A model generated the notes under the pieces. It did no database searches. It had not been told where the DNA came from and saw only the letters and a program-made list of their open reading frames with translations. Below are positions 1-64,000 of a stretch of DNA of 64,000 nt, piece after piece (within the stretch, counting starts at the first letter, position 1; every line of letters begins with the position of its first letter). Origin of the DNA: Xylographa opegraphella (lineage: Eukaryota); the NCBI GenBank assembly GCA_022813865.1, contig JALDZX010000003.1:496001-560000 (forward strand), written 5' to 3'. The translations under genes were made by a program, and so were the position numbers.

Positions 1-1766
1 CCTCAGTACTGGTGCAGACTTCGTCTTTATTCCGGAGAAACCGCCAAGTGGGGATTGGGAAAAAGAAATGTGTACGATCATCAAAGAAGTGAGTAGAGGC
101 TCAAAGTCATCACTTCTTTCATTGCTAACCTATCTAGCGTCGAGCACTTGGTAAACGGAAGACTATTGTCATTATTGCAGAGGGTGCACATGATACAGAA
201 CTTCAGAAGATCTCCCCGACACGCGTCAAAGACCTTCTTACCAATAAGCTTGGCCTAGATACACGAATCACGACACTGGGCCACTTGCAAAGAGGAGGTG
301 AACCTTGTGCATATGATCGGATGCTGTCGACATTACAAGGTGTCGAAGCCGTTCACGCAGTACTCGATGCGACTCCAGAAACACCAACACCCGTAATCTG
401 TATTATTGAGAACAAAATCGTGCGGAAACGTCTTGACGATGCAATCAAAGCAACTCATGCCGTGGCCGAGGCTATTGAAGCAAAAGATTTTTCTGAAGCT
501 ATGAGGCTTCGAGACTCTGAATTCTCAGAGTACTATACCGCGTACATGACAACTACAGCTACAGATCAACCTCAGTTACTGCTACCTAAGGAGAAGGTAT
601 GGCATGACTATCTTCTGGGAAGTTTCTAAATTGACGTCTTACAGCGAATGCGTATCGCAATCGTCCACGTAGGCGCCCCGGCAGGAGGAATGAATGCGGC
701 GACACAATCTGCAGTTGCATACTGTCTCGCTCGCGGACATACACCCATCGCTATTCACAACGGCTTCCCTGGCCTCACTCGTCACCATGATGATAAACCT
801 CAGGGATCTGTACGTGAAATTAAGTGGCTTGATACAGAAGGCTGGATCAGTACAGGCGGCTCCGAAATCGGCACAAACCGTGGTCTGCCTTCGACAGATA
901 TAGCAAAGACTGCTGAATGTTTTGCGCTCTACAAATTCGATGCTCTATTTGTAGTTGGCGGCTTTGAGGCTTTCACGGCACTTAGCGAACTTCGGAAGGG
1001 ACGGGCTGAATACCCGTCCTTTCGGATTCCTATGGTTCTTCTTCCTGCCACAGTGAGTAACAACGTGCCCGGCACAGAATACTCTATTGGCAGTGATACA
1101 TGTCTCAACGCTCTTGTTACTTTTTGCGACGCGATCCGGGTATCTGCGTCGTCTTCGCGGCGGCGAGTTTTTGTTGTGGAAACTCAGGGAGGTCGATCTG
1201 GATATATAGCTACTGTAGCAGGACTCTCGATTGGAGCAGTTGCTGTATACACTCCCGAGGAGGGAATCAACCTTAATATGCTGACACAGGATATCGAGCA
1301 TCTCCGCCAAAGCTTCGCCACCGACCGCGGGCAGAACCAGGCTGGAAAGCTGATCCTTTGCAATGAGCATGCCTCCGAAGCATTTGACTCCATGGAGATT
1401 GCCAAGATTATCAAAGAAGAAGCCAAGGGACGCTTCGATGCTCGTCATGCCATACCTGGTCATTGGCAACAAGGTGTGAGACCTTCACCGATGGACCGAG
1501 TCAGAGCTGTCAGGTTAGCGTCCAAATGCATTCAGTTTCTTGAGGATTATGCTGGGCGAACACAAGAGGCTATTGCGGCGGACAGTCAAAGCTCAGCAGT
1601 AATTGGTATCAAAGGAGCCAGTGTCATTTTCTCGTCGATGCTGAAGTTGGAGAGGGATGAAACAGACTGGAAGGACAGGCGTCCAAAGAACGAGTTTTGG
1701 TTGGCAATGAAGACTGTGGTAGATACGCTGAGTGGTAGACCAAACCCAGGGGTCAAGCGTAATTAA
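1..1766 (+). CDS. pfkA: 6-phosphofructokinase, 3' part (5' end outside the window); exons ~2-88, 138-596, 645-1766
   Basis: The translation contains GADFVFIPE, TTLGHLQRGG, VGAPAGGMN, GGSEIGTNR, PATVSNNVPGT and VETQGGRSG motifs of both PFK halves. GT-AG introns at 89-137 and 597-644 join the frames. Confidence 0.96.
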
Positions 1767-3935
1767 AACATCGCTCAGAATAGATATTTAAAGAAGATTC
1801 CTCAACTTCTGCCGACTATCAAATATCTTGCTTGGGCCAATGACGAGGAGTAAGCTTATATGCTTGCCTTCCAGCGAATGTATACTGACAATCCCACTAG
1901 GGTTCACGATTAATAGTGCATCGAATGCTTTGCATTCGATATAACCGAGGTATATTGATTATCAATGCTACGCACGAAAGACTGCTATATCTCGTCCCTA
2001 GCTATCTGGCCACATAATACCTTTCCAATGCGACAGATCACTGATTCTGCCAGTCTGCATCCACATCCAAAGCTTCGCTACTCATGATAGAGGAACTCTT
2101 TCCACGCAATGTATGGAGGCTTTAAGTACTTCATACCACAGGAGACAGGCGATTAGGATGGATCTGCAGCACTGCAAACATCCGAAGGAACGACTGCAGC
2201 CAATTCGCGCTCGGTAACAATGTCATTACTAGTATTTCCGGCACCAGTTGCAATACCAGTGTAACTTTCGGGAGCAGATCCCAATCGCAGTCGGACGCCA
2301 GCCCCCAAAACACAGCAATCCCTTTTCTTCAAGCCCAAGGCGATAATCCAGCAAGCAGTCAACATGTTGTGCAGCGGAGGGACTGGAATGAATTCTCAGA
2401 GACAAGTTTATAGGAACATATTATGGTCAACTCCATCGATGATATTGCCAGAATTGTACTCCGAACCTTCGAGCCTTTCTTTATTAATGTCTGAGGCGCG
2501 TGAACGAGACTTATACGCCAATATTCCACGGATACCAGAGTATCCCGTCTTCTGGGAACAAGCTTGGCTGCTACTGGAGCCTGAGAACCCCATAGCTTGA
2601 ACTCGATAATGGTCATCTATATAGGATCGGCAGCTGAAGAGAATCTGCGATTTGAGGAAAGAGCAAAGAGACAGCATCAATCAGCAGAGTATCGACGCAA
2701 GCACCTTTCCTTTTGCTGCGGAACTTGGGAAGCTTCGACCAATCATTATTTCGTGCGGATAGGGAAGGCAGCTCCCGAAGAACTTTGGAAAAATTTCCGA
2801 AGCTTGGAGGCCGTAGCCGTTGCATGTTGAAATACCTATCTCAACGCTAAGTATACTCTAATTTTGCAGCACTTTGGGCTTCTCGAAGCCGAGTCACTGG
2901 CTTGTGGCCTTAACAGAACGTCAGCAATGCACGATTTTATTCTTCATGTTCAAGGCATGACCATCACAAGCAACCCGAATTTACTCTTCAGGAATGTGGG
3001 ACAGAATTAATGTCCCTCACAAGACATCGCATATGACGGGCTTCAAGGCCCTTTTATTGAATTGGTTGAAAATCAAGAAAACGTGCAACAATGCGGCGGA
3101 TGTTGCCAAGCTATTCTCAAATTTCACCAGAAGAGCAGTTTCAAGGGGTATCCTGGCACTGATGGGCTTTGCATCTTCGACACCGCATCGCCGACACCGA
3201 AAGCAGGCAGAGAGCGGCAGGATTCACCTCTCCATGGAAATATCTGAACGCAGGTTTTTGAGGAAGGCCAAGCCACGAGAGCATAGGTCTAATGTGAAAG
3301 GCGTAAAGTTGACAAGCTCGAGGACAATGACGCTGCCTATGAGGCCGGCGCAGGCATGTATATCTCGAGGACCTTCATGTGCAATGTATGTCCGGCAACC
3401 AAACTCTAGCTTGCCAACCCACAAGTTTATGCTGACATGTACGAAGCCGGCTGTTAAAGCCAAATACGGGGATTTAGCTGAGATCGAGACGTTAGCGGTT
3501 GGAGGCGGCCTAAGAAGGAGGGAGGCCCAAGGGGGTGGGGACTGATGGAGAGGAGAGCTGGAGAGCTGGAGAAAAGTTCATGGGGTGAAGATGGAACGCA
3601 GAAGGAGTGGTGGTGATGGCCGTGATGATGAGGGCCGCGGTGGTGAAGAGGGCTGTGGTCGTAAGTGGGATAAGTGGTGATAAGGAGGGCCGGGACGGAA
3701 AGGGGAGTCGGGCACTCGTGGTGGTGAGTGGTGGTGAATAGTGGTAGAAAGAGTCGTAAATGTAACCAGGGTCGTGGTCGTGAGTAATCAGTCCGTTCAG
3801 ACCGCGGCTGAGACTGGACTGAAATGAAAGTACATTTCTGACGATGGCACAAATTAAGAGGACTGCGAATCTATATTACCGAGCGATCATGGCTTCTCCC
3901 GAGATATGAGTTGATTTCTTTAACAGTATGATAAG

Positions 3936-4039
3936 AGACATTGCAGTGTCAGTCCCGACAACTAAGGTCCAGATACAGAATCGTAGACATTGCAGTGTCA
4001 GTCCCGACAACTAAGGTCCAGATACAGAATCGTAGACAT
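3936..4039. repeat. Perfect 49-bp tandem duplication (2 copies plus a 6-bp AGACAT remainder)
   Basis: GACATTGCAGTGTCAGTCCCGACAACTAAGGTCCAGATACAGAATCGTA starts at 3937 and again at 3986. Confidence 0.95.
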
Positions 4040-4837
4040 GAAAGCAACGGGTGAAGTGCGGTACGTTCGTACTATACTGACAGCTTTTCACGCAGATCTT
4101 CTCCGTCAGGCGTCCCGGAGGAGTCACCTTCATACAAGTCGTGAGAAGCTGGTCATTCTTGCGGGTCGAACACAAGTCGATAGGCAACATGAAAACATAT
4201 TCCGTTACATACACGTGACAAGGAAAACTGCAGTGTCCCCCAAAAAAGTCAACAAAAGAGAAAAAAGATGATCGTCCCCACACAGACTACTTCGAATTAG
4301 TTACAGTTTATATCAGATTAAATCTGGTGAGCTTGCCTCGAACTGTGAACCTCCCGATCCCACTTAAATCCACATAGTGGGCTTTAACAGTCGGCTGCGT
4401 ACATGTCAGAATGGTTGTAGTAGCGGATAAGTAGGAGTACTAACACGCGCTAACCAGTTGCGCCATGGAGACTGATTGTTGAAAACTGACTGACGTGTTT
4501 GAAATTATATTAGTACAACATGTCGGTGCCCCTTTTTCGAGCTCGTCACCCCTATGCATGAGATACAATCCTCTCAGCCTCTAGGACCAAGATACGTCAA
4601 AAATCCCAGCACTACTAATGTAGTGCTAGAAATTGAGTTATTGACGCTATTGATTGTTTCAGCATATGGCAAATAGCGTTGAACTGCATGTAGAGAAGAT
4701 TCATCAAGAATAACATTCATTTTTTAGGGTATCTCAGTATCTAATGCACCTGTTCCACCCCGCCCCATAGTGCTCGTAAACGCCAGACTACCCGACAATA
4801 TCCGGTTCCACATGAGTCTATCCCTCCGATTGCCTTG

Positions 4838-5606
4838 TCACGCAGGCCCCGAATTATACTTTTCCGTCGCAGACCTGAACAGCTCCTGCTGCTGCTGCAA
4901 CAATTGCTCATCTGTGAGCCCGCTATCCTGTAGCTTGTTTGTCTTCTTTTCCCTCGTCTGCAATCCGTCAGCGAGCCCCTCGCGTAACCTTGTAGAGATG
5001 CTCGCCTTTAGCTGTTCCTTATGCTCCCCAGCAACCGCTAATACCTCAGACACATACTCTGGGAAGCCCAGTTCTCTTAGGGCTTTATCGATATGCTCCG
5101 CTGCGATTGTCTTCTTGGACTCCTTCTCCGCAATCTCATTCGCTTCGGAAGATATGAGTGTGATGAATTCCACACTGCAATCGATTAAGAGATCTCGAGC
5201 GTCTTTGCCGAAGGTCAAGCCTGACTTGTCGCCCAATATCTCGGTGATAATTTTCTGTATCGTGGCTGTAATATGTGAGCCAACATTCTCCGAGAGCGAG
5301 GATTGTAAGAAATCGGACTGGGAGAAATCAGATGATTCCGAAGGGGCATAACGTGGCGCTACAGGAGTCACGCTCTTCTTATGGTGGCGCTGAACACGAA
5401 GATTATATTGTATGCCACTTCCACCCTGGTTGATGAAAGGAGCAGCAAGAGCTCGAATATCTGCCAAAACCCCTGATGCATTTACTGGCATTCGCAAGAC
5501 TCGACGTACCTTTAGGAAGTGTCAAATCATCATTTCCTGCTGCAATGTTAACTGCTAGATATCACATCACAGACAGCATCTCACCACCAAATTCTCGGTC
5601 GGACAT
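4838..5606 (-). CDS. NCB2: Negative cofactor 2 beta subunit (Dr1/NCB2, histone fold); 4 exons
   Basis: The spliced product reads MSDREFGGNDDLTLPKATIQKIITEIL...ARDLLIDCSVEFITLISSEANEIAEKESKKTIAAEH. Introns include 5266-5509 and a GC-AG intron at 4958-5005. Confidence 0.93.
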
Positions 5607-6622
5607 CTTTCACCGGCATAGGCCATACGAAATTGCTGTGTTGCCCGTCAACTCGTAACCGCTAACCAAAGCATGCGCTGCGTTATGCTAACCTTAGGGC
5701 TGAAAGGCCCATAAATTCTGCCAGAGCGGTGAAACAACAAGCATATGGATATTTTTCGCCGATGTTCAACCTGCAAATTACTTACGCATTTCAACAACCC
5801 AGCCTTGACTGGCCGCAGAGCTCTGCGAAGAATGTCATTGTAGCTGTTTATTGACTTTCCTCCAGTGAACGAGAATTTATATCTATATAAGTAAGTGATT
5901 GCAATCCGCATACCTATGTTGTTGCATTCGCAATGAACTATCATGATGAACATCGTGTCGCCCCTATCAGACCAACAAAGCTTATGCTCAAATCTGGTGA
6001 CGTACCTGTCTTAACCAAACGGACTTTCTGAACATTATCCCTTTTGTCCTAGCTATTGCACTTGTCAACCGCTTTGTATTCCTGGTATTGATATTTCACA
6101 GGTTTGAGACTACCGGCTTCCTTGTCTCGCAAGGTCTTCTTGTTGTCGTAGGTAGGTCAATCCCTCGCTAGAAGCCTTCAGATTACCCTTACACGCGTAC
6201 AAACATGATGAGCAAACAAATACTATCAAATTCGGAATCTATATGACGAACAAACTGGTTCGATTACCTGACAAATGCTATTTTCTATAAGCTACCGGCT
6301 AAAGATTGTTGTTGTACCTCCGCAATGCTGATCTTTTTCTTACAGGAGTAAGAGGAGCAAATAAAATGGAGAGACCTTCGAAAGCCGATTGCACACTACG
6401 GTAAATTCTCCCTCTCATTACTTCCTTTGCTCTACCCTTTCGAGAGGCTTGTGATGCCAAAAAACATTCTATGCTAAAGCTGAAGGCGCATTGATGCCGA
6501 ATGCTGAAAAACCTAGAGACTTTTCATCTTTCAACTGAAGCCATATTTGAACATCTCTGTTTATGCATTTTCCCTTGGCCGTTGCTAATTTCTTTCGCAG
6601 CTGCATGATGTGAGACCAGACC

Positions 6623-7540
6623 CTACTCGCTGACCTTCTGGTCTTGGTACGCCGCCAAATCCACACTATCCCATCTGGCTTTGATTAGCAGAATATGGAA
6701 TAAAATAAATGGTTTCATACCGAAGGAAGTGGCCACTCAAATCCTTTGGAGGATTCAGGACCACTCGTGCCATGACATGGCCTGGCTGCTCTGGTCTGAG
6801 TAGCCCACCTTCTTTATGCAAGATATGAAACCTGGCGGCATCTTTCTCGGTCATCAAAGTCGAATGCACATCCCGCAGCTCCCTTTGCATCTCGGTATCC
6901 ACTACTCCGGGTCCAATTGACAGTGTGGTGATATTTGGTTCCTCAACTCCAATCGTCATACCGAGATGATTGAGTGCTGCTTTCGAAGCTCCATAAGCTC
7001 CCCACGTACTGTATGAGTGTGTCGCGGCACCTGATGATGTGAATATGATACAACCGTTGCTCTTACGAAGTTCCGGAATCGCCGCTCGAGCCTTGCTACT
7101 ATGAGCCGAAGTCGTTTCAATCGACATTGGAAATTACTTACAAATGCTACTGCACTGAAAAAGTTGACATCGAAATTTTGTTTCCAGTGTTCCGGATTGC
7201 TGTCTACCACCTGTGTGACGGGGGCTAGAACTCCATGGTTGATGATCAGACCATCTATTCGGCCAAACTCCTTGTTCGTAAGCTCCACGGCTTTCGCGGC
7301 AAGATCAAAGTTGGCCATATCACCCGCTAGTACTCTCACTTGCGCTGGATGTTGAGCTTGAAGTTCTTGCAGCGGCTTCTCGCTTCTAGCGAGGATCACA
7401 ACATTGTTGCCCTGTTGCAACAGGTATCTTGCTATTGCTTGACCAATTCCTGCGAGTTTTCATAAGCTACGCTATAGTTTGAACTTGTATCTTCATGGCT
7501 CACCGCGTGATGCCCCAGTGATTATGATTGTTTTCGGCAT
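6623..7540 (-). CDS. Short-chain dehydrogenase/reductase (benzil-reductase/IRC24-like); 4 exons
   Basis: MPKTIIITGASRGIG Rossmann motif split by an intron, INHG, YGASKAA (YxxxK) and PGVVDTEMQ. Confidence 0.88.
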
Positions 7541-7913
7541 TTTGACAGTTGTTCCAATACTCGATTCTCACTCGGTTACAGTTGATCATGCACGCACCGA
7601 TCCTATGATTCAGCTGCTTCTGGTGCCCTTACAAGGGCATTAACTGGGATCGGGCTTTTCAGTTCGAGGATGATCACTAGATTTAATCTGTCTTAAATGT
7701 AAATAATTTCAAAATAGTATGTGTGGGGACGTGCTTATCTGTTGCAATCAATAACAATATGTTGACAATTTTTTGAGTTCGTCATAGTTCAAGGGTCCGG
7801 GATGAGGGGCAATCTTTTAGAACCAAGAGCACTCGTGAAGCATCAATTATCATGCATCTTCATCATTCTCGGAGAAACGTTTTCTCAATTATTTCTGTGA
7901 GAAATCGTAGCGT

Positions 7914-9220
7914 ATGGCTACCGTAATTATCGGCGCTGGCATCATTGGCTCTGCGACAGCCTTCTATCTTACAGAACCGCCTTCTACGGCTACAGCGTCC
8001 AGCATCCACCTTGTGGAGTCTTCCCCAGAGTTATTTGCTTCAGCATCAGGCCATGCAGCAGGCTTTCTTGCACGTGACTGGTTCTCGCCTCCGCTTGCCT
8101 CCCTTGGCGCATTGAGTTTCGACCTCCACAAGGAGCTCGCAGAGCAGAGAAACGGTGCAGAGAAATGGGGCTATTGTCGAAGTACTGGCACGTCACTGGC
8201 CGAAGTCAAAGGCAAGCGCGGAGACGAATGGCTTCGTGACGGCAAGAGTCGTGCTGAGGCGGCTGCTACACATGAATTCATAGACGGGTCTGGACCGGCC
8301 TGGTTAACTCAAAGTAGAAACGGGAAGGTGGAGGTTATCAGTGAAGACGATAGCACTGCTCAAGTGTTCGTTGTATACCAGATAGCGGAAGATATCAACT
8401 TCTGTGGTGTCCCATGTCGCTGAATTACAATGTAGTTGACACCGTTTCCAGTCATCCACTTCGCCTCTCCCGCTTCCTCCTTTCGACCTGTCTCGAAAGA
8501 GGCGTACAGCTGCATCAACCATGCCAACCAATGACGGTCAACAACGACTCCGAAGGGAAAATCTCGTCTGTAATCATTGCGTCGTCCGCGAACCCTGAAA
8601 AACAAATATCCATCCCTTGTTCCCGGCTCATCATAACAGCTGGCGCATGGACACCACGAGTCTTCCAAACCCTTTTTCCAAAGTCTCGAAAAACCATCCC
8701 AATCACGAGCCTAGCGGGGCACTCACTGCTCATCCGTTCTCCACGGTGGAATATTGGCGACGAAACAAAAGGCCGTGGAGGTTGTCATGCTGTCTTCACT
8801 ACCGACGAAACGGGATATAGCCCTGAAATATTCTCTCGTGTTGGCGGTGAGATCTACATCGCGGGCTTGAACTCTGCAACGCTGCCTCTGCCCGAGCGAG
8901 CGACTGATCGGGAGATTGATGAAAAGAGCATTGGGGTGCTGAAGGCTACGGCCAAGAGGCTACTAGGCAAACATGACGGTGATGACGATCTAGAGATACT
9001 CAGAGAGGGCTTGTGCTTTCGGCCGGTGGGTGAGAAAGGTGCACCGATTGTAGGCAAGGTGGATGAGGGGCTGCTGGGGATGAAGCTTAATTGTGGGGTT
9101 TGGATAGCTGCAGGGCATGGGCCGTGGGGGATAAGCCTCAGCCTGGGGACGGGCAAGGTGATGAGTGAGATGGTGGAGCGTAGGCAAACGAGTGCGAATG
9201 TGAGAAAGTTGGGGCTGTGA
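7914..9220 (+). CDS. FAD-dependent oxidoreductase, DAO family (TDA3-like); intron ~8366-8451
   Basis: VIIGAGIIG FAD motif, ASASGHAAGFLA, GLCFRP and AAGHGPWGISLSLGTG. Confidence 0.88.
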
Positions 9221-9312
9221 AATTGTATTATTAGGACGGATTATAACCGGCTAATTCCAGAAGAGATCGCCTCTTACGCCGTCTGGGTAATGCACTATCT
9301 ATACATACAAGG

Positions 9313-10553
9313 CTATTGCGGTTTCCTTGCCACCATCAAATACATTGGCGTGAACAGCTTTTGTTCTCCGCCAGCCACCAAAGCATCCGCAGCTCTTGCC
9401 AAGCTATCCGCTGTCTTTTGAGTTCCTTTAGATGCGATACCCACTGTTTCTAAAAGGCCTACGAATTGGTGAATTGCTCCCCGTCCAAGCTTCGTCATCC
9501 TCGCCACAGTGAAAATATCCCCAAAGCTACCGATCATCCTAAAATTGCCCGCAAGGGGATAATACCATGGCCGTGCGTCAGGCCGGTCTGCCAAGTCCTC
9601 ATGGTGTTCAAGCACAAATCCTGCGGCTTTGATGGCTGCAAGACCTTCGGAGACTCTGACCATGTTTGATATACCGTCACCTTGTTCAATACTGAGTCGG
9701 ATCTTGCGGTGTTCGGTGTTGTCGTTGTCATAGGCATCTGTCATGAGCCACTCATACACACCGAAGACTCCGCCAGGTTTCAGAACGCGAAAGATTTGGG
9801 AGTAGACGCCTTCGAGGGATGGAGCATGGACAGTAGCTTCAATAGCATAGACAGCGTCGAAGGTGTTCGCGGGGAAAGACATTTGCTGTTAGATTTAGAT
9901 TAACGCTTGTTAATTTTAGATGAAAGCATACCATAAAGTCTCCTTTGGTGAAACTCAATTGACTTGACAGTCCCTCCTTGGCCGCATATTTTGTAGCTCG
10001 TTCGATTTGGTAGTCATTATTATTCAAGCCGACAATGTTGACACCTGCAAACTTGGCTATTTCTCGTGCAGGGCCGCCAACGCCACAGCCTACGTCCAAG
10101 ACCTTCATGCCGTCCTTGAGACCCATCATGTGTGCAAGATAGTGTTCATGGCGCGCTATCGCCTGGTTGAAGGGCTCGCCATACGCAAATCGACAGAAAT
10201 GGAAAGAAGCACCCCAGCCGTATTCGTAAAGGTCTGTGGCGAGGTTGTAGTAACTTAACGGGAAGTCAGTATGATTCCGCCTGCAGACTCTTCACGAAAA
10301 GCTCGGGTACGAACTGTCGGGTAAGTGTAGCATATTCTGCTTTCCTAGCCTCTCTGGTCTCTTGTGTCTCCGTGCTGGCGTCCTTGTTGTCCCAGTGCTT
10401 GAAGTACTCGTCGACAGCAGCTTTCTGAGCCACAGGATCCTTGCCCATCATGGACATGAATCCTCCTCGCCCACTGGCAGACTTCCCATGAAGGACTTTG
10501 GCGAAGGCGGCATCACGGGAATGATCCTCTGGCTCTAGGGCAATTGGTGCCAT
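9313..10553 (-). CDS. ERG6: Sterol 24-C-methyltransferase; 3 exons
   Basis: [35 protein letters not shown] and [12 protein letters not shown]. Confidence 0.96.
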
Positions 10554-10882
10554 GGTTTTCTACTGACAGGATCTTCAAATAAACGGCATGTAGTGTGCAA
10601 TAAAGGAATGACAGAAAACTAGGATAGCACAGAAAGGGGGTTTGTAGGTCGATTGACAAAGTCAGGCCATACCCAAAAATGCGGACTCCCCAGATCCATG
10701 AAATTGTTTACAGGGGTCGACGATTGAGCTACACGCTAGTCGTCTTCAGGTAAAGCTTACGCAGTCCGATAAGCTTCTATCAGCCTTACCTTCTTTTGGC
10801 ATGCCTGCTTGTCGGATTTATCATCGTAGATTCTGGGCAGTCCAATTTCCCTCATTGCATTATTATACCTACATAAGTCAAG

Positions 10883-12097
10883 ATGCCGCAAATCAAGCAG
10901 GACCTTAATCGATCTGGCTGGGAGCAAACTGATATGCCGAGTCAGTATTTCCCAGCACAAAGGGGTACAAAATTAATACTAAAACGTATCCTAGGTGTAT
11001 GTGAGAACTGCCTGCCAACCAATCCATATGTTCAAATGCTCAAAGAAGATCACGGCGCCGAGTGTAAGATCTGCACCAGACCATTCACACTTTTCCGATG
11101 GAAGGCAGATCGTACCGCGAGAACAAAACGTACGAATATTTGTCTCACTTGTGCAAGACTAAAGAACTGTTGTCAGTGCTGTATGCTCGATCTATCGTTC
11201 GGACTACCTATCGTGGTTAGAGATGCGGCCCTTAAGATGGTGGCGCCTGGTCCTGAAAGCAGCATCAACCGAGAGTACTATGCACAAGAGAATGAGCGTG
11301 AAATCGAAGAAGGGAGAGGCGGCCTGGAGGAGTATGAGAAAACAGATCAGAAGGCCCGTGAGCTGTTAAGACGTCTAGCAAATAGTGAGCCATACTATAA
11401 GCGTCAACGGAGGTTAGAAGCAACGGAAGATGATGAGAAGACTGTAGTGGGCGCTGATGGACAAAAGAGGCTTTCCGCAGGTCCTGGGCCTATTCGGACG
11501 CATGACAGACAAAGCTACGGATCACCATCGGTTGCACGAGGTGGGGGCATAAGAGGTGGACGTGGTGGAGTTAGAGGCGGAAGGGCTTTCCCAAGCACAG
11601 CGCAGCTTCCGCCTGGGCCGCAAGATATCCTTCCACCACGGGATCGCAATGTCACATCCTTATTTGTCACTGGCGTGGAAGATGACCTTCCAGAGCATGC
11701 TATAAGAACCTTCTTCACTCCCTTCGGAACACTTCGATCGGTTGTTTGTTCACATCGTGCGCATTGCGCCTTTATCAATTATGCAAGTCGGGAAGGAGCT
11801 GAAGCTGCAGCTGAAGCCTGTCAAGGAAAAGCGGTGATATCCGGATGTCCGCTCAGGGTACAATGGGGCCGGCCAAGGCCTTTAGACAATATGGAAAAGG
11901 AGGAAAGATTTGCTACAGCAAGGCAAGGACGAGACACGGCTGCAGCCGTTGCTGCAGCAACTAGAGCGGGTGGAGCATCTGAATTTGAAGGAGAGTCAAG
12001 TGCGTTTGCCGACGAAGCTGGAACTGGTAATATGGATGCGATTGCGCCTCCCCCCGGCCAGGACGATGTTCAGTATGCCAGTCTAGCAGGAGATTGA
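10883..12097 (+). CDS. SLT11: Pre-mRNA splicing factor SLT11/ECM2 (RBM22); probable in-frame intron 10941-10994
   Basis: CENCLP-NPYVQM, ECKICTRPFTLFRW and CARLKNCCQCCMLDL zinc motifs, plus a C-terminal RRM (CAFINYASR, LRVQWGRP). Confidence 0.93.
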   Translation: MPQIKQDLNRSGWEQTDMPSQYFPAQRGTKLILKRILGVCENCLPTNPYVQMLKEDHGAECKICTRPFTLFRWKADRTARTKRTNICLTCARLKNCCQCCMLDLSFGLPIVVRDAALKMVAPGPESSINREYYAQENEREIEEGRGGLEEYEKTDQKARELLRRLANSEPYYKRQRRLEATEDDEKTVVGADGQKRLSAGPGPIRTHDRQSYGSPSVARGGGIRGGRGGVRGGRAFPSTAQLPPGPQDILPPRDRNVTSLFVTGVEDDLPEHAIRTFFTPFGTLRSVVCSHRAHCAFINYASREGAEAAAEACQGKAVISGCPLRVQWGRPRPLDNMEKEERFATARQGRDTAAAVAAATRAGGASEFEGESSAFADEAGTGNMDAIAPPPGQDDVQYASLAGD

Positions 12098-12775
12098 AAA
12101 ACTTCAACTGTCACGGAATACTCTGCTACATCACATGGCAATAGAACACGTTGCATGAATCGGAACCATTCAAGGTAACGCAAGCCGAAGGCCTTAAAGA
12201 TATCTGGTAATTTTAGCCACTCCAGTATCCAAGGCTATGTCCCATGACAACAACTACAGACAATACCATCTTATCGATATAATCTTGACCAGGGCTAGAA
12301 TTGCGGTACTCCGAACCTGATTTTTTATCGCATACTGCAGGATCGCAGCCATAAAAGCTTGTGCTGGAGGTTCAGTTCGCACGCCTTAAGGAGTATATAT
12401 TGCTATCGAGATAGTTGAAGTACTTGGTATCAAGGCTATATCTAATCAATTCCACCATAACTCAATAGCGTAGCATAACTGAAGTAGTAGTGATGCTTTC
12501 CTTCCAAACACCTATTACTCTGTACCTCGTGTTTGTGCCGAGGGCCGCAACTCATAACTCGATATTTCCCCAACCAGTAAAGACCGAAGGTGAAAGTTCC
12601 CGCTAGCGCCTTTATCGGCTTTCATATCCCTGTCAATATTTTACTCAACATCTTGACGACGAGTCAAGCACCATCAGATACCGTTCGGCATCGGAAAAGA
12701 ACGCCTGTACTGACACCGAGAAGCTGTAGAAGACCTTCAGCTCCAGTCTTTACTGGTCTCTAGGCTTGTTCCACT

Positions 12776-14177
12776 ATGATTACCTCACGATTCTTTCGAC
12801 CTGCCTCAAGATTACTATCCTCCTCCCGACCTATTGCTACTTCAATTCGTCCTACCTTCCAACCCACAATTACAATTGTTCCGTCAATAGCGAATAAGAG
12901 AAAATATGCAACGCCAAGTGGTACAAAAGAGATGACTGTACGCGATGCGCTGAACGAAGCATTAGCGGAAGAGCTTGAGCAGAACGACAAAGTGTTCATA
13001 CTGGGAGAAGAGGTTGCACAGTACAATGGAGCGTAAGTCTCTTCTCGGGGATCTCGAAGTTACGATATCTACCTGTGGACGTACCATCGGAGTACAGGCA
13101 ATTGCATGAAAGGAAGTGCCTTGGATAACAGGATGGGACTGGATCCAATGACGAGGACTAACAGCTCTCTTTACGTAGCTATAAGGTCACCAAGGGGCTA
13201 CTGGACCGTTTCGGTGAAAAACGAGTAATAGACAGTCCAATCACAGAATCCGGGTTTTGCGGTCTTACTGTAGGAGCCGCGTTAGCAGGGCTACATCCAG
13301 TGGTATGCCAATCCTCTGTCGGACTCATTATAACTATCTCAGATGTACTAAGCCTCAGCTGCATAGTGCGAGTTCATGACATTCAACTTCGCCATGCAAG
13401 CTATAGATCAAATAATCAACTCTGCGGCAAAGACACACTACATGTCTGGGGGCATCCAGCCATGTAACATCACTTTCAGAGGGCCTAATGGGTTCGCTTC
13501 GGGTGTCGCTGCTCAGCACTCGCAAGACTACTCGAGTTGGTATGGAAGTATACCGGGTCTGAAGGTGGTGGCGCCGTGGAGCGCCGAAGACGCCAAGGGG
13601 CTACTCAAGGCTGCCATTAGAGACCCCAATCCAGTGGTTGTGCTCGAGAATGAGTGTGTAGTGGCTGCACAGACTTTTCAAAATGTGACGCTGACAGTTC
13701 GCAAGACTCCTATACGGCCAATCCTTTCCCATGTCAGAGGCAGCCCAAAAAGACGACTTCGTCCTACCCTTCGGCAAGGCCAAGATCGAACGCGCTGGTA
13801 AAGACCTTACAATCGTGACCCTCTCTCGGTGCGTTGGACAAGCCCTTACAGCAGCGGAACAACTCAAGAAGCAGTACGGGGTCGAAGCCGAAGTCGTCAA
13901 CCTCCGATCAGTACAACCCCTCGATATCGAGGCCATAGTGAAATCGGTGAAGAAGACTGGCCACCTAATGGCCGTGGAAAGCGGATTCCCCAAGTTCGGT
14001 GTCGCGGCAGAGATCCTGGCGTCTACAATGGAGTATGCTTTCGATTATCTGGATGCGCCGGCCGTGAGGGTGACGGGTGCTGAGGTGCCGACGCCATATG
14101 CGCAGAAACTAGAGGAGATGAGCTTTCCAAACGAAGAGCTTATCACGAAGTATGGTGCTAAGCTGTTGAGGGTGTAG
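12776..14177 (+). CDS. PDB1: Pyruvate dehydrogenase E1 beta subunit, mitochondrial; 4 exons
   Basis: Arg/Ser-rich presequence, [45 protein letters not shown] and [12 protein letters not shown]. Confidence 0.97.
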
Positions 14178-14523
14178 GACTTTAGGCGTATCTTTCCCCG
14201 AGTACTTAGGACTCGCTTGGCTTTGCTCCTGTAAATGATAGCATGAGTTGTTTTCGGCTTGAATCTGTACAGTGCAATAGAAAGCGGCCGTTTGCGCGGA
14301 CAGTTGGTGGGAAGCATTACGAACATGCTTCAAGTGCCATATGGAGCATTCAATCATAGTACTGGAACAGCGAGTTTCGCTTGCTTAGATGAAAGCTTGT
14401 TCCTTCGCAAGAATAGCAAAAATTTCTAATGCCCCATTGGTCCCTTTATATTCCGTACCCCGACGCGGTGGTCATGCCAGCAACAGCCGATGCCTACGCC
14501 ATGCGTCCTGCGCTGAAATTCCC

Positions 14524-16395
14524 TTAGCAATCCCCATCCCAGTTCTCCTTCACCCACTGCGCAATCATGGTCGTAAAATCTACGCCTTCCAAATAGCCCT
14601 TCGTGTCCGCGGTTTCGTATTCCCCACCAAGAAACTTTAAAGCTAGAAGAACCCATGGCTGAATAAACTCCAGATAGACAACATCCACTGTCTCGATGGC
14701 GTGGTCGTCCGTGGCTATCCTAATGCGCGCTTCAATACAGTTGGGTACGTTGTAGAATGATATTGGCGAGTGTACAGTGTCGTCCCCATCTTCACCAGCA
14801 TCGTCTTTGGTTGTGTAGCCCGGGGTGAGCCTCTGCTTATATGACACAAGTGGCTGCTGTTTGCTCTTGTAGATATCCCCAATTTCCGGAGCTATTATGT
14901 TCGCTTGACGAGCTGCCTGCTCTGGCGATGTAAGCATTCGTGCTTCGAGATGAGGAGCGGCCTGTTTCAAGATCTCGCCTTCGTTGTTTAGGACTGTAAG
15001 AAGCTGATCCGCTAGTTTGAATGGTACATCCTTGATGTAGCGGAAGCCCGTGGAGAATGGCGAGACTGTGAAGGTAGTGTCAATCGTGAAAGGTCCTTTG
15101 AATATGTCGAATCGCATGGCACCTGTGTTGGCTATTACCACGCGCGATGTCGATTTTCGCTCGGGATCGATAACCATATCTGGAAGGACAAGCTGCTCCA
15201 GCCAGCTGAATATGCTGCTGTTGTCGGGATATGGTACTCGATTTGTCCAAAGGTCAATGGGCGCACAACCGAAACGTAAGTCTAGCTTTAAAGCCTTGCG
15301 AGACGATGAGATGAGGGATGAGACATTGCTACCATGAGCTGTAGGGAATGTTGTACTGTTGAGCGAGGTATGGTGATAGAATGAGTAGAGGTTGTTGTCA
15401 ATATATCGGCGAGAGAAAGTTATTGATGCTATACGACTGGAGTGGTCCTTCCCTCCTGTCGATACGCCAGAGATTGATTGGAATCCTATAGTTTCCATAT
15501 ATCGCCCGCTCTCTATAGCGTATGACTTGGAGTCGAATTTTTTATAATCTCGAATATGGTAATGACCGCCGAAGAGCTGTATAGGAGTATCCCATTGCAC
15601 TTCACGAATGGCTCTGAATATTATCCGGTACTCTTCCGAGCGAATGTGTACATGACCCGCTACCACGAACAGATCTACCTCACGATCATGGATAGCATCT
15701 TTGAACCACTCTTCGTGTATGGTATCCTGTACTTTTTGCACGATTGTGTTGTTAGCATTCCCCTTGAAGTCAAATAGAAACCCAAATGCCACGACACGTA
15801 TGCCCTGGTTTTTCGTGGTAAACTTCCTGTACCGCCGTGCAAGAGGCACCCTCTCTCCAGTCCTAGGATCGATAATGTCCAGATTCGAGGCAATATAGTT
15901 GCCCTTGAAGTTTGGCACTGTCTCGAGATACTCGTTGTTTGAAGAGTTCTGCTTGTATAGCTCATGATTCCCAACGGTAATAACGTCAATCTCCTGCTCC
16001 TTGAGGATATCACTGGTATATATTCCTTTTGGGTCTGAAGCATCGTAAAGCCCGTTTCCTTCTATCCTATCTCCTGTATCTATTAACAGGAGATCTACTC
16101 CTTCTTCATCGGCTCTTTCTCGCAATCGGTCAGCGAATGAAATGTAGTCACCCCAGTCCGCACTGAACGACGGCCTATATGGTGGATCAGTCCACGCATC
16201 ATTGGACCGGATCTCGCCAGCTCACTCTTGCAAATGCCCAGCATGCCATCCGTGCGTATCAGTAGTGTGTAGAAAATTGATTTGACCCCATGGAAGCTCT
16301 CTCAGTGGAGCCGATACAGGCGCGGCTGCCGATGGCTGCGCTGCCTGTGCAACTATGCCAGAGAACGCCAGGCATCCAAGTAATCGTATTATCAT
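14524..16395 (-). CDS. Secreted calcineurin-like metallophosphoesterase / 5'-nucleotidase-like (YHR202W-like); 2 exons
   Basis: Signal-peptide-like N-terminus, [19 protein letters not shown] and GGHYH metallophosphoesterase motifs. Confidence 0.88.
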
Positions 16396-16710
16396 GATGG
16401 GCAAGAAAAACGGTCAATACTCTTCAGCTATATGGTCATTTCTTGGCAAGGAGTCTTAACGTCATTGAGAGGCATGCACGCTCTGTCACGACAGCAACAG
16501 GGATGACGTCGCTTGTAGCTCCAGAAGCTCCACCGCATGGGGCGATCGCCTACAGTACGGTAGCATATCTTCGACAACCAAGATAATCAAGACTTCAATA
16601 TTGCTAAGCTTTATTAAGACATAGTCGCTATAATACTTGTGCAGCCACAGCAATCATTCACATAAAGCACTACACTGGCAAAACCGCCTGATCTTTTGAA
16701 TCACTTTCAC

Positions 16711-17543
16711 CTAATACTTTTCAAGGGCTGGTCGAATATCTAGCTCACTTGTCCAAAGATCAGGTTCCTGTCTTATCAGCCACAAATACGTCTTTCCCAC
16801 AGACTCTGCTTTTATTTTCTTCCCAATGGTCACGTCCTCCCCTTCATTGTCATCCACAATGCCTCCGTTAGCAATCACATGCACCACATGCACACCCTTC
16901 TCACTGAATTCCTTCCCTAGACTTTGAGATAGCTGTCTTACTCCGGCTCTTCCAGCTCCGTATGATGCGAATTTTGCATTACTTCTCATTGCTCCCAGTG
17001 TTCCCGTGAAGATTATGGTTCCTTTCATTTCGCCATTCGTCTCCACTAGTCCTTTCTCGCCGTGGTGCTCGAAAAGCAACTTGAGGGACTCCTGTGCAAA
17101 TGCCATAGCTCCTCCTACATAAGTGGTCAAGCTGTCAACGAACTCGTGGTGTGTTTCAGTCATGAAGTTCTTGACTTGGGCATGCTTGACATTATAGACC
17201 GCGGCTCGCAGCTTCAGACCGTCAAAGGATTTGTGGGCGCGGATCGCAGCGAATGTCTCCGAAAGGGACTTTGGAGAGGTATCTGAGGAAAATGTCTCAA
17301 TCACCGAGCCCGGGGCAGTGCGTGCAAGGTTTGCAGCCGTCGATGACAAGGTGTCGGCAGAGCGGGCGAGGATGGCAAGTGCGAGGTTGCCATGAGATGG
17401 GTGCGACAGAATTCTGGCGATACCAGTGCCCTGAAAATGAGAGGTTAATTGCAGATTTCAGAAGTGGGATCAGTCTATAAAATGACAATACTTACAGTAT
17501 TGGGACCGGCGCCAATGAGGATTGCAAGACCAGCCGGAGGCAT
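16711..17543 (-). CDS. Short-chain dehydrogenase/reductase (atypical); 2 exons
   Basis: ILIGAGPNT|GTGIA Rossmann motif split by an intron, GTIIFTG, YGAGR (YxxxR in place of YxxxK) and GVHVVHV. Confidence 0.8.
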
Positions 17544-17813
17544 CCCGAGAGAGTTACAATACTAGAGACGTCGGAGGGTTCGGAGGGACTTTGATGTAAA
17601 GATACTCGTAAAGAAGTGAATACTTTTGCCCATCTAAAGTAAATAGAATCTAAATCGACGTCATTTGTCGGTCATACAGCTAGGTCTTCAGCTCGAGCTT
17701 TACGTAGATACCTAGTATCCGTGTTCGGGCCATGATCGAGTGTTTTTCCGGCATACCTAAGAAGCTATGATAAGCTGCTCTTTGACAATACATACGTACA
17801 GCAAAGCCTTCAT

Positions 17814-19467
17814 ATGTCCAGTCTTCCGCTTGTGGAACGATGTTTAGTTAATCAAAAGCGTTTTAAAGCTCTCAATGCCTTCATCACTACGGGACACGAT
17901 GGGCAATCTATTCTACGGCGCAGACGGACAGATCATCCAAGTGAATTCTTTCTGCTCTGATCAGGATCATCTTTCTAACAGTACTTAGATCTCAAGAACA
18001 CATCCTTGACAGGGAAACTCATTGCGGTCAAGGATAACATATGTACCATTGATTTTCCGACCACATGTGCTGCCGCAATCTTGAAGGGCTTCCAAAGTCC
18101 TTACAATGCACATGTCATTCAGAAGCTTGAAGACGCCGGAGCAATCGTTGCTGGGAAGACGAACCTTGATGAGTTTGGCATGGGGTACGTGTAGCAAAGT
18201 TCGGACTCGCGACATACGAACTCATGAACCCTTTAGCTCGCATTCTACACACTCGGTCTTTGGTGCAGTCCATAACCCACTGGGAACAGAAAGGAACCCT
18301 GTATCTGCTGGAGGAAGTTCTGGTGGAAGTGCAGTAGCTGTTGCAACAGAGCAGTGCTGGGCAGCCCTCGGAACCGATACTGGCGGATCTGTACGACTTC
18401 CAGCGGCATATACAGGCATTGTCGGTTTCAAACCCTCGTATGGGCTGATTTCTAGATACGGTGTTGTTGCGTACGCCAATTCAATGGATACTGTTGGAAT
18501 TTTGGCTGCCGATTGTAAAACAGTCAGCCACGTTTTTGGTAATAGAACTACCGCGGTAATTCGAAGAATATATGCTAATAATCTCATAGATCAGATTCGT
18601 GGGTATGACGCCTCGGATCCGACGAGTGTTCGCCCCAGTACACTTGAACGGATCTATGAGACTGTTCAGTGCCACAAGGCAAATAGGAAAGGAAAGCGTT
18701 TGCGGATTGGCGTACCCAAGGAATACAACATTGAGGAGCTTCAGCCTAGTGTGAGATCGGCGTGGCTCGAAGTACTTCAAATCCTACAAACCGAAGGCCA
18801 TCCAATACTGCCGGTATCTCTACCAGCTACAGAATTGGCTCTTTCAGCATACTACGTTATCGCTCCAGCAGAAGCATCTTCCAATCTTGCCAAATATGAT
18901 GGTGTCCGTTACGGAAATCGGGCAAGGGAGAAGGGCATCCCAGGAAATGTTCTCTTTGCTGCTACCAGAGGTGAAGGTTTCGGAGAGGAAGTCAGAAAGC
19001 GGATATTACTAGGTGCTTACAGCCTCAGTGCTTCTGCAATCGACAACTACTTCATACAAGCGCAAAAAGTACGGCGAATGGTACAACAAGACTTCGATGG
19101 GGTGTTTGCAATGGACAACCCTCTTGTCAGTGAACGCTCTGGGGATTCAGTGTCTGAAAAGGTGGACTTGCTCTTGACACCTACTGCTCCTTCTACGCCA
19201 CCCACGTTAGCTTCGTTGACGACCCGATCCTCCGTAGAAACATACGGAGACGATACCATGACGGTCCCTGCAAGTCTTGCAGGGCTCCCTGCCCTAAGTA
19301 TACCAGTCCCAATTGGAAGCGATCATGGGGAGAAGAAACAAACACGTCCGATTGGCATCCAAGTCATCGCTCAGTACGGAGACGACGATATGATGCTCGA
19401 ATTCGCGAGAGATCTCGAGAAGTTACTGCAATCCGATCGCCAATTCGAAACCGATCAATTCAATTGA
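17814..19467 (+). CDS. HER2: Glutamyl-tRNA(Gln) amidotransferase subunit A, mitochondrial; ~4 exons
   Basis: Amidase signature [25 protein letters not shown] and [12 protein letters not shown], plus the GatA-specific [14 protein letters not shown] and [13 protein letters not shown]. Confidence 0.92.
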
Positions 19468-19668
19468 GTGCTTGCATGTGAATATCTCACAGATCGAGAT
19501 CTGTTGAATGATACAGAATGCGTTTGAGAACCATACTTTCTGTTGACTGAAACATGATTGCGTCGCTCTCGGCGAGAGACAATATTATACTATTATATTT
19601 AAAGCTTCAGCGTTGGGTGGAATTCTACCTTATAGCTTCTGCGCAGTCTAAACCTACTGCCTCCCATC

Positions 19669-20631
19669 TCAGTACCGACGGCCCAAAATCGGTATTTGCC
19701 TATACAAACCATCATACTGCCTCCCTAACCACCCACTCATCTCGCCCCCTCTTCCTACAACGCCCAAACCTCCGGCTATCCACACCCCCGCCATCAGCGC
19801 CGCAACTCCATTCAGCACCCACCATCTCCTCCGCTTCCCGCGTTCCCTCTCCTCCACCTCCCAACCCACCTCCTCCGGTGTCCAACCCAGCCACTTTCCC
19901 CACCCCCACACAACGTGCCAGCTCCCCGCCGCCACAAACACCGCATACCCCACGCCCGCCACCCACGGGTCCTTCGCAAACCCATGCGCCACATACTGCA
20001 ACCCCACGCTCGAGCTACCGCCCTCCACGAGCAGCGGCAACACACGATTCACGAACGCGTGGCCTAATACAAGCGGCATGAACACGTAGCCCAGCGCGCT
20101 GGTGCCGCTGAGCTTAGGCCACGCGAGCGTGCGGCGATCCGCGCGCGACTCGGCACCGTAGCGGAGAGCAGTCTGCCGCCGCCGGTGCAGCCGTAGCGTA
20201 ACGCCGGAGAGAATGTGTAGCGCAAGCGGAGCGATCACGAGAAGGGGTTCTGCGAGTGGAGACTGGTAGTAGGGTCGCGTTAAGAGGAGGTACGTGTCTG
20301 AAGCGGGCAGGGAGCGCGTGAGCAATGGGATGAGGGACACATTGGTGATGTGTGCGGTGAGGAAGGCGGTGAATGCGTAGGAAGAGTAGCGCTGGGTGCG
20401 GAGGACTGTCGGATAGGGTCAGTCGGGGGCTTTCGAGGGTAGGAAGGAATGGACGCTTGGGAGGAGCTTACGCCACCAAGTGAGTGAGTGGCCGCTGAGA
20501 CCGAGGGAGGAGGAGTGTCTGGGAGGGGGAACGGAGCTGGGGCTGTGCAGTGGGAAGTAGGAATCTTTTTCGTTGACTACGGGGGACTCCTCGATGGGAG
20601 AGGGATCGAGCTCTTGCATACCATCGTCCAT
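19669..20631 (-). CDS. Mitochondrial membrane protein MCP1-like (DUF1691); 2 exons
   Basis: QRYSSYAFTAFLTAHITN, LLLTRPYYQ and GLQYVAHGF conserved segments; several hydrophobic helices; intron ~20407-20471. Confidence 0.78.
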
Positions 20632-20834
20632 CGCGCCCGTCGTAGGAGAGTGATAGTACAGTAATCGAAGTCCTCGAGTCGAGGAAAGACATAACAGTAG
20701 GTATCCTGCTAGCGCCACTAGAACTAGCTAGTGCGACTGGGGGAAGCTCTCGATTGAGCTCCGAGCACTTCTTTCACAGCTAGTTATCCTACATTATAAC
20801 GCATCCTGGGTGACCCAATCGAGAGTCTAGCAAC

Positions 20835-21606
20835 ATGCCTCCGGTAACACGTACTCTCCCGTAGTATCAGCATCGCTAACAAAATGCAGCGTGGACTCAC
20901 CAACCCCGCTCCCAAGGTTCGCCCAGCGAGCGCCGCAAGCCCCATCAGGAACGGGCTGATGAGAAAATATGACAGACCGAAAGCGCCCGCGAAGCGAGGA
21001 AGTCCTTCTACTGTGCGTCTCAGTCTCCTCTTCCGTATCGCGAGAGAACGAGCGTCTGACACAGAGCAGGCGAGCTATGTTCCAAAGGGTACAGCCGCAT
21101 GAACGAGTTCGAGGCGCACGAGTCGTCCTACGATCACCAGCATAAAAAGGTACTTCATGGTTCCTCGGGAAACTTTTGTTCGAGGTCGATGTCGAGAAGG
21201 GTTCTGACAGCTTCAATAGCGTCTGAAGGAGATGAAGCAAATGCAGCGCGATCCTCTCGCCAGTAGCAAAGCGCGGAAGGCGGAGCGGAAGGCGGACGAA
21301 AAGTCTGGGCTCATCACTATCAAGCCTGTTAAGCTTGATTTGGCGTCTTCGGTTGGAGCGGGGAGTGGTTTCAAGAAGGGAGGGTTCAAGAACGCCTTTG
21401 GGGCGGAGGCGGTGAAGAAGGAGGACGAAGATATGGACACGTCCGGCATAAGAGCGGGATCAGGGTTCAAGAAAACTGGTGGCGGGGATGATCGGGATGT
21501 GACGGTCAGGCAGGAGCTGGTGGAGAGTGATACGGATGATGAATATGAGTACTATGATCCGCTAAGGCCGACGGACTGCTTCGAAGGCTGTCTAGGCCGC
21601 TTATGA
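20835..21606 (+). CDS. Small C2H2 (GPATCH8/ZNF804-type) zinc-finger protein; 5 short exons
   Basis: Splicing by eye gives MPP|RGLTNPAPK|TESAREARKSFY|CELCSKGYSRMNEFEAHESSYDHQHKK|RLKEMKQM...GFKKGGFKNAF. Confidence 0.8.
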
Positions 21607-22032
21607 AAGTAATTCGGTGTACCTCAAGATCCTGGCCGCATGGACGCCACAACAGTGCATGAACGATGTTATGCTTTAGGGAACTGAATTATGTACCTTG
21701 AATGCTCTTTCTTTGTTGTATGGAAAGGTATGCATGCATCATGAATAGTGAAACGCTCCCATCAGATCCTAAAGTATCTCGAACCAACCCCTCTAGCCGG
21801 ACCGCCATAAGTATCCTGTACCAAACAGATACACAGAGAAGTCCCCGGCGCACTCATGACACATGGCAACCCATATAGAAAGCCCCATAATGCACAGCCC
21901 CCTAATCCTCGTATCATGTGTACCACTAGGATATCTCGGTATATGAAATGTTTTGTCGTGAGCTCCAACTGCAATGCCCAGCTGGGGATTTTGTGACACT
22001 CAAGCCCACCATTTGGCGCCGCTGAATACTCA

Positions 22033-24089
<2,057 letters not shown>

Positions 24090-24864
24090 AATGTGAAGAT
24101 GTTTGTAGACGCTGAAGCAGTATTAATTGCCGAACTAATGGGGATGAGAAGGTCGCGCAGGTGATGTAACGCTCGGCAGCTACAATGCTAAGAACCGCGT
24201 ATTTTTGGAGTAAATGAGAACAAGATGATAAGATACGAAGTGTACAGGGCAAGAATCATGCGTTTAAGCTGTTATGGAGGTTGATCTTGTAGTGTTCGAA
24301 GTATGCAGCCGCTAAACTGTTGGCCCGCCGATTGTGCAGAGCTGATTGGTTGTCACCGCGTGCTTTGAAGCAGTGGGTCTTTCGGAATGCTTGATGAAAA
24401 CCGCGTCAAATCATGTCACAACTGCATTGGGAGACAAATGCAGCTCATACCAGCTACGGGTCGAAGTTGAATGTTTAATGATACAGATCACTAGCGACAG
24501 GGGATTCGCTGTCCCCTAAGTTATGTACGCCTCGACCAAAGGCTGGTAAACCACTTTGCCAGGCTCCTGATCTGTAGACGGCTCCAGGTATATATATAGA
24601 CCACGGCAGCCGAACATCTTTGTGTGAATTGCTAATTAGCCGACCCACCGATCAGCAATACTAGATGTGGGTCAGACTTGACTCCACTGCTCCGTGCCCA
24701 ACTGCTGTGGTCAAGCTTCGAACACAATTCGCCTACGCTCGAAATACAGCAGTCCCAAATGCATTGACTCCTGTTAGACCACTTGAGAATATCATTGATG
24801 CCATGCGCGTAGAGCATTTCTCGTACCCGATAAATTGACAGGTCTTCTTAGCCTTATGTGACAT

Positions 24865-27800
24865 TTACTTGGCTGTCACAGCAGCCATCCATTTCTGTTC
24901 ATCCTTTCTGAAACACGGTCAGTCATCAGCTGATACTGGGGGAAATGGAGGATACTGAGTACCTGTCGAAGTGTAGCAGCATGCCCAAGACGGGTATCAA
25001 TTGCATTTGGTGTTTCTTGTCCTTCTGTTCGAGAAATTGTAGGAGTACGTTCTTAAGATAGACGTAATCCATTATAGTGACGGGTTGAGGGTTATGGCTA
25101 TCATGAAGTGCAGTGGAGCTTGTCCGATTTTTCGATGTCGGAGAACTGACCATCGACCTTGATGGAGGAGTGTCAATAGAGGACCGAGGAGACTGCACCA
25201 AAGAGTCCAGAGGTCTTGACTTCGTGGCCTGTAATGATCGGAGTTCATCTGACATTGTCTACAAGCTCACGTTAGATCAATGACAGTGATTCATACTATA
25301 ATACTGCCACTCACCTTATTCGACTTTTGAAGCCTGTCAAGTCGGAGCTGAGCCTCTTCGACTGAATGATGAAGCTCGACTTTTTGATTTTCCATGTCGT
25401 GAGCCTGCCTCTCGCTTTTATCTAGGGCTTCACGAAGCTCATTCATAGCTCTTTTTACATCCTCACTCTCGCGTACCGATTGCTCGAATTGTTGCTCGAG
25501 TTCTTCACGCCGTTTTTTCCAATCACGCTGGGCTATCTCCAGTTCCTCTTTAGCTTCCTCTGCTCTGCTGAGGTTTCGTTCGGCCTCTCTAAGCTTGTTC
25601 CGTATTTCCTCTAATTCTCGGACTCTTCGTCGGCCTGCAGTACTTGCCTCATCCTCTGCTCGATCTCTCTCTTCGATCGCAGTGTCCATTCTCTCTTTCA
25701 TCTCACGAATACGTGAGTCAGCCCTACCCTCGACTTCTCCAAGCAACCTCCTCATGGTCTCACCCTCCCGGCTGCGCTCGCTCAACAGGCGATGAGCATC
25801 TGCAAGCTCTTCTTCTAAGCTCTCGCATCTCTCTCGAGCTTCTCTCGTTTGAACAGCCATTTCACTTGTCTGATCACGCATGCTGCTCATAAGGCTCTCG
25901 GCACTGGCGTGCTGTGCAGTTTTGAGCTCGATATCGTCCTTTAAACCTTCGTTGTCCCTCTCTAATCCTCTTATTGTTGCTTCAAGTTCCCGTACCTGTG
26001 ATTTCAACGAGCCGACCTCTTCATGAGCTCTTCCAAGATCCTTGGACACTTTCTCCAGCGATTGTGTCAGAGATTGTCGCTCACCATTGCATTGCTTCAA
26101 TTCTTCACATGTTTTGCTATATGCTGTCTCTGCTTTGACCCGACCGGAACTCTCCTCGTCAAGCCTCTGGTCCAGCCTTTTCATTTGAGCTTCTTTGTCA
26201 CTCATTGATTTCTTCATATCGGACATCTCGCCTCGCATAGAATTATGGCGAACCTCAATCTGCTGAAGCTCTGTGACCTTGGCCGCTAGCTCTGCTTTCA
26301 CAAGCTTCAGTTCTCCGTTCTCATTCCGCAATGCTGCTAGCTCTGGTTGTGCTTTCTGAAGAATTGTCCGGAGATCAGAAAGATCCTTGAATCTGGACGA
26401 AGCAAGTTGCTGAGCTACAGACAAGTCCGTCTGCAAATCAGCAGCTTTGATTTTGAGATCATCAAATTGAGCTGTCAGGTCTTTCCTTTCTGCTTCTTTA
26501 CCTGCCGCCTCAGATTGTTGTAATGCATGTACGTTCGAAACCTGCTGTTCCAGATCCAATATCTTATTTTCGAGAACGCTTTTTTCTGAAATGAGTTTCT
26601 GAATTTTGTCTTTGTCCAGAACATGTTCTTGTCCGATGTTCACAAGACAATCCCGCAAAGTATCTATTTCTTCTTGCCATGCCTCCTCACCTTTTAGCCT
26701 TGTACACAATCTATCGATGGCCGCGTCTTTCTGAGCTACGAGAATGCGTAAATTGCTCACACTCTCCTGTAATTTTGCGTCATTAACCCCACTGAAGCCA
26801 TCGCTTGTACTAACTCCATCCGTGGCTTGTTCTGATATGAGTAGTGATTCATCAACGGTCAATTGGGTCTCTTTCTCATTCGTAGATTTGTTGGTCTTCT
26901 TCTTCTTCTTATTCTTATTCTTCTTTTTAGCCGATATTGATTCGCCATTTGGTCTGACCTCCGCAGTGATTGATTCTCTAGTACCGACAAGGTCCTCTGA
27001 TGGCACTTCCAAGTCCTCTGGTGGCGCTTCCAAGTGATTTGGTGATTTAGAATTGTCATCGAATCTAGACTTTAGACGTTGATAGTCTTGATCAGCTATG
27101 GCGAGCTTCTCCCTCAAGGTAGTAACAAGTCCGTTAAGAGTATTTATACACTTGACTTCTTGGTCCTTGTCCAACTGTGTGGCTATCAATTGAGTTTGTA
27201 AAGCATCGAGCTCGGTTTTTTGTAACTTTGTAGTCTTGGCAGCAGCATTTGCGTTCTCCACGTCAGACGCTTGGGTCTTCTCAAGCTCTATCTTGGTCTG
27301 CTCAACGAGCTTCTCTTGTTCTGCTAAGTTCTTACTTCCTTCGGATATCTGCAGCTCGAGTTGACGTATTTTACCATGGCAAGCTTCAAGGTCGAACTCT
27401 AGTTTTTTTTTGACCTCCTCGGATGTTGAACGCTGCTCAGCCAATTCAATTTCGTAACGGTCTTTTTGCTCTCTTAGTACGTTTAGCTCTAACGTAGACT
27501 CCTCTAAGGTCTGTACCATGTTTTGGGCGGACTCTCTGGCTACTCCTAGGTCTCCCTTCAGACCCGTGATCTCACTCTCAAGCTTGGAGATCTTGTCTTG
27601 CTGCTCTTTAGATTCAGATTCTAAACGTGGCAATTCGTTGTCGTAGGAGAAAAACTCCTCGCTCTCTGTAGTGGGCTTGAATATCTCTGCAGATTTAGTT
27701 CTTGGTGAAAACAATGACATTCCGCGTAGAGACGGCGTGCGTGACTTAGCGGACGAGCTGGGAGACGTTACAGACGGCTGCGCTGAATCTTCGGTCTTCG

Positions 27801-28736
27801 TAGTAGAGTTCTCTTGTGTAATAGATTCTGAAAATCCCGATGTTTCTGCACTTGCAAGGCTAACCTGATCTTGATCCCCATTTGTATTAACTACCTTTTC
27901 ACTTCGTAGTTTCGTGACTTCATCCCAGGCTTCCCTGGCCCTTTTTTCTGCTTCATCTAGCTTTTGCTTGAATGTGGCTCGTTCTGTTGTCACCCGCTTA
28001 AGCTCGTCGAGCACCATATCACCCTTTAGATTTAATTGGTTGAGATACTCTACAAACGCGCTGGGGTCATTGATAGATGTAAGAGGAGTGTTCTCTCTAA
28101 GAGTATTCTCAAATGGTTCGATGGCAGTCACACGAGCATGAGCGATACGATATGACCGCAATAGCTCTAGTGCCCAATTAGCTAGACGGCTGTTGAATAG
28201 ATCAGTCATAGAATACCTTGGTATCTGGATTCGAGCCTCTCAAGCTTGCGCAGCTTAACCCGAACCTCTGAAGGTAATTCCAAGGCCGCTACTTGTGAAA
28301 CCTTTTCAGAGCCTCTGTCCTCCTCGGGCTGCCGCTCCCCATCCGGGGCAGCGGACTTCTCGGCCACCGCTTCGCCGGACTGACTTTCGCCATCTTTCAC
28401 ATGCACCGGCCTGGGCGTCCCAGCCCTGCTTATTACATCTTCATCCTCTATAACAAACTCCGGTTCAAATTCCTTCGGATCGGGTCCTTTCTCCGGAATA
28501 TCACCGGTTTTACTGTCACCCGGCCTGGCACGAGCAGACCGAACCGCAGGGGACGAAGTTCTCGAGCGAGAGCTTGGCCTTCGAGCAACCGAGTTAGACC
28601 TGGCAGGTAATTGCTGCGCGTTGCGCTGACGAGCTTGCTCCTCCGCTATACGAGAGTCAATGGCTCCCTTCAAACGCTGCATTGTGGTAAGCGTTGTAGA
28701 AGCACGGCTTTACTCCAAGCATCTTACCTGGAACAT
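24865..28736 (-). CDS. IMH1: GRIP-domain golgin (IMH1-like coiled-coil protein); 5 exons
   Basis: MFQ|RLKGAIDSRIAEEQAR start, a long coiled coil, and C-terminal GRIP DYVYLKNVLLQFLEQKD...LIPVLGMLLHF..KDEQKW. Confidence 0.88.
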
Positions 28737-29098
28737 AATGTCTTTTCCACATAATACTGAATATTCATGAGCTTATCAACATCTCTAGAAACTGTCATTT
28801 GAAGCCTGCAGCTTGTCTCAAAGCGCAGAAGCCAGCCCTTGTACCTTTATTCCACAAGGCTCTCGGCTTTAAGTTGTACCTGCGGCATCACCATTGTAAA
28901 ACAGGCTAACCGGTTTTGGTAACTGGGGACAGCTGGAGTATTGTGTGCCTACCATCATCACACATTATTGTTGTCTCAGACCTGACGATGTCATAAACAG
29001 CACGGTATCCTCTGGTGACGGAAGGTTCTAGTCTGTCAAAGATAGGATCACTTTTGGTGGGGCATCCAAAGAGTGGTTCTACAAGACAAGGTATAATT

Positions 29099-30433
29099 AT
29101 GGTCTTCTCATGGCCGTGGAAGGTCTGATAATCTTTATACTTTTGATTTCGTCTATGTATTTAGCTTACCTGATACAGAATGACAATACATCTCCTGCGT
29201 CTTTTGAAAAACAACTTTCTAGCTTATCGAATAAGATCACGAACGCCACGACCAAGCTTGATTCCTGTCGACAGCAAGCCCGGCGCTTTAAAGCGCTATG
29301 GACGCTATATTCGAGCTTTGCGTACCTCCTGTACCTTATGATAGTAATCTTTGTTGTGGGCTGGAAGAATTGGAGAGCAACCGAATATACGGCACTAGCT
29401 GGAGGGCCTGTTGTGTAAGGAAAACCAGGGGGAAGTCCACACCCGAGCACAGCTAATAGCTGTCCATAGCATCTATGGAGTCAGACTTGGACTTACAACT
29501 TTTTATGATTACCGGATCACGAAACTGCAAACCCGTGTGAACACGTTGCAGAAGCAACGAGACGCAACAATAAACAAGCTTAAGGCTGCCACAAAGTATA
29601 ACACCACGCAGCAGTTGCTAGACAAGTATGGGGGCACACCGTCGAAACCAAAGTCCAGCAGCGAGTCTGCGAGGAAGACAAGCCCGACCCAGACCAGGTC
29701 AGGTGCTTCCAGAGAAACAAGAACAAGTTTCGTGCCTCCTGCGACAGCAAATATCCCAGGTCGAAACATCCCAGTATCACTTCCCACTACCCCCCAGAGA
29801 TCAACTCTGCTGATTGATCAAGTGGGTCCGACTCCACCATTCACTGCAGCTGCCAACACACCGCCGTGGAGACAGGAGTCATCACCAATAGAGCAGAGCG
29901 CCGAATTTGCTCCCAATGCATTCTCTGCTGCTCCACAATATGCTCAAATCGGAGGTGGGCCGATATGGTATGATCGCTTTATGGATGTACTGCTTGGCGA
30001 AGACGAGACTCTGCCGAGAAACCGGATTGTCCTAATCTGCAAAAAGTGCCGGCTCGTAAATGGACAAGCTCCACCCGGCATAAAGCAATTGGAGGATGTG
30101 GGTACCTGGCGTTGTTCCGGATGTGGTACCATGAACGGAGAAGAAAGTGACGCCAAAAAAATTGTGGCAGATATCAATAGGAAGGTTACATCCGAAGGCG
30201 AGAGTGCTCCCACGAAAGCGCAGGAAGTCCCCATGTCGCCCAGTGACGATGGAGACGAGGAAGTTGTTCTTGTGAACCGGGAAGTAGATCCTGAGAGCGA
30301 TGTAACCCAATATTCGGACGAGGAGGCTGAGCCTTTGCAGAAAGAAGAACAAGCGGCTGCGATAGATGAAGCCGCCAAGGCCGAGAAGCCTAGAAGGGGA
30401 AGACCTAAAGGTAGTGTAAAGAAGAGAGCATAG
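29099..30433 (+). CDS. LNP1: ER junction protein lunapark; 3 exons
   Basis: SPASFEKQLSSL, two TM helices, KLKAATKYNTTQQLLDKYG, WYDRFMDVLLGEDE and the C4 zinc ribbon LICKKC..NG..WRCSGCG. Confidence 0.92.
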
Positions 30434-30594
30434 CAAACTCATTCGAGATCTCCGAAACTTACAGCTGCTTTTGTTGCCTTGCTGGACCTCCTAAGTCGTA
30501 GCTCCTGAGCATTCATATTGCTCCTACGCTTTCATTAGCAATTTCTTCACACATCTGTGAGGAGCTCTACAATACCACTGGATCCCTTACCGGT

Positions 30595-31122
30595 CTATTT
30601 ATCCAATCCAGGGGCCACAAGCCTCGCTTCTTCAAATCCATCTCCGCTTCTGTGCAATGATTGAGCTTTTTTTGAGTCGTCCATATCCTCAAGACCTTCA
30701 TCCAAAAGTCGGAGTCGTCGCGCCTCCAGTATCCTCTCCTGAATGTACCGTCTCTGGCGACCACGGCGGTCGCCAGCCGACAGCAGCCTCCCACTTCTTA
30801 TGCTCGCCTCGCTCGCAACAGTGCTGGCTACCTGCAGCACACTAGCTGCAGCCTTGACTGACTCAACACATGCAGATTTGGTGGCCGCTATTGTGGCTTC
30901 TAGAGCTTTCACCGGGACGTGCTTGGTCTGGTTTCCGTCCTATGCGAAGTTAAATGCAGGCTTGGTAACACCGATAGGGATATCAAATACGGGAGATCCC
31001 GTCCGTTGATGTTCACGTACCTATTGAACGTGAAGCGGATTATCAACCACCACAAAATCATCCTCTTCCACGTAATCATCGCTGTTGGGCTTTGCGACAC
31101 GGTTCTTATGCGGGCAGTCCAT
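30595..31122 (-). pseudogene. Orphan two-exon gene model with an in-frame TAG as the last codon of exon 1
   Basis: ATG at 31122 and 33 sense codons, then TAG (31021-31023), a GTACGT donor at 31020, an acceptor TAG at 30940-30942 and an in-frame 115-codon exon 2. No family recognised. Confidence 0.3.
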
Positions 31123-31514
31123 GATGCTCTTTTAAAAAGTCGATGCTGGTATGTCTGGGCTTGATACCTGTATGAACGAGGGTGTCGGCAATTGTAAGGA
31201 ATGGATGGCGCAGACACCCTCCGTGCGATACGATTAAATGTAGTGCAGGAGTCAAATGTTCATGGAGTGAGTAATAGAAACATCAGAGTGGGAACCCATC
31301 AACACGCGCAGAGTCCGCTTATTCAAGCGGCGGAAGGTATTGATGTCTTATCCTTCGATCCAGCCTATTATATAAACCTCCCTTTCCATATACGTGCTAT
31401 TCCAAAAGTCGTGCATCACAGTCATCACCGAAGGCTCACGTAGTGGTATCTTCTGCCCATAGACTCTGATAGATTCTGCTGCACTGAGGTTTCTCGAACA
31501 CCCTGCACTCCTAC

Positions 31515-34500
31515 TTAGTACGCACCCACTTCCGTGGCTCCTCCTATTAATGCCTCCCATATCCCATCTCCAAGTCTTAGCTTTATCAAGCCTGCAAAAA
31601 TCATGAGATCCTTGGCTTTCGTAACTAATTCTGCTCTCATCATGTTTCTAGTCTGGGATTGAAAGCCGTCCTGTCCACTGTTTCCAGACAGAATATCACA
31701 CTGTCGACTAATGCACATCATGGTCCACAATAGCAGGGGCCCGATGAGGCGGGCAATGTTGGGCTGCAGAATATTAAGATTCTGAGCGTGTGAGCGGATG
31801 ATGGGAATCGAAGAGTTGGCGGAGAGGGGAAGGAGCGAAAGTGCAGAAATAATCTACTCATACTTTTAGTCAGTGTATGAAAAGTTTTTGCTCGTGAAAG
31901 ATTGTAGGATATTTACGTCGATTGCTTCCGCCCACTGCTGTGCCTCCACTTTGCCTTTTGCTTCGCTGATTCGCAAAAGTACTCCACAATTATCACGATT
32001 TGTAGATCGTATCTTCTGGTAATAGAGCGCATTTCCATTGTAGAGAGTGATCATATTTCTCGCCAGATCCGCAGGATCGTCGACTGCCGTTAGGCTTAAG
32101 CTACTACCTTCCGCCGCCTTGAGTTGATCATTAGGACTCGCTCTTGGCTTTAACGGCTGAAGTCTTAGCTTTTCTTCTCCGATATCCACCGCAATAGCTT
32201 CTGATAGAACTCGGTTTACAATGGTGATCACGTTTTCGTAGTCTTCAGAAAGATGATAGAGTAGCACTGCATCTGACGTTCTGCCATTGTCGTCTGCAAT
32301 ACTAGCGGCTTGTAAAGTGACCGTACGAAGGAAGGCTTCTTGGTCAGCGATACCAATAAGCTTGAGACGTTGTTCGATTGCGCCATTGATCCTGATGCCG
32401 TCAGAACGAACATCACCAAGTAATTGTGCGAATTCTCGTGTCTCAAGGACAAGCTCGCGCAGCGCTTCATGGCAGAGTAAAGACTGAGACTGCCCAAGCT
32501 GACCAGGGAGGTCTGCATTCAGATGTATGAGAGTCAAATAATCGACCGCAGCGACAGCATTATGACTTCGGAAATCTCGAGTATAATAACCGATCATGCG
32601 GCCGAAACTTATTTGAGGGAGCTCCCTTGTGCTATAAGTAACTAAATTCTTGTCAGCTAGAGGTCTTCATCTTACTGGATTAATCCCTTACGGAGTTCGG
32701 ACTCAGGAACAGAGAAGTCGGCAACACGCAACAGACCATAAAAGTCAAGGGCAATGGCGAAATGTACAGCCGCAACATAAGAATATGAATACAAGTACAT
32801 AATGGCATTTTCGAACAACCCGCCGAGTATTTGCAGGTAAAAGAATGTGCCATATCCTCCGAGGCCTTCGGATCCTTTTTGAAAGTGTCGTTGGCCAATC
32901 TCACGGATCATGGCTCGAACTTCCTCAAGACCGTAAACTTCGTTGGCCGCCTCTTCAGCACGATTGACTTCGCGAGCAAGACTGAACTGCAACCACATCC
33001 AGTCTTCCACACCCTGGCTAATGTTGTCGAGACTGCGCTTGCTAAGCTCGCATCGACCTATTATCTTATAACAAGCCATGCGGTATGGATCTAAAGAATT
33101 TTCTGGAGCCATGCGGACACGCTGCTGATAGTCCGCGGTAATCCTGTCTTGTTGATTTCGTGGTAATCTTCGATTAGGATCTCTAGCGTACACTGTGATC
33201 CATGTCACAAAGTTGCGATCAAGTGCTCGGAACGGACCAGCATTGCTTGATACATACTCAGCCGCCTCTTTCACAAAGCCACTTCGAAGTAAGAAGAAGA
33301 TAAGCGCCCAACAATAATCATCGTTCAGAAGTTGTAGCTCAATACTGTCTGGTGCAAGATCTTTGCGTGAATTACGTATCCTAATGTATGCTCTGACTCT
33401 GTTAATGACTGTTGGGACTCCCCCAAGACTGGCTTCCCGTGGATTACGCGCCACAAGAGACTCGAGATTACTGTAGAACCTGGATATGATTGGTAAATAT
33501 GTTTGGATCAGCACAAGAAAGAGAATACATACTGTTTTTCTAGTGCTTTCCTTGATCCGTCGATGATCATTCTTCGTATCTTGAACGCTTTCGCCGATGT
33601 TGATGCCTCGTCTAAATATTCCTCAGCGTATTGGCGTTGGTACACTGCCCGTGTATCTCCAAAATCCGAAGCGGCAGGATTTTCCCCAACAATCTCAATG
33701 AGTGCTTTGTAAGCATCAACAAGCTGGCTAGGAGACTAGGAAATTTTGTAAGTAATTCTACGCCTCCCAATATATAGCAAAGACTTACGTCTCCGCCCGC
33801 TTGACCTTGCACACTGGCAAACTGTTGCAGTACTGGGTACGGAGTTTCATGCAACCGACTCTCATTCAAACCCTGGACTTTCTCGGCGAACTTCCCTTGC
33901 CTTTCTCGTAGCAACTGATCGTGTTGTACTGGTGTACTCTGACTTGGTTTCTCTGTCACTTCTCCAAATACAGTTGCATTCCCTGGTCCTACACCCGGCG
34001 TTCCGATCACCGATTTTTGCATTCCGGACCGCCCGAATACACTTCTGTTCAACGTCTCCGGTCCAGAGTGATCAGTGCGTCCTCCGCGACCTCCTCTCGT
34101 CGAGCGCCCAAAGCTTCCCGTTGTTCCATTTGTAGTACGATTGGTGGAATCCAACGGTATGTCTGAGCTCCTTGGCGTGAGACCAAAATGCTCATATATC
34201 TTCCTCCGTTGATTATCCCAGTTTATGTCAATATTCTCCTCTAGATAGGCGTCAAAATTCCGCTGAGCGCGGCTGATACCCTCGGCAATCATCTTTAAGG
34301 TAGATTGCTGCTGGAGCTGCTCGACATACTTATGAGAGTCTGGGTCCCATCCTGGCCGTGCTTGCACATCATGTGACGACAAGCGTTGAGGATCAAGAGA
34401 CTTTAGGTCTCGAATCGCCATGCCTGGATTGACTCCGGATGCAGCAAGCAGATAGTGACTCATCTGAGTCAGTACAAGAGTCTGGCAATATTTAGACTCG

Positions 34501-35097
34501 TTCGACTTACGCCCTACTGTTCGCGCCAATACTATCCTGCTTCTGGACCCTAGAACCACTACCGAGCTCTCTCACCCGTCTTGCAATATCCCCAAGCCCC
34601 AATTCCAAGCTTGGAACCTCGCCAAAGGGAGACTTTTCCTCTGCATTATATCTGCGTTTTCTATTCTTCTCAAGCAAGGCATCAAAATAGGCAGTGTGTG
34701 ATCCGTTGGCACCATTCTTTTGCTGGGACTGGGCAGATTGCTCTGCCTGGTTGCCTTGAGCTTGTCCGCTGTTACCCGGGAGCGGAGGCTGTTGGTTGTT
34801 CAATTGACCACCGAAAGGAGGCTGTTGAGGCGGTCGAGTTGTTTGTCCACCCAGGGTCGAGGGTTGCAACGACGGCAGGTTCGATAGGGCCCCAAACGGA
34901 GCTTGTTGAGCTTGTGCGTTTGGTTGCCCGCCGAAGCTAGAGAAAACAGGCTGTTGAGCAGATGATTGTGAGGTAGTATTATTACCGAACAAGTTACTGG
35001 TCTGCCCCGCTTGTGATTGGGAGGTAGCTGAAGTTAAGTTCCCTGAGCCTCCAAAGAGATTCAGGCTCGGCTTAGAGCTGCCAAATATTGAACTCAT
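31515..35097 (-). CDS. NIC96: Nucleoporin NIC96/Nup93 with N-terminal FG-like low-complexity region; ~7 exons
   Basis: PSLELGLGDIARRVR, AHYLLAASGV, WALIFFLLRSG, DPYRMACYKIIGRC, EDWMWLQF, HFAIALDFYGLL and ETREFAQLLGD. Confidence 0.94.
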
Positions 35098-35252
35098 TTC
35101 CTGCAAAAAGCAAAATCCACCTGTAATCATGTAGCCAGAACGGGCAATATTGATGTTCGGAAAGTATTTCCGCGCTGTTTGCCAAGCCTTTATGTACGAG
35201 CTTTACGCTAAGCCCTATCCGAAAGCTTTCTTCACAAGCAGGCAACGGTCAA

Positions 35253-35330
35253 ACCTAAGGTACGTAAGGTACCTACTTTAGGTACTTTACCTTACCTAAG
35301 GTATCTTAAAGTAGTAAAGGTAAGCTACCT
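35253..35330. repeat. Low-complexity AGGTA/TACCT quasi-palindromic tract
   Basis: ACCTAAGGTACGTAAGGTACCTACTTTAGGTACTTTACCTTACCTAAGGTATC..., upstream of NIC96. Confidence 0.6.
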
Positions 35331-36453
35331 GCTGGAAATACCTCTACTATCGAGACTGTGTACCTAGGTCGGTAGATACATAGGTTAAATCTACAGCCCG
35401 GTGAATTGGACAGTCACGTGAACAACGCTAAAATTAGCGCTTTGACTCGAAACATATAACATAGACGTCACCCGGCTTGAAATTACCAATATACGAATGT
35501 TCTCCTTCGTTTACTCGATGTTAAATTCATCGAAACGTGTTGTGCGTAGAGATATTGACCGATATCGCAATGTAAACAGATTCTTCGGAGCTCTAAAGTG
35601 TAGCCCTTACATTTGGCAGTCACGTTTTTGTCGTCTACGGTGTACCTATGGTGCATATGGAATACACTTCGACCATAGCGGTCTCGATGTTTCGTGTTAC
35701 GTCATTTCTATTCTGTCCGCAAGAGCGAGCATCACAAGCATTAAACATTCGGCTCATAAAGTATGTCATATCTCTAGCTTCCAACAAGGAATTGGAGCCA
35801 TGAACATCAGATATTTTGTGCTCTAAAGACGATCCAACACACCGCGGTGACGACTAACAAGTCACGTTTCAGCAATCAACCCATCATGATTTGAAGTTTT
35901 ATGGCGCTTCTGTGTCTGCTGTCGCTATCCGATTCATATCCCTCTCGGACTTGGATCTTAACTCTGGGAAGACACTAGTAGTGCAAGTACGTTCGGAACA
36001 AGTGCACTGTAGTGTGAGTTCTTCGGCGATGTAAATGAGCGCAAGTAGAGGTTTGCCGCGATGGAAAGTGACCACTATCTAGGTAAGTCGGGTTACTCAA
36101 TGGCGTCATGTGGCGCTATTGCAGACACAAGAATAGGATTACTGAGTAGGACCTATGTCGAATTGTTCCAACCACGCATAATCTACTCCACATACACTCT
36201 GCTTTGCCATTCGAAGATTGTGAATGAAGAGCAAAAGACATAAGGACCTTAAGGACCAAGAGGTGGTTCACCTTGTACGAGTAAACCGCAACCGTTCATT
36301 GAGGCCGAGACACTTGCCCCGCAATCTCCGGACAGAAGCTAAACATTGTCCCTCATGTTACGATTATGCCTGCAGAAAGATGGATACCTGCTATAGGCCC
36401 TGAAGTACTAGAAGTCTTGCCGGCTCCCACATAATAGATTCTGTGACAGCAAG

Positions 36454-38111
36454 ATGGTTGTAAATGATCAGCCAAGCAGCACACTCCGATACAATGAACG
36501 CCCTGTTTACACTACCTCCAATGGTTGCCCTGTGAGTGTCGAACCAAAGAAGCATGGTCTGCCGATTAATAGTTAGATAGGTACAAGACCCAGAGTCCTC
36601 TCAGAGGATAGGCCAAAATGGTCCTCTCCTACTTCAAGACTTCCATCTGCTTGACCTGCTGGCGCATTTCGATCGTGAACGTATACCTGAGCGGGTCGTC
36701 CATGCCAAGGGCGCCGGTGCATATGGAGAGTTTGAGGTTACTCATGATATCAGTGATCTGGTATGCTCCTTCATATCTGGAGAAGGTAAAAAATGCTAAG
36801 CTTCATTAGACGTCTACAGACATGCTCAATGGTGTGGGCAAGAAGACACAATGTGTAGCTCGATTCTCAACTGTGGGTGGTGAGAAAGGCTCCGCAGACA
36901 GTGCTCGCGATCCTCGAGGATTTTCAGTCAAGTTCTACACTGAAGAAGGTAACTGGGACTGGGTTTTCAACAATACTCCAGTCTTCTTCCTTCGAGACCC
37001 GACAAAGTTTCCTTTATTCATTCACACCCAAAAGCGCAACCCGCAGACCAATCTCAAGGATGCCACCATGTTTTGGGACTACCTATCCACTCATCAAGAA
37101 TCTGCTCACCAAGTCATGCATCTGTTCTCTGACCGCGGTACCCCTTACTCCTACCGGCACATGAACGGCTACTCAGGCCACACTTACAAATTCACAAAGC
37201 CTGACGGAACTTTCAATTACATCCAAATTCACTGCAAATCCGATCAGGGCAACAGAACCTTCACAGATGCAGAGGCCGGTAAGATGGCCTCCGAGAACCC
37301 AGACTGGCACACTCAGGATCTCTTCAATTCTATCCAAAACGGAGAATATCCTTCGTGGACCTGTTATGTCCAGGTACTGAGTCCAGAGCAAGCCGAGAAG
37401 TTTCGCTGGAACATATTCGACTTGACAAAAGTTTGGCCCCAGGGCGAGGTTCCGCTTCGGCCCTTCGGAAAGTTCATGCTCAATCGGAACCACGAGAACT
37501 ATTTCGCAGAAATTGAGCAGCTGGCTTTCTCGCCATCTCACTTAGTTCCTGGTGTTGAGCCTACTGCAGACCCAGTCCTGCAGTCTCGTCTGTTTTCGTA
37601 TCCTGACACCCAACGTCACCGTCTTGGTGTCAACTACCAACAAATCCCGGTCAATGCTCCTCTTCGAGCATTTAATCCCTATCTCCGGGACGGCATCATG
37701 GCTGTCAATGGAAACTACGGGGCCAACCCCAACTACCCATCAACATACCGCAACCTTTCCTACAAGCCCATTAAACCATCACAGGAACACGAAAAGTGGG
37801 CCGGAGCCGCTGTTGCTCAACAAATCCCGGTCACCGACGAGGACTTTATTCAGCCGAATAAGCTCTGGGAAGTCCTCGCACGATATCCAAATGGGCAGGA
37901 GAATTTCGTGAGTAACGTTGCTGGACACCTCTGCGCTGCAAAAGAACCCACCCGGAAGCGGACGTATGGGATGTTCCACCGCATCAACAAGGATCTGGGC
38001 ACCCGTATCGAAAAGATGACCAAGGAGCGAGCAGACCCACCAGCGAGCCAAGCTGAGGGTAATGCCAAAGCCCGCTTTTCCGAGACTGCTGTCTCCCAAG
38101 CACATCTGTAA
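36454..38111 (+). CDS. Small-subunit monofunctional catalase, probably peroxisomal; ~4 exons
   Basis: [40 protein letters not shown] and RLFSYPDT heme-ligand motif. The C-terminal AHL is PTS1-like. Confidence 0.95.
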
Positions 38112-38682
38112 GTGGAGTGTACGTTGTGATACATTGTATTGATTGAAGATGCATTATGAGAACGAAGTGAGCATATATTGAACGATCTACCCATAATCAC
38201 TTAGACGCATTGTTTTATCGCCTTGCATACCTTACTCCCCGTGTTTGTTAGCTTGCGAAAATCTTCAACAGCAAGCGACATGGATGACCGCCTGGCAGGC
38301 ACGAACAGAATTTATTTATTATTAAACTGGAGAACAATATGGTCTGGCTAGTTAGAGTATAAACATACCTACGCATCACCTCCAGTTCATGACTCACACT
38401 ATTACCGACTCATTCGTAAACGTACATGATTGAGTAACCGGAACGCATGTGGTCCATCAATCATGTCGATCCTCTACGGTATGCCCTTCTAGTCCCTTAC
38501 GGTCAACTGAATATTCCTTGGATACAATACGTGCAATACGAATATTATATTCACAATAACGCTGGACCTCTCGGTCCGCAGCGGTACTATCATTGTATCT
38601 CCCGACCAAATACTATGCAGTCGGAATCTGTGCAATGGTAGTTGTCCCGCCAAGCCCATAAATATTTTAGCTCCAGAACATT

Positions 38683-39563
38683 TCAGTGCCCACTCCTAGA
38701 ATTATACCTCGCCTTTCCGAACGAGAATGGGACATAGCGGTACTTGATCATATGCTGGATCTGTCTCCGCACTTTTCATCTTGTTAACATTTCTTCCGGC
38801 AAATGTGCACCTGCCATACTATGTGCAAGAGGACTCTGCTTTGGCGATCGAAGTCACTAGGCGGGGAAACTTACTTGTTAATGTGAACAGAATAATCCAA
38901 TATACCACCAATACCGGCCAGAACACCGGAACGTTGAAAAGCTCCGACCATGTGCATGCAAAAGCGATAGTGATGGCACGGGTGGCGCTGTGCCAGAATT
39001 TGAATTCAGGCAAGCGGCGGATAAAAGGGCGAAACTCCTCGTCCCGCGTAGTTGGTAGGGGTGATTTCATGGAGTCGCCGTCTTCGAGGCCCTCATCTTG
39101 TGAGAGGGAAGGGTCGAATTTCGGTTGTAGAAATGCGAGGAAGAGGTTGAGGAGGTAAATACCTAAGGAGTAGCAAACTGGTAGCTGTGTAAGCAAAATC
39201 CGATCAATGGAGAGGCTCCAATTAGGATGAAGCAGCACATTCAGGTCAAAAACGCGTAGACAAATGGTCAAACAGGGGCTGTAACAACAAGATTGGAAGA
39301 ATCATAGAGGAGATCCATACCGATGTACCAGCCCTCGGAGAGCACTATGCGGAGGAGGAAGACAAGGAGGAGTGCGCCGGTGCCTATCCAGCGGTACGTG
39401 ACATATGGCGTAGACTTATCGAGGTAGCTTTGGTAGGCCTGAAAGAAGCAGTCAGCCTATTTGAGAGCTTTACTTGCTAGGAAGATAGACCTACCCTCGA
39501 GACGCGGCTGGTCTGCGCCGTCACAGCTGAGAAAGGAGTCGCTTCAGGCTCTGGGGCGTCCAT
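38683..39563 (-). CDS. RER1: Protein retrieval receptor RER1; 4 exons
   Basis: YQSYLDKSTPYVTYRW, YLLNLFLAFLQPKFDPSL, EFRPFIRRLPEFKFW and IQHMIKYRYVPF. Confidence 0.96.
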
Positions 39564-39842
39564 GGTGGTAACCTGACGAGCGCAAGGCGCTACAGCTTAA
39601 TGGATTACAGTTTTGTGACTGCCTTTCTTACAATACTTTTTGTCTATGGCGCGTGCCGCATGTGATGAAATGAGCATGAATGAAAGACTGATATCTCAGA
39701 ATCTGTTGCTTGCTGGCACTTATCCATCGGACAAATTTCGGGCGCTAGAGTAGCGCCCTCGTGGTTTTGGGCTTAGCGTTCTTTTGCGGAGATCTGGATT
39801 GAGAGGGAGCTTCAGTAACAATTTGTTGACAGTGCTTCAATC

Positions 39843-40789
39843 ATGATCTTACTACCCTTGGTGCGGCCATTGACCCACAAGTCAGCAATTCTGTCGGTGA
39901 CCCGTTGTTCGCGAAGATACTCTTCGCAGTCCATGCCCACTTATGAGTATCTATTAGTATCGATTCCGAAGCCTGGTGTTGGTCTAAGTATGCCAACCTA
40001 AGATAGATTCGACTTGATTTTGCAGATTCACTAATACTAATACATTAGTCATTCATAGTCACTCTCAATCGTCCTAAAGCTCTAAACGCTTTGTCGTCCG
40101 CTGTCTTCGTCGACCTTAACGATGCGCTCCGCAAGTTCGATGCGGACAAGGAAATTGGTGCCATGGTCATCACTGGCAACGAGAAAGCCTTTGCAGCTGG
40201 TGCAGATATTAAGGAGATGAAGGACTTGACATTTTCGAAAGCTTTTACAGAAGACTTTATTGCACCTTGGTCATTACAGACATCACAAATCAAAAAACCA
40301 ATCATCAGCGCTGTTAATGGTCATGCTCTTGGCGGTGGCTGTGAACTCGCGATGATGGCAGATATCATGTACTGCAGCGCCACTGCGAACTTTGGACAGC
40401 CCGAGATCAAGCTTGGAATCATTCCCGGAGCCGGCGGATCTCAGCGCTTGGCAAAAGCTATCGGCAAGAGCAAGGCAATGGAGTTGATATTGACGGGGAA
40501 GACTTTCAGCGGGAAAGAAGCTGCTGATTGGGGTCTGGCAGCCCGGGTCTTTGAAAACGCCCAGGAATGTGTTGAGGGCGCCATTGCTACGGCAGCCACT
40601 ATTGCGGGATACTCTAAAGTGGCGGTAAAAGCAGCTAAGGAGGTGGTCAACAAAAGCCAAGAGCTGGGTGTCAGAGAAGGAGTCGAGTACGAAAGAAGAG
40701 TGTTCCATGGCCTCTTCGGAAGTAAGGATCAGAAGATAGGTATGACTGCTTTTGCATCGAAGCAGAAGCCACAGTGGACACATGAATAG
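39843..40789 (+). CDS. Mitochondrial short-chain enoyl-CoA hydratase (crotonase); 2 exons
   Basis: Presequence, TLNRPKALNAL, AFAAGADIKEM, ALGGGCELAM and FGQPEIKLGIIPGAGGSQRL. Confidence 0.95.
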
Positions 40790-41391
40790 CATCAGAACTT
40801 CTGGAGTACTGAGGCCCACTATATGACAATCGTGCTATGCTTTGCGTCAGCTTCTGTATCTACATAGGATGCTTGTTCCGCTTTACAGTTCTCAGAACTG
40901 CAGCCTGCTACACCGAGCGTTGCTGATAAGATATGCAAGGAGGTCTTTGCGAGCTATCAGACACCCCGCCATCTTCCTCTTGTCAAGCAAGCTTCAGGCT
41001 TGAGCCAACCCTCTCCGTGAACAAACCTATGGCCGTTACTGTTACCTGTTACCATCTTGCAAGGCTTTCCAGAACGCCAGAAACGAATTTGTGCATAATA
41101 TTTTCTTGCTGTTCGTTCGACATCAACATTCGGATCTCCAATCAATGTTTTCATACCCTTATACTTGGCGATTTGCTTGTTCGAATTTCAGCCAGTAATC
41201 TTCGTGATGCATGTAATTCTGTATATTTTGCGAATTTGGCTTTTGACTGACCAGGCCCTGATGCTATGGCACATCGCATATTAGTAAGAAAGACTTCTTA
41301 TTTTAATTTACCTACAGATTGACCATTTCTACTCTACTTCCGAGATTAACACAATACAGTCACTCTTCGTCCAAGACTATAGGTTCCTACC

Positions 41392-42357
41392 ATGACCCCA
41401 ATCAAGAAATTAACATCACGAAAGCGGTCCGGAGCAGGCTGCCAGCACTCCTTTATCGCTACAATTCTTGCAAGTAACAACAAGAAGCTTTGTGGTAGAC
41501 TTGATGAGATCATCGAACTCCTCGAAGTGACAGCTTCCGCTGTAGCTTCAAAGAAAGAAGGCAGCAATGTGACCCAGGCAGCTGTCTCAACAACACCGCA
41601 AACAGCCACGGTAGACTGGGATAAGGTCAAAGGCTTAACCACTTCTTGCTCGCTGCAATCCGAGATTGCACCTCCAGAGGCAAACTCGCAGCCTCAGTCC
41701 CGATTTATGTGGCTATCACAAGAATTGCGAAACCAAGTCTATGAATTGGTGCTGGTGTCCTCCGGACCCATCATCGAGCCCCACAGGCAGATGAGCGAAA
41801 AACGGGACGATGCCACAACACGTATCGGGGACATCAATTCGTCCCTCGTCATGACATGCCGACTGATTTATGCGGAAGCAATGCCTGTTTTGTATGGTAC
41901 ACTCAACACCTTCCAATTTACGCATCCCACAAATATTAGATTGTTCAGTACTGCCGAGGGTCGTCGCCCTGCAGATTATATCCAGCGCGTTGCTCTCGTA
42001 CTTTCCAAACCATATCTCCAAGGATTCAAAGGACGGGCAGCTGAAGCCAAGGATTGGGTTGATTCGCTTTTCTCGATGTTCAATACGGAGAGAATGTTAC
42101 TACCGCGATTAGAGGAACTGGAATTGGATCTTACGTCATGGAAAATGCAACTTGGTGATGCATTTCCGCCCAGCTTGGTCAAAGGACTCAAGAAGAGAGG
42201 ATGGAAGGTTCGGAAGCTGGTGCTTCGTGGGCTCGAGGATCAGCCCGTTTTCAAAGAGCTCTTGGAGCAAACACTTCTCCGGACCCCGCGGGCGAGGTTG
42301 CTGACGGACGAAAATGACCAGGTGCTGGAGGTCGTTAACAGCTCTTCTTTAATTTGA
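41392..42357 (+). CDS. Hypothetical protein with a fungal F-box-like motif
   Basis: Intronless 321-aa ORF. FMWLSQELRNQVYELVL and LVMTCRLIYAEAMPVLYG match the FLxLPxELRxxIY / LLxTCRxIYxEAxxxLY pattern of fast-evolving ascomycete proteins. Confidence 0.7.
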   Translation: MTPIKKLTSRKRSGAGCQHSFIATILASNNKKLCGRLDEIIELLEVTASAVASKKEGSNVTQAAVSTTPQTATVDWDKVKGLTTSCSLQSEIAPPEANSQPQSRFMWLSQELRNQVYELVLVSSGPIIEPHRQMSEKRDDATTRIGDINSSLVMTCRLIYAEAMPVLYGTLNTFQFTHPTNIRLFSTAEGRRPADYIQRVALVLSKPYLQGFKGRAAEAKDWVDSLFSMFNTERMLLPRLEELELDLTSWKMQLGDAFPPSLVKGLKKRGWKVRKLVLRGLEDQPVFKELLEQTLLRTPRARLLTDENDQVLEVVNSSSLI

Positions 42358-43233
42358 GCGCCTTGCAATTTCGACAACGAGGTCAGTAGAATATTTCCAT
42401 AGGTCTCTTAGTGTATCAAATATACTAACAGTAGTAAAAGGGGTTAGGAGGCTGCGAGTAATAACCGAAGTTGGCTTTTGGGCACTGGGGGAGCGGAGCG
42501 TCAGAGAGATGATTGGTATTTGCAGCCAGTTGGTTCATGAGCGCCAGGGGAATTGATGGGCGAGTGTCTCCATCTGACGGTTGGAGATACCGGATTGAGG
42601 TGGCGATTATGGAAAAGGAACGGTGGGCTGCTTGGTGTTGATCTAAGAGAAGTATGTTATTAAGGAATGGAGGTTCATTATACAATACTCAAATTCCTGT
42701 TACCGTAAATGATTACAAGTTTTGCAGGGAGTGATCAAAGAAATCCGATATCCTTAGCCTCAAGGAAAACTGGTAAGAGTTTAGATAGAATAGAAGTACT
42801 AAAGATGGCTTATTTCCAGGCGACCCACTGGCTACTGTACGTGTTCGATATAAGCCTCAAGTAAATACATGGAAATCGACGATGGTCTTGTTAGCGGTCA
42901 CGTGGTTAGGCTAGATTAGCGGTCAAAACTCGGCTTGGATTCAGGTACTTCGTACTACCCCTGGAGCTCGTCAAGTAGGTTCAGGTCACATATATCAAAT
43001 ATTTCCCTCGAAATGTGTCTACGGAGGACCAGTAGAAGACCACCGATATTAAAAGCGGGAGATACATGAATTACTGAGCACAAATGTGACCCTGTTCCAC
43101 TTCCCAGTCTGTCGCAACCCCCTATTGTCGGCGGAGATGCATCGCCGCCCTGACGAAATCCGACTTTGAAATATGATTTGGCGGGTTCCATCATCTGCCA
43201 CTTTTCTCCACGCCAGTTCCCGACTTTATTCTC

Positions 43234-44345
43234 TCAAAATTTGACACTGTTATCCGGAAATGCGTCGACTGGATTGATTTCAGTGCAGTGTCCTAAGTAA
43301 GGATTATCAAGGACGTATCCGGCCTGCTTCTGGGCAGCAAGCGACCATCCCCGAATATCTTTCTCGGTCCACCTCAAGAACTGATTCTCCTGAATAGAAA
43401 TCAGCGAGCAAGCTCAGTGACCCTTAAGACGGCCACGATACTCATTGATGCTGATGACTACGTGAGATTGAGCGATCGAAAACCATGGTACTGACCTCTG
43501 GCCGCAAGTATGAACGGCAATAGAAAAAGCCATGCACGGATCTACTTTGAGCCGTCGTGTTCGCTCCTCCTGCATGAACTGTCGAGCCCAGGAACAAGAA
43601 CGCTTCGCCCACGCCCATTTCGACAGCTTCGGCCTCATGTGCCTTCGGGCGCCGTGTGTCGTCCCACAAGTGAGAGCCAGGTACGACCTGATGGGGATTT
43701 CAGCGTCCGCACCGAGCAGCGTTTTGAGGCGATACCTCGGTGAGAAGTAGTCTTACCAGCGTGGCTCCATTTGCAGCTATAGTCTTGACACCAGGGACAA
43801 GCAGGCCCATGGCGACGTCGGAACCCACTCTATAAGTTGCCCCGTCCTCGGCTTTATGCGTCTGCTGCCAGATGAAGTCGTCACGATGTAAATCCTGAGC
43901 TTTGACGCCAGGGCTGATATCCAAGGTCGCCGAAGCAGAGAGAATGGCATCGGAGACCAACTCTGTTCCATTAGCATCGTTGTACGGTACCGAGACGGTG
44001 CGGAGAAAGTGGTTAATAATTCTGAGCAAGTTCGGTTGTTGTAGCCAGACCTCTCGCGCTGTTGTACTTCGACCGAAGAGCAGCGTGCATCGACTCGTCT
44101 CTCGAGGAAGAGAGCGTGATTTCCGCTGGCCAACGGTATTAGCTACGCAGAGGCGGAAGGGGATATGGGGAAAATGAAGCAATCGGATTTACATCGTTAA
44201 TGATGGCATCAATGAAGGGAGCAGCATCGGCATTGACGCGCAGAACCTCTTCTATGCTCGAAAAGCCGGTTAAAATGACACCGCCGTCTTCCTGGATGAT
44301 TTTAATTGCGGCATTTGGCTCGTCCAGGGGAACACGGCGTATCAT
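43234..44345 (-). CDS. Fe(II)/2OG dioxygenase, phytanoyl-CoA dioxygenase (PhyH) family; 4 exons
   Basis: IIQEDGGVILTGF, QDLHRDD (HxD), ANGATLV.PG, FLGSTVHAGG (distal His) and YLRPEENQFL, typical of fungal PhyH-type tailoring oxygenases. Confidence 0.88.
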
Positions 44346-44872
44346 TTGTGCTATTTTTTCTGATCAGGTTACGCAGTGGTTATTGACCTGTATTTTCGCT
44401 GGAATAGCTGTGAAGTATATACTGGAACATACAGTTTATGCTGTGGTCTAAATATACACGTGTGTTCGATCATCGCCCATAGTTCGGGAAATTATACCAA
44501 AGCAGTGCCAGCTTGTTTACTTTTAGCAGCTGTTAAATAACGCAGCATTACATGAAGCTTATTCTCTTCACCTGAGTCAAGATCGCCTTCCCCCAGTATG
44601 ATATTCAAGTCGCTGACCCTTTCTCAGGTTGCAATGTCCGCGGCTGTTAACATTAAGCTTCGGCTCTGTGGTCAGTCGATTTCCCGAGTGCCGACACAAT
44701 TCAGACTCAGACATCTCCTCAAAGGCTCCACTCGACCACAGCAGCTACAGAAGGCGTTGTTTAAGACACAAGGGGCGTGTGGTAAAAAGTTAAGTGCAAT
44801 TCAGGATACTGATACGTAAGATATTAACTTTATCACTAGATATGTGAATGCTAACCAATGATATCTTAAATT

Positions 44873-45634
44873 TCAATCAGTAGTCTTCGCCAAAGTAATG
44901 GGCAGGCTAAATGTCTCTGGTTTTTCCCAGTAATACAAATCCGAATCTGGGTTCTTGGTGGCGGAAATGTGGTTGGGAACCTTGGTCGCCCAGAGCTGAG
45001 ATTCCGTCTCCGTGGCCTCTAGCTCTGGCGCCGCGCACTGCAGGAAAGAGATGATGGCAACACGAGGATTGTAACAATCCTCGTTGTAACCCTTCCAGGT
45101 GAAATCATCGAAGACCAGCGTACCCCGCACGTCCAGCATTCGCCAGCTGAGGACCGCGTCATGCAGGACATCCAGAGATACATGAGAAGCGTCGATGTAA
45201 ATGAAGTCAAATCGGGCACCCTCAGTCCGTAGCTGGATCAGGGCGTCATCACTCGTGGCTTTGATGACTCGAAGTTTCGAGGCGTGCTCGCATTGGGAAA
45301 CGTTGAAGCGGAATCGACTTTCGAGGGAGGCAAGCCCATAGGCACCGGTGTCGTCGGCCTGGTGCTCCATGCCACCGGCGAAGGTGTCGACGGCGGTCAT
45401 AGTGGAATCTGGATGGCTCATCAGGTTCTCCAAGATCCAAGTGGTTGAAGCGCCTTCGAAGGAGCCAATCTCCAAGATACGAAGCTGACGGCCGCGAAGA
45501 GGTGCCGTGAGCTTCTCCCAGTCTGGGCGAATCAATTCGAACCAGGAATGTTGGAAGTTGAAGCGGCTCGATTGAGAGGCGGATTGAGAGGTGGGGTGGG
45601 TTGCACTCGCCTGTAGATCTGCATTGGAGGTCAT
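44873..45634 (-). CDS. Class I SAM-dependent methyltransferase (Methyltransf_24-like), intronless
   Basis: ILEIGSFEGAST (motif I), AVDTF, FDFIYIDASH and GTLVFDDF. The first ATG is at 45634. Confidence 0.85.
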   Translation of the reverse strand: MTSNADLQASATHPTSQSASQSSRFNFQHSWFELIRPDWEKLTAPLRGRQLRILEIGSFEGASTTWILENLMSHPDSTMTAVDTFAGGMEHQADDTGAYGLASLESRFRFNVSQCEHASKLRVIKATSDDALIQLRTEGARFDFIYIDASHVSLDVLHDAVLSWRMLDVRGTLVFDDFTWKGYNEDCYNPRVAIISFLQCAAPELEATETESQLWATKVPNHISATKNPDSDLYYWEKPETFSLPITLAKTTD

Positions 45635-45680
45635 GTTGCAGGCTTGGAGGTGATCGCCGAGGAAGCATGGGGATGAATGG

Positions 45681-45718
45681 AAAAGCAGCAAAAGCAGCAA
45701 AAGCAGCAAAAGCAGCAA
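45681..45718. repeat. (AAAAGCAGC)x4 short tandem repeat just upstream of the methyltransferase ATG
   Basis: Four perfect 9-bp units are directly visible. Confidence 0.9.
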
Positions 45719-46450
45719 TGATATTTGGCTTTCATCAGGGTGAGTCTAGGTCTCCGAGATCTACTCTGGTGTTTTTCTAGTGGCACGCCCGGCGTTGGTG
45801 AGGTTCGATTGATGTAACCCAGCCTCGACGCTGATAAGCAAACGCTGCATCCGTATACACGTAATATGCATTATTACCTAAAGGAAAGTGGAAATCCCGA
45901 GGCGGGAGAAGGGGAATTGCGAGTCCAATGCAGATTTGTTACAATTCGATACGGAATACCGTATGAAAAGCTCCCAAGATAGTGCCAATGCAAGAAATCA
46001 GGCAGGGAGCGGGAGAGAGTGCTCTAGAACACCCCTGCACACCTAGTCCCGGGTAAAGTGCATGGATAATCCTAGGATAGCCTGCCTAATCTGATCGGAG
46101 GTGCATATGCACGCTAATGCATGGCGGGAGGCACGGAAGGGCCGGCAATGTAAAATACGAAACCAGTAATCTGACGGAAAAATACGAACTCTCCTAGGCT
46201 CAATCTCAACGTCGGCTGCACGTCGTCTCTGCTGTTCCCCTTCATGGATGAACACGATGGAGTCATTCTGCAGAGGGAAGCGCTTAAGGAAGGTTCAATG
46301 CTTGCTCCCAATCTTCCACGTCTCTGTCTCTCAAGCTTCTTTCCTCTGCTTTCACCGCGCGTCCATTGATTGTCCTTTCCCCTCCACACTCCCCTTCCCA
46401 CTCACTGCAGTGTCGCATTTGCAGTCAGCCCTTCTGACGAATCTTTTATT

Positions 46451-48563
46451 ATGTCTCCTCTGCCTTGTACCACCGAGCTTCATCATGGTGCATACAAGAT
46501 TCACAGCTATGCACCGACACCCCCTCTCGAGAGCTTCGACCCTCGGACCGTAAAATATTCCAATCTTATCACTTGGTGTTTATGGTTGTCGTATACCCTC
46601 TTTCAGGTGAACCTCGCCCGGATTCTCCAGAATGAGACCCTGTATTTCATGTGGCGCATGTGGGTTTGTTTGTCGGCCGAAATATGTCTGTCGTTTCAGG
46701 GATTCGTCCTAGCTCTTAATCTGATCTTAATCCAATTTTCTGTAAACGATACCCGAAGCCGCCCATGCTATCGGTTGATCAATGAGTCGGCTCCTACAAT
46801 CGATATTCTTGTCACGTGCTGTGGAGAACCCTTGGATGTCATTGCCGACACTGTTGCAGCAGCAGCCACACAGGATTATCCTTCACAGCAGTTTCGCATC
46901 TTCATTCTGGACGATGGGCGCAGTGATCAGCTTCAAGAGGCTGTAAAGCTATGGAATAAAAAGTCTAACGATAACAACGGTCCCCAGATCCATTATTTCT
47001 CCAGGAAGCTGAGAGCAGGCATTAAATCTTATTTCAAAGCAGGAAATCTTCGCCATGGCATTGAAGAAACAAAGTCCCGAGGAGGGTCTGAATTCCTCGC
47101 ATCTCTCGATGCCGATATGCTTCCGGAGCCCGACTGGTTGCGAAGAATGGTCCCTCATTTGATCCTCGATGACGGCCTGGCTATGGCATGCCCTCCACAG
47201 GTGTTCAATCCCACGTCGATGTCCAGGAATATCTGGCTGACTCGAATTGCAGTACTACTACAACCTCCCAGATGACGACCCCTTGGGCCAGCAAACCGAT
47301 TTCCATATCTGGTTCACAATATTCGAACCGTTAAACGATCGTTTAGACGCAGCGATGTGCACAGGGACCGGTTTCGTCGTCCGCCGGAGTGCTCTCGAGC
47401 AGATCGGTGGCTGGCCTTTCGCGGAAGCCGCCGAGGATTTTATGTGTTCTACGACCTTGAACAATGCGGGTTGGAAGGTTGCGTTCGTTGGCGAAGCCTT
47501 GCAGCACGGCCTTGCCCCGGAATCCATGCACGCACACGTGAAGCAGAAACAACGCTGGGTACGGCAGCCCTCCTGTCCGCGATGGCCACAGGTAGCACAA
47601 TTGACGGTGCACAGGTCGATGGCGGTATTGAAGTGCACAAAAGGTTCGGATTTTATCTGCCCGGCTTCTCCGAAATGACTTCTCAGATGACATGGGGCCA
47701 GCGAGCCGTCGGGATCTCGATGGCCCTGCGGGAATACGCTCCAATCACGAACGTGTTATCCTTGATCCTGCTGCCGATAGCCATCGCTCCCTCCCGAAGT
47801 GACCAGGCCAGCCTCGTAGCCGAGCACCTCTCCTCCTGGTTCTGGCTGCGCGCCGTTTTCGCAGCGTCTTTCTTATGCCATAAGCTCAATGACTTCCTCC
47901 TTTACGGCCACATCGGGCTCCGCCGTCTCGCCAACCTTAGAAGCATGGATATCTGGTGCGCACCCTGTAAGTCACCTTCGAAGGAACAATCATCCCTTCA
48001 CCACTTCCAGCTCCTTTCCCTCTCCTCTCCGAAGCTCAATTCAAATACGACCCCTAACCTAACGTCATCGCCGGCTCCCAGACTCCGCCACCCGCTGCCT
48101 GCGCTCTCTCCTTCCCCCCGCCCTCAACCCCCTCGCCTTTGAGTCCACCGGCTCAGCGCTCAACCCCGTCAACGAGCGCTCGCAAACCCACCGCATTCCC
48201 CTCCCGCAGCGCCTGCTCAGTCCCGATCTGCTGCTCTACCTCCTCTACAGCGCGTACACTACCGTTCCCCTACTACTACGCCTGCGTTCCGACCTTCTGT
48301 GCCCCACAACTCCTTCCCTGGCGCCCGGCCCTGGCGCCGTCCTCGTGCTTCTCCGCTGCGTCTGGCAGGCGTCGTTGCCGCTGAGATACATGCTTGCGCC
48401 GCCGACGGTGCCGCCAAGGGAGGAGCTGCTCGAGGCGGATGGGAGGGGCGGCAGGCGGCCGAGGAAGAGGATGGGAGTCGGGGTGGAGGTGGAAACGGGA
48501 TCGCCGATCGGGTGGGTGGATCTACTGGAAGGGGTGGTGGTGGCGCTGTATTGTATCCGCTGA
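46451..48563 (+). CDS. Membrane-embedded family 2 glycosyltransferase, cellulose-synthase-like; 4 exons (~46451-47200, 47253-47558, 47615-47967, 48082-48563)
   Basis: D,D,D,QxxRW signature ILDDG, KAGNL, LDADM, AEDF and QKQRW. N- and C-terminal TM segments; the exon frames join cleanly. Confidence 0.88.
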
Positions 48564-48962
48564 AGTGGGGGTGGACCGGGGTTTGGAGGGTGTGGGTGGA
48601 GAAAGCTGAGGGAAGTAGGAAAGAGTGAAATGATGTGGGTTTGCTATGCCTTGAAAATCACTGGCCATGGATGATTACGTGTCTGTATCGCAGTGAGCGA
48701 CATATGTATTTTTGTTTTAAGATATTGAGATGGCGAGGAAAGGATGCTATGACTGAACAAAGCCGTGAAACGGCCACAAGTCGATAGACGAAAGATGTGA
48801 TATTGAAGCCAAACTGCATAAGCAACCAAGCAAAAGTCGTGAATCTCTCCACATTATCCAAAAACACGGTTCCTACACGACTCGACCGCCCCCTGTCGTT
48901 TAGTCGTTCCATCGTTTGATAAATGCTACTTCATCCCACACTCACGTCTTCTCGGCTCACAT

Positions 48963-51900
48963 TCACTGGTCCACCCCCACCCCCGCCCCTCTCCCCGGCC
49001 GCGGCAGGAAGCCAATCTCGATCAGATACTCCACATTCCGCTTCACCACACGCATCATCTCCGCCTCGCCCTCCATGTCCCACCACTTCTCCACCTCCAC
49101 CCCGACCTGGCCGCCATCCCGCTCCAGGACATGCAGCATCGGGAACAGGCCATGGGCCTCGCGCCTCTCGCCGACGCGGGCCCGCAGGCGCTCCATCCAC
49201 GCCTCGTACGGCAGCGGCTCGAGCGCGTAGCCGAACTCGTCGCTCAGCAACGCCCACACGCGGGCGAAGGGGAGGCCGTCGAGGACGCGGTCGACGTGGG
49301 GGGCTGCGGCGCCAGCGCTCGGCCAGAGAGCCGCGACAGCGCGGCGCGCTACGCGTCCGACGTCGGCGACGAACAGCCAGTGCGAGGCCTCGGTGGCGTT
49401 GTAGGCGCCGATGTCGATGCAGGCGGCGACGAGGCGCCAGAGGAAGTCGCGCGTAAGGGCGACGCCGGCGGAGGCGGTGCCAATGATGTAACCCGGCTTG
49501 AGGGTGCTGAGGCGGGTGTGCTGAAAGGCAGGGTGTGGGACGCAGGCGCGCACGAGCTGCTCGGATACCGCTTTGCTGAAGGCGTAGCCGTCGGCGGGGT
49601 GGGGGTCGCTGGCCGAAGGTCGGGGTCCAGCGGGGGATGAGGTCCCGGAGCTGGAGTGGTTGGGTTTCTGGCCGCCGGAGACGTAAACAAACGCGGATAT
49701 AGTGGGCGAGAGCGCGGCGGTGCGCAGCAGCTCGAGGGTGGGCGAGACATTGAGTGGTTTGAGAGTTTCGTATGCGGAGCTGTAATGCACGCGGGCGCCG
49801 TTATGAATGATAGCGTGTATGCAGTGACTGTTCGGACTGCCAACACCACGGAGAAGTGATAGTTGCTGGGTGTTGAGGCCTAGGTCGGATTTTGTGAAGT
49901 CGCCCTTCCAGACTTTGATTCTGGTGCGGAAGGTATCTTGCCACCAGCCACTTTTGACAGCTGCATCTACGATACGTCGAAAGCCAATGGGCTCTGTAAA
50001 ACATCGCACGAGGGCAAATGCGTGAACGTTCGGTCTTTCAATCAGATGCTGTAGAATCGCAGAACCGAGGTAGCCGGAGGCGCCTGTGAGAAAGACATTC
50101 TGTATCGGTATCTTTTTTTGCAAGCCGGTATTCGGACTTTGAGCCTTGATGTCTCTAAACAATCCCTCGCTCAGATGTTCGACCTCCTGGCGTAAATCAA
50201 CCTTTACAGTCTCGTTAAAGCACATCCATGGTTGATCTGCATGATCGACCAGGTGTGCCAAGTCCCTAATGCTGACCTGTGGACTCAGTAGTACATCCAT
50301 AGGAACCTTCACGCCGTGTTCTTTCTGCAGAAACATTGACAAGGAGATGATCTGAATGGAATCTATTCCGGCCGACTGGAGCTTGAAATCGTGCTTTGCA
50401 AGCATTTCCCGCTTCACAACATCGTTGAAAGCCACAAGTTCTGCCACCTTGAGGCTCAGCTCGTTTGCTGTGACTTCTGTGGCATCCAGCTTGGAAGTCT
50501 TGAGATCAAGCATCGTAGTATAAGCTATCTTGGAAGGTCTCGATTCCATGTTCACAAGCCATTCGTTGATGGATTTCCGATCAATTTTCAGCGAGGGAAC
50601 GAACGGCATCCTTTCAATCACGAGACACGCTGTGGGAATCATGTACCCTGGTAAACTCTGCCCGAGGTGCTCCCATAGGTCTTCGATGGATAGAGATTGA
50701 TCCGGAGCCAGGGAAATAGGCTCATGCAAAATCCTCGATGGATTGGACTCCGAGTTCTGCATCTGTACTACAGCAACTAGCTCTTCAGCAAAGCACCCTT
50801 GTTTGGGTCGGATCACGATCGATTTCGCAATTCCTGGAATCCGCCTAACATGGTGTTCTATCTCACCGGGCTCGATTCGTTGTCCCCGAAGTTTGATCTG
50901 ACTATCTTTTCTTCCTACAAAATCGTACGAGCCGTCGAATGAGCTAGTGTTGATTCTGAGGAGATCTCCTGTGAGATAAAACCGTTGGCACTTCAAACGC
51001 AGTTCACGCGCCCACGAAAGATGCTCGAGAAAGGATGACCGGGTCTTGGCTTCATCATTCAGATATCCGCGTGCCAAACTTGGTCCTGCCACTACTAACT
51101 CGCCCACAGCACCGATTGGAACAAGGCGCTGCGGATCATCTGGATCCACCAGCCAACATAAAGAGTTGTGTAATGTATATCCGACGGTTTCTGGGAGAGT
51201 CTGGCTTGGATGCATATGCAACATCAAGCAAATACCAACCTCGGCAGGCCCATAGATTTGGATAAGCGAGACTTTCGTCGCCCATCTCTCAATGTGATCT
51301 TGCGGTAGAGCCTCACCGCCAATAGCGAGTGTTCGTAGTGACGGGACCGTGGAGGGCTCAATCAGCCCTGCGAAAGACGGTGTTAAAATCGCAAAGTCGG
51401 CTTTCATACTATTGATTACACCAACTATGTTGCTGCGGCGGTCTTCTTCTGACGGTATGCATATGACTCCACCAAAAATTAACGTTGTGAAAATATCTAT
51501 GATTGCTACATCGAATGTGTGAGCAGCGAACTGTAGAACTCGTGCCCCGTGGTAACCCATTGCCTCCCCGTGCGTTATGGCATGGGTGCAGATGGCGCCA
51601 TGCTCATGGATCATTCCTTTCGGTTTTCCAGTTGAGCCAGACGTAAACAAAACAAATATAGGATCGTGGGGAGTAGTGTCAATGGAAGTAAAATCATGTG
51701 CCTTGTGAGATTGAAGTTTGTTGACCGTTGTGGCTGAAATTGTCACAACACGTTTTACCAAGCCAACGAGAGTTGATGCGAACATGTCAGAGGTAACAAT
51801 CACAGTTGCTTGAAGACTGTTCAAGATCTCTTCGATCCGTGACCTTGGATGTGCAGGATCAAGAGGAACGAAAGCACCTCCTGCCTTCAAGATTGCTAGT

Positions 51901-53063
51901 GTGGCAATGACGGTCCAAAGGCTTTTCTCGTACATGAATGGTACAAACATTCCAGGGACCACGCCAGCTTGTATCAAGTGCTTTGCAGCGATCGATGAAA
52001 ATTGGTTCAATTGGGTATAGGTCAAAGAGCCGTCCCACGCACAGATAGCCTCGGAGTCTGGTATAGCCCGAATAGTTGCTTCGACAAGATGATGCATGCA
52101 GCTCATCTGAGCGTACGGATCCTTGGGATTCCATGATATCATTCTTTGCTTATCTTCCTCGCTGACTGAATCAAGCTGGCCGACTGTGCATTCATTTTCA
52201 AAGACTAAGCCGCTCATGATCTTCCGGAATGTACTGGCCACAGCGTGGGCATATGGTTTGGAGATTGCTGGCCACTTATAGCCGATTGTAACATCGATCA
52301 ATGATTGAGTCGCATTGTAATTCAATATGAGATCGAACTGCTGAGATAAAGATTAGCCGAAGCAGTAAAAGTGATAACGAACGAGACTCGTCAGTGATTT
52401 TTTCATGTGCCTTCGTATGTAAGTTTGCATATTCGACGAGATCAATATAGACGATATAGTGCTGTGTTACTGATAATCGATTTTGGCCAAATTAGGACAA
52501 ATATTACAAAGCAATTCGGTGAATTTCACGATAACTGACTTCAGAAAAGCGAGCTGATTTACCGATTGAGAACTCGTAAGTCGCTCGTGACTTGTATATG
52601 GCCCCTCCGTAGTTGATGAGGGAAAGCTCAACAAGTTTACTGCCGTGTTGATATTTGACGCCTTCAAGGTTGGCTCAGTAGATCTCCAAGAGGCAGCTAC
52701 ACGAATATCTTTCAACCGACACTCGTCTGTACACTGAAATAGGACCACCGAGACCCCGGTGCCTTCACTAAGCGGTACTCCATTGGCACTTCTTTGGTCG
52801 GAATAGAGAGCCTGATCTCCAGAAATAACGGCGAATGCAACAGAGCCATTTCGCAAGTAGGTCCGCAGCAAAAGAGCCCAGGCGGCCAGCACCAAATCTT
52901 TCGATGACTCGAAGCCCTTCCCCAAAGCGGGCAAGGTTGCACCGTCAGGGAATGCAGAGACAACGTCGTAAGTGCGATCCTCGATGTTTCTCTGCGAAGA
53001 GATGGGGAAGCGGCAGTGCTGAAGGCTGAGTTCCTCTGAAAGGTCCTCTGGAGCTGAGCCCAT
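48963..53063 (-). CDS. NRPS-like enzyme: degenerate N-terminal C-domain fragment, then A-T-R (thioester reductase)
   Basis: A-domain cores LTYTQL, LKAGGAFVPLD, FTSGSTGKPKG, FDV, YGPAE, GELVVAGPSLARGYL, YLTGD and GRKDSQIKLRGQRIE. T motif GIDS. R domain FLTGASGYLG and YAFSK. The upstream exon has LAAWALLLRTY. Splicing at ~52340-52545 is uncertain. Confidence 0.92.
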
Positions 53064-54010
53064 AGCTAGAGTTGATTGATAAGCTGATCAGCAGTAAACT
53101 TGCACGTACATCCATGAGAATGAATAGATACCAGTTTGGAACTAGCGAGATACAAGAGTCACTTGATTTGCTCAGCCGCTGAAGCGTCGTCGGATGTACG
53201 CATGTACACGGCGTATATGACAAAAGTATACATGACTTCCGGGCCAATTGAGGCATGAGAATCGTGGAGCCGAGTTTGAAAACAGATGAGGTGTGATGGT
53301 CGGCACCTGAACCCGGTGCAGGATCCACCCGAGTCAGAGTTCTGCATCCTGTTCACATCCAGATCATCCACCGCAATTGGACCTACTATAGTGCATTGAT
53401 GCACGCCACGCGAATGCGCATGATGAATTTGGAGATGTCGATGTGGTACGGAAACGCCAGGGTTAGCTTGGCGCATACCTTCGACGCAGATACGGGCTAA
53501 GGTAGTTCAGCCGGATTTCCGAGCCAAGATTTAGCGATCTTTCGTTCGGCGGCTAATGCAGCTAAATCTGTACGCCGATCTGGTCAAGGGGGCTCCCATC
53601 TGGCCTTGGGACTCCAGACCAAAACCCTGCAGGATTGGACAATAATACCGTACCGTACCGTAATGACAGGGTAGCGTGGATTGCCCTCATCTGCATGGGG
53701 TGGGCTCCATGGTCACGGAGGGCTTGATGGCGATCTCCGAATTTGTCTGAGAGCGAATATTCGATGTAACTCTCGACGAATAACCGTACCGAAGATGTGC
53801 TGATACGTACTGTTCTGCAACCGACCCCTTGGCTGAAGGAAAAGATCGTTGGCAGAGCCATCGGATAGAGAGGGTAAATAAATATACGTATGAATATATA
53901 TGTATATATATATCTCTCCTTTCCTACAAGAGAGCCACCATGACAAAAAGGTTTCCCTGCCACGCTTCCTTCCCATTTTCTGGCAGCATCCACGGTGTTA
54001 GTGATTGCCC

Positions 54011-55128
54011 ATGGCTCATTCCACGCTTGACCTCTCACTGTTCACCCATGGCGACGAAGCGGAACGCCACCAACTTGCTTTGAGCCTCGTCGAGAGCCTG
54101 TCTCGAGATGGCTTCGTAGTTCTTGTAAACCACGGCATCTCAGACCTCACCGTGGAAAAGCTGTTTGAATGGGTATGTGGTGGATCATTTTGCCTTTGCA
54201 GAAGCTAAGTCGGCTAACTTCAAGCCTTGTCGTGAAACGCAGAGCAAGTCTTTCTTCCGGTTGAAGTTGGATGACAAGGCTTCCATCGCACACCATCCTG
54301 GCCCTAATCCTCAACGAGGTTGGAGTGGGGTCGGTGCCGAGAACAGTTCTGCGCTGTATCGAAAAGGACTGCTGAAGTCCACAACTGTGGAGGACCTCAA
54401 AGATGCGAGGGTAAGTACGAAGCAAAACCACCACACAATGGGGTGTATTGACGTAAGAGGAACACTTCGATATCGGATCGACGGCAGACCTTCAGTACCC
54501 CAACAAATGGCCCGACGAGAAGGAGCTTCCCGGCTTCCGTCACCAGATCGAGGCTGCATTCGAGGCGTTGGAAGCAGTAAGCGCGCACATCATGAAAGCC
54601 CTTGAGGTCGCCTTTGGGTTGCCGAAGGGCGCCTTCCTAGACAAGATGACCCACACAGCCAACGCGAGTGAGATGCGACTAAACCATTATCCGGCCATCG
54701 ACATCGAGGAAATCAGAGCCGGCGGCGTGAGTCGAATCTGGCCTCATTTCGACCTGGGTGTGATCACTCTTCTTTTCCAAGACCGAGTCGGTGGGCTCGA
54801 GTTTGAGGACCGCAAGAACCGTGGAACATTCACACGTCTCGAGTGCTGTGGCTCATCTGAGATGGTTGTCAATGTGAGCGAGACACTGCAACGGTGGACC
54901 AACGATGTTCTGGCGGCAGGCCTGCACCGAGTCAACATCCCCCGGCAGATGGAGGACAAGGAGACGGCCGTGCTTCCCGAAAGATACTCAATCGCTTACT
55001 TCTGTAAGGCCGACCGCGATGCCTCCGTGGGGCCTTTGCAGCAATTCGTGCATGAAGGTGCGGATCCAGTTTATCAGGACATGCCGGCCATTGAGTATCA
55101 TCGGCAGAGGTTGCAATCTGCGTACTAG
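54011..55128 (+). CDS. Fe(II)/2OG oxygenase, IPNS/DIOX family; 3 exons
   Basis: LDLSLF..GFVVLVNHGI (DIOX_N), PQRGWS, RLNHYP, HFD, TLLFQD..GGLE, GLHRV and RYS. Confidence 0.9.
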
Positions 55129-55492
55129 CGTTCACGAGCGTGCTCGAACTCGGAATGATAAAGCTGATTGTTCGAGGCTTCGTTCCATACCACCTTGACC
55201 GTGATCGATAGTAATACTTCGTAGCTATCAAGAAACATGCGGGACTTTTCACACGAGTGAACGTGGTTGTTGAGTGCTACGCAGTAAATCGACCCCTGCC
55301 CGATGACCCAATGACGTACTACGTACTCCGTAGAGATAGTCAAGTGCCTCCGATTGCAGCCCAAACCCCGCCATGATTCCGATTCATGGGGGCCATTTCC
55401 CAAGGACTATTTACTATGTATATGCCCCTGAGTCTTGACCACCCACCCACAACCCCTTATTATTCAGAACTCCCCCAATTCAAGCACCCACT

Positions 55493-56544
55493 ATGTCAAA
55501 CCAACCCCCCACCAGCCCCACCAACCCCCCACCCCCACCCATCTCCCTTGCCATCATCGGCTGCGGTGCGCCGTGCCCCGCCCAATTCAGACCGGCCCCC
55601 TAATTGACCACCCCATAACAGGCAAACTGGGCACCTCCCTGCTGCTCGGCCTCCTCGGCCCCGCCCACGACCCTATCCCCACCCTCACCATCGCCGACAT
55701 ATTCATTACCGCATCCGTATCCAGCACGTCTCGCCTCCGACAAGCCCTCCCTTCCCGAGCCCCCTCTCACCCCTCGATCTCCATTCTCCCGCTCACAGCC
55801 AACGGCTTCGCTGCCCAAGTCGCCGACGTCGTGATCCTTGCCTGCCCACCTTCCACCCACAGCTCCGTTCTCCAGGATCCGGCCGTACGCCAGGGCCTGC
55901 TGGACCACGGGCGGCAGGGGACGACCAAAAGCAAGGTGCTGATCAGCCTGCTGGGCGGGGTACGTATCGCCCAGCTGGAGCGTAGCCTGTACACGCCCCT
56001 GAATGCCGCCCTGCCGGCCCCCTCGGGAACCGGGCGCGCTCGCTGTGCCATCGTGCGTGCGGTGCCGAACATCGCCGCGCGGCAGCAGCAGTCGGTGACG
56101 ATCCTCTCAACGACGACCACCAATGATGACAATAACAACGCCGACGACCCAAATGCTATCGTGGCGGCCTTGTTCGCACGCGTGGGCGTCGTCCGCTGTC
56201 TGCCGGAAGCGCAGCTGGCGCGAGCGTCGGCGCTCGCGGCATCCGGGGTGGCATTCTACGCACATCTGATGAAGGCGGCAGCGAAGGGGGTCGAAGGGGG
56301 TGAGGACGGCTTGGCGGCGGACGACGCCATATGGGTGGCGGCACACGCGGCACGAGGCGCAGCGGCACTGGTGCTGGCGGGGGACACGCCGGAGGGAGTG
56401 GTGCGAGCGGTGGCGACGGAGAAGGGGAGCACGGCGGCGGGGTTGAAGGTGCTGGCGCAGATGGGGGCAGGGGAGGCGCTGCGGGCGGCCGTTGCGGAGT
56501 GTGGGCGGGTGACGAACGGGTTGGGTGGTGGGAGGGAGAAATAA
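55493..56544 (+). CDS. Pyrroline-5-carboxylate reductase-like protein (divergent); intron 55566-55621
   Basis: LAIIGCG|KLG Rossmann motif, ADVVILAC, LISLLGGV, IVRAVPN, ALAASG and VATEKGSTAAGL correspond to P5CR motifs. Confidence 0.8.
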
Positions 56545-56712
56545 GTGGAAATGAACATGATTGTAAGATTGAGTGCGAATTCTGAGGCTCCTGCGGTACC
56601 TTTGCCTCCTTATTATAGAGACAATGATGAAAAAATGAGTGGAGTTTTGGACGCATAGTTTGTAGATTTGATTCTAATCCGCAGGGCGATTCTGTAGTTC
56701 TGGCGATGTTTT

Positions 56713-58166
56713 TTATTTCGTCGCATCCAGGACAACTTTGATGACTTCGCGTCGTTCGAACATGGTGTACCCTTTCGGCGCCTCGCTCAGCGGCATTACA
56801 TTTTCGGTCATAAATTCCAGAAGGTGCTGCTTCTGCACAAACAGGCGAACAGACTCTGCGAAAACTGATCGCACGGGGCAGCGACCCATCTGCAGGCGAA
56901 GATTCTTAGAGTACGCTATCGTAGAAAATCAGTTCTTCGGTTCTAGCGTTATAGCAGCGGGGTGGTGATTGTAGAGCATGGACGAGAACTCTGAAGCAGG
57001 AGGATAGGATCAATTCGCGGGATCACGCTTACCTTCTGTCAGCGTCCACGGAGTATCTTCGCTGTGTACACCCGCACTGACTAGAACACCGCCGGGCCTC
57101 AGGAGATCAAAGCCGGTCCGCAGCGCGTCCTTGCGGCCCACCAGCTCCATGACTACGTCTGCGCCCCTGCCTTGTGTAGCCTGAAATATCCGCTCAGCCA
57201 CATTGTCTGATCCGGCGCTTGTGTTCAGTGGGATGGCACCTAGGGCCTGTGCTTTAGCAAGGCGGGCGGGCACGCTGTCGATTGCGTAGAGATGCTGAGG
57301 ACTATAGGTGGAGGCAGTGGTTATAGCGCACAGTCCCACGGGGCCACAGCCTACGACCACGGCCGTGATACCTGCAGGAGGGAAAGAAAGTCGAAGAAGT
57401 GAGAAAGCAGAGCTGGCAGCGAAGTACTGGCAAGATCAAACTCAGTATCCCAGATCACAACCTGTCAAAATGGTATGGCTGACGAGGAATGGGCGTGTGA
57501 ACAGATGGGAAATCAGCTGACCACGAGCGAGAAAGCAACGAAGAGTTACTCACTCCTGTTGGGAAGATATCAGCCATTAGAACAAGGCTTTCGGCACTGA
57601 GCCCCGCGGGAGCCTTGAAGACGGTAGTATCCGCGAGCGGAACTCGTACATATTCCGCTTGGGCCCCTGGCAGTTGGGGCGAGCCAAACACGAGGCATTC
57701 TGTACACCGACTTGAAAGGTTTGCTCGACAATAATGGCAGACGCCGCTGTGGCAAATATCAAAAGGAATGCCACCGTAGGTAGAATAGCACCATGGGCGT
57801 GCAGGGGTCAAGGGCAAAGTAGAAAGCCATACCAGCTAACAGTAAAGGGGCTTACAACAAGATCTCCCAACTCCAAACCTTCGACGTCGTCGCCCTTCTC
57901 AACCACAGTGCCGCAGAACTCATGACCCATGATGGTGCCCTCAGGACAGGCTTCATACCCCCGGAGCAGATGGAGATCACTGTGGAGTGAGTATCAACAG
58001 CAATACTCATTTATGTCATATGTTTTATCACCAACCTTCCACACAGTGCTGTGTACCGCACTCGTAGCACGACGTCTTTTGTACTCTGTACATGTGGGAC
58101 CGGGCGTTTTTCCACGGCTACCTTTCCTGGACCGTGGAATATTACGGCGTTCATCGTGTTTTCCAT
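56713..58166 (-). CDS. Zn-dependent medium-chain dehydrogenase (FDH-like MDR); 5 exons
   Basis: TALCG|SDLH, MGHEF, the structural-Zn motif CGVCHYC...SSRC, QAEYVRVP, ADIFPTG|YFAA and VGCGPVG. Confidence 0.9.
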
Positions 58167-58596
58167 ACGTGGTGACTGAGAATCGAAAGACGATTCACTT
58201 TGAAAATATTGACTGAGGCCTTTCTCCATGCACAGGTAGTAAGTTGTAACGAAGGGTACTGTTCAATTGCGAGGTCTTTTTTCCATAATCAAGAGCTTTT
58301 GTATTGGTGAGAAACATGATGGGGTATGTAAGATATGAATGCATATACGCCATGTGGAAGCCTTGATTCGACCTTGTGCTGGTCATGATGCTGGCACGAT
58401 AACCTTCACGCCATAATTTCAACAATTTGTCTGTTTTCGTTACACAACGTTGGCAAGGGAAAGTGTCGGCCCGATTACCGAAGTATTGATCACGTATTTT
58501 AAAATTATGCAAGTGAATAATTTGACCAACAGGCGAACAGCGGTAGCTAGTCCGAGCTAGTCTGGTCTATTCTACTTTACCGAGCCGAGTACCCAA

Positions 58597-60193
58597 TTAA
58601 GCCTGGGCGTTAGTCTCGTTCCTGATTCCCGGCTTACGATTTCTACCATACAAATGTCCTCCTGTAACCATTACCGTCAAGCCCAACAATATCAATGTCA
58701 ACACACCCATGACAAGCGACATTGCCGCCCAGCCAAATTGAGCTCGAATAAAGCCAGCGTACAACGGGCCAAGCATCGAACCCCCGGCAAATGCAAAACT
58801 CAGGAGACCATACGCTTGAGCGTTGGCCCCGTAGGGGCCAAAGACCCCAGGAGTTTCTTTTTCTATCTCATTGACCACCGTAGCGGTTTCCTTAATGAAG
58901 GCGGGGTTCAATAAAGTGACCGAAACGCCCACGGAGAACATCATGAGTCCGAGTTTCACAAATGGCGAGGTCACGCCGTGGTGGATCAGCCGCAAGAGAA
59001 TGAGAGTCGGCGCCAGCAGTGAGAGCCCGCTTGCTGCTGTCAGCTTCGTGCCGAATCGATCAGTGAGCGCTCCAGATATCGGCGAGAGAAGCGCCGGGAG
59101 CGCTAATATTAAAAACAAGCCAGCGGCATTCGTAGCGCTGAATCCGAAGGTGTCGTGAACATATACGGCCAGAACACCGTCAAAGCCTGCGGTGAAACTA
59201 TTTACCATAAACAATGACAGGATTGCAAGCAAAAACCGGGACGACGAGAGTAAAATCAACATGGACGACCCTCCCGACCTTGATCGTACCTTGGGGAGAA
59301 GCGGTTTTGTCTCTGGGTCATCATAAGACTCGCCACCATCGGCGCGAGGAAATCGAGTACTTTCTTCTCCAATGTTACTTTCTTGGGCAAGAGACCCCTC
59401 GCAGTCGGTGGCGTAAATAGTTCCAATTTCTTCCACCGAGGGCGACCGCAAGTCTGAAGAGTCCGCGAGATCTGATTCGAAAGGTAAACGCTTTTCGACA
59501 ATAACCATGAAACGCAAACCGATGTCGACAACAATCAAAACAAAGGCCGGGATAAACACCGCAAAGTAGCCGGCGTGGTCGTATATGAAACCGCCGGCCA
59601 CCGGGCCTGAAAGGATACCCAGAGTTATGCTCATGCTGGTATATCCCGAAGCCTTTCCGATCCCATCCTTCCCAACAACATCGAGGACCAGCGCATTGCC
59701 AATGGTAAAAACCACCGCCGTTGACAGCCCTTGTAAGAGCCGTGCGAGGAGTAGAACAGGCACCGTGGTTCCGAGAGCAAAGCATAGGGTAGAGGACCCC
59801 AGGATCACCAACCCGAGCACGAACGGTATCTGTCGACTCGAGCTCCGATCTCCTATCCATCCAAAGAACACTAAGAGTTCCATTGCGTTAGCGATGATAC
59901 TTTGGTATATTCTGCCATCGGCACTGCCGCCGACGTCGCTGAAAGCCGGAAAGCATCAACTATATTGACCGAAAGTGCAACATACACGACCCAAGCATCT
60001 GAGCCGTCCCAAAGGAGGCTAGCAGAATCGAGTTCCATCGCTGCACGTCCTCTTGTGCGAGTCCAACCCGGTCCGCGAGAGCGTAGGGGAGCACGGGGAG
60101 GATGAGGTTCGCCAGACCCATGTCGGTGAACATGGCCACGCACACCACGAAGGTGAAGAAGCCTTTGGACGCCCGTGACTTGCGGGCGAGCAT
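58597..60193 (-). CDS. MFS transporter, DHA1/vesicular-amine-transporter-like; 2 exons
   Basis: AMFTD..LILPVLPY, GWIGDRSSSRQ (motif A), LARLLQGLS and GALTDRFG; about 12 TM helices. Confidence 0.88.
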
Positions 60194-60727
60194 GGTGTTG
60201 ACAGGAGGGTGGGTGAGGGGTGGGTGATACAGGCAGTCGTCTGATCAGGCGGCGACTCTTTATGGTCGACAAAGGACACTCCCTCGATAACTCGAAAGGT
60301 GTGTGATCGACTTAGCCCTCGCAGACCTTGGAATAAATACTGCGTCACCATTTTCTTCGCAAGCATGTTTGAATGCGTGCCGAGAAAGACCGTGGATCGC
60401 CACTGTGACTTTATTTTTCAGTTGGGACGAATCAGATTCCTTATCCTACGTGTGCTACCCAGATTGGAATTGGAACCAAAACCTATGAGGTAAAGGCTGC
60501 TGCATCTCGGATTTGCGGGAGAGTTAACAATTACTAGTATCGAGCTAAAGGGTCTATTTTTTGCACTCAAGTCATCCGTGGCTTATCATTACTTCGACTT
60601 CTGATCTCTTGGCTGCAAATCATCACGCATAGTTTGGTTTTCATTAGAAATATCAACTGCAATTTGTGTGTCGACCATTTACTCTAGAGTTGCTGGACCA
60701 GCTTGTTCGCCAACTAGGGAACACTTA

Positions 60728-62095
60728 TCATTCATGCTTGGTCTCATCATTGTCTCTCATAAGCGCCTCCGCCTTGAGTTGAAATTCGCGGAAAAGCTCG
60801 ATGGCCTAGAGTTTTTTATCAGGAACGCACGCCTTTACATAAAGTAAGAGTGATTGTATACCTGTTTGGTCTTGACTTGCCCCTTGCCGCTGTCTCTGTT
60901 GGCAAATGCTTCTCGGTACTTCTCTTCGTCGTCCATGAAGCTTGTGCGCTGCATGCTTTGCGCACTGTAGATTTTATTGTTGAACAGCGACCGCTCCGCT
61001 ACCATTTTTTCAAGCTCTTTGGTCTCTGACAGGGCCCGCAGGAGCGACGGAGCAATCGTGAAGGCGGCCACACCGGCAAGTTGCATGATTTCATCGACGG
61101 AGATGACACTGCAGGCCTTCACTCGAGTAGGGTACGAGTATTGCTCAAAGTATTGCTGCGCATCGACACATAAGGCTAAAATTGGATCTGTGTCCCGATA
61201 TCTGCGTAATTGAGCTTCCTGAATACTGAAAGGTTGCCACTTCATCAACTTACGTTTCGTCGAAATGGACCCTGAGCTCGTGCACGAACGGCGAGATAGA
61301 GATACAGCCTACTTCGGCCGCGAGCATTGCTTGCTCAATAGTGAATAACGTCGTTGCTAGAGTTTTAATACCCAGCAATTTCAATTTGCGGCAGGCCTGA
61401 AGACCCTCCCAGGTAGACGCGACCTTGATGCAAAGTCTGGATACATCGAAATTGGGTTCGATTCGGCGGCAAAGACTATAAATACCTGCGGTTTACGGAG
61501 ATACTATCAGTCTCATTATGACGATCGTGCGCCTTGAAGCAACGTACGTTGACCATTCTCGACGATTTTGATGGTCGAATCGGAATACACCGGATTCGCC
61601 ATGACAAGTATGTTGCCGGTAATCAGGGATGCAATCGTCAATGACAGGCTAACCATCTGCGAGATCCTTCAGCGAATGTTTACCGATGTCGATCCGAAAT
61701 GGGCGGGGCAAGAACACACGGAGATCTCCATGGCCAGCTCCTCGAAAGTCACATTGGCGTACTCTGACTGGAACTTTCGTCCAAGAGCAACGGAACTTCT
61801 CAGTAAAGCGGCGCGTTGAGGGTTGAGAAGTTCGTAGTAAGCATCGGCCTGGGTGGCGTCAACGACGAATTTGGGATTGAAGGAGACCAGGTACCTGATT
61901 AGAAGTGCAATCGACAAACGGCCCGAACTCAGTAGCAACTGATGATACGCGTCTGTCAGCGCTCGACTTTGTTTATGCTTGAGGCGAAAACCACATCGTA
62001 CTTTGAATGTTCAGGCTATCACAGTCCACCTGAGTTTTCGAGCGGAGATATTCCAAAAGGACGACGGGAGACGTTGAATCTGACAAGGAGCCCAT
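60728..62095 (-). CDS. Transaldolase-family protein (divergent paralogue); ~7 exons
   Basis: The spliced product has VDCD, DCTSNQ, CIKVASTWEG (Schiff-base Lys), TTLFTIEQA, ISPFV and FTIAPSLL. Confidence 0.82.
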
Positions 62096-64000
62096 GATGA
62101 ATCAAGAGATATCTGACGATGAATATGAAGTTCGACAAGTGACGATTGGAGAAGGGAGTGTGGATACCAGGCAGCGGGTAATATTTATCCCAATGCGGCG
62201 ACACTCTTATCGAGCCGTAAGCCGGCCGTCGTCCAAGGGATTTGAAAAGGCAGTTCTGGCCGCAGTTCTGGCCACTTGGGGTAGAAAGTCCATTGACCTG
62301 GACCTCTGTCTCTGGACCAAACACGCGCAGCCGTAAGAACCTGACCAGATGTGTATACAACGACTGAGCTTGAAATAGCCATGGCCTACGATGTAAAATT
62401 ACGGTAACACCGTAGTCGATACAGACCGAAGGCATAGTAAAGATCTCCAAGGTTTCGGCATTACTTGAAGATAATATCAAGGTATATAGTGTCTTATCTC
62501 GCAGCGAGATTATGTACTGCGATCCGTAAGCGCTAAGCCATTGGGAAGAATAGTAGCGAACGCGGGAGCGAGCCGAGAGGCGACAGGGATTATTAAGCTT
62601 TGGAGCTTGGATCTCGAAGCGGAAGTGATCGGCACGGTCCGTACCAGGACTGCAGCCAAAGCCCAAGGTTACATCTTACGGTACTGCAGATATTACTTGT
62701 GGTTAGTGGGAAATCGATATCGAATTGTGCACACTTCTGCATAGATCTTTTAGTACTGCAGAATCTATGCAACGACGGTCGATCCAAGCGAAGTAGACTG
62801 GAAATTACCCACGCTCAACCGTGGTTCACATTGTCGAGGTCGATGCTTCCCCGAACGCTAGAAAGTAAGTTTCAAAATGCGGGAGCGGAAGCGGGGATAT
62901 CGGGCAGGGGTCGAAAAATACCGGGCTACTTGTTTAGCTCCCTTACTCTTAGCTTCATCGTATTAGCGCGATACATGATTTTCAAAACTGCAAAATATCC
63001 ACACCTCCAGCATCACCACTACACCACCTTGAATGCAGCACAACGCCTTCGCTTTGCCGTCTTTTTCGCCGCTGAAAGTCCGCATGCCTATGGTGGACTG
63101 CGGCACCGTTCTGCAGGATGTGCTGGCCCGTGGCTCTGGCATGCACGCAAAGCCGCACCGATCGGATTCCCAGGTTTACGTTGTTGCTTGCATCATGCAT
63201 CGATCCGTACTCGTTCAGCTCCAGTGTCGATGCACACTGCCGTGTATCCGTTACACCATACGGAGCAACACATAGCGATTGTGGTGGTCGTATTCGTTCG
63301 CCCCACACATCGCCCAGGGGGCCACTTCTTGCGATTCTGAGCAATTCAGCCGGTTGTCTATCGTTCAAGGAGATATGATTGGCACATCCTTGTGTGATGA
63401 GGAAAAGTCGAGTGATCAGCTCAGCGTGATGCATTTTGACTTCGTCTGGCGTTGATCATGAGCCCGACCCAATGCATCCACACAGCAAGAAGGGCCGAAT
63501 CGCAATTGACTTCGCACTCGATAATTATGCAACAGAGTATTTTACTGTCCAGAACTGATAGTGGTATTTTGGTATGGTTTTCATCACTGGACGGACCATG
63601 TATCTCTCTTTGATCAAGCTCATTTCAAAGAGAACAGCACAGTAATAGATCAAAGATACCAAACCTGCGAGTGACTTCAAACAAGGTCAACCGTTTCCGC
63701 AAGTTTGAGAAGCTCTTCCAAAGTCGAAAACTCAAGTTTACTGAAGTACTTGTCTCGCTGCTCAAGAGTTCTCTCCTGAGGGCACGCTGAAGCTCCAGCA
63801 ATGGTCCACTGCTCCAAATGAGCCAATCCAAGTCCAATGGTATCCTCGTTGTGGATGCATGCTGTGATCGAATCTTCGATTTTTTTTACTGATCTATAGG
63901 ATTTCTTCAGCGGCCGACCTGTTGCCTAATGTCAAACAAATGCCTCGGGTCAACATCAAAGGCTGGATTTCTAACCGTGAAAACTCTCCATGATCTCGAC

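Follow-up and report, generated by a model that had tools for sequence, protein, structure and literature searches.

An orphan biosynthetic gene cluster around a stand-alone A-T-R reductase in Xylographa opegraphella, with a putative methylproline-type module

The window analyzed here, a 64,000-nucleotide stretch of the Xylographa opegraphella genome, contains at positions 43234-62095 a cluster of nine intact, intron-bearing genes, which in order code for a PhyH dioxygenase, a Methyltransf_24 methyltransferase (MT), a family 2 glycosyltransferase (GT2), an NRPS-like protein, a 2-oxoglutarate (2OG) oxygenase, a P5CR-like reductase, a zinc-dependent dehydrogenase, an MFS transporter and a transaldolase (TAL)-like protein, on strands - - + - + + - - -. 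These end points are exact: the PhyH stop codon closes at 43234, and the start codon of the TAL-like gene has its A at 62095. Pfam matches were recovered in 12 of the 39 stop-to-stop ORF translations between 42.9 and 63.9 kb (Methyltransf_24; Glycos_transf_2 and Glyco_trans_2_3; AMP-binding, PP-binding and NAD_binding_4; DIOX_N and 2OG-FeII_Oxy; P5CR_dimer; ADH_zinc_N and ADH_N; MFS_1; TAL_FSA), covering eight of the nine genes. The ninth, PhyH, is missed by an exon-by-exon scan, but its full protein, P0128, matches PF05721 (E 3e-19). The annotated proteins P0128, P0001 and P0121 align exon by exon to the window DNA, and the coordinates, order and families given in the first-pass annotation were recovered for all nine genes. 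Catalytic motifs are visible in the translations of the NRPS-like protein, both oxygenases, the dehydrogenase, the GT2 and the P5CR-like protein. Strands and gene starts agree with the two divergent pairs noted earlier, MT/GT2 and NRPS-like/2OG oxygenase, whose promoter regions lie at 45638-46450 and 53064-54010. A search for promoter words common to the cluster genes, including the MT/GT2 region, gave none that was convincing, and no pathway-specific regulator was found within the window. The neighboring block of core genes that had been claimed fits the content of the left flank at 32.7-42.4 kb, which contains Nic96, catalase, Rer1, enoyl-CoA hydratase and DUF7730 genes.

The sole assembly enzyme of the locus is the 1266-residue NRPS-like reductase P0001 (48963-53063, minus strand; exons 53063-52641 and 52340-48966, then stop), to which the window gene is 100% identical; the annotated 300-nt intron of this gene is doubtful. 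It combines a C-domain remnant with adenylation (A), carrier (T) and reductase (R) domains (AMP-binding, E 1.7e-62; PP-binding; NAD_binding_4, E 1.7e-32) and scores 350 bits against the NCBIfam AA-adenyl-dom model, over the cut-off of 317. The A3, A7, A8 and A10 motifs, the DS of the T domain and the GxxGxxG and YxxxK motifs of the R domain are intact, and an NCBIfam match to the aureusimine synthetase AusA takes in the R domain. The C domains of LgrA, McyA and Txo2 align by their C-terminal ends to residues 132-220, while P0001 has neither a Pfam Condensation match nor an HHxxxDG motif; the unit noted earlier as C* is a C-terminal remnant of a condensation domain. The protein is reminiscent of the fungal stand-alone A-T-R reductases, which include Lys2, the amino-acid reductases LnaA, HqlA and AsaC and the aryl-acid CARs, in its motifs for adenylation, carrier function and NAD(P)H-dependent thioester reduction, all intact, and in a Lys2-like N-terminal extension. 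However, against the Lys2 model TIGR03443 it attains 290.5 bits, far under the equivalog cut-off of 1030.1 and no better than against generic NRPS models, and it therefore does not fit as a Lys2 orthologue. It further differs from other A-T-R reductases in belonging to its own family of more than 100 relatives across lichen fungi (46-73% identity) with its own putative 10-residue A-domain code, DVIIAGIICK. Of 25 family members compared, 15 have exactly this code and nine of the remaining ten deviate by one to three residues; P0026, a family member from a contig equal in size to that of a TAL-like gene, has the differing code DALLAAAICK. The putative pocket is all-hydrophobic with an Asp235-type anchor for the alpha-amino group, and the conservation of the code argues for a single conserved hydrophobic amino-acid substrate.

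Downstream of the divergent promoter lies the 2OG oxygenase gene (54011-55128, plus strand; exons 54011-54172, 54243-54410 and 54460-55125, then stop). The best solved relative of its third exon is UcsF (9ktp), to which it aligns end to end with E 1.1e-64; by hand count 116 of the C-terminal 222 residues of the oxygenase (~52%) are identical, with the HxD...H and RxS motifs kept. On the same strand, 368 bp further downstream, lies the P5CR-family gene (55493-56544; exons 55493-55565 and 55622-56541, then stop, with a 56-nt intron), the product of which is a candidate for a UcsG-like role. It retains a GxGxxG motif and matches P5CR_dimer (E 1.9e-13), resembles solved P5CRs weakly, and stays under the NCBIfam proC cut-off (TIGR00112, E 6e-34; 117.9 against 196.75 bits); its family is small, with 11 representatives at E<=1e-30 in 1.84 billion. 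PMC8233208 describes UcsF as converting L-Ile to (4S,5S)-4-methyl-P5C with UcsG as the proposed reductase, DetxE (42% identical to UcsF) as performing the same reaction, and P5CRs as finishing 3-methylproline synthesis. Given the ~52% likeness to UcsF and the adjacent P5CR-family gene, the pair looks like a methylproline-type module; the earlier suggestion of a methylproline-making pair thereby gains a specific form, as a UcsF/UcsG-like one. The locus has in common with the modules of the UCS1025A pyrrolizidinone pathway (UcsF/UcsG) and of the destruxin/isaridin producers (DetxE/P5CR) an oxygenase of this type, here with the iron and 2OG ligands kept, and a P5CR-family reductase; for those modules the sequence from Ile via 4-methyl-P5C to (3S)-methylproline is documented in the same source, whereas the substrate here is putative. 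They differ also in the fate of the amino acid: in UCS1025A it enters a PKS-NRPS and in destruxins a six-module NRPS, whereas here the assembly enzyme is a one-module A-T-R, and no KS domain was matched among the 39 long ORF translations between 42.9 and 63.9 kb.

At the left end lie the 289-residue PhyH-family Fe(II)/2OG dioxygenase (43234-44345, minus strand; exons 44345-44193, 44125-43754, 43684-43496 and 43389-43237, then stop), in which, as in the 2OG oxygenase, an HxD...H triad is readable, and the single-exon class I SAM-dependent methyltransferase of the Methyltransf_24/Methyltransf_3-like type (44873-45637, minus strand; 253 residues and stop). The best, and only, solved relative of the second PhyH exon is SwnH1 of the swainsonine cluster (9osa, E 8.6e-7), which works on a saturated bicyclic amine and thus fits an N-heterocyclic substrate for the PhyH enzyme; however, the similarity is weak, and the region is devoid of a SwnK-type PKS-NRPS, SwnN/R and SwnA. 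The methyltransferase matches PF13578 (E 8.5e-19) and PF01596 (E 9.8e-6), and a PDB search gave no relative for it at E<=0.01.

The right arm further encodes a zinc medium-chain dehydrogenase (MDR; 56713-58166, minus strand; five exons by splice joins, with an alternative ATG at 58229) and an MFS transporter of the drug:H+ antiporter-like type (58597-60193, minus strand; exons 60193-59986 and 59870-58600, then stop, by a splice join). The former displays the GHE catalytic and CxxCxxCx7C structural zinc sites (ADH_zinc_N, E 5.1e-17; ADH_N) and has zinc alcohol, butanediol, xylitol and sorbitol dehydrogenases as relatives in the PDB. The transporter matches MFS_1 (E 3.4e-38) and also NCBIfam multidrug-efflux MFS models. 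The last gene (60728-62095, minus strand; seven mapped exons) encodes the 341-residue P0121, a member of the TAL_FSA superfamily in which the active site is remodelled. It shares with transaldolase B (TalB, 4rz5, E 8e-22) and fructose-6-phosphate aldolase the fold family and the Schiff-base lysine, which lies in IKVASTWEG, but differs in several other key residues. The 4rz5 alignment, in transaldolase numbering, retains equivalents of Asp17, Asn35, Thr156, Ser176 and Phe178 and reveals the substitutions Glu96 to Met, Asn154 to Leu, Arg181 to Glu and Arg228 to Ile, whereby both phosphate-binding arginines are gone. Those at Asn154 and Arg181 occur in 6/6 relatives covering these positions, Glu96 to Met in 5/5 and Arg228 to Ile in 7/7. 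With these four residues lost and 109.3 bits against a talAB (TIGR00874) cut-off of 396.2, identity as a housekeeping, sugar-phosphate transaldolase was rejected. Seven relatives carry this signature or parts of it; the four named lichen species among them are two of Xylographa, one of Circinaria and one of Lignoscripta, and a further one is Aspergillus nanangensis. They came from the 'longer' search mode, so that this small number is weak evidence of absence elsewhere.

The GT2 gene (46451-48563, plus strand; exons 46451-47200, 47253-47558, 47615-47966 and 48082-48560, then stop) encodes a processive-type membrane synthase, the start codon and last exon of the gene being our own splice-join model. 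Its catalytic domain, with DxD, ED and QxxRW (KQKQRW) motifs like those of BcsA, CelA and fungal Tft1 synthases, is followed by membrane segments, and its best PDB match is the cellulose synthase BcsA (4hg6, E 7.9e-11). However, it lies far under the equivalog cut-off of CelA (TIGR03030, E 1.4e-19 and 6.3e-14 in two exons), has no PilZ match, and differs from these synthases in being located inside a metabolite cluster with a promoter region common with a methyltransferase. It could serve in product glycosylation or be an unrelated glucan synthase. The first-pass annotation saw no housekeeping orthologues in the cluster; this holds for the P5CR-like, TAL-like and NRPS-like proteins, whose scores against the proC, talAB and Lys2 models are under the respective cut-offs, while the GT2 may be a cell-wall glucan synthase.

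Co-conservation in other genomes had been set beforehand as the test on which the cluster could fail, and the outcome favors a cluster: PhyH, MT (beside PhyH only), NRPS-like and TAL-like genes were found to recur together elsewhere. Among the ten species in both the PhyH and the NRPS-like match lists, the two genes are neighbors in seven, Teloschistales and Psora included. In X. trunciseda, Psora crenata, Letrouitia subvulpina, Gyalolechia fulgens, cf. Caloplaca sp. 3 and Xanthomendoza sp. 2 a single contig carries both, one to four locus tags apart, and in the non-lichen Calycina marina they share a contig of 20.8 kb. A further pair comes from contigs both of 12,213 bp; in Puttea exsequens, which counts against the cluster, the two are on different contigs. 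MT-PhyH adjacency recurs in two more genomes as fused models, in Circinaria and Gallowayella weberi, to whose N-terminal halves the MT is 83% and 68% identical, respectively. One contig carries both the TAL-like gene and the NRPS-like orthologue in X. trunciseda (+3 tags) and likewise in Circinaria (+5 tags; a contig of 13,279 bp, the equivalent window span being ~13.1 kb), and in another match both come from contigs of 259,544 bp, making three of six non-self matches. Tag spacing and contig size suggest that the 2OG oxygenase, P5CR-like, MDR, MFS and GT2 genes might be conserved likewise. The cluster is thus not peculiar to X. opegraphella: the part made up of the PhyH, MT and NRPS-like genes occurs widely among lichen-forming fungi.

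These gene families, motifs and co-locations support the earlier proposal of a biosynthetic cluster around an A-T-R reductase. This orphan belongs to a familiar general kind of cluster and has an unusual composition: we know of no A-T-R cluster with a comparable gene neighborhood, and a literature search, in agreement with the first-pass annotation, found none described with this gene set. That it represents a genuine, vertically conserved, uncharacterised metabolite cluster of lichen fungi, operating by the methylproline mechanism proposed below, seems to us an evenly balanced proposition; it probably converts a methylproline-type amino acid to a small nitrogen-containing compound, for which the pyrrolidine-type alkaloid or glycoconjugate suggested earlier is a putative identity. 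We infer the following substrates, order of steps and product from sequence comparisons. The UcsF-like oxygenase would act on L-isoleucine or a comparable aliphatic amino acid, oxidizing its delta-carbon to give a product that cyclizes to a 4-methyl-pyrroline-5-carboxylate, the imine of which the P5CR-family enzyme would reduce to a 3-methylproline-type imino acid. The A domain might then adenylate this compound, or a hydrophobic amino or imino acid related to it, and load it on the T domain, with reductive release by the R domain potentially yielding an amino aldehyde. The dehydrogenase could make an alcohol from this aldehyde or act on a carbonyl further along the pathway, the SwnH1-like PhyH enzyme could hydroxylate the saturated N-heterocycle and the Methyltransf_24 enzyme could methylate it; in the Xylographa/Circinaria lineage the TAL-like protein, as a phosphate-blind Schiff-base enzyme, might add or remove a carbon unit. 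The product would be exported by the MFS transporter, and the BcsA-like GT2, which is co-located within the conserved block, may contribute glycosylation or unrelated glucan synthesis. Several points count against this methylproline reading: the code DVIIAGIICK presumably differs from proline codes; it is equally kept in distant family members (Teloschistales, Calycina), such that, should these be without a UcsF/P5CR pair, a proteinogenic A-domain substrate would be more likely; P0026 has a code of its own; a processive GT2 of the polysaccharide-synthase kind is an unusual tailoring enzyme for a small molecule; and neither a common promoter word nor a regulator within the window was found.

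It is possible, if doubtful, that the locus is instead a mosaic, in which a conserved PhyH, MT and NRPS-like unit abuts a lineage-specific or second unit (2OG oxygenase, P5CR-like, MDR, MFS and TAL-like), with the GT2 as a bystander of the Tft1/CelA kind making a mixed-linkage, lichenan-type glucan. The seven TAL-like relatives are few, while those of the NRPS-like and PhyH proteins span many orders; further, the fungal BcsA-like GT2s Tft1 and CelA have been tied to mixed-linkage glucan, and the GT2 has BcsA and CelA as best relatives with all three motifs present. However, PhyH and NRPS-like genes are separated by three locus tags in Letrouitia subvulpina and Xanthomendoza sp. 2, which belong to other orders, and in X. 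trunciseda, leaving space for the MT and GT2, which here have a common divergent promoter; the right arm in Circinaria is equal in size and gene count; and the TAL-like search mode says little of absence.

Less probable, and in our view unlikely, is that the A-T-R takes proteinogenic Ile, Leu or Val and that the released amino aldehyde dimerizes, as in AsaC, LnaA and HqlA-type pathways, to a pyrazine, piperazine or pyrazinone scaffold, tailored by the oxygenases, reductases and MT. The single-module A-T-R architecture without a functional C domain, the family-wide putative hydrophobic pocket with Asp at the alpha-amino position and the AusA match including the R domain would all suit such dimerization, but it leaves the TAL-like enzyme with no role and no job for the UcsF-level oxygenase and P5CR pair, whose sole documented joint function (PMC8233208) is methylproline formation.

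Quite improbable is a Lys2-like route, in which the A-T-R would act on an acidic amino acid by reducing its distal carboxylate, the resulting semialdehyde would cyclize, and the P5CR-like enzyme would reduce the cyclic imine, giving an analogue of proline or pipecolate for hydroxylation by the 2OG and PhyH enzymes. The TIGR03443 alignment does span residues 133-1214, N-terminal extension included, a P5CR-family gene is close by and the PhyH resembles SwnH1 of the pipecolate-derived swainsonine pathway; against this stand the low Lys2 model score, a putative hydrophobic pocket which, as mapped, offers nothing for a second carboxylate or amine, and a 2OG enzyme that is specifically UcsF-like and presumably distinct from proline and pipecolate hydroxylases. 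Finally, chance adjacency of nine genes with no common function, with which the lack of a regulator in the window and of a common promoter word would agree, is very improbable given the synteny in other genomes, with the PhyH/NRPS-like neighborhood extending across orders and even fungal classes, the MT-PhyH pair in two genomes and the TAL-like gene with the NRPS-like gene in three of six matches.

The window is fungal, with genes interrupted by short GT-AG introns, and a protein search with an open frame at 48966-52352 on the minus strand recovered, at 100% identity, a 1266-aa hypothetical protein (P0001) of the lichen-forming Xylographa opegraphella. Pfam scans and translations recovered nine genes in the order and with the families that the first-pass annotation had assigned to them, namely PhyH (-), MT (-), GT2 (+), NRPS-like (-), 2OG (+), P5CR-like (+), Zn-MDR (-), MFS (-) and TAL-like (-), and the limits it had proposed for the cluster, 43234 and 62095, proved to be exact gene ends. 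Of the 39 stop-to-stop frames scanned at 42.9-63.9 kb, 12 had Pfam matches, which represent eight of the nine genes, with no family beyond those of the nine among the scanned ORFs; the PhyH gene, which the frame scan missed, is split over four short exons, and its whole public protein P0128 matches PF05721 (E 3e-19). Exon structures were assembled manually from GT-AG joins and translations in all three frames, and three of the models were checked, the public proteins P0128 (PhyH), P0121 (TAL-like) and P0001 (NRPS-like) mapping exon by exon onto the window. The two divergent promoter pairs described earlier were located at 45638-46450 and 53064-54010, and the genes scanned to the left are ordinary cellular ones, in keeping with a flanking block of core genes (Pfam matches to Nic96, catalase, Rer1, enoyl-CoA hydratase and a DUF7730 protein), while the 1.9 kb to the right of the cluster (62.1-64.0 kb) contain zero Pfam family matches.

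Co-conservation, on which the first-pass annotation had let its reading as a cluster stand or fall, was observed: the PhyH, MT (beside PhyH), NRPS-like and TAL-like genes recur together elsewhere, and the locus is very probably a genuine conserved biosynthetic cluster. Direct orthologue searches covered three of the nine genes (NRPS-like, PhyH and TAL-like); co-location was judged from locus tags and contig sizes, equal contig size serving as a proxy for the same contig, and absence from the matches listed is weak evidence. The NRPS-like protein has over 100 relatives at 46-73% identity among the best 120 of 7860 significant matches, and those among the matches listed are mostly from Lecanoromycetes, with some from Leotiomycetes and Xylaria. 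A search with PhyH exon 2 recovered 39 matches, and ten species besides the window's own occur in both the PhyH and the NRPS-like lists; among the matches listed, the two genes lie on one contig in seven of these ten. The PhyH and NRPS-like tags are one to four apart in X. trunciseda (007443/007447), Psora crenata (001484/001481), Letrouitia subvulpina (005057/005053), Gyalolechia fulgens (000698/000697), cf. Caloplaca sp. 3 (001709/001707) and Xanthomendoza sp. 2 (004072/004076), and in Calycina marina both genes are on a 20,820-bp contig. Two of the ten were not assessable (Circinaria, with two ~13-kb contigs, and Gallowayella weberi, with matches from two assemblies), and one, Puttea exsequens, is negative, carrying the genes on different large contigs; one further pair is formed by contigs that are both 12,213 bp long. 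Two public models fuse MT to PhyH, their N-terminal halves sharing 83% (Circinaria) and 68% (Gallowayella weberi) identity with the MT of the window, indicating that the MT-PhyH pair is conserved in order and strand.

A search with one TAL-like exon listed seven matches, of which three of the six non-self ones share a contig with an NRPS-like match (X. trunciseda, +3 tags; Circinaria, +5 tags on a 13,279-bp contig; and a third record, on a 259,544-bp contig), the other three being not assessable. The 13,279-bp Circinaria contig bears six tags and is nearly the length of the NRPS-to-TAL span in the window (about 13.1 kb), which suggests that the same four genes lie between the NRPS-like and TAL-like genes there. 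The PhyH/MT/NRPS-like part is widespread, and the TAL-like extension is so far confined, among the matches listed, to Xylographa, Circinaria, Lignoscripta and two further records, with a lone homologue in an Aspergillus besides. It is unusual in a secondary-metabolite cluster that a part such as PhyH/MT/NRPS-like should recur in several orders of lichen fungi as well as in a non-lichen relative, and this points to a conserved role. A metagenome scan with a single protein found no relative, and one with a generic A-domain motif yielded 79 loci that were set aside as unrelated NRPS genes (26-39% identity), none being orthologous. In the public Psora crenata model P0136, a canonical 3,4-dihydroxy-2-butanone-4-phosphate synthase (PF00926) is joined to the PhyH orthologue, at a distance of three tags from the NRPS-like gene; the PF00926 part may be a neighboring riboflavin gene or a sugar-phosphate-cleaving enzyme recruited to this type of cluster.

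The NRPS-like protein had been labelled (C*)-A-T-R. The A, T and R assignments are upheld by domain scores and motifs: the A domain scores 350.2 bits against TIGR01733 (cut-off 317.4), matches Pfam AMP-binding (E 1.7e-62) and displays in translation the core motifs FTSGSTGKPKG, YLTGDL, GRKDSQIKLRGQRIE and SLKIDRK; the carrier domain scores 26.3 bits against Pfam PP-binding (cut-off 20.8), with the phosphopantetheine serine in GIDSIQ; and the reductase domain scores 113 bits against Pfam NAD_binding_4 (cut-off 20.1), with the motifs TGASGYLGS and YAFSK. Against TIGR01746 the protein scores 198.5 bits, slightly below the cut-off of 213.35. C* survives as a condensation remnant and fails as a working C domain, because there is no Pfam Condensation match at E<=0.01, HHxxxDG is absent from residues 1-250, and residues ~132-220 alone align with the final part of C domains (LgrA, McyA, Txo1/2, SrfA-C and others). 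In this it differs from a canonical C-A-T NRPS module, which has a functional condensation domain. A Lys2 identity was ruled out by a score of 290.5 bits against TIGR03443 (cut-off 1030.1).

The ten specificity positions of the A domain, placed from motif context and GrsA numbering, give the putative code DVIIAGIICK, an alpha-amino-binding aspartate followed by a wholly hydrophobic pocket. Of 25 family members, 15 share this code exactly and nine of the other ten depart from it at 1-3 positions; it is equally conserved in distant members of the NRPS-like family. It fits a hydrophobic amino or imino acid, methylproline not being separated by it from Ile, Leu or Val. One NRPS-like relative, P0026, has the putative code DALLAAAICK in place of the family's DVIIAGIICK and lies on a contig of 259,544 bp, the size of that bearing the TAL-like protein P0125; to judge from its code, this relative could be a paralogue that acts on a different substrate. 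The annotated intron of P0001 at 52341-52640 is 300 nt long, versus 49-127 nt for the other introns here, and the X. trunciseda orthologue P0002 has ~30 extra residues at this site that resemble the continuing open frame of the window. The exon 1/2 junction of the gene is probably mis-annotated, and no clean alternative in-frame GT-AG join was found there.

The only gene pair with a documented joint function in the locus is that of the UcsF-like 2OG oxygenase and the P5CR-family reductase. By a wide margin the best solved relative of the 2OG protein is UcsF (9ktp), the methylproline-making oxygenase of the UCS1025A pathway, which aligns end to end (E 1.1e-64) with 116 of 222 residues identical by our own count, and with the iron and 2OG ligands (HFD...H and RYS) aligned and identical. 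According to PMC8233208, UcsF converts L-isoleucine to (4S,5S)-4-methyl-pyrroline-5-carboxylate, with UcsG as the proposed reductase; DetxE carries out the UcsF reaction despite only 42% identity to it; and ordinary P5C reductases complete the synthesis of (3S)-methylproline (PMC8233208). The P5CR-like gene (55493-56544), directly downstream of 2OG on the same strand, encodes a member of the P5C-reductase family: positions 7-260 of the 263 of TIGR00112 are aligned at 117.9 bits (cut-off 196.75), Pfam P5CR_dimer scores 51 bits (cut-off 25), and a Rossmann motif GCGKLG is present. On these scores it is a predicted P5CR family member and not a ProC equivalog, and its own family is small, with 11 representatives at E<=1e-30 among 1.84 billion. 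It has a Pro/Thr-rich N-terminus and a low-complexity insert, TTTTNDDNNNADD, both missing in canonical P5C reductases. With similarity at the level of UcsF and an adjoining P5CR-family gene, the earlier proposal of a methylproline-type pair stands as a prediction of activity.

The TAL-like protein aligns with the E. coli transaldolase TalB over 250 residues and retains the Schiff-base lysine (IKVASTWEG versus IKLASTWQG in TalB), which is found in all five relatives covering the site. In TalB numbering, Lys132, Asp17, Asn35, Thr156, Ser176 and Phe178 are kept, and four residues are replaced (Glu96 by Met, Asn154 by Leu, Arg181 by Glu and Arg228 by Ile); in transaldolase, Glu96 and Asn154 are catalytic and Arg181 and Arg228 phosphate-binding. 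At each of these four sites every relative found that covers it has the same residue as the TAL-like protein. Given the loss of these defining residues and a score of 109.3 bits against TIGR00874, far below the transaldolase cut-off of 396.2, a housekeeping transaldolase (EC 2.2.1.2) is ruled out. From its residues the protein is best described as a repurposed Schiff-base enzyme, predicted to have lost the usual means of binding a sugar phosphate, and with both its phosphate-binding and acid/base residues replaced it is a candidate new C-C bond-forming biocatalyst. P0127, a 338-aa 'Transaldolase' of Aspergillus nanangensis, matches the query exon at 43% identity and shares all four substitutions, and the remodelled enzyme therefore exists outside lichens.

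Among the other products, PhyH exon 2 has as its sole solved relative SwnH1, the swainsonine dioxygenase (E 8.6e-7), PDB and NCBIfam comparisons place the MDR protein with zinc alcohol/polyol dehydrogenases, and the MFS protein resembles drug:H+ antiporters of NCBIfam. The MT is a Methyltransf_24 enzyme, for which a PDB search returned zero solved relatives and for which, as for GT2, the Protein Atlas gives family names only. GT2 (46451-48563) belongs with the processive, membrane-embedded synthases of BcsA/CelA type and carries the motifs LDADM (DxD), AAEDF (ED) and KQKQRW (QxxRW); it matches BcsA at E 7.9e-11, and the CelA model matches two of its exons, which score 69.6 and 50.9 bits against the CelA equivalog model (cut-off 699). 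A lipo-chitooligosaccharide role for GT2 and MT was considered and dropped (NodC 5.5e-5 versus CelA 1.4e-19). The mixed-linkage beta-1,3;1,4-glucan of lichens is lichenan. In the literature, fungal enzymes of the BcsA/CelA type (Tft1 and CelA) have been linked to such mixed-linkage glucan, and by analogy GT2 may be a candidate lichenan synthase, regardless of its relation to the cluster.

Taken as a whole, the locus resembles a methylproline module coupled with a reductase of amino acids. It differs from the UCS1025A and swainsonine clusters in lacking their PKS-NRPS; no Pfam match to SwnK-type KS/AT domains was obtained in the 39 ORF translations from 42.9-63.9 kb. Searches of open-access papers and bioRxiv, directed at the enzyme set, at lichen NRPS-like clusters and at transaldolase-like enzymes in fungal clusters, found no described cluster with this gene combination. 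It is an orphan NRPS-like cluster of unusual composition, and no characterised cluster to which it belongs was found. In the mechanism that we propose, the UcsF-like oxygenase and P5CR-family reductase would turn isoleucine into a 3-methylproline-type imino acid. With a one-module A-T-R reductase as the sole assembly enzyme, a single activated amino or imino acid would be expected to be released reductively as an aldehyde. Roles for the remaining enzymes are assigned by family alone: the Zn-ADH (Zn-MDR) would reduce this aldehyde or another carbonyl, the SwnH1-like PhyH dioxygenase would hydroxylate a saturated N-heterocycle, the MT would add a methylation step, the TAL-like enzyme would perform Schiff-base C-C chemistry on an unphosphorylated substrate, and the MFS protein would export the product. 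We regard this mechanistic statement in its entirety as evenly poised between right and wrong. It would pair a methylproline-making module of a documented type with a reductive-release enzyme and not a peptide synthetase.

A somewhat unlikely rival is that the locus is a mosaic, in which PhyH/MT/NRPS-like is an old unit, the right arm (2OG, P5CR-like, MDR, MFS and TAL-like) a later addition and GT2 a Tft1/CelA-like wall-glucan synthase that is neighbor by chance; however, MT and GT2 have a common promoter region, and the three tags between PhyH and NRPS-like in X. trunciseda, Letrouitia and Xanthomendoza leave room for both. Dimerisation of the released amino aldehyde to a pyrazine or piperazine, on the model of the AsaC, LnaA and HqlA pathways, in which amino aldehydes dimerise, is unlikely; it would leave no role for the UcsF/P5CR pair, nor for the TAL-like enzyme. 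A Lys2-like route by way of a semialdehyde to an analogue of proline or pipecolate is highly improbable, and the hydrophobic pocket of the putative code and the low Lys2 score speak against it. That the nine genes are chance neighbors is hardly credible given the synteny repeated in other genomes. A mycosporine idea, suggested by an O-MT and a sedoheptulose-linked TAL, was dropped, as the scanned ORFs are without a DHQS-like or ATP-grasp gene.

Within the proposed methylproline and reductive-release mechanism, a more specific product might be a hyacinthacine/alexine-like iminosugar, i.e. a polyhydroxylated pyrrolizidine, made by a route not known from nature, though we consider this decidedly unlikely. 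Here the A-T-R enzyme would release (3-methyl)prolinal, to which a C3 unit of dihydroxyacetone type would be attached by the phosphate-blind TAL-like enzyme through its Schiff-base lysine; the ring nitrogen would then close on the new ketone, the Zn-ADH or P5CR-like enzyme would reduce the iminium, and the SwnH1-like dioxygenase would finally add a hydroxyl. Three of the enzymes, by their TAL/FSA fold, polyol-type Zn-ADH and likeness to SwnH1, have their nearest analogues in iminosugar or polyol chemistry, and chemists make iminosugars with FSA. Were the product an iminosugar-like alkaloid, the pathway would be a new way of biosynthesising a class of pharmacological interest; and since the PhyH/MT/NRPS-like part is common to many lichen fungi, some related polar alkaloid could be widespread among lichens and have been overlooked. 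To our knowledge, lichen fungi are known almost entirely for polyketides, and we know of essentially no exploration of their nitrogen-containing metabolites and NRPS-like clusters, these fungi being so hard to grow. The appeal of the locus lies in its conservation across lichen fungi together with a repurposed transaldolase-fold enzyme, and with nine genes in ~19 kb it is a compact target that could be expressed in another host.

A comparison of seven upstream regions found no shared promoter words above k-mer chance, the best being 7-mers present in four of the seven. A DUF7730-domain gene (41383-42354, E 3.5e-9) separates the housekeeping block from the PhyH gene. The public tags of the NRPS-like (..000719) and TAL-like (..000723) genes leave three tags for the four genes between them, and one of 2OG, P5CR-like, MDR and MFS is probably missing from the public annotation or merged within it. 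GC content is 0.617 at 48001-50000 and 0.565-0.574 at 54001-58000, versus ~0.48 elsewhere in the window; these GC-rich stretches span the GT2 3' end, the region encoding the NRPS-like R domain and the 2OG, P5CR-like and MDR genes, and long spurious antisense frames without a family match arise in them, e.g. 56159-56905 (-). Upstream of the MT start, at ~45640-45745, one frame reads as a run of ~13 leucines and the other two as repeated 'FAA' and 'FCC' triplets, a pattern across the three frames that indicates a trinucleotide repeat in the MT/GT2 divergent promoter.

What the first reader, a model, noticed from the sequence alone, without database searches (positions are those of the whole stretch)
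54011..58166. Adjacent 2OG oxygenase + P5C reductase + Zn-dehydrogenase: a methylproline-type cassette
Seen: three neighbouring genes of exactly these families. Known: UcsF/UcsG (UCS1025A) and PhqC/PhqD (paraherquamide, proposed) are 2OG-oxygenase/P5CR pairs for 3-methylproline from Ile. Cyanobacterial LdoA + NosE (Zn dehydrogenase) + NosF (P5CR) make 4-methylproline from Leu via hydroxylation, oxidation to the semialdehyde, cyclisation and imine reduction. Inference: this cassette supplies a non-proteinogenic cyclic imino acid. Its partner here is a single-module A-T-R rather than a PKS-NRPS or multimodular NRPS.
Basis: partly seen in the sequence, partly recalled or inferred. Interest (0 to 1): 0.8.

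Follow-up and report, generated by a model that had tools for sequence, protein, structure and literature searches.

The report
Lichen fungus methylproline alkaloid gene cluster
These three genes are part of an uncharacterised ten-gene cluster of a lichen fungus that probably turns isoleucine into methylproline and then into a small nitrogen-ring alkaloid, perhaps a sugar-mimicking one built with a repurposed sugar-metabolism enzyme.

Summary
The three genes are real and intact. The oxygenase is closest to UcsF (about 52% identical over exon 3; DetxE has the same proven function at 42%). The P5C-reductase-like gene is an extra copy that keeps the carboxylate-binding loop. Both travel with a single-module A-T-R enzyme across lichen fungi, Leotiomycetes and Xylaria. 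A UcsF/UcsG-type supply of 3-methylproline to the A-T-R is therefore the best reading (0.6). The NosE role given to the Zn-dehydrogenase is not supported: fungal enzymes of this kind do both oxidations alone.

The trio is also too narrow a unit. It lies in a ten-gene cluster with a SwnH1-like oxygenase, methyltransferase, GT2, MFS transporter, isoflavone-reductase-like gene and a second transaldolase. That transaldolase has lost both phosphate-binding arginines, one by the R181E change engineered for non-phosphorylated aldehydes.

Boldest reading (0.25): methylprolinal is extended by a three-carbon ketol unit and closed to a polyhydroxy-pyrrolizidine iminosugar, a PKS-free parallel of swainsonine. 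No product, activity or expression is shown, and the transaldolase is linked to the cluster in only three genomes.

The parts
43496..44345 (-). PhyH-type Fe/2OG oxygenase, SwnH1-like (last exon not modelled)
   Evidence: Open spliced frame of 238 aa; Pfam PhyH 40 bits; best solved relative SwnH1 for both exons tested (E 8.6e-7 and 6.8e-9); beside the methyltransferase in another organism's contig
44873..45634 (-). Class I SAM methyltransferase (Methyltransf_24), single copy in the genome
   Evidence: on one contig with the A-T-R and oxygenase in run X3
46451..48563 (+). Membrane GT2 glycosyltransferase of cellulose-synthase type (D,D,D,QxxRW); probably a variable member
   Evidence: Intact 629-aa model; no room for it between methyltransferase and A-T-R in the X3 contig
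48963..53063 (-). Single-module NRPS-like enzyme: C-domain remnant, A, T, R; core of the cluster
   Evidence: Asp235, carrier Ser and the R-domain Tyr and Lys invariant in 120 of 120 listed homologues; position of its intron uncertain
54011..55128 (+). UcsF-like Fe/2OG oxygenase; proposed delta-oxidase of L-Ile
55493..56544 (+). P5C-reductase-like imine reductase, second copy in the genome (34.5% to the housekeeping copy)
56713..58166 (-). Two-zinc medium-chain dehydrogenase; role open
58597..60193 (-). MFS transporter
60728..62095 (-). Divergent second transaldolase: Schiff-base Lys kept, both phosphate-binding Arg lost (R181E, R228I), Glu96 replaced by Met (E. coli TalB numbering)
63677..64000 (-). 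3' part of an NmrA/isoflavone-reductase-like gene (starts at L079:808, 312 aa); candidate iminium reductase; membership of the cluster untested
   Evidence: Intact model; weak match to isoflavone reductase homologues, E 7e-4; no Pfam match for the one exon scanned

Best explanation
The oxygenase oxidises the terminal carbon of an aliphatic amino acid, most likely L-isoleucine, twice. The semialdehyde closes to 4-methyl-pyrroline-5-carboxylate, and the cluster's own P5C reductase reduces it to 3-methylproline. The divergently transcribed A-T-R enzyme activates this and releases it as the amino aldehyde (3-methylprolinal). The remaining genes turn the aldehyde into a small N-heterocyclic alkaloid and export it. 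The Zn-dehydrogenase most likely acts downstream on an alcohol or aldehyde, not inside the methylproline route. SHOWN: genes, families, intact catalytic motifs, extra-copy status, co-location in other fungi. INFERRED: every substrate and product. The confidence covers supply of a methyl-substituted proline to the A-T-R. For the fate of the aldehyde my odds are: transaldolase extension to a polyhydroxy-pyrrolizidine 0.3 (0.25 overall), dimerisation to a piperazine 0.25, reduction to the amino alcohol and decoration 0.2, other 0.25.
For: (1) The best solved relative of the oxygenase is UcsF: E 1e-64 against 5e-27 for the next; 116 identities counted by eye over 222 residues; a full-length orthologue gives the same order. 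DetxE, 42% identical to UcsF, turns L-Ile into 5-hydroxy-Ile and 4-methyl-P5C alone and needs only a P5CR (PMC8233208 passages). (2) The P5CR-like protein is additional to a housekeeping copy. It keeps hydroxyl residues at the three positions that bind the proline carboxylate in ProC (PMC12899673 passages), while two other binding-site positions differ in the clade (Met119 to Val/Ile, Gly173 to Ala), which fits a substituted pyrroline acid. 7 of the 10 best P5CR relatives share a contig length with an A-T-R or oxygenase hit. In Phlyctema the accessions run oxygenase, P5CR, one unidentified gene, A-T-R. (4) The A domain has Asp235 in 120 of 120 homologues and a conserved aliphatic pocket.
Against: No activity, metabolite or transcript was seen. 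Substrate cannot be read from about 52% identity. The A-domain signature could not be compared with a known fungal methylproline domain (supplement of PMC8233208 unreadable), and an aliphatic pocket fits Ile, Val or Leu as well. 9 of 22 named oxygenase hits had no A-T-R partner among the 120 listed (of 689), and 0 of the second ten P5CR relatives looked up shared a contig. UcsG itself is uncharacterised. No shared promoter motif was found.
Confidence: 0.6

Rival explanations
1. Three-enzyme route: the oxygenase only hydroxylates, the Zn-MDR oxidises the alcohol (NosE/GriF role), and the P5CR reduces the imine. This would be required if the first product were a secondary alcohol.
For: The MDR is adjacent. 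Tag spacing leaves two genes between P5CR and transaldolase in Circinaria and one between P5CR and A-T-R in Phlyctema, which could be the MDR. GriE does not double-oxidise and needs GriF (PMC5676206 passages).
Against: The oxygenase belongs with UcsF; UcsF, DetxE and EcdK need no dehydrogenase. The MDR is 51% identical in exon 4 to a paralogue in a non-biosynthetic setting. The intervening genes in other genomes were not identified.
Confidence: 0.15
2. The oxygenase works on another substrate: it hydroxylates proline (GloF/HtyE/Ppz type), oxidises Leu or Lys to give 4-methylproline or pipecolate, or acts late on the alkaloid.
For: These oxygenases are known to differ in substrate (recalled). 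P5CR-like genes also occur in some swainsonine-type clusters (PMC8403587 passages). A-domain position 239 varies among homologues (Ile 59, Met 40, Phe 15 of 120).
Against: Closest solved relative is the Ile enzyme UcsF, at higher identity than DetxE. A dedicated P5CR is not needed for plain proline hydroxylation.
Confidence: 0.2
3. The released amino aldehyde dimerises and is reduced to a tricyclic dipyrrolo-piperazine, as A-T-R enzymes do in piperazine clusters; the transaldolase is a bystander.
For: A-T-R clusters make piperazines such as herquline (PMC8403587 passages). An NmrA-like reductase, the usual partner (recalled), is nearby. The transaldolase was tied to the cluster in only 3 genomes.
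Against: It does not explain the phosphate-site changes of the only non-housekeeping transaldolase found in the genome. Known cases use primary amino aldehydes from aromatic residues (recalled).
Confidence: 0.2
4. The cluster is silent or decaying, or the three genes serve amino-acid catabolism.
For: No expression data.
Against: All nine complete models and the partial PhyH model are open; catalytic residues are invariant and the core is kept across classes of fungi.
Confidence: 0.05

Closest known systems
UcsF/UcsG (UCS1025A), DetxE + P5CR (destruxins), PhqC/PhqD (paraherquamide): 3-methylproline from Ile
   Same: IPNS-type 2OG oxygenase about 52% identical to UcsF in exon 3, next to a P5C-reductase-like gene and an enzyme with an A domain.
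   Different: The partner is a stand-alone A-T-R rather than a PKS-NRPS or multimodular NRPS; the product is unknown; there are extra tailoring genes.
LdoA/NosE/NosF and GriE/GriF/GriH: 4-methylproline from Leu
   Same: A 2OG oxygenase, a Zn-dehydrogenase and an imine reductase side by side.
   Different: The oxygenase is of the UcsF kind, which needs no dehydrogenase; likeness of the MDR to NosE or GriF was not tested.
Swainsonine (SWN) cluster
   Same: Cyclic imino acid loaded on an A-T unit with reductive release, a PhyH-type oxygenase whose best solved relative is SwnH1, and a candidate imine reductase.
   Different: No PKS domains, one PhyH oxygenase rather than two, precursor supplied by oxygenase plus P5CR rather than SwnA; a transaldolase is the only visible candidate for chain extension.
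Piperazine-forming A-T-R clusters (LnaA, herquline type)
   Same: Single-module A-T-R with an NmrA-like reductase and a methyltransferase nearby (partner genes recalled).
   Different: Cyclic aliphatic precursor predicted; no P450 in the cluster as modelled; two 2OG oxygenases, a transaldolase and a GT2 are present.
Engineered TalB F178Y/R181E (dihydroxyacetone aldolase for non-phosphorylated acceptors)
   Same: Glu at position 181; this variant (3KOF, label recalled, changed residues visible in the alignment) is the second-best solved match.
   Different: Phe178 is kept, Glu96 is Met and Arg228 is Ile, so the acid-base catalyst is unclear and activity is unproven.

Membership tests
UcsF/UcsG-type 3-methylproline cassette | IPNS-type Fe/2OG oxygenase closest to UcsF with intact HxD...H and RxS motifs | tested here: met
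UcsF/UcsG-type 3-methylproline cassette | Dedicated P5C-reductase-like gene with the carboxylate-binding loop | tested here: met
   Second copy besides the housekeeping gene; three hydroxyl positions kept
UcsF/UcsG-type 3-methylproline cassette | Conserved linkage to an adenylation-domain enzyme | tested here: met
UcsF/UcsG-type 3-methylproline cassette | Groups with UcsF/PhqC/DetxE rather than EcdK, GloF/HtyE or PpzC/D in a tree | not testable with these tools
   Only UcsF was reachable, and only as a printed alignment
UcsF/UcsG-type 3-methylproline cassette | L-Ile is turned over to 4-methyl-P5C and 3-methylproline | not testable with these tools
   Needs an assay
UcsF/UcsG-type 3-methylproline cassette | A domain selects methylproline | tested here: inconclusive
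   Asp235 and an aliphatic pocket, signature identical in 43 of 120 homologues; no reference code available
LdoA/NosE/NosF-type 4-methylproline cassette | Zn-dependent dehydrogenase adjacent | tested here: met
LdoA/NosE/NosF-type 4-methylproline cassette | Dehydrogenase is a NosE/GriF orthologue | tested here: inconclusive
   Best solved matches are generic alcohol dehydrogenases, no curated family reaches cut-off, and a 51% paralogue lies in a non-biosynthetic setting; NosE/GriF not compared
LdoA/NosE/NosF-type 4-methylproline cassette | Oxygenase of the LdoA/GriE kind that hydroxylates Leu once | tested here: not met
   Closest to UcsF; no chain named as a leucine hydroxylase among the solved matches of either oxygenase
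Swainsonine (SWN) cluster | NRPS-PKS hybrid SwnK | tested here: not met
   A-T-R only
Swainsonine (SWN) cluster | SwnH-type PhyH oxygenases (two) | tested here: inconclusive
   One gene; best solved relative SwnH1, but at modest E-values
Housekeeping transaldolase | Glu96, Arg181 and Arg228 present | tested here: not met
   Met, Glu, Ile here; the genome's other transaldolase and 11 bacterial loci keep both Arg

The most novel reading that the evidence does not exclude
The cluster makes a polyhydroxylated methyl-pyrrolizidine iminosugar without a PKS. The A-T-R releases 3-methylprolinal, the phosphate-blind transaldolase adds a dihydroxyacetone unit, the ring nitrogen closes on the new ketone, the isoflavone-reductase-like enzyme reduces the iminium, and the SwnH1-like oxygenase, MDR, methyltransferase and GT2 decorate the hyacinthacine-type core. 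This would couple reductive NRPS release to a natural transaldolase C-C step and give lichen fungi a glycosidase-inhibitor alkaloid family.
Probability: 0.25. Interest if true: 0.85.

Novelty: new variant of a known kind. Interest (0 to 1): 0.62.

Why it matters
The oxygenase-reductase pair is a known device, but here it marks a widespread orphan cluster family of lichen fungi and some free-living ascomycetes. Lichen alkaloids are little studied (recalled), and orthologues occur in non-lichen fungi (Xylaria, Phlyctema, Calycina, Hymenoscyphus) that should be easier to grow, so the product can be sought there. If the transaldolase takes part, it would show how fungi build polyhydroxy-pyrrolizidine iminosugars and supply a natural aldolase for non-phosphorylated amino aldehydes, a change so far made by engineering.

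Tried and rejected
Sequencing-run search: no RNA holder listed. In the laid contigs, lack of cover over P5CR, MDR, MFS and transaldolase in run X3 at 80% likeness says nothing. The MDR-like contig in run X2 may be the housekeeping paralogue, so it was not counted as synteny. Shared 7-9-mer promoter motifs in 7 intergenic stretches were no more frequent than in 100 random controls. Prokaryote scans with the transaldolase gave nothing, or 11 ordinary transaldolases plus one 526-bp contig. The protein atlas gave only generic families for the A domain and Ascomycota transaldolase clusters of 92, 59 and 439 members. No structure model was obtained, so no fold search was run. Five look-ups of earlier scan notes returned nothing. 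Rejected: the P5CR-like protein as reductase of a bicyclic iminium, since it keeps the carboxylate loop. Rejected: identity with the peramine-like lichen cluster, which is reported to lack the A1 and R domains. Papers opened that added nothing: PMC13336071, PMC13169696, PMC12136951.
Full report
OBSERVATION. The window is intron-containing fungal DNA. Named NCBI proteins of the lichen fungus Xylographa opegraphella are identical to the A-T-R enzyme and the transaldolase. The three genes of the finding are present and intact: oxygenase 54011-55128 (+, 332 aa), P5CR-like 55493-56544 (+, 331 aa), Zn-MDR 58166-56713 (-, 355 aa), with the stated Pfam families. Splice sites are inferred; those of the oxygenase, P5CR and MDR agree with homologues.

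THE REAL UNIT. The trio sits in a run of ten biosynthetic-looking genes from about 43.5 kb to just past the window's end: PhyH oxygenase, Methyltransf_24, GT2, A-T-R, oxygenase, P5CR-like, MDR, MFS, transaldolase-like, NmrA-like. All have open frames, the PhyH model lacking only its last exon. To the left lie a DUF7730 gene and an enoyl-CoA hydratase. The A-T-R and oxygenase are head to head, as are the methyltransferase and GT2. The P5CR-like and transaldolase-like genes are each the only extra copy found beside a housekeeping gene elsewhere in the genome.

CONSERVATION. The A-T-R has relatives of 46-73% identity in lichen fungi and in Xylaria, Hymenoscyphus, Calycina and Phlyctema (120 listed of 689). 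40 of 120 oxygenase hits share an exact contig length with an A-T-R hit, 39 of the 86 on contigs of 10 kb or more (no chance rate computed). Of 22 named oxygenase hits, 13 have such a partner: 8 with consecutive tags or accessions, one with one gene between, one with two between, three on the same contig only. 9 have none among those listed. Of 20 P5CR relatives looked up (of 150 listed), 7 share a contig length with the A-T-R or oxygenase, all among the best ten. In Circinaria the tags are A-T-R 3247, P5CR 3249, transaldolase 3252, the same spacing as here, though the genes between were not identified. A 17.9-kb contig of another organism (run X3) carries methyltransferase, A-T-R and oxygenase, with the oxygenase turned round and no room for the GT2; a second contig carries PhyH and methyltransferase. 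The core is thus A-T-R, oxygenase and P5CR; methyltransferase and PhyH have one outside witness; the GT2 is variable. Conservation of the MDR could not be tested.

OXYGENASE AND REDUCTASE. The closest solved structure is UcsF (E 1e-64; next, thymine dioxygenase, 5e-27), with 116 identities counted by eye over 222 residues (same order for a full-length orthologue). Passages of PMC8233208 state that UcsF oxidises L-Ile to 4-methyl-P5C, that DetxE (42% to UcsF) does so alone in vitro, that P5CRs finish the route, and that UcsG is uncharacterised (supplement unreadable). Passages of PMC5676206 state that EcdK also oxidises twice, whereas LdoA and GriE need NosE or GriF. The P5CR-like protein keeps hydroxyl residues at the ProC carboxylate-binding positions 231, 235 and 236 and has Val and Ala for Met119 and Gly173 (positions from PMC12899673 passages; alignments). 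The A domain has Asp235 in 120 of 120 homologues and an aliphatic pocket; carrier Ser and R-domain Tyr and Lys are invariant. Inference: 3-methylproline is made, loaded and released as an aldehyde. Not shown: any substrate.

THE MDR. It has a full two-zinc set, matches only generic dehydrogenases and has a 51% paralogue among non-biosynthetic genes. Since the oxygenase class needs no dehydrogenase, the NosE role is possible but not favoured.

DOWNSTREAM CLUES. The PhyH enzyme's best solved relative is SwnH1 in both exons tested. Passages of bioRxiv 2024.09.26.615303 show SwnH1 and SwnH2 hydroxylating and desaturating an indolizidine and SwnN and SwnR reducing iminium ions. The NmrA-like gene matches isoflavone reductase homologues weakly; it was not compared with SwnN or SwnR. 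The transaldolase-like protein keeps Asp17, Asn35, Lys132, Thr156, Ser176, Phe178 and Ser226 but has Met for Glu96, Glu for Arg181 and Ile for Arg228 (TalB numbering recalled). All six family members share Glu181, while the housekeeping copy keeps both Arg. Passages of PMC3962226 describe R181E as the change that raises affinity for non-phosphorylated acceptors. Adding a dihydroxyacetone unit to 3-methylprolinal and closing the ring would give a 7-methyl-3-hydroxymethyl-pyrrolizidine-1,2-diol, a hyacinthacine-type skeleton (my inference; compound class recalled). Pochonicine is a fungal compound of this general class (search listing only; structure recalled), but its methyl position would need a different precursor.

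AGAINST THAT READING. The transaldolase search gave 6 hits among 476 candidates, 3 of them on the A-T-R contig (this genome, X. trunciseda, Circinaria). These fungi are related (recalled), so plain synteny may explain it, though the search was weak. The family is broad in Ascomycota. With neither Glu96 nor Tyr178 its acid-base catalyst is unclear. Unprotected amino aldehydes dimerise readily (recalled), and A-T-R clusters are known to make piperazines (PMC8403587 passages).

LITERATURE. No paper describing this cluster or an A-T-R plus transaldolase route turned up in searches (0 papers; 0 papers). The library lacks most subscription journals; the primary UcsF paper and the paper for 9KTP were not seen, and preprint supplements (for example the Xanthoria cluster tables behind) were closed and may list this cluster. 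phqC and phqD annotations were seen in a figure legend; nosE and nosF in passages.

VERDICT. Real, intact and conserved. It works like a UcsF/UcsG methylproline supply (0.6), with membership met on sequence and context and untested on activity. It is a new variant of a known kind because the partner is a stand-alone A-T-R in an orphan cluster family. The iminosugar route is the most novel reading not excluded (0.25). Interest 0.62.

Noticed in passing
L082:4493-7116 (G000 contig C220): The nearest paralogue of the oxygenase (35-38%) lies beside a radical-SAM gene that looks like lysine 2,3-aminomutase (label recalled; Pfam Radical_SAM below cut-off) and an amino-acid-permease-like gene: possibly a second small amino-acid cluster.
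   Followed up: partly
proteins P0128/P0400 and P0042/P0402: Toensbergia leucococca has two A-T-R/oxygenase pairs; one falls in the same 90% clusters as the pair of Lepraria neglecta: recent transfer or assembly contamination.
   Followed up: no
window 54011-60193: The public annotation has three tags between the A-T-R (000719) and the transaldolase (000723) where four genes are modelled here, and the window's own oxygenase was not returned; oxygenase and P5CR, 364 bp apart on one strand, may be merged or one missed.
   Followed up: no
L079:1160-3237: A second MFS-like gene (by eye; no Pfam match for the two pieces scanned) follows the NmrA-like gene and may extend the cluster.
   Followed up: partly
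L084:255-458: A 526-bp low-coverage contig in an Acetobacter assembly encodes the fungal-type divergent transaldolase (66%); probably contamination.
   Followed up: no
window 48001-50000 and 55001-57000: GC rises to 58-65% at the converging 3' ends of GT2 and A-T-R and over the P5CR gene, against about 48% elsewhere.
   Followed up: no
window 25291-28239: A 982-codon open frame on the - strand with strong AT skew; not examined.
   Followed up: no
window 36810-42357: Catalase-like and RER1-like (both by eye), enoyl-CoA hydratase and DUF7730 genes mark the probable left edge of the cluster.
   Followed up: partly
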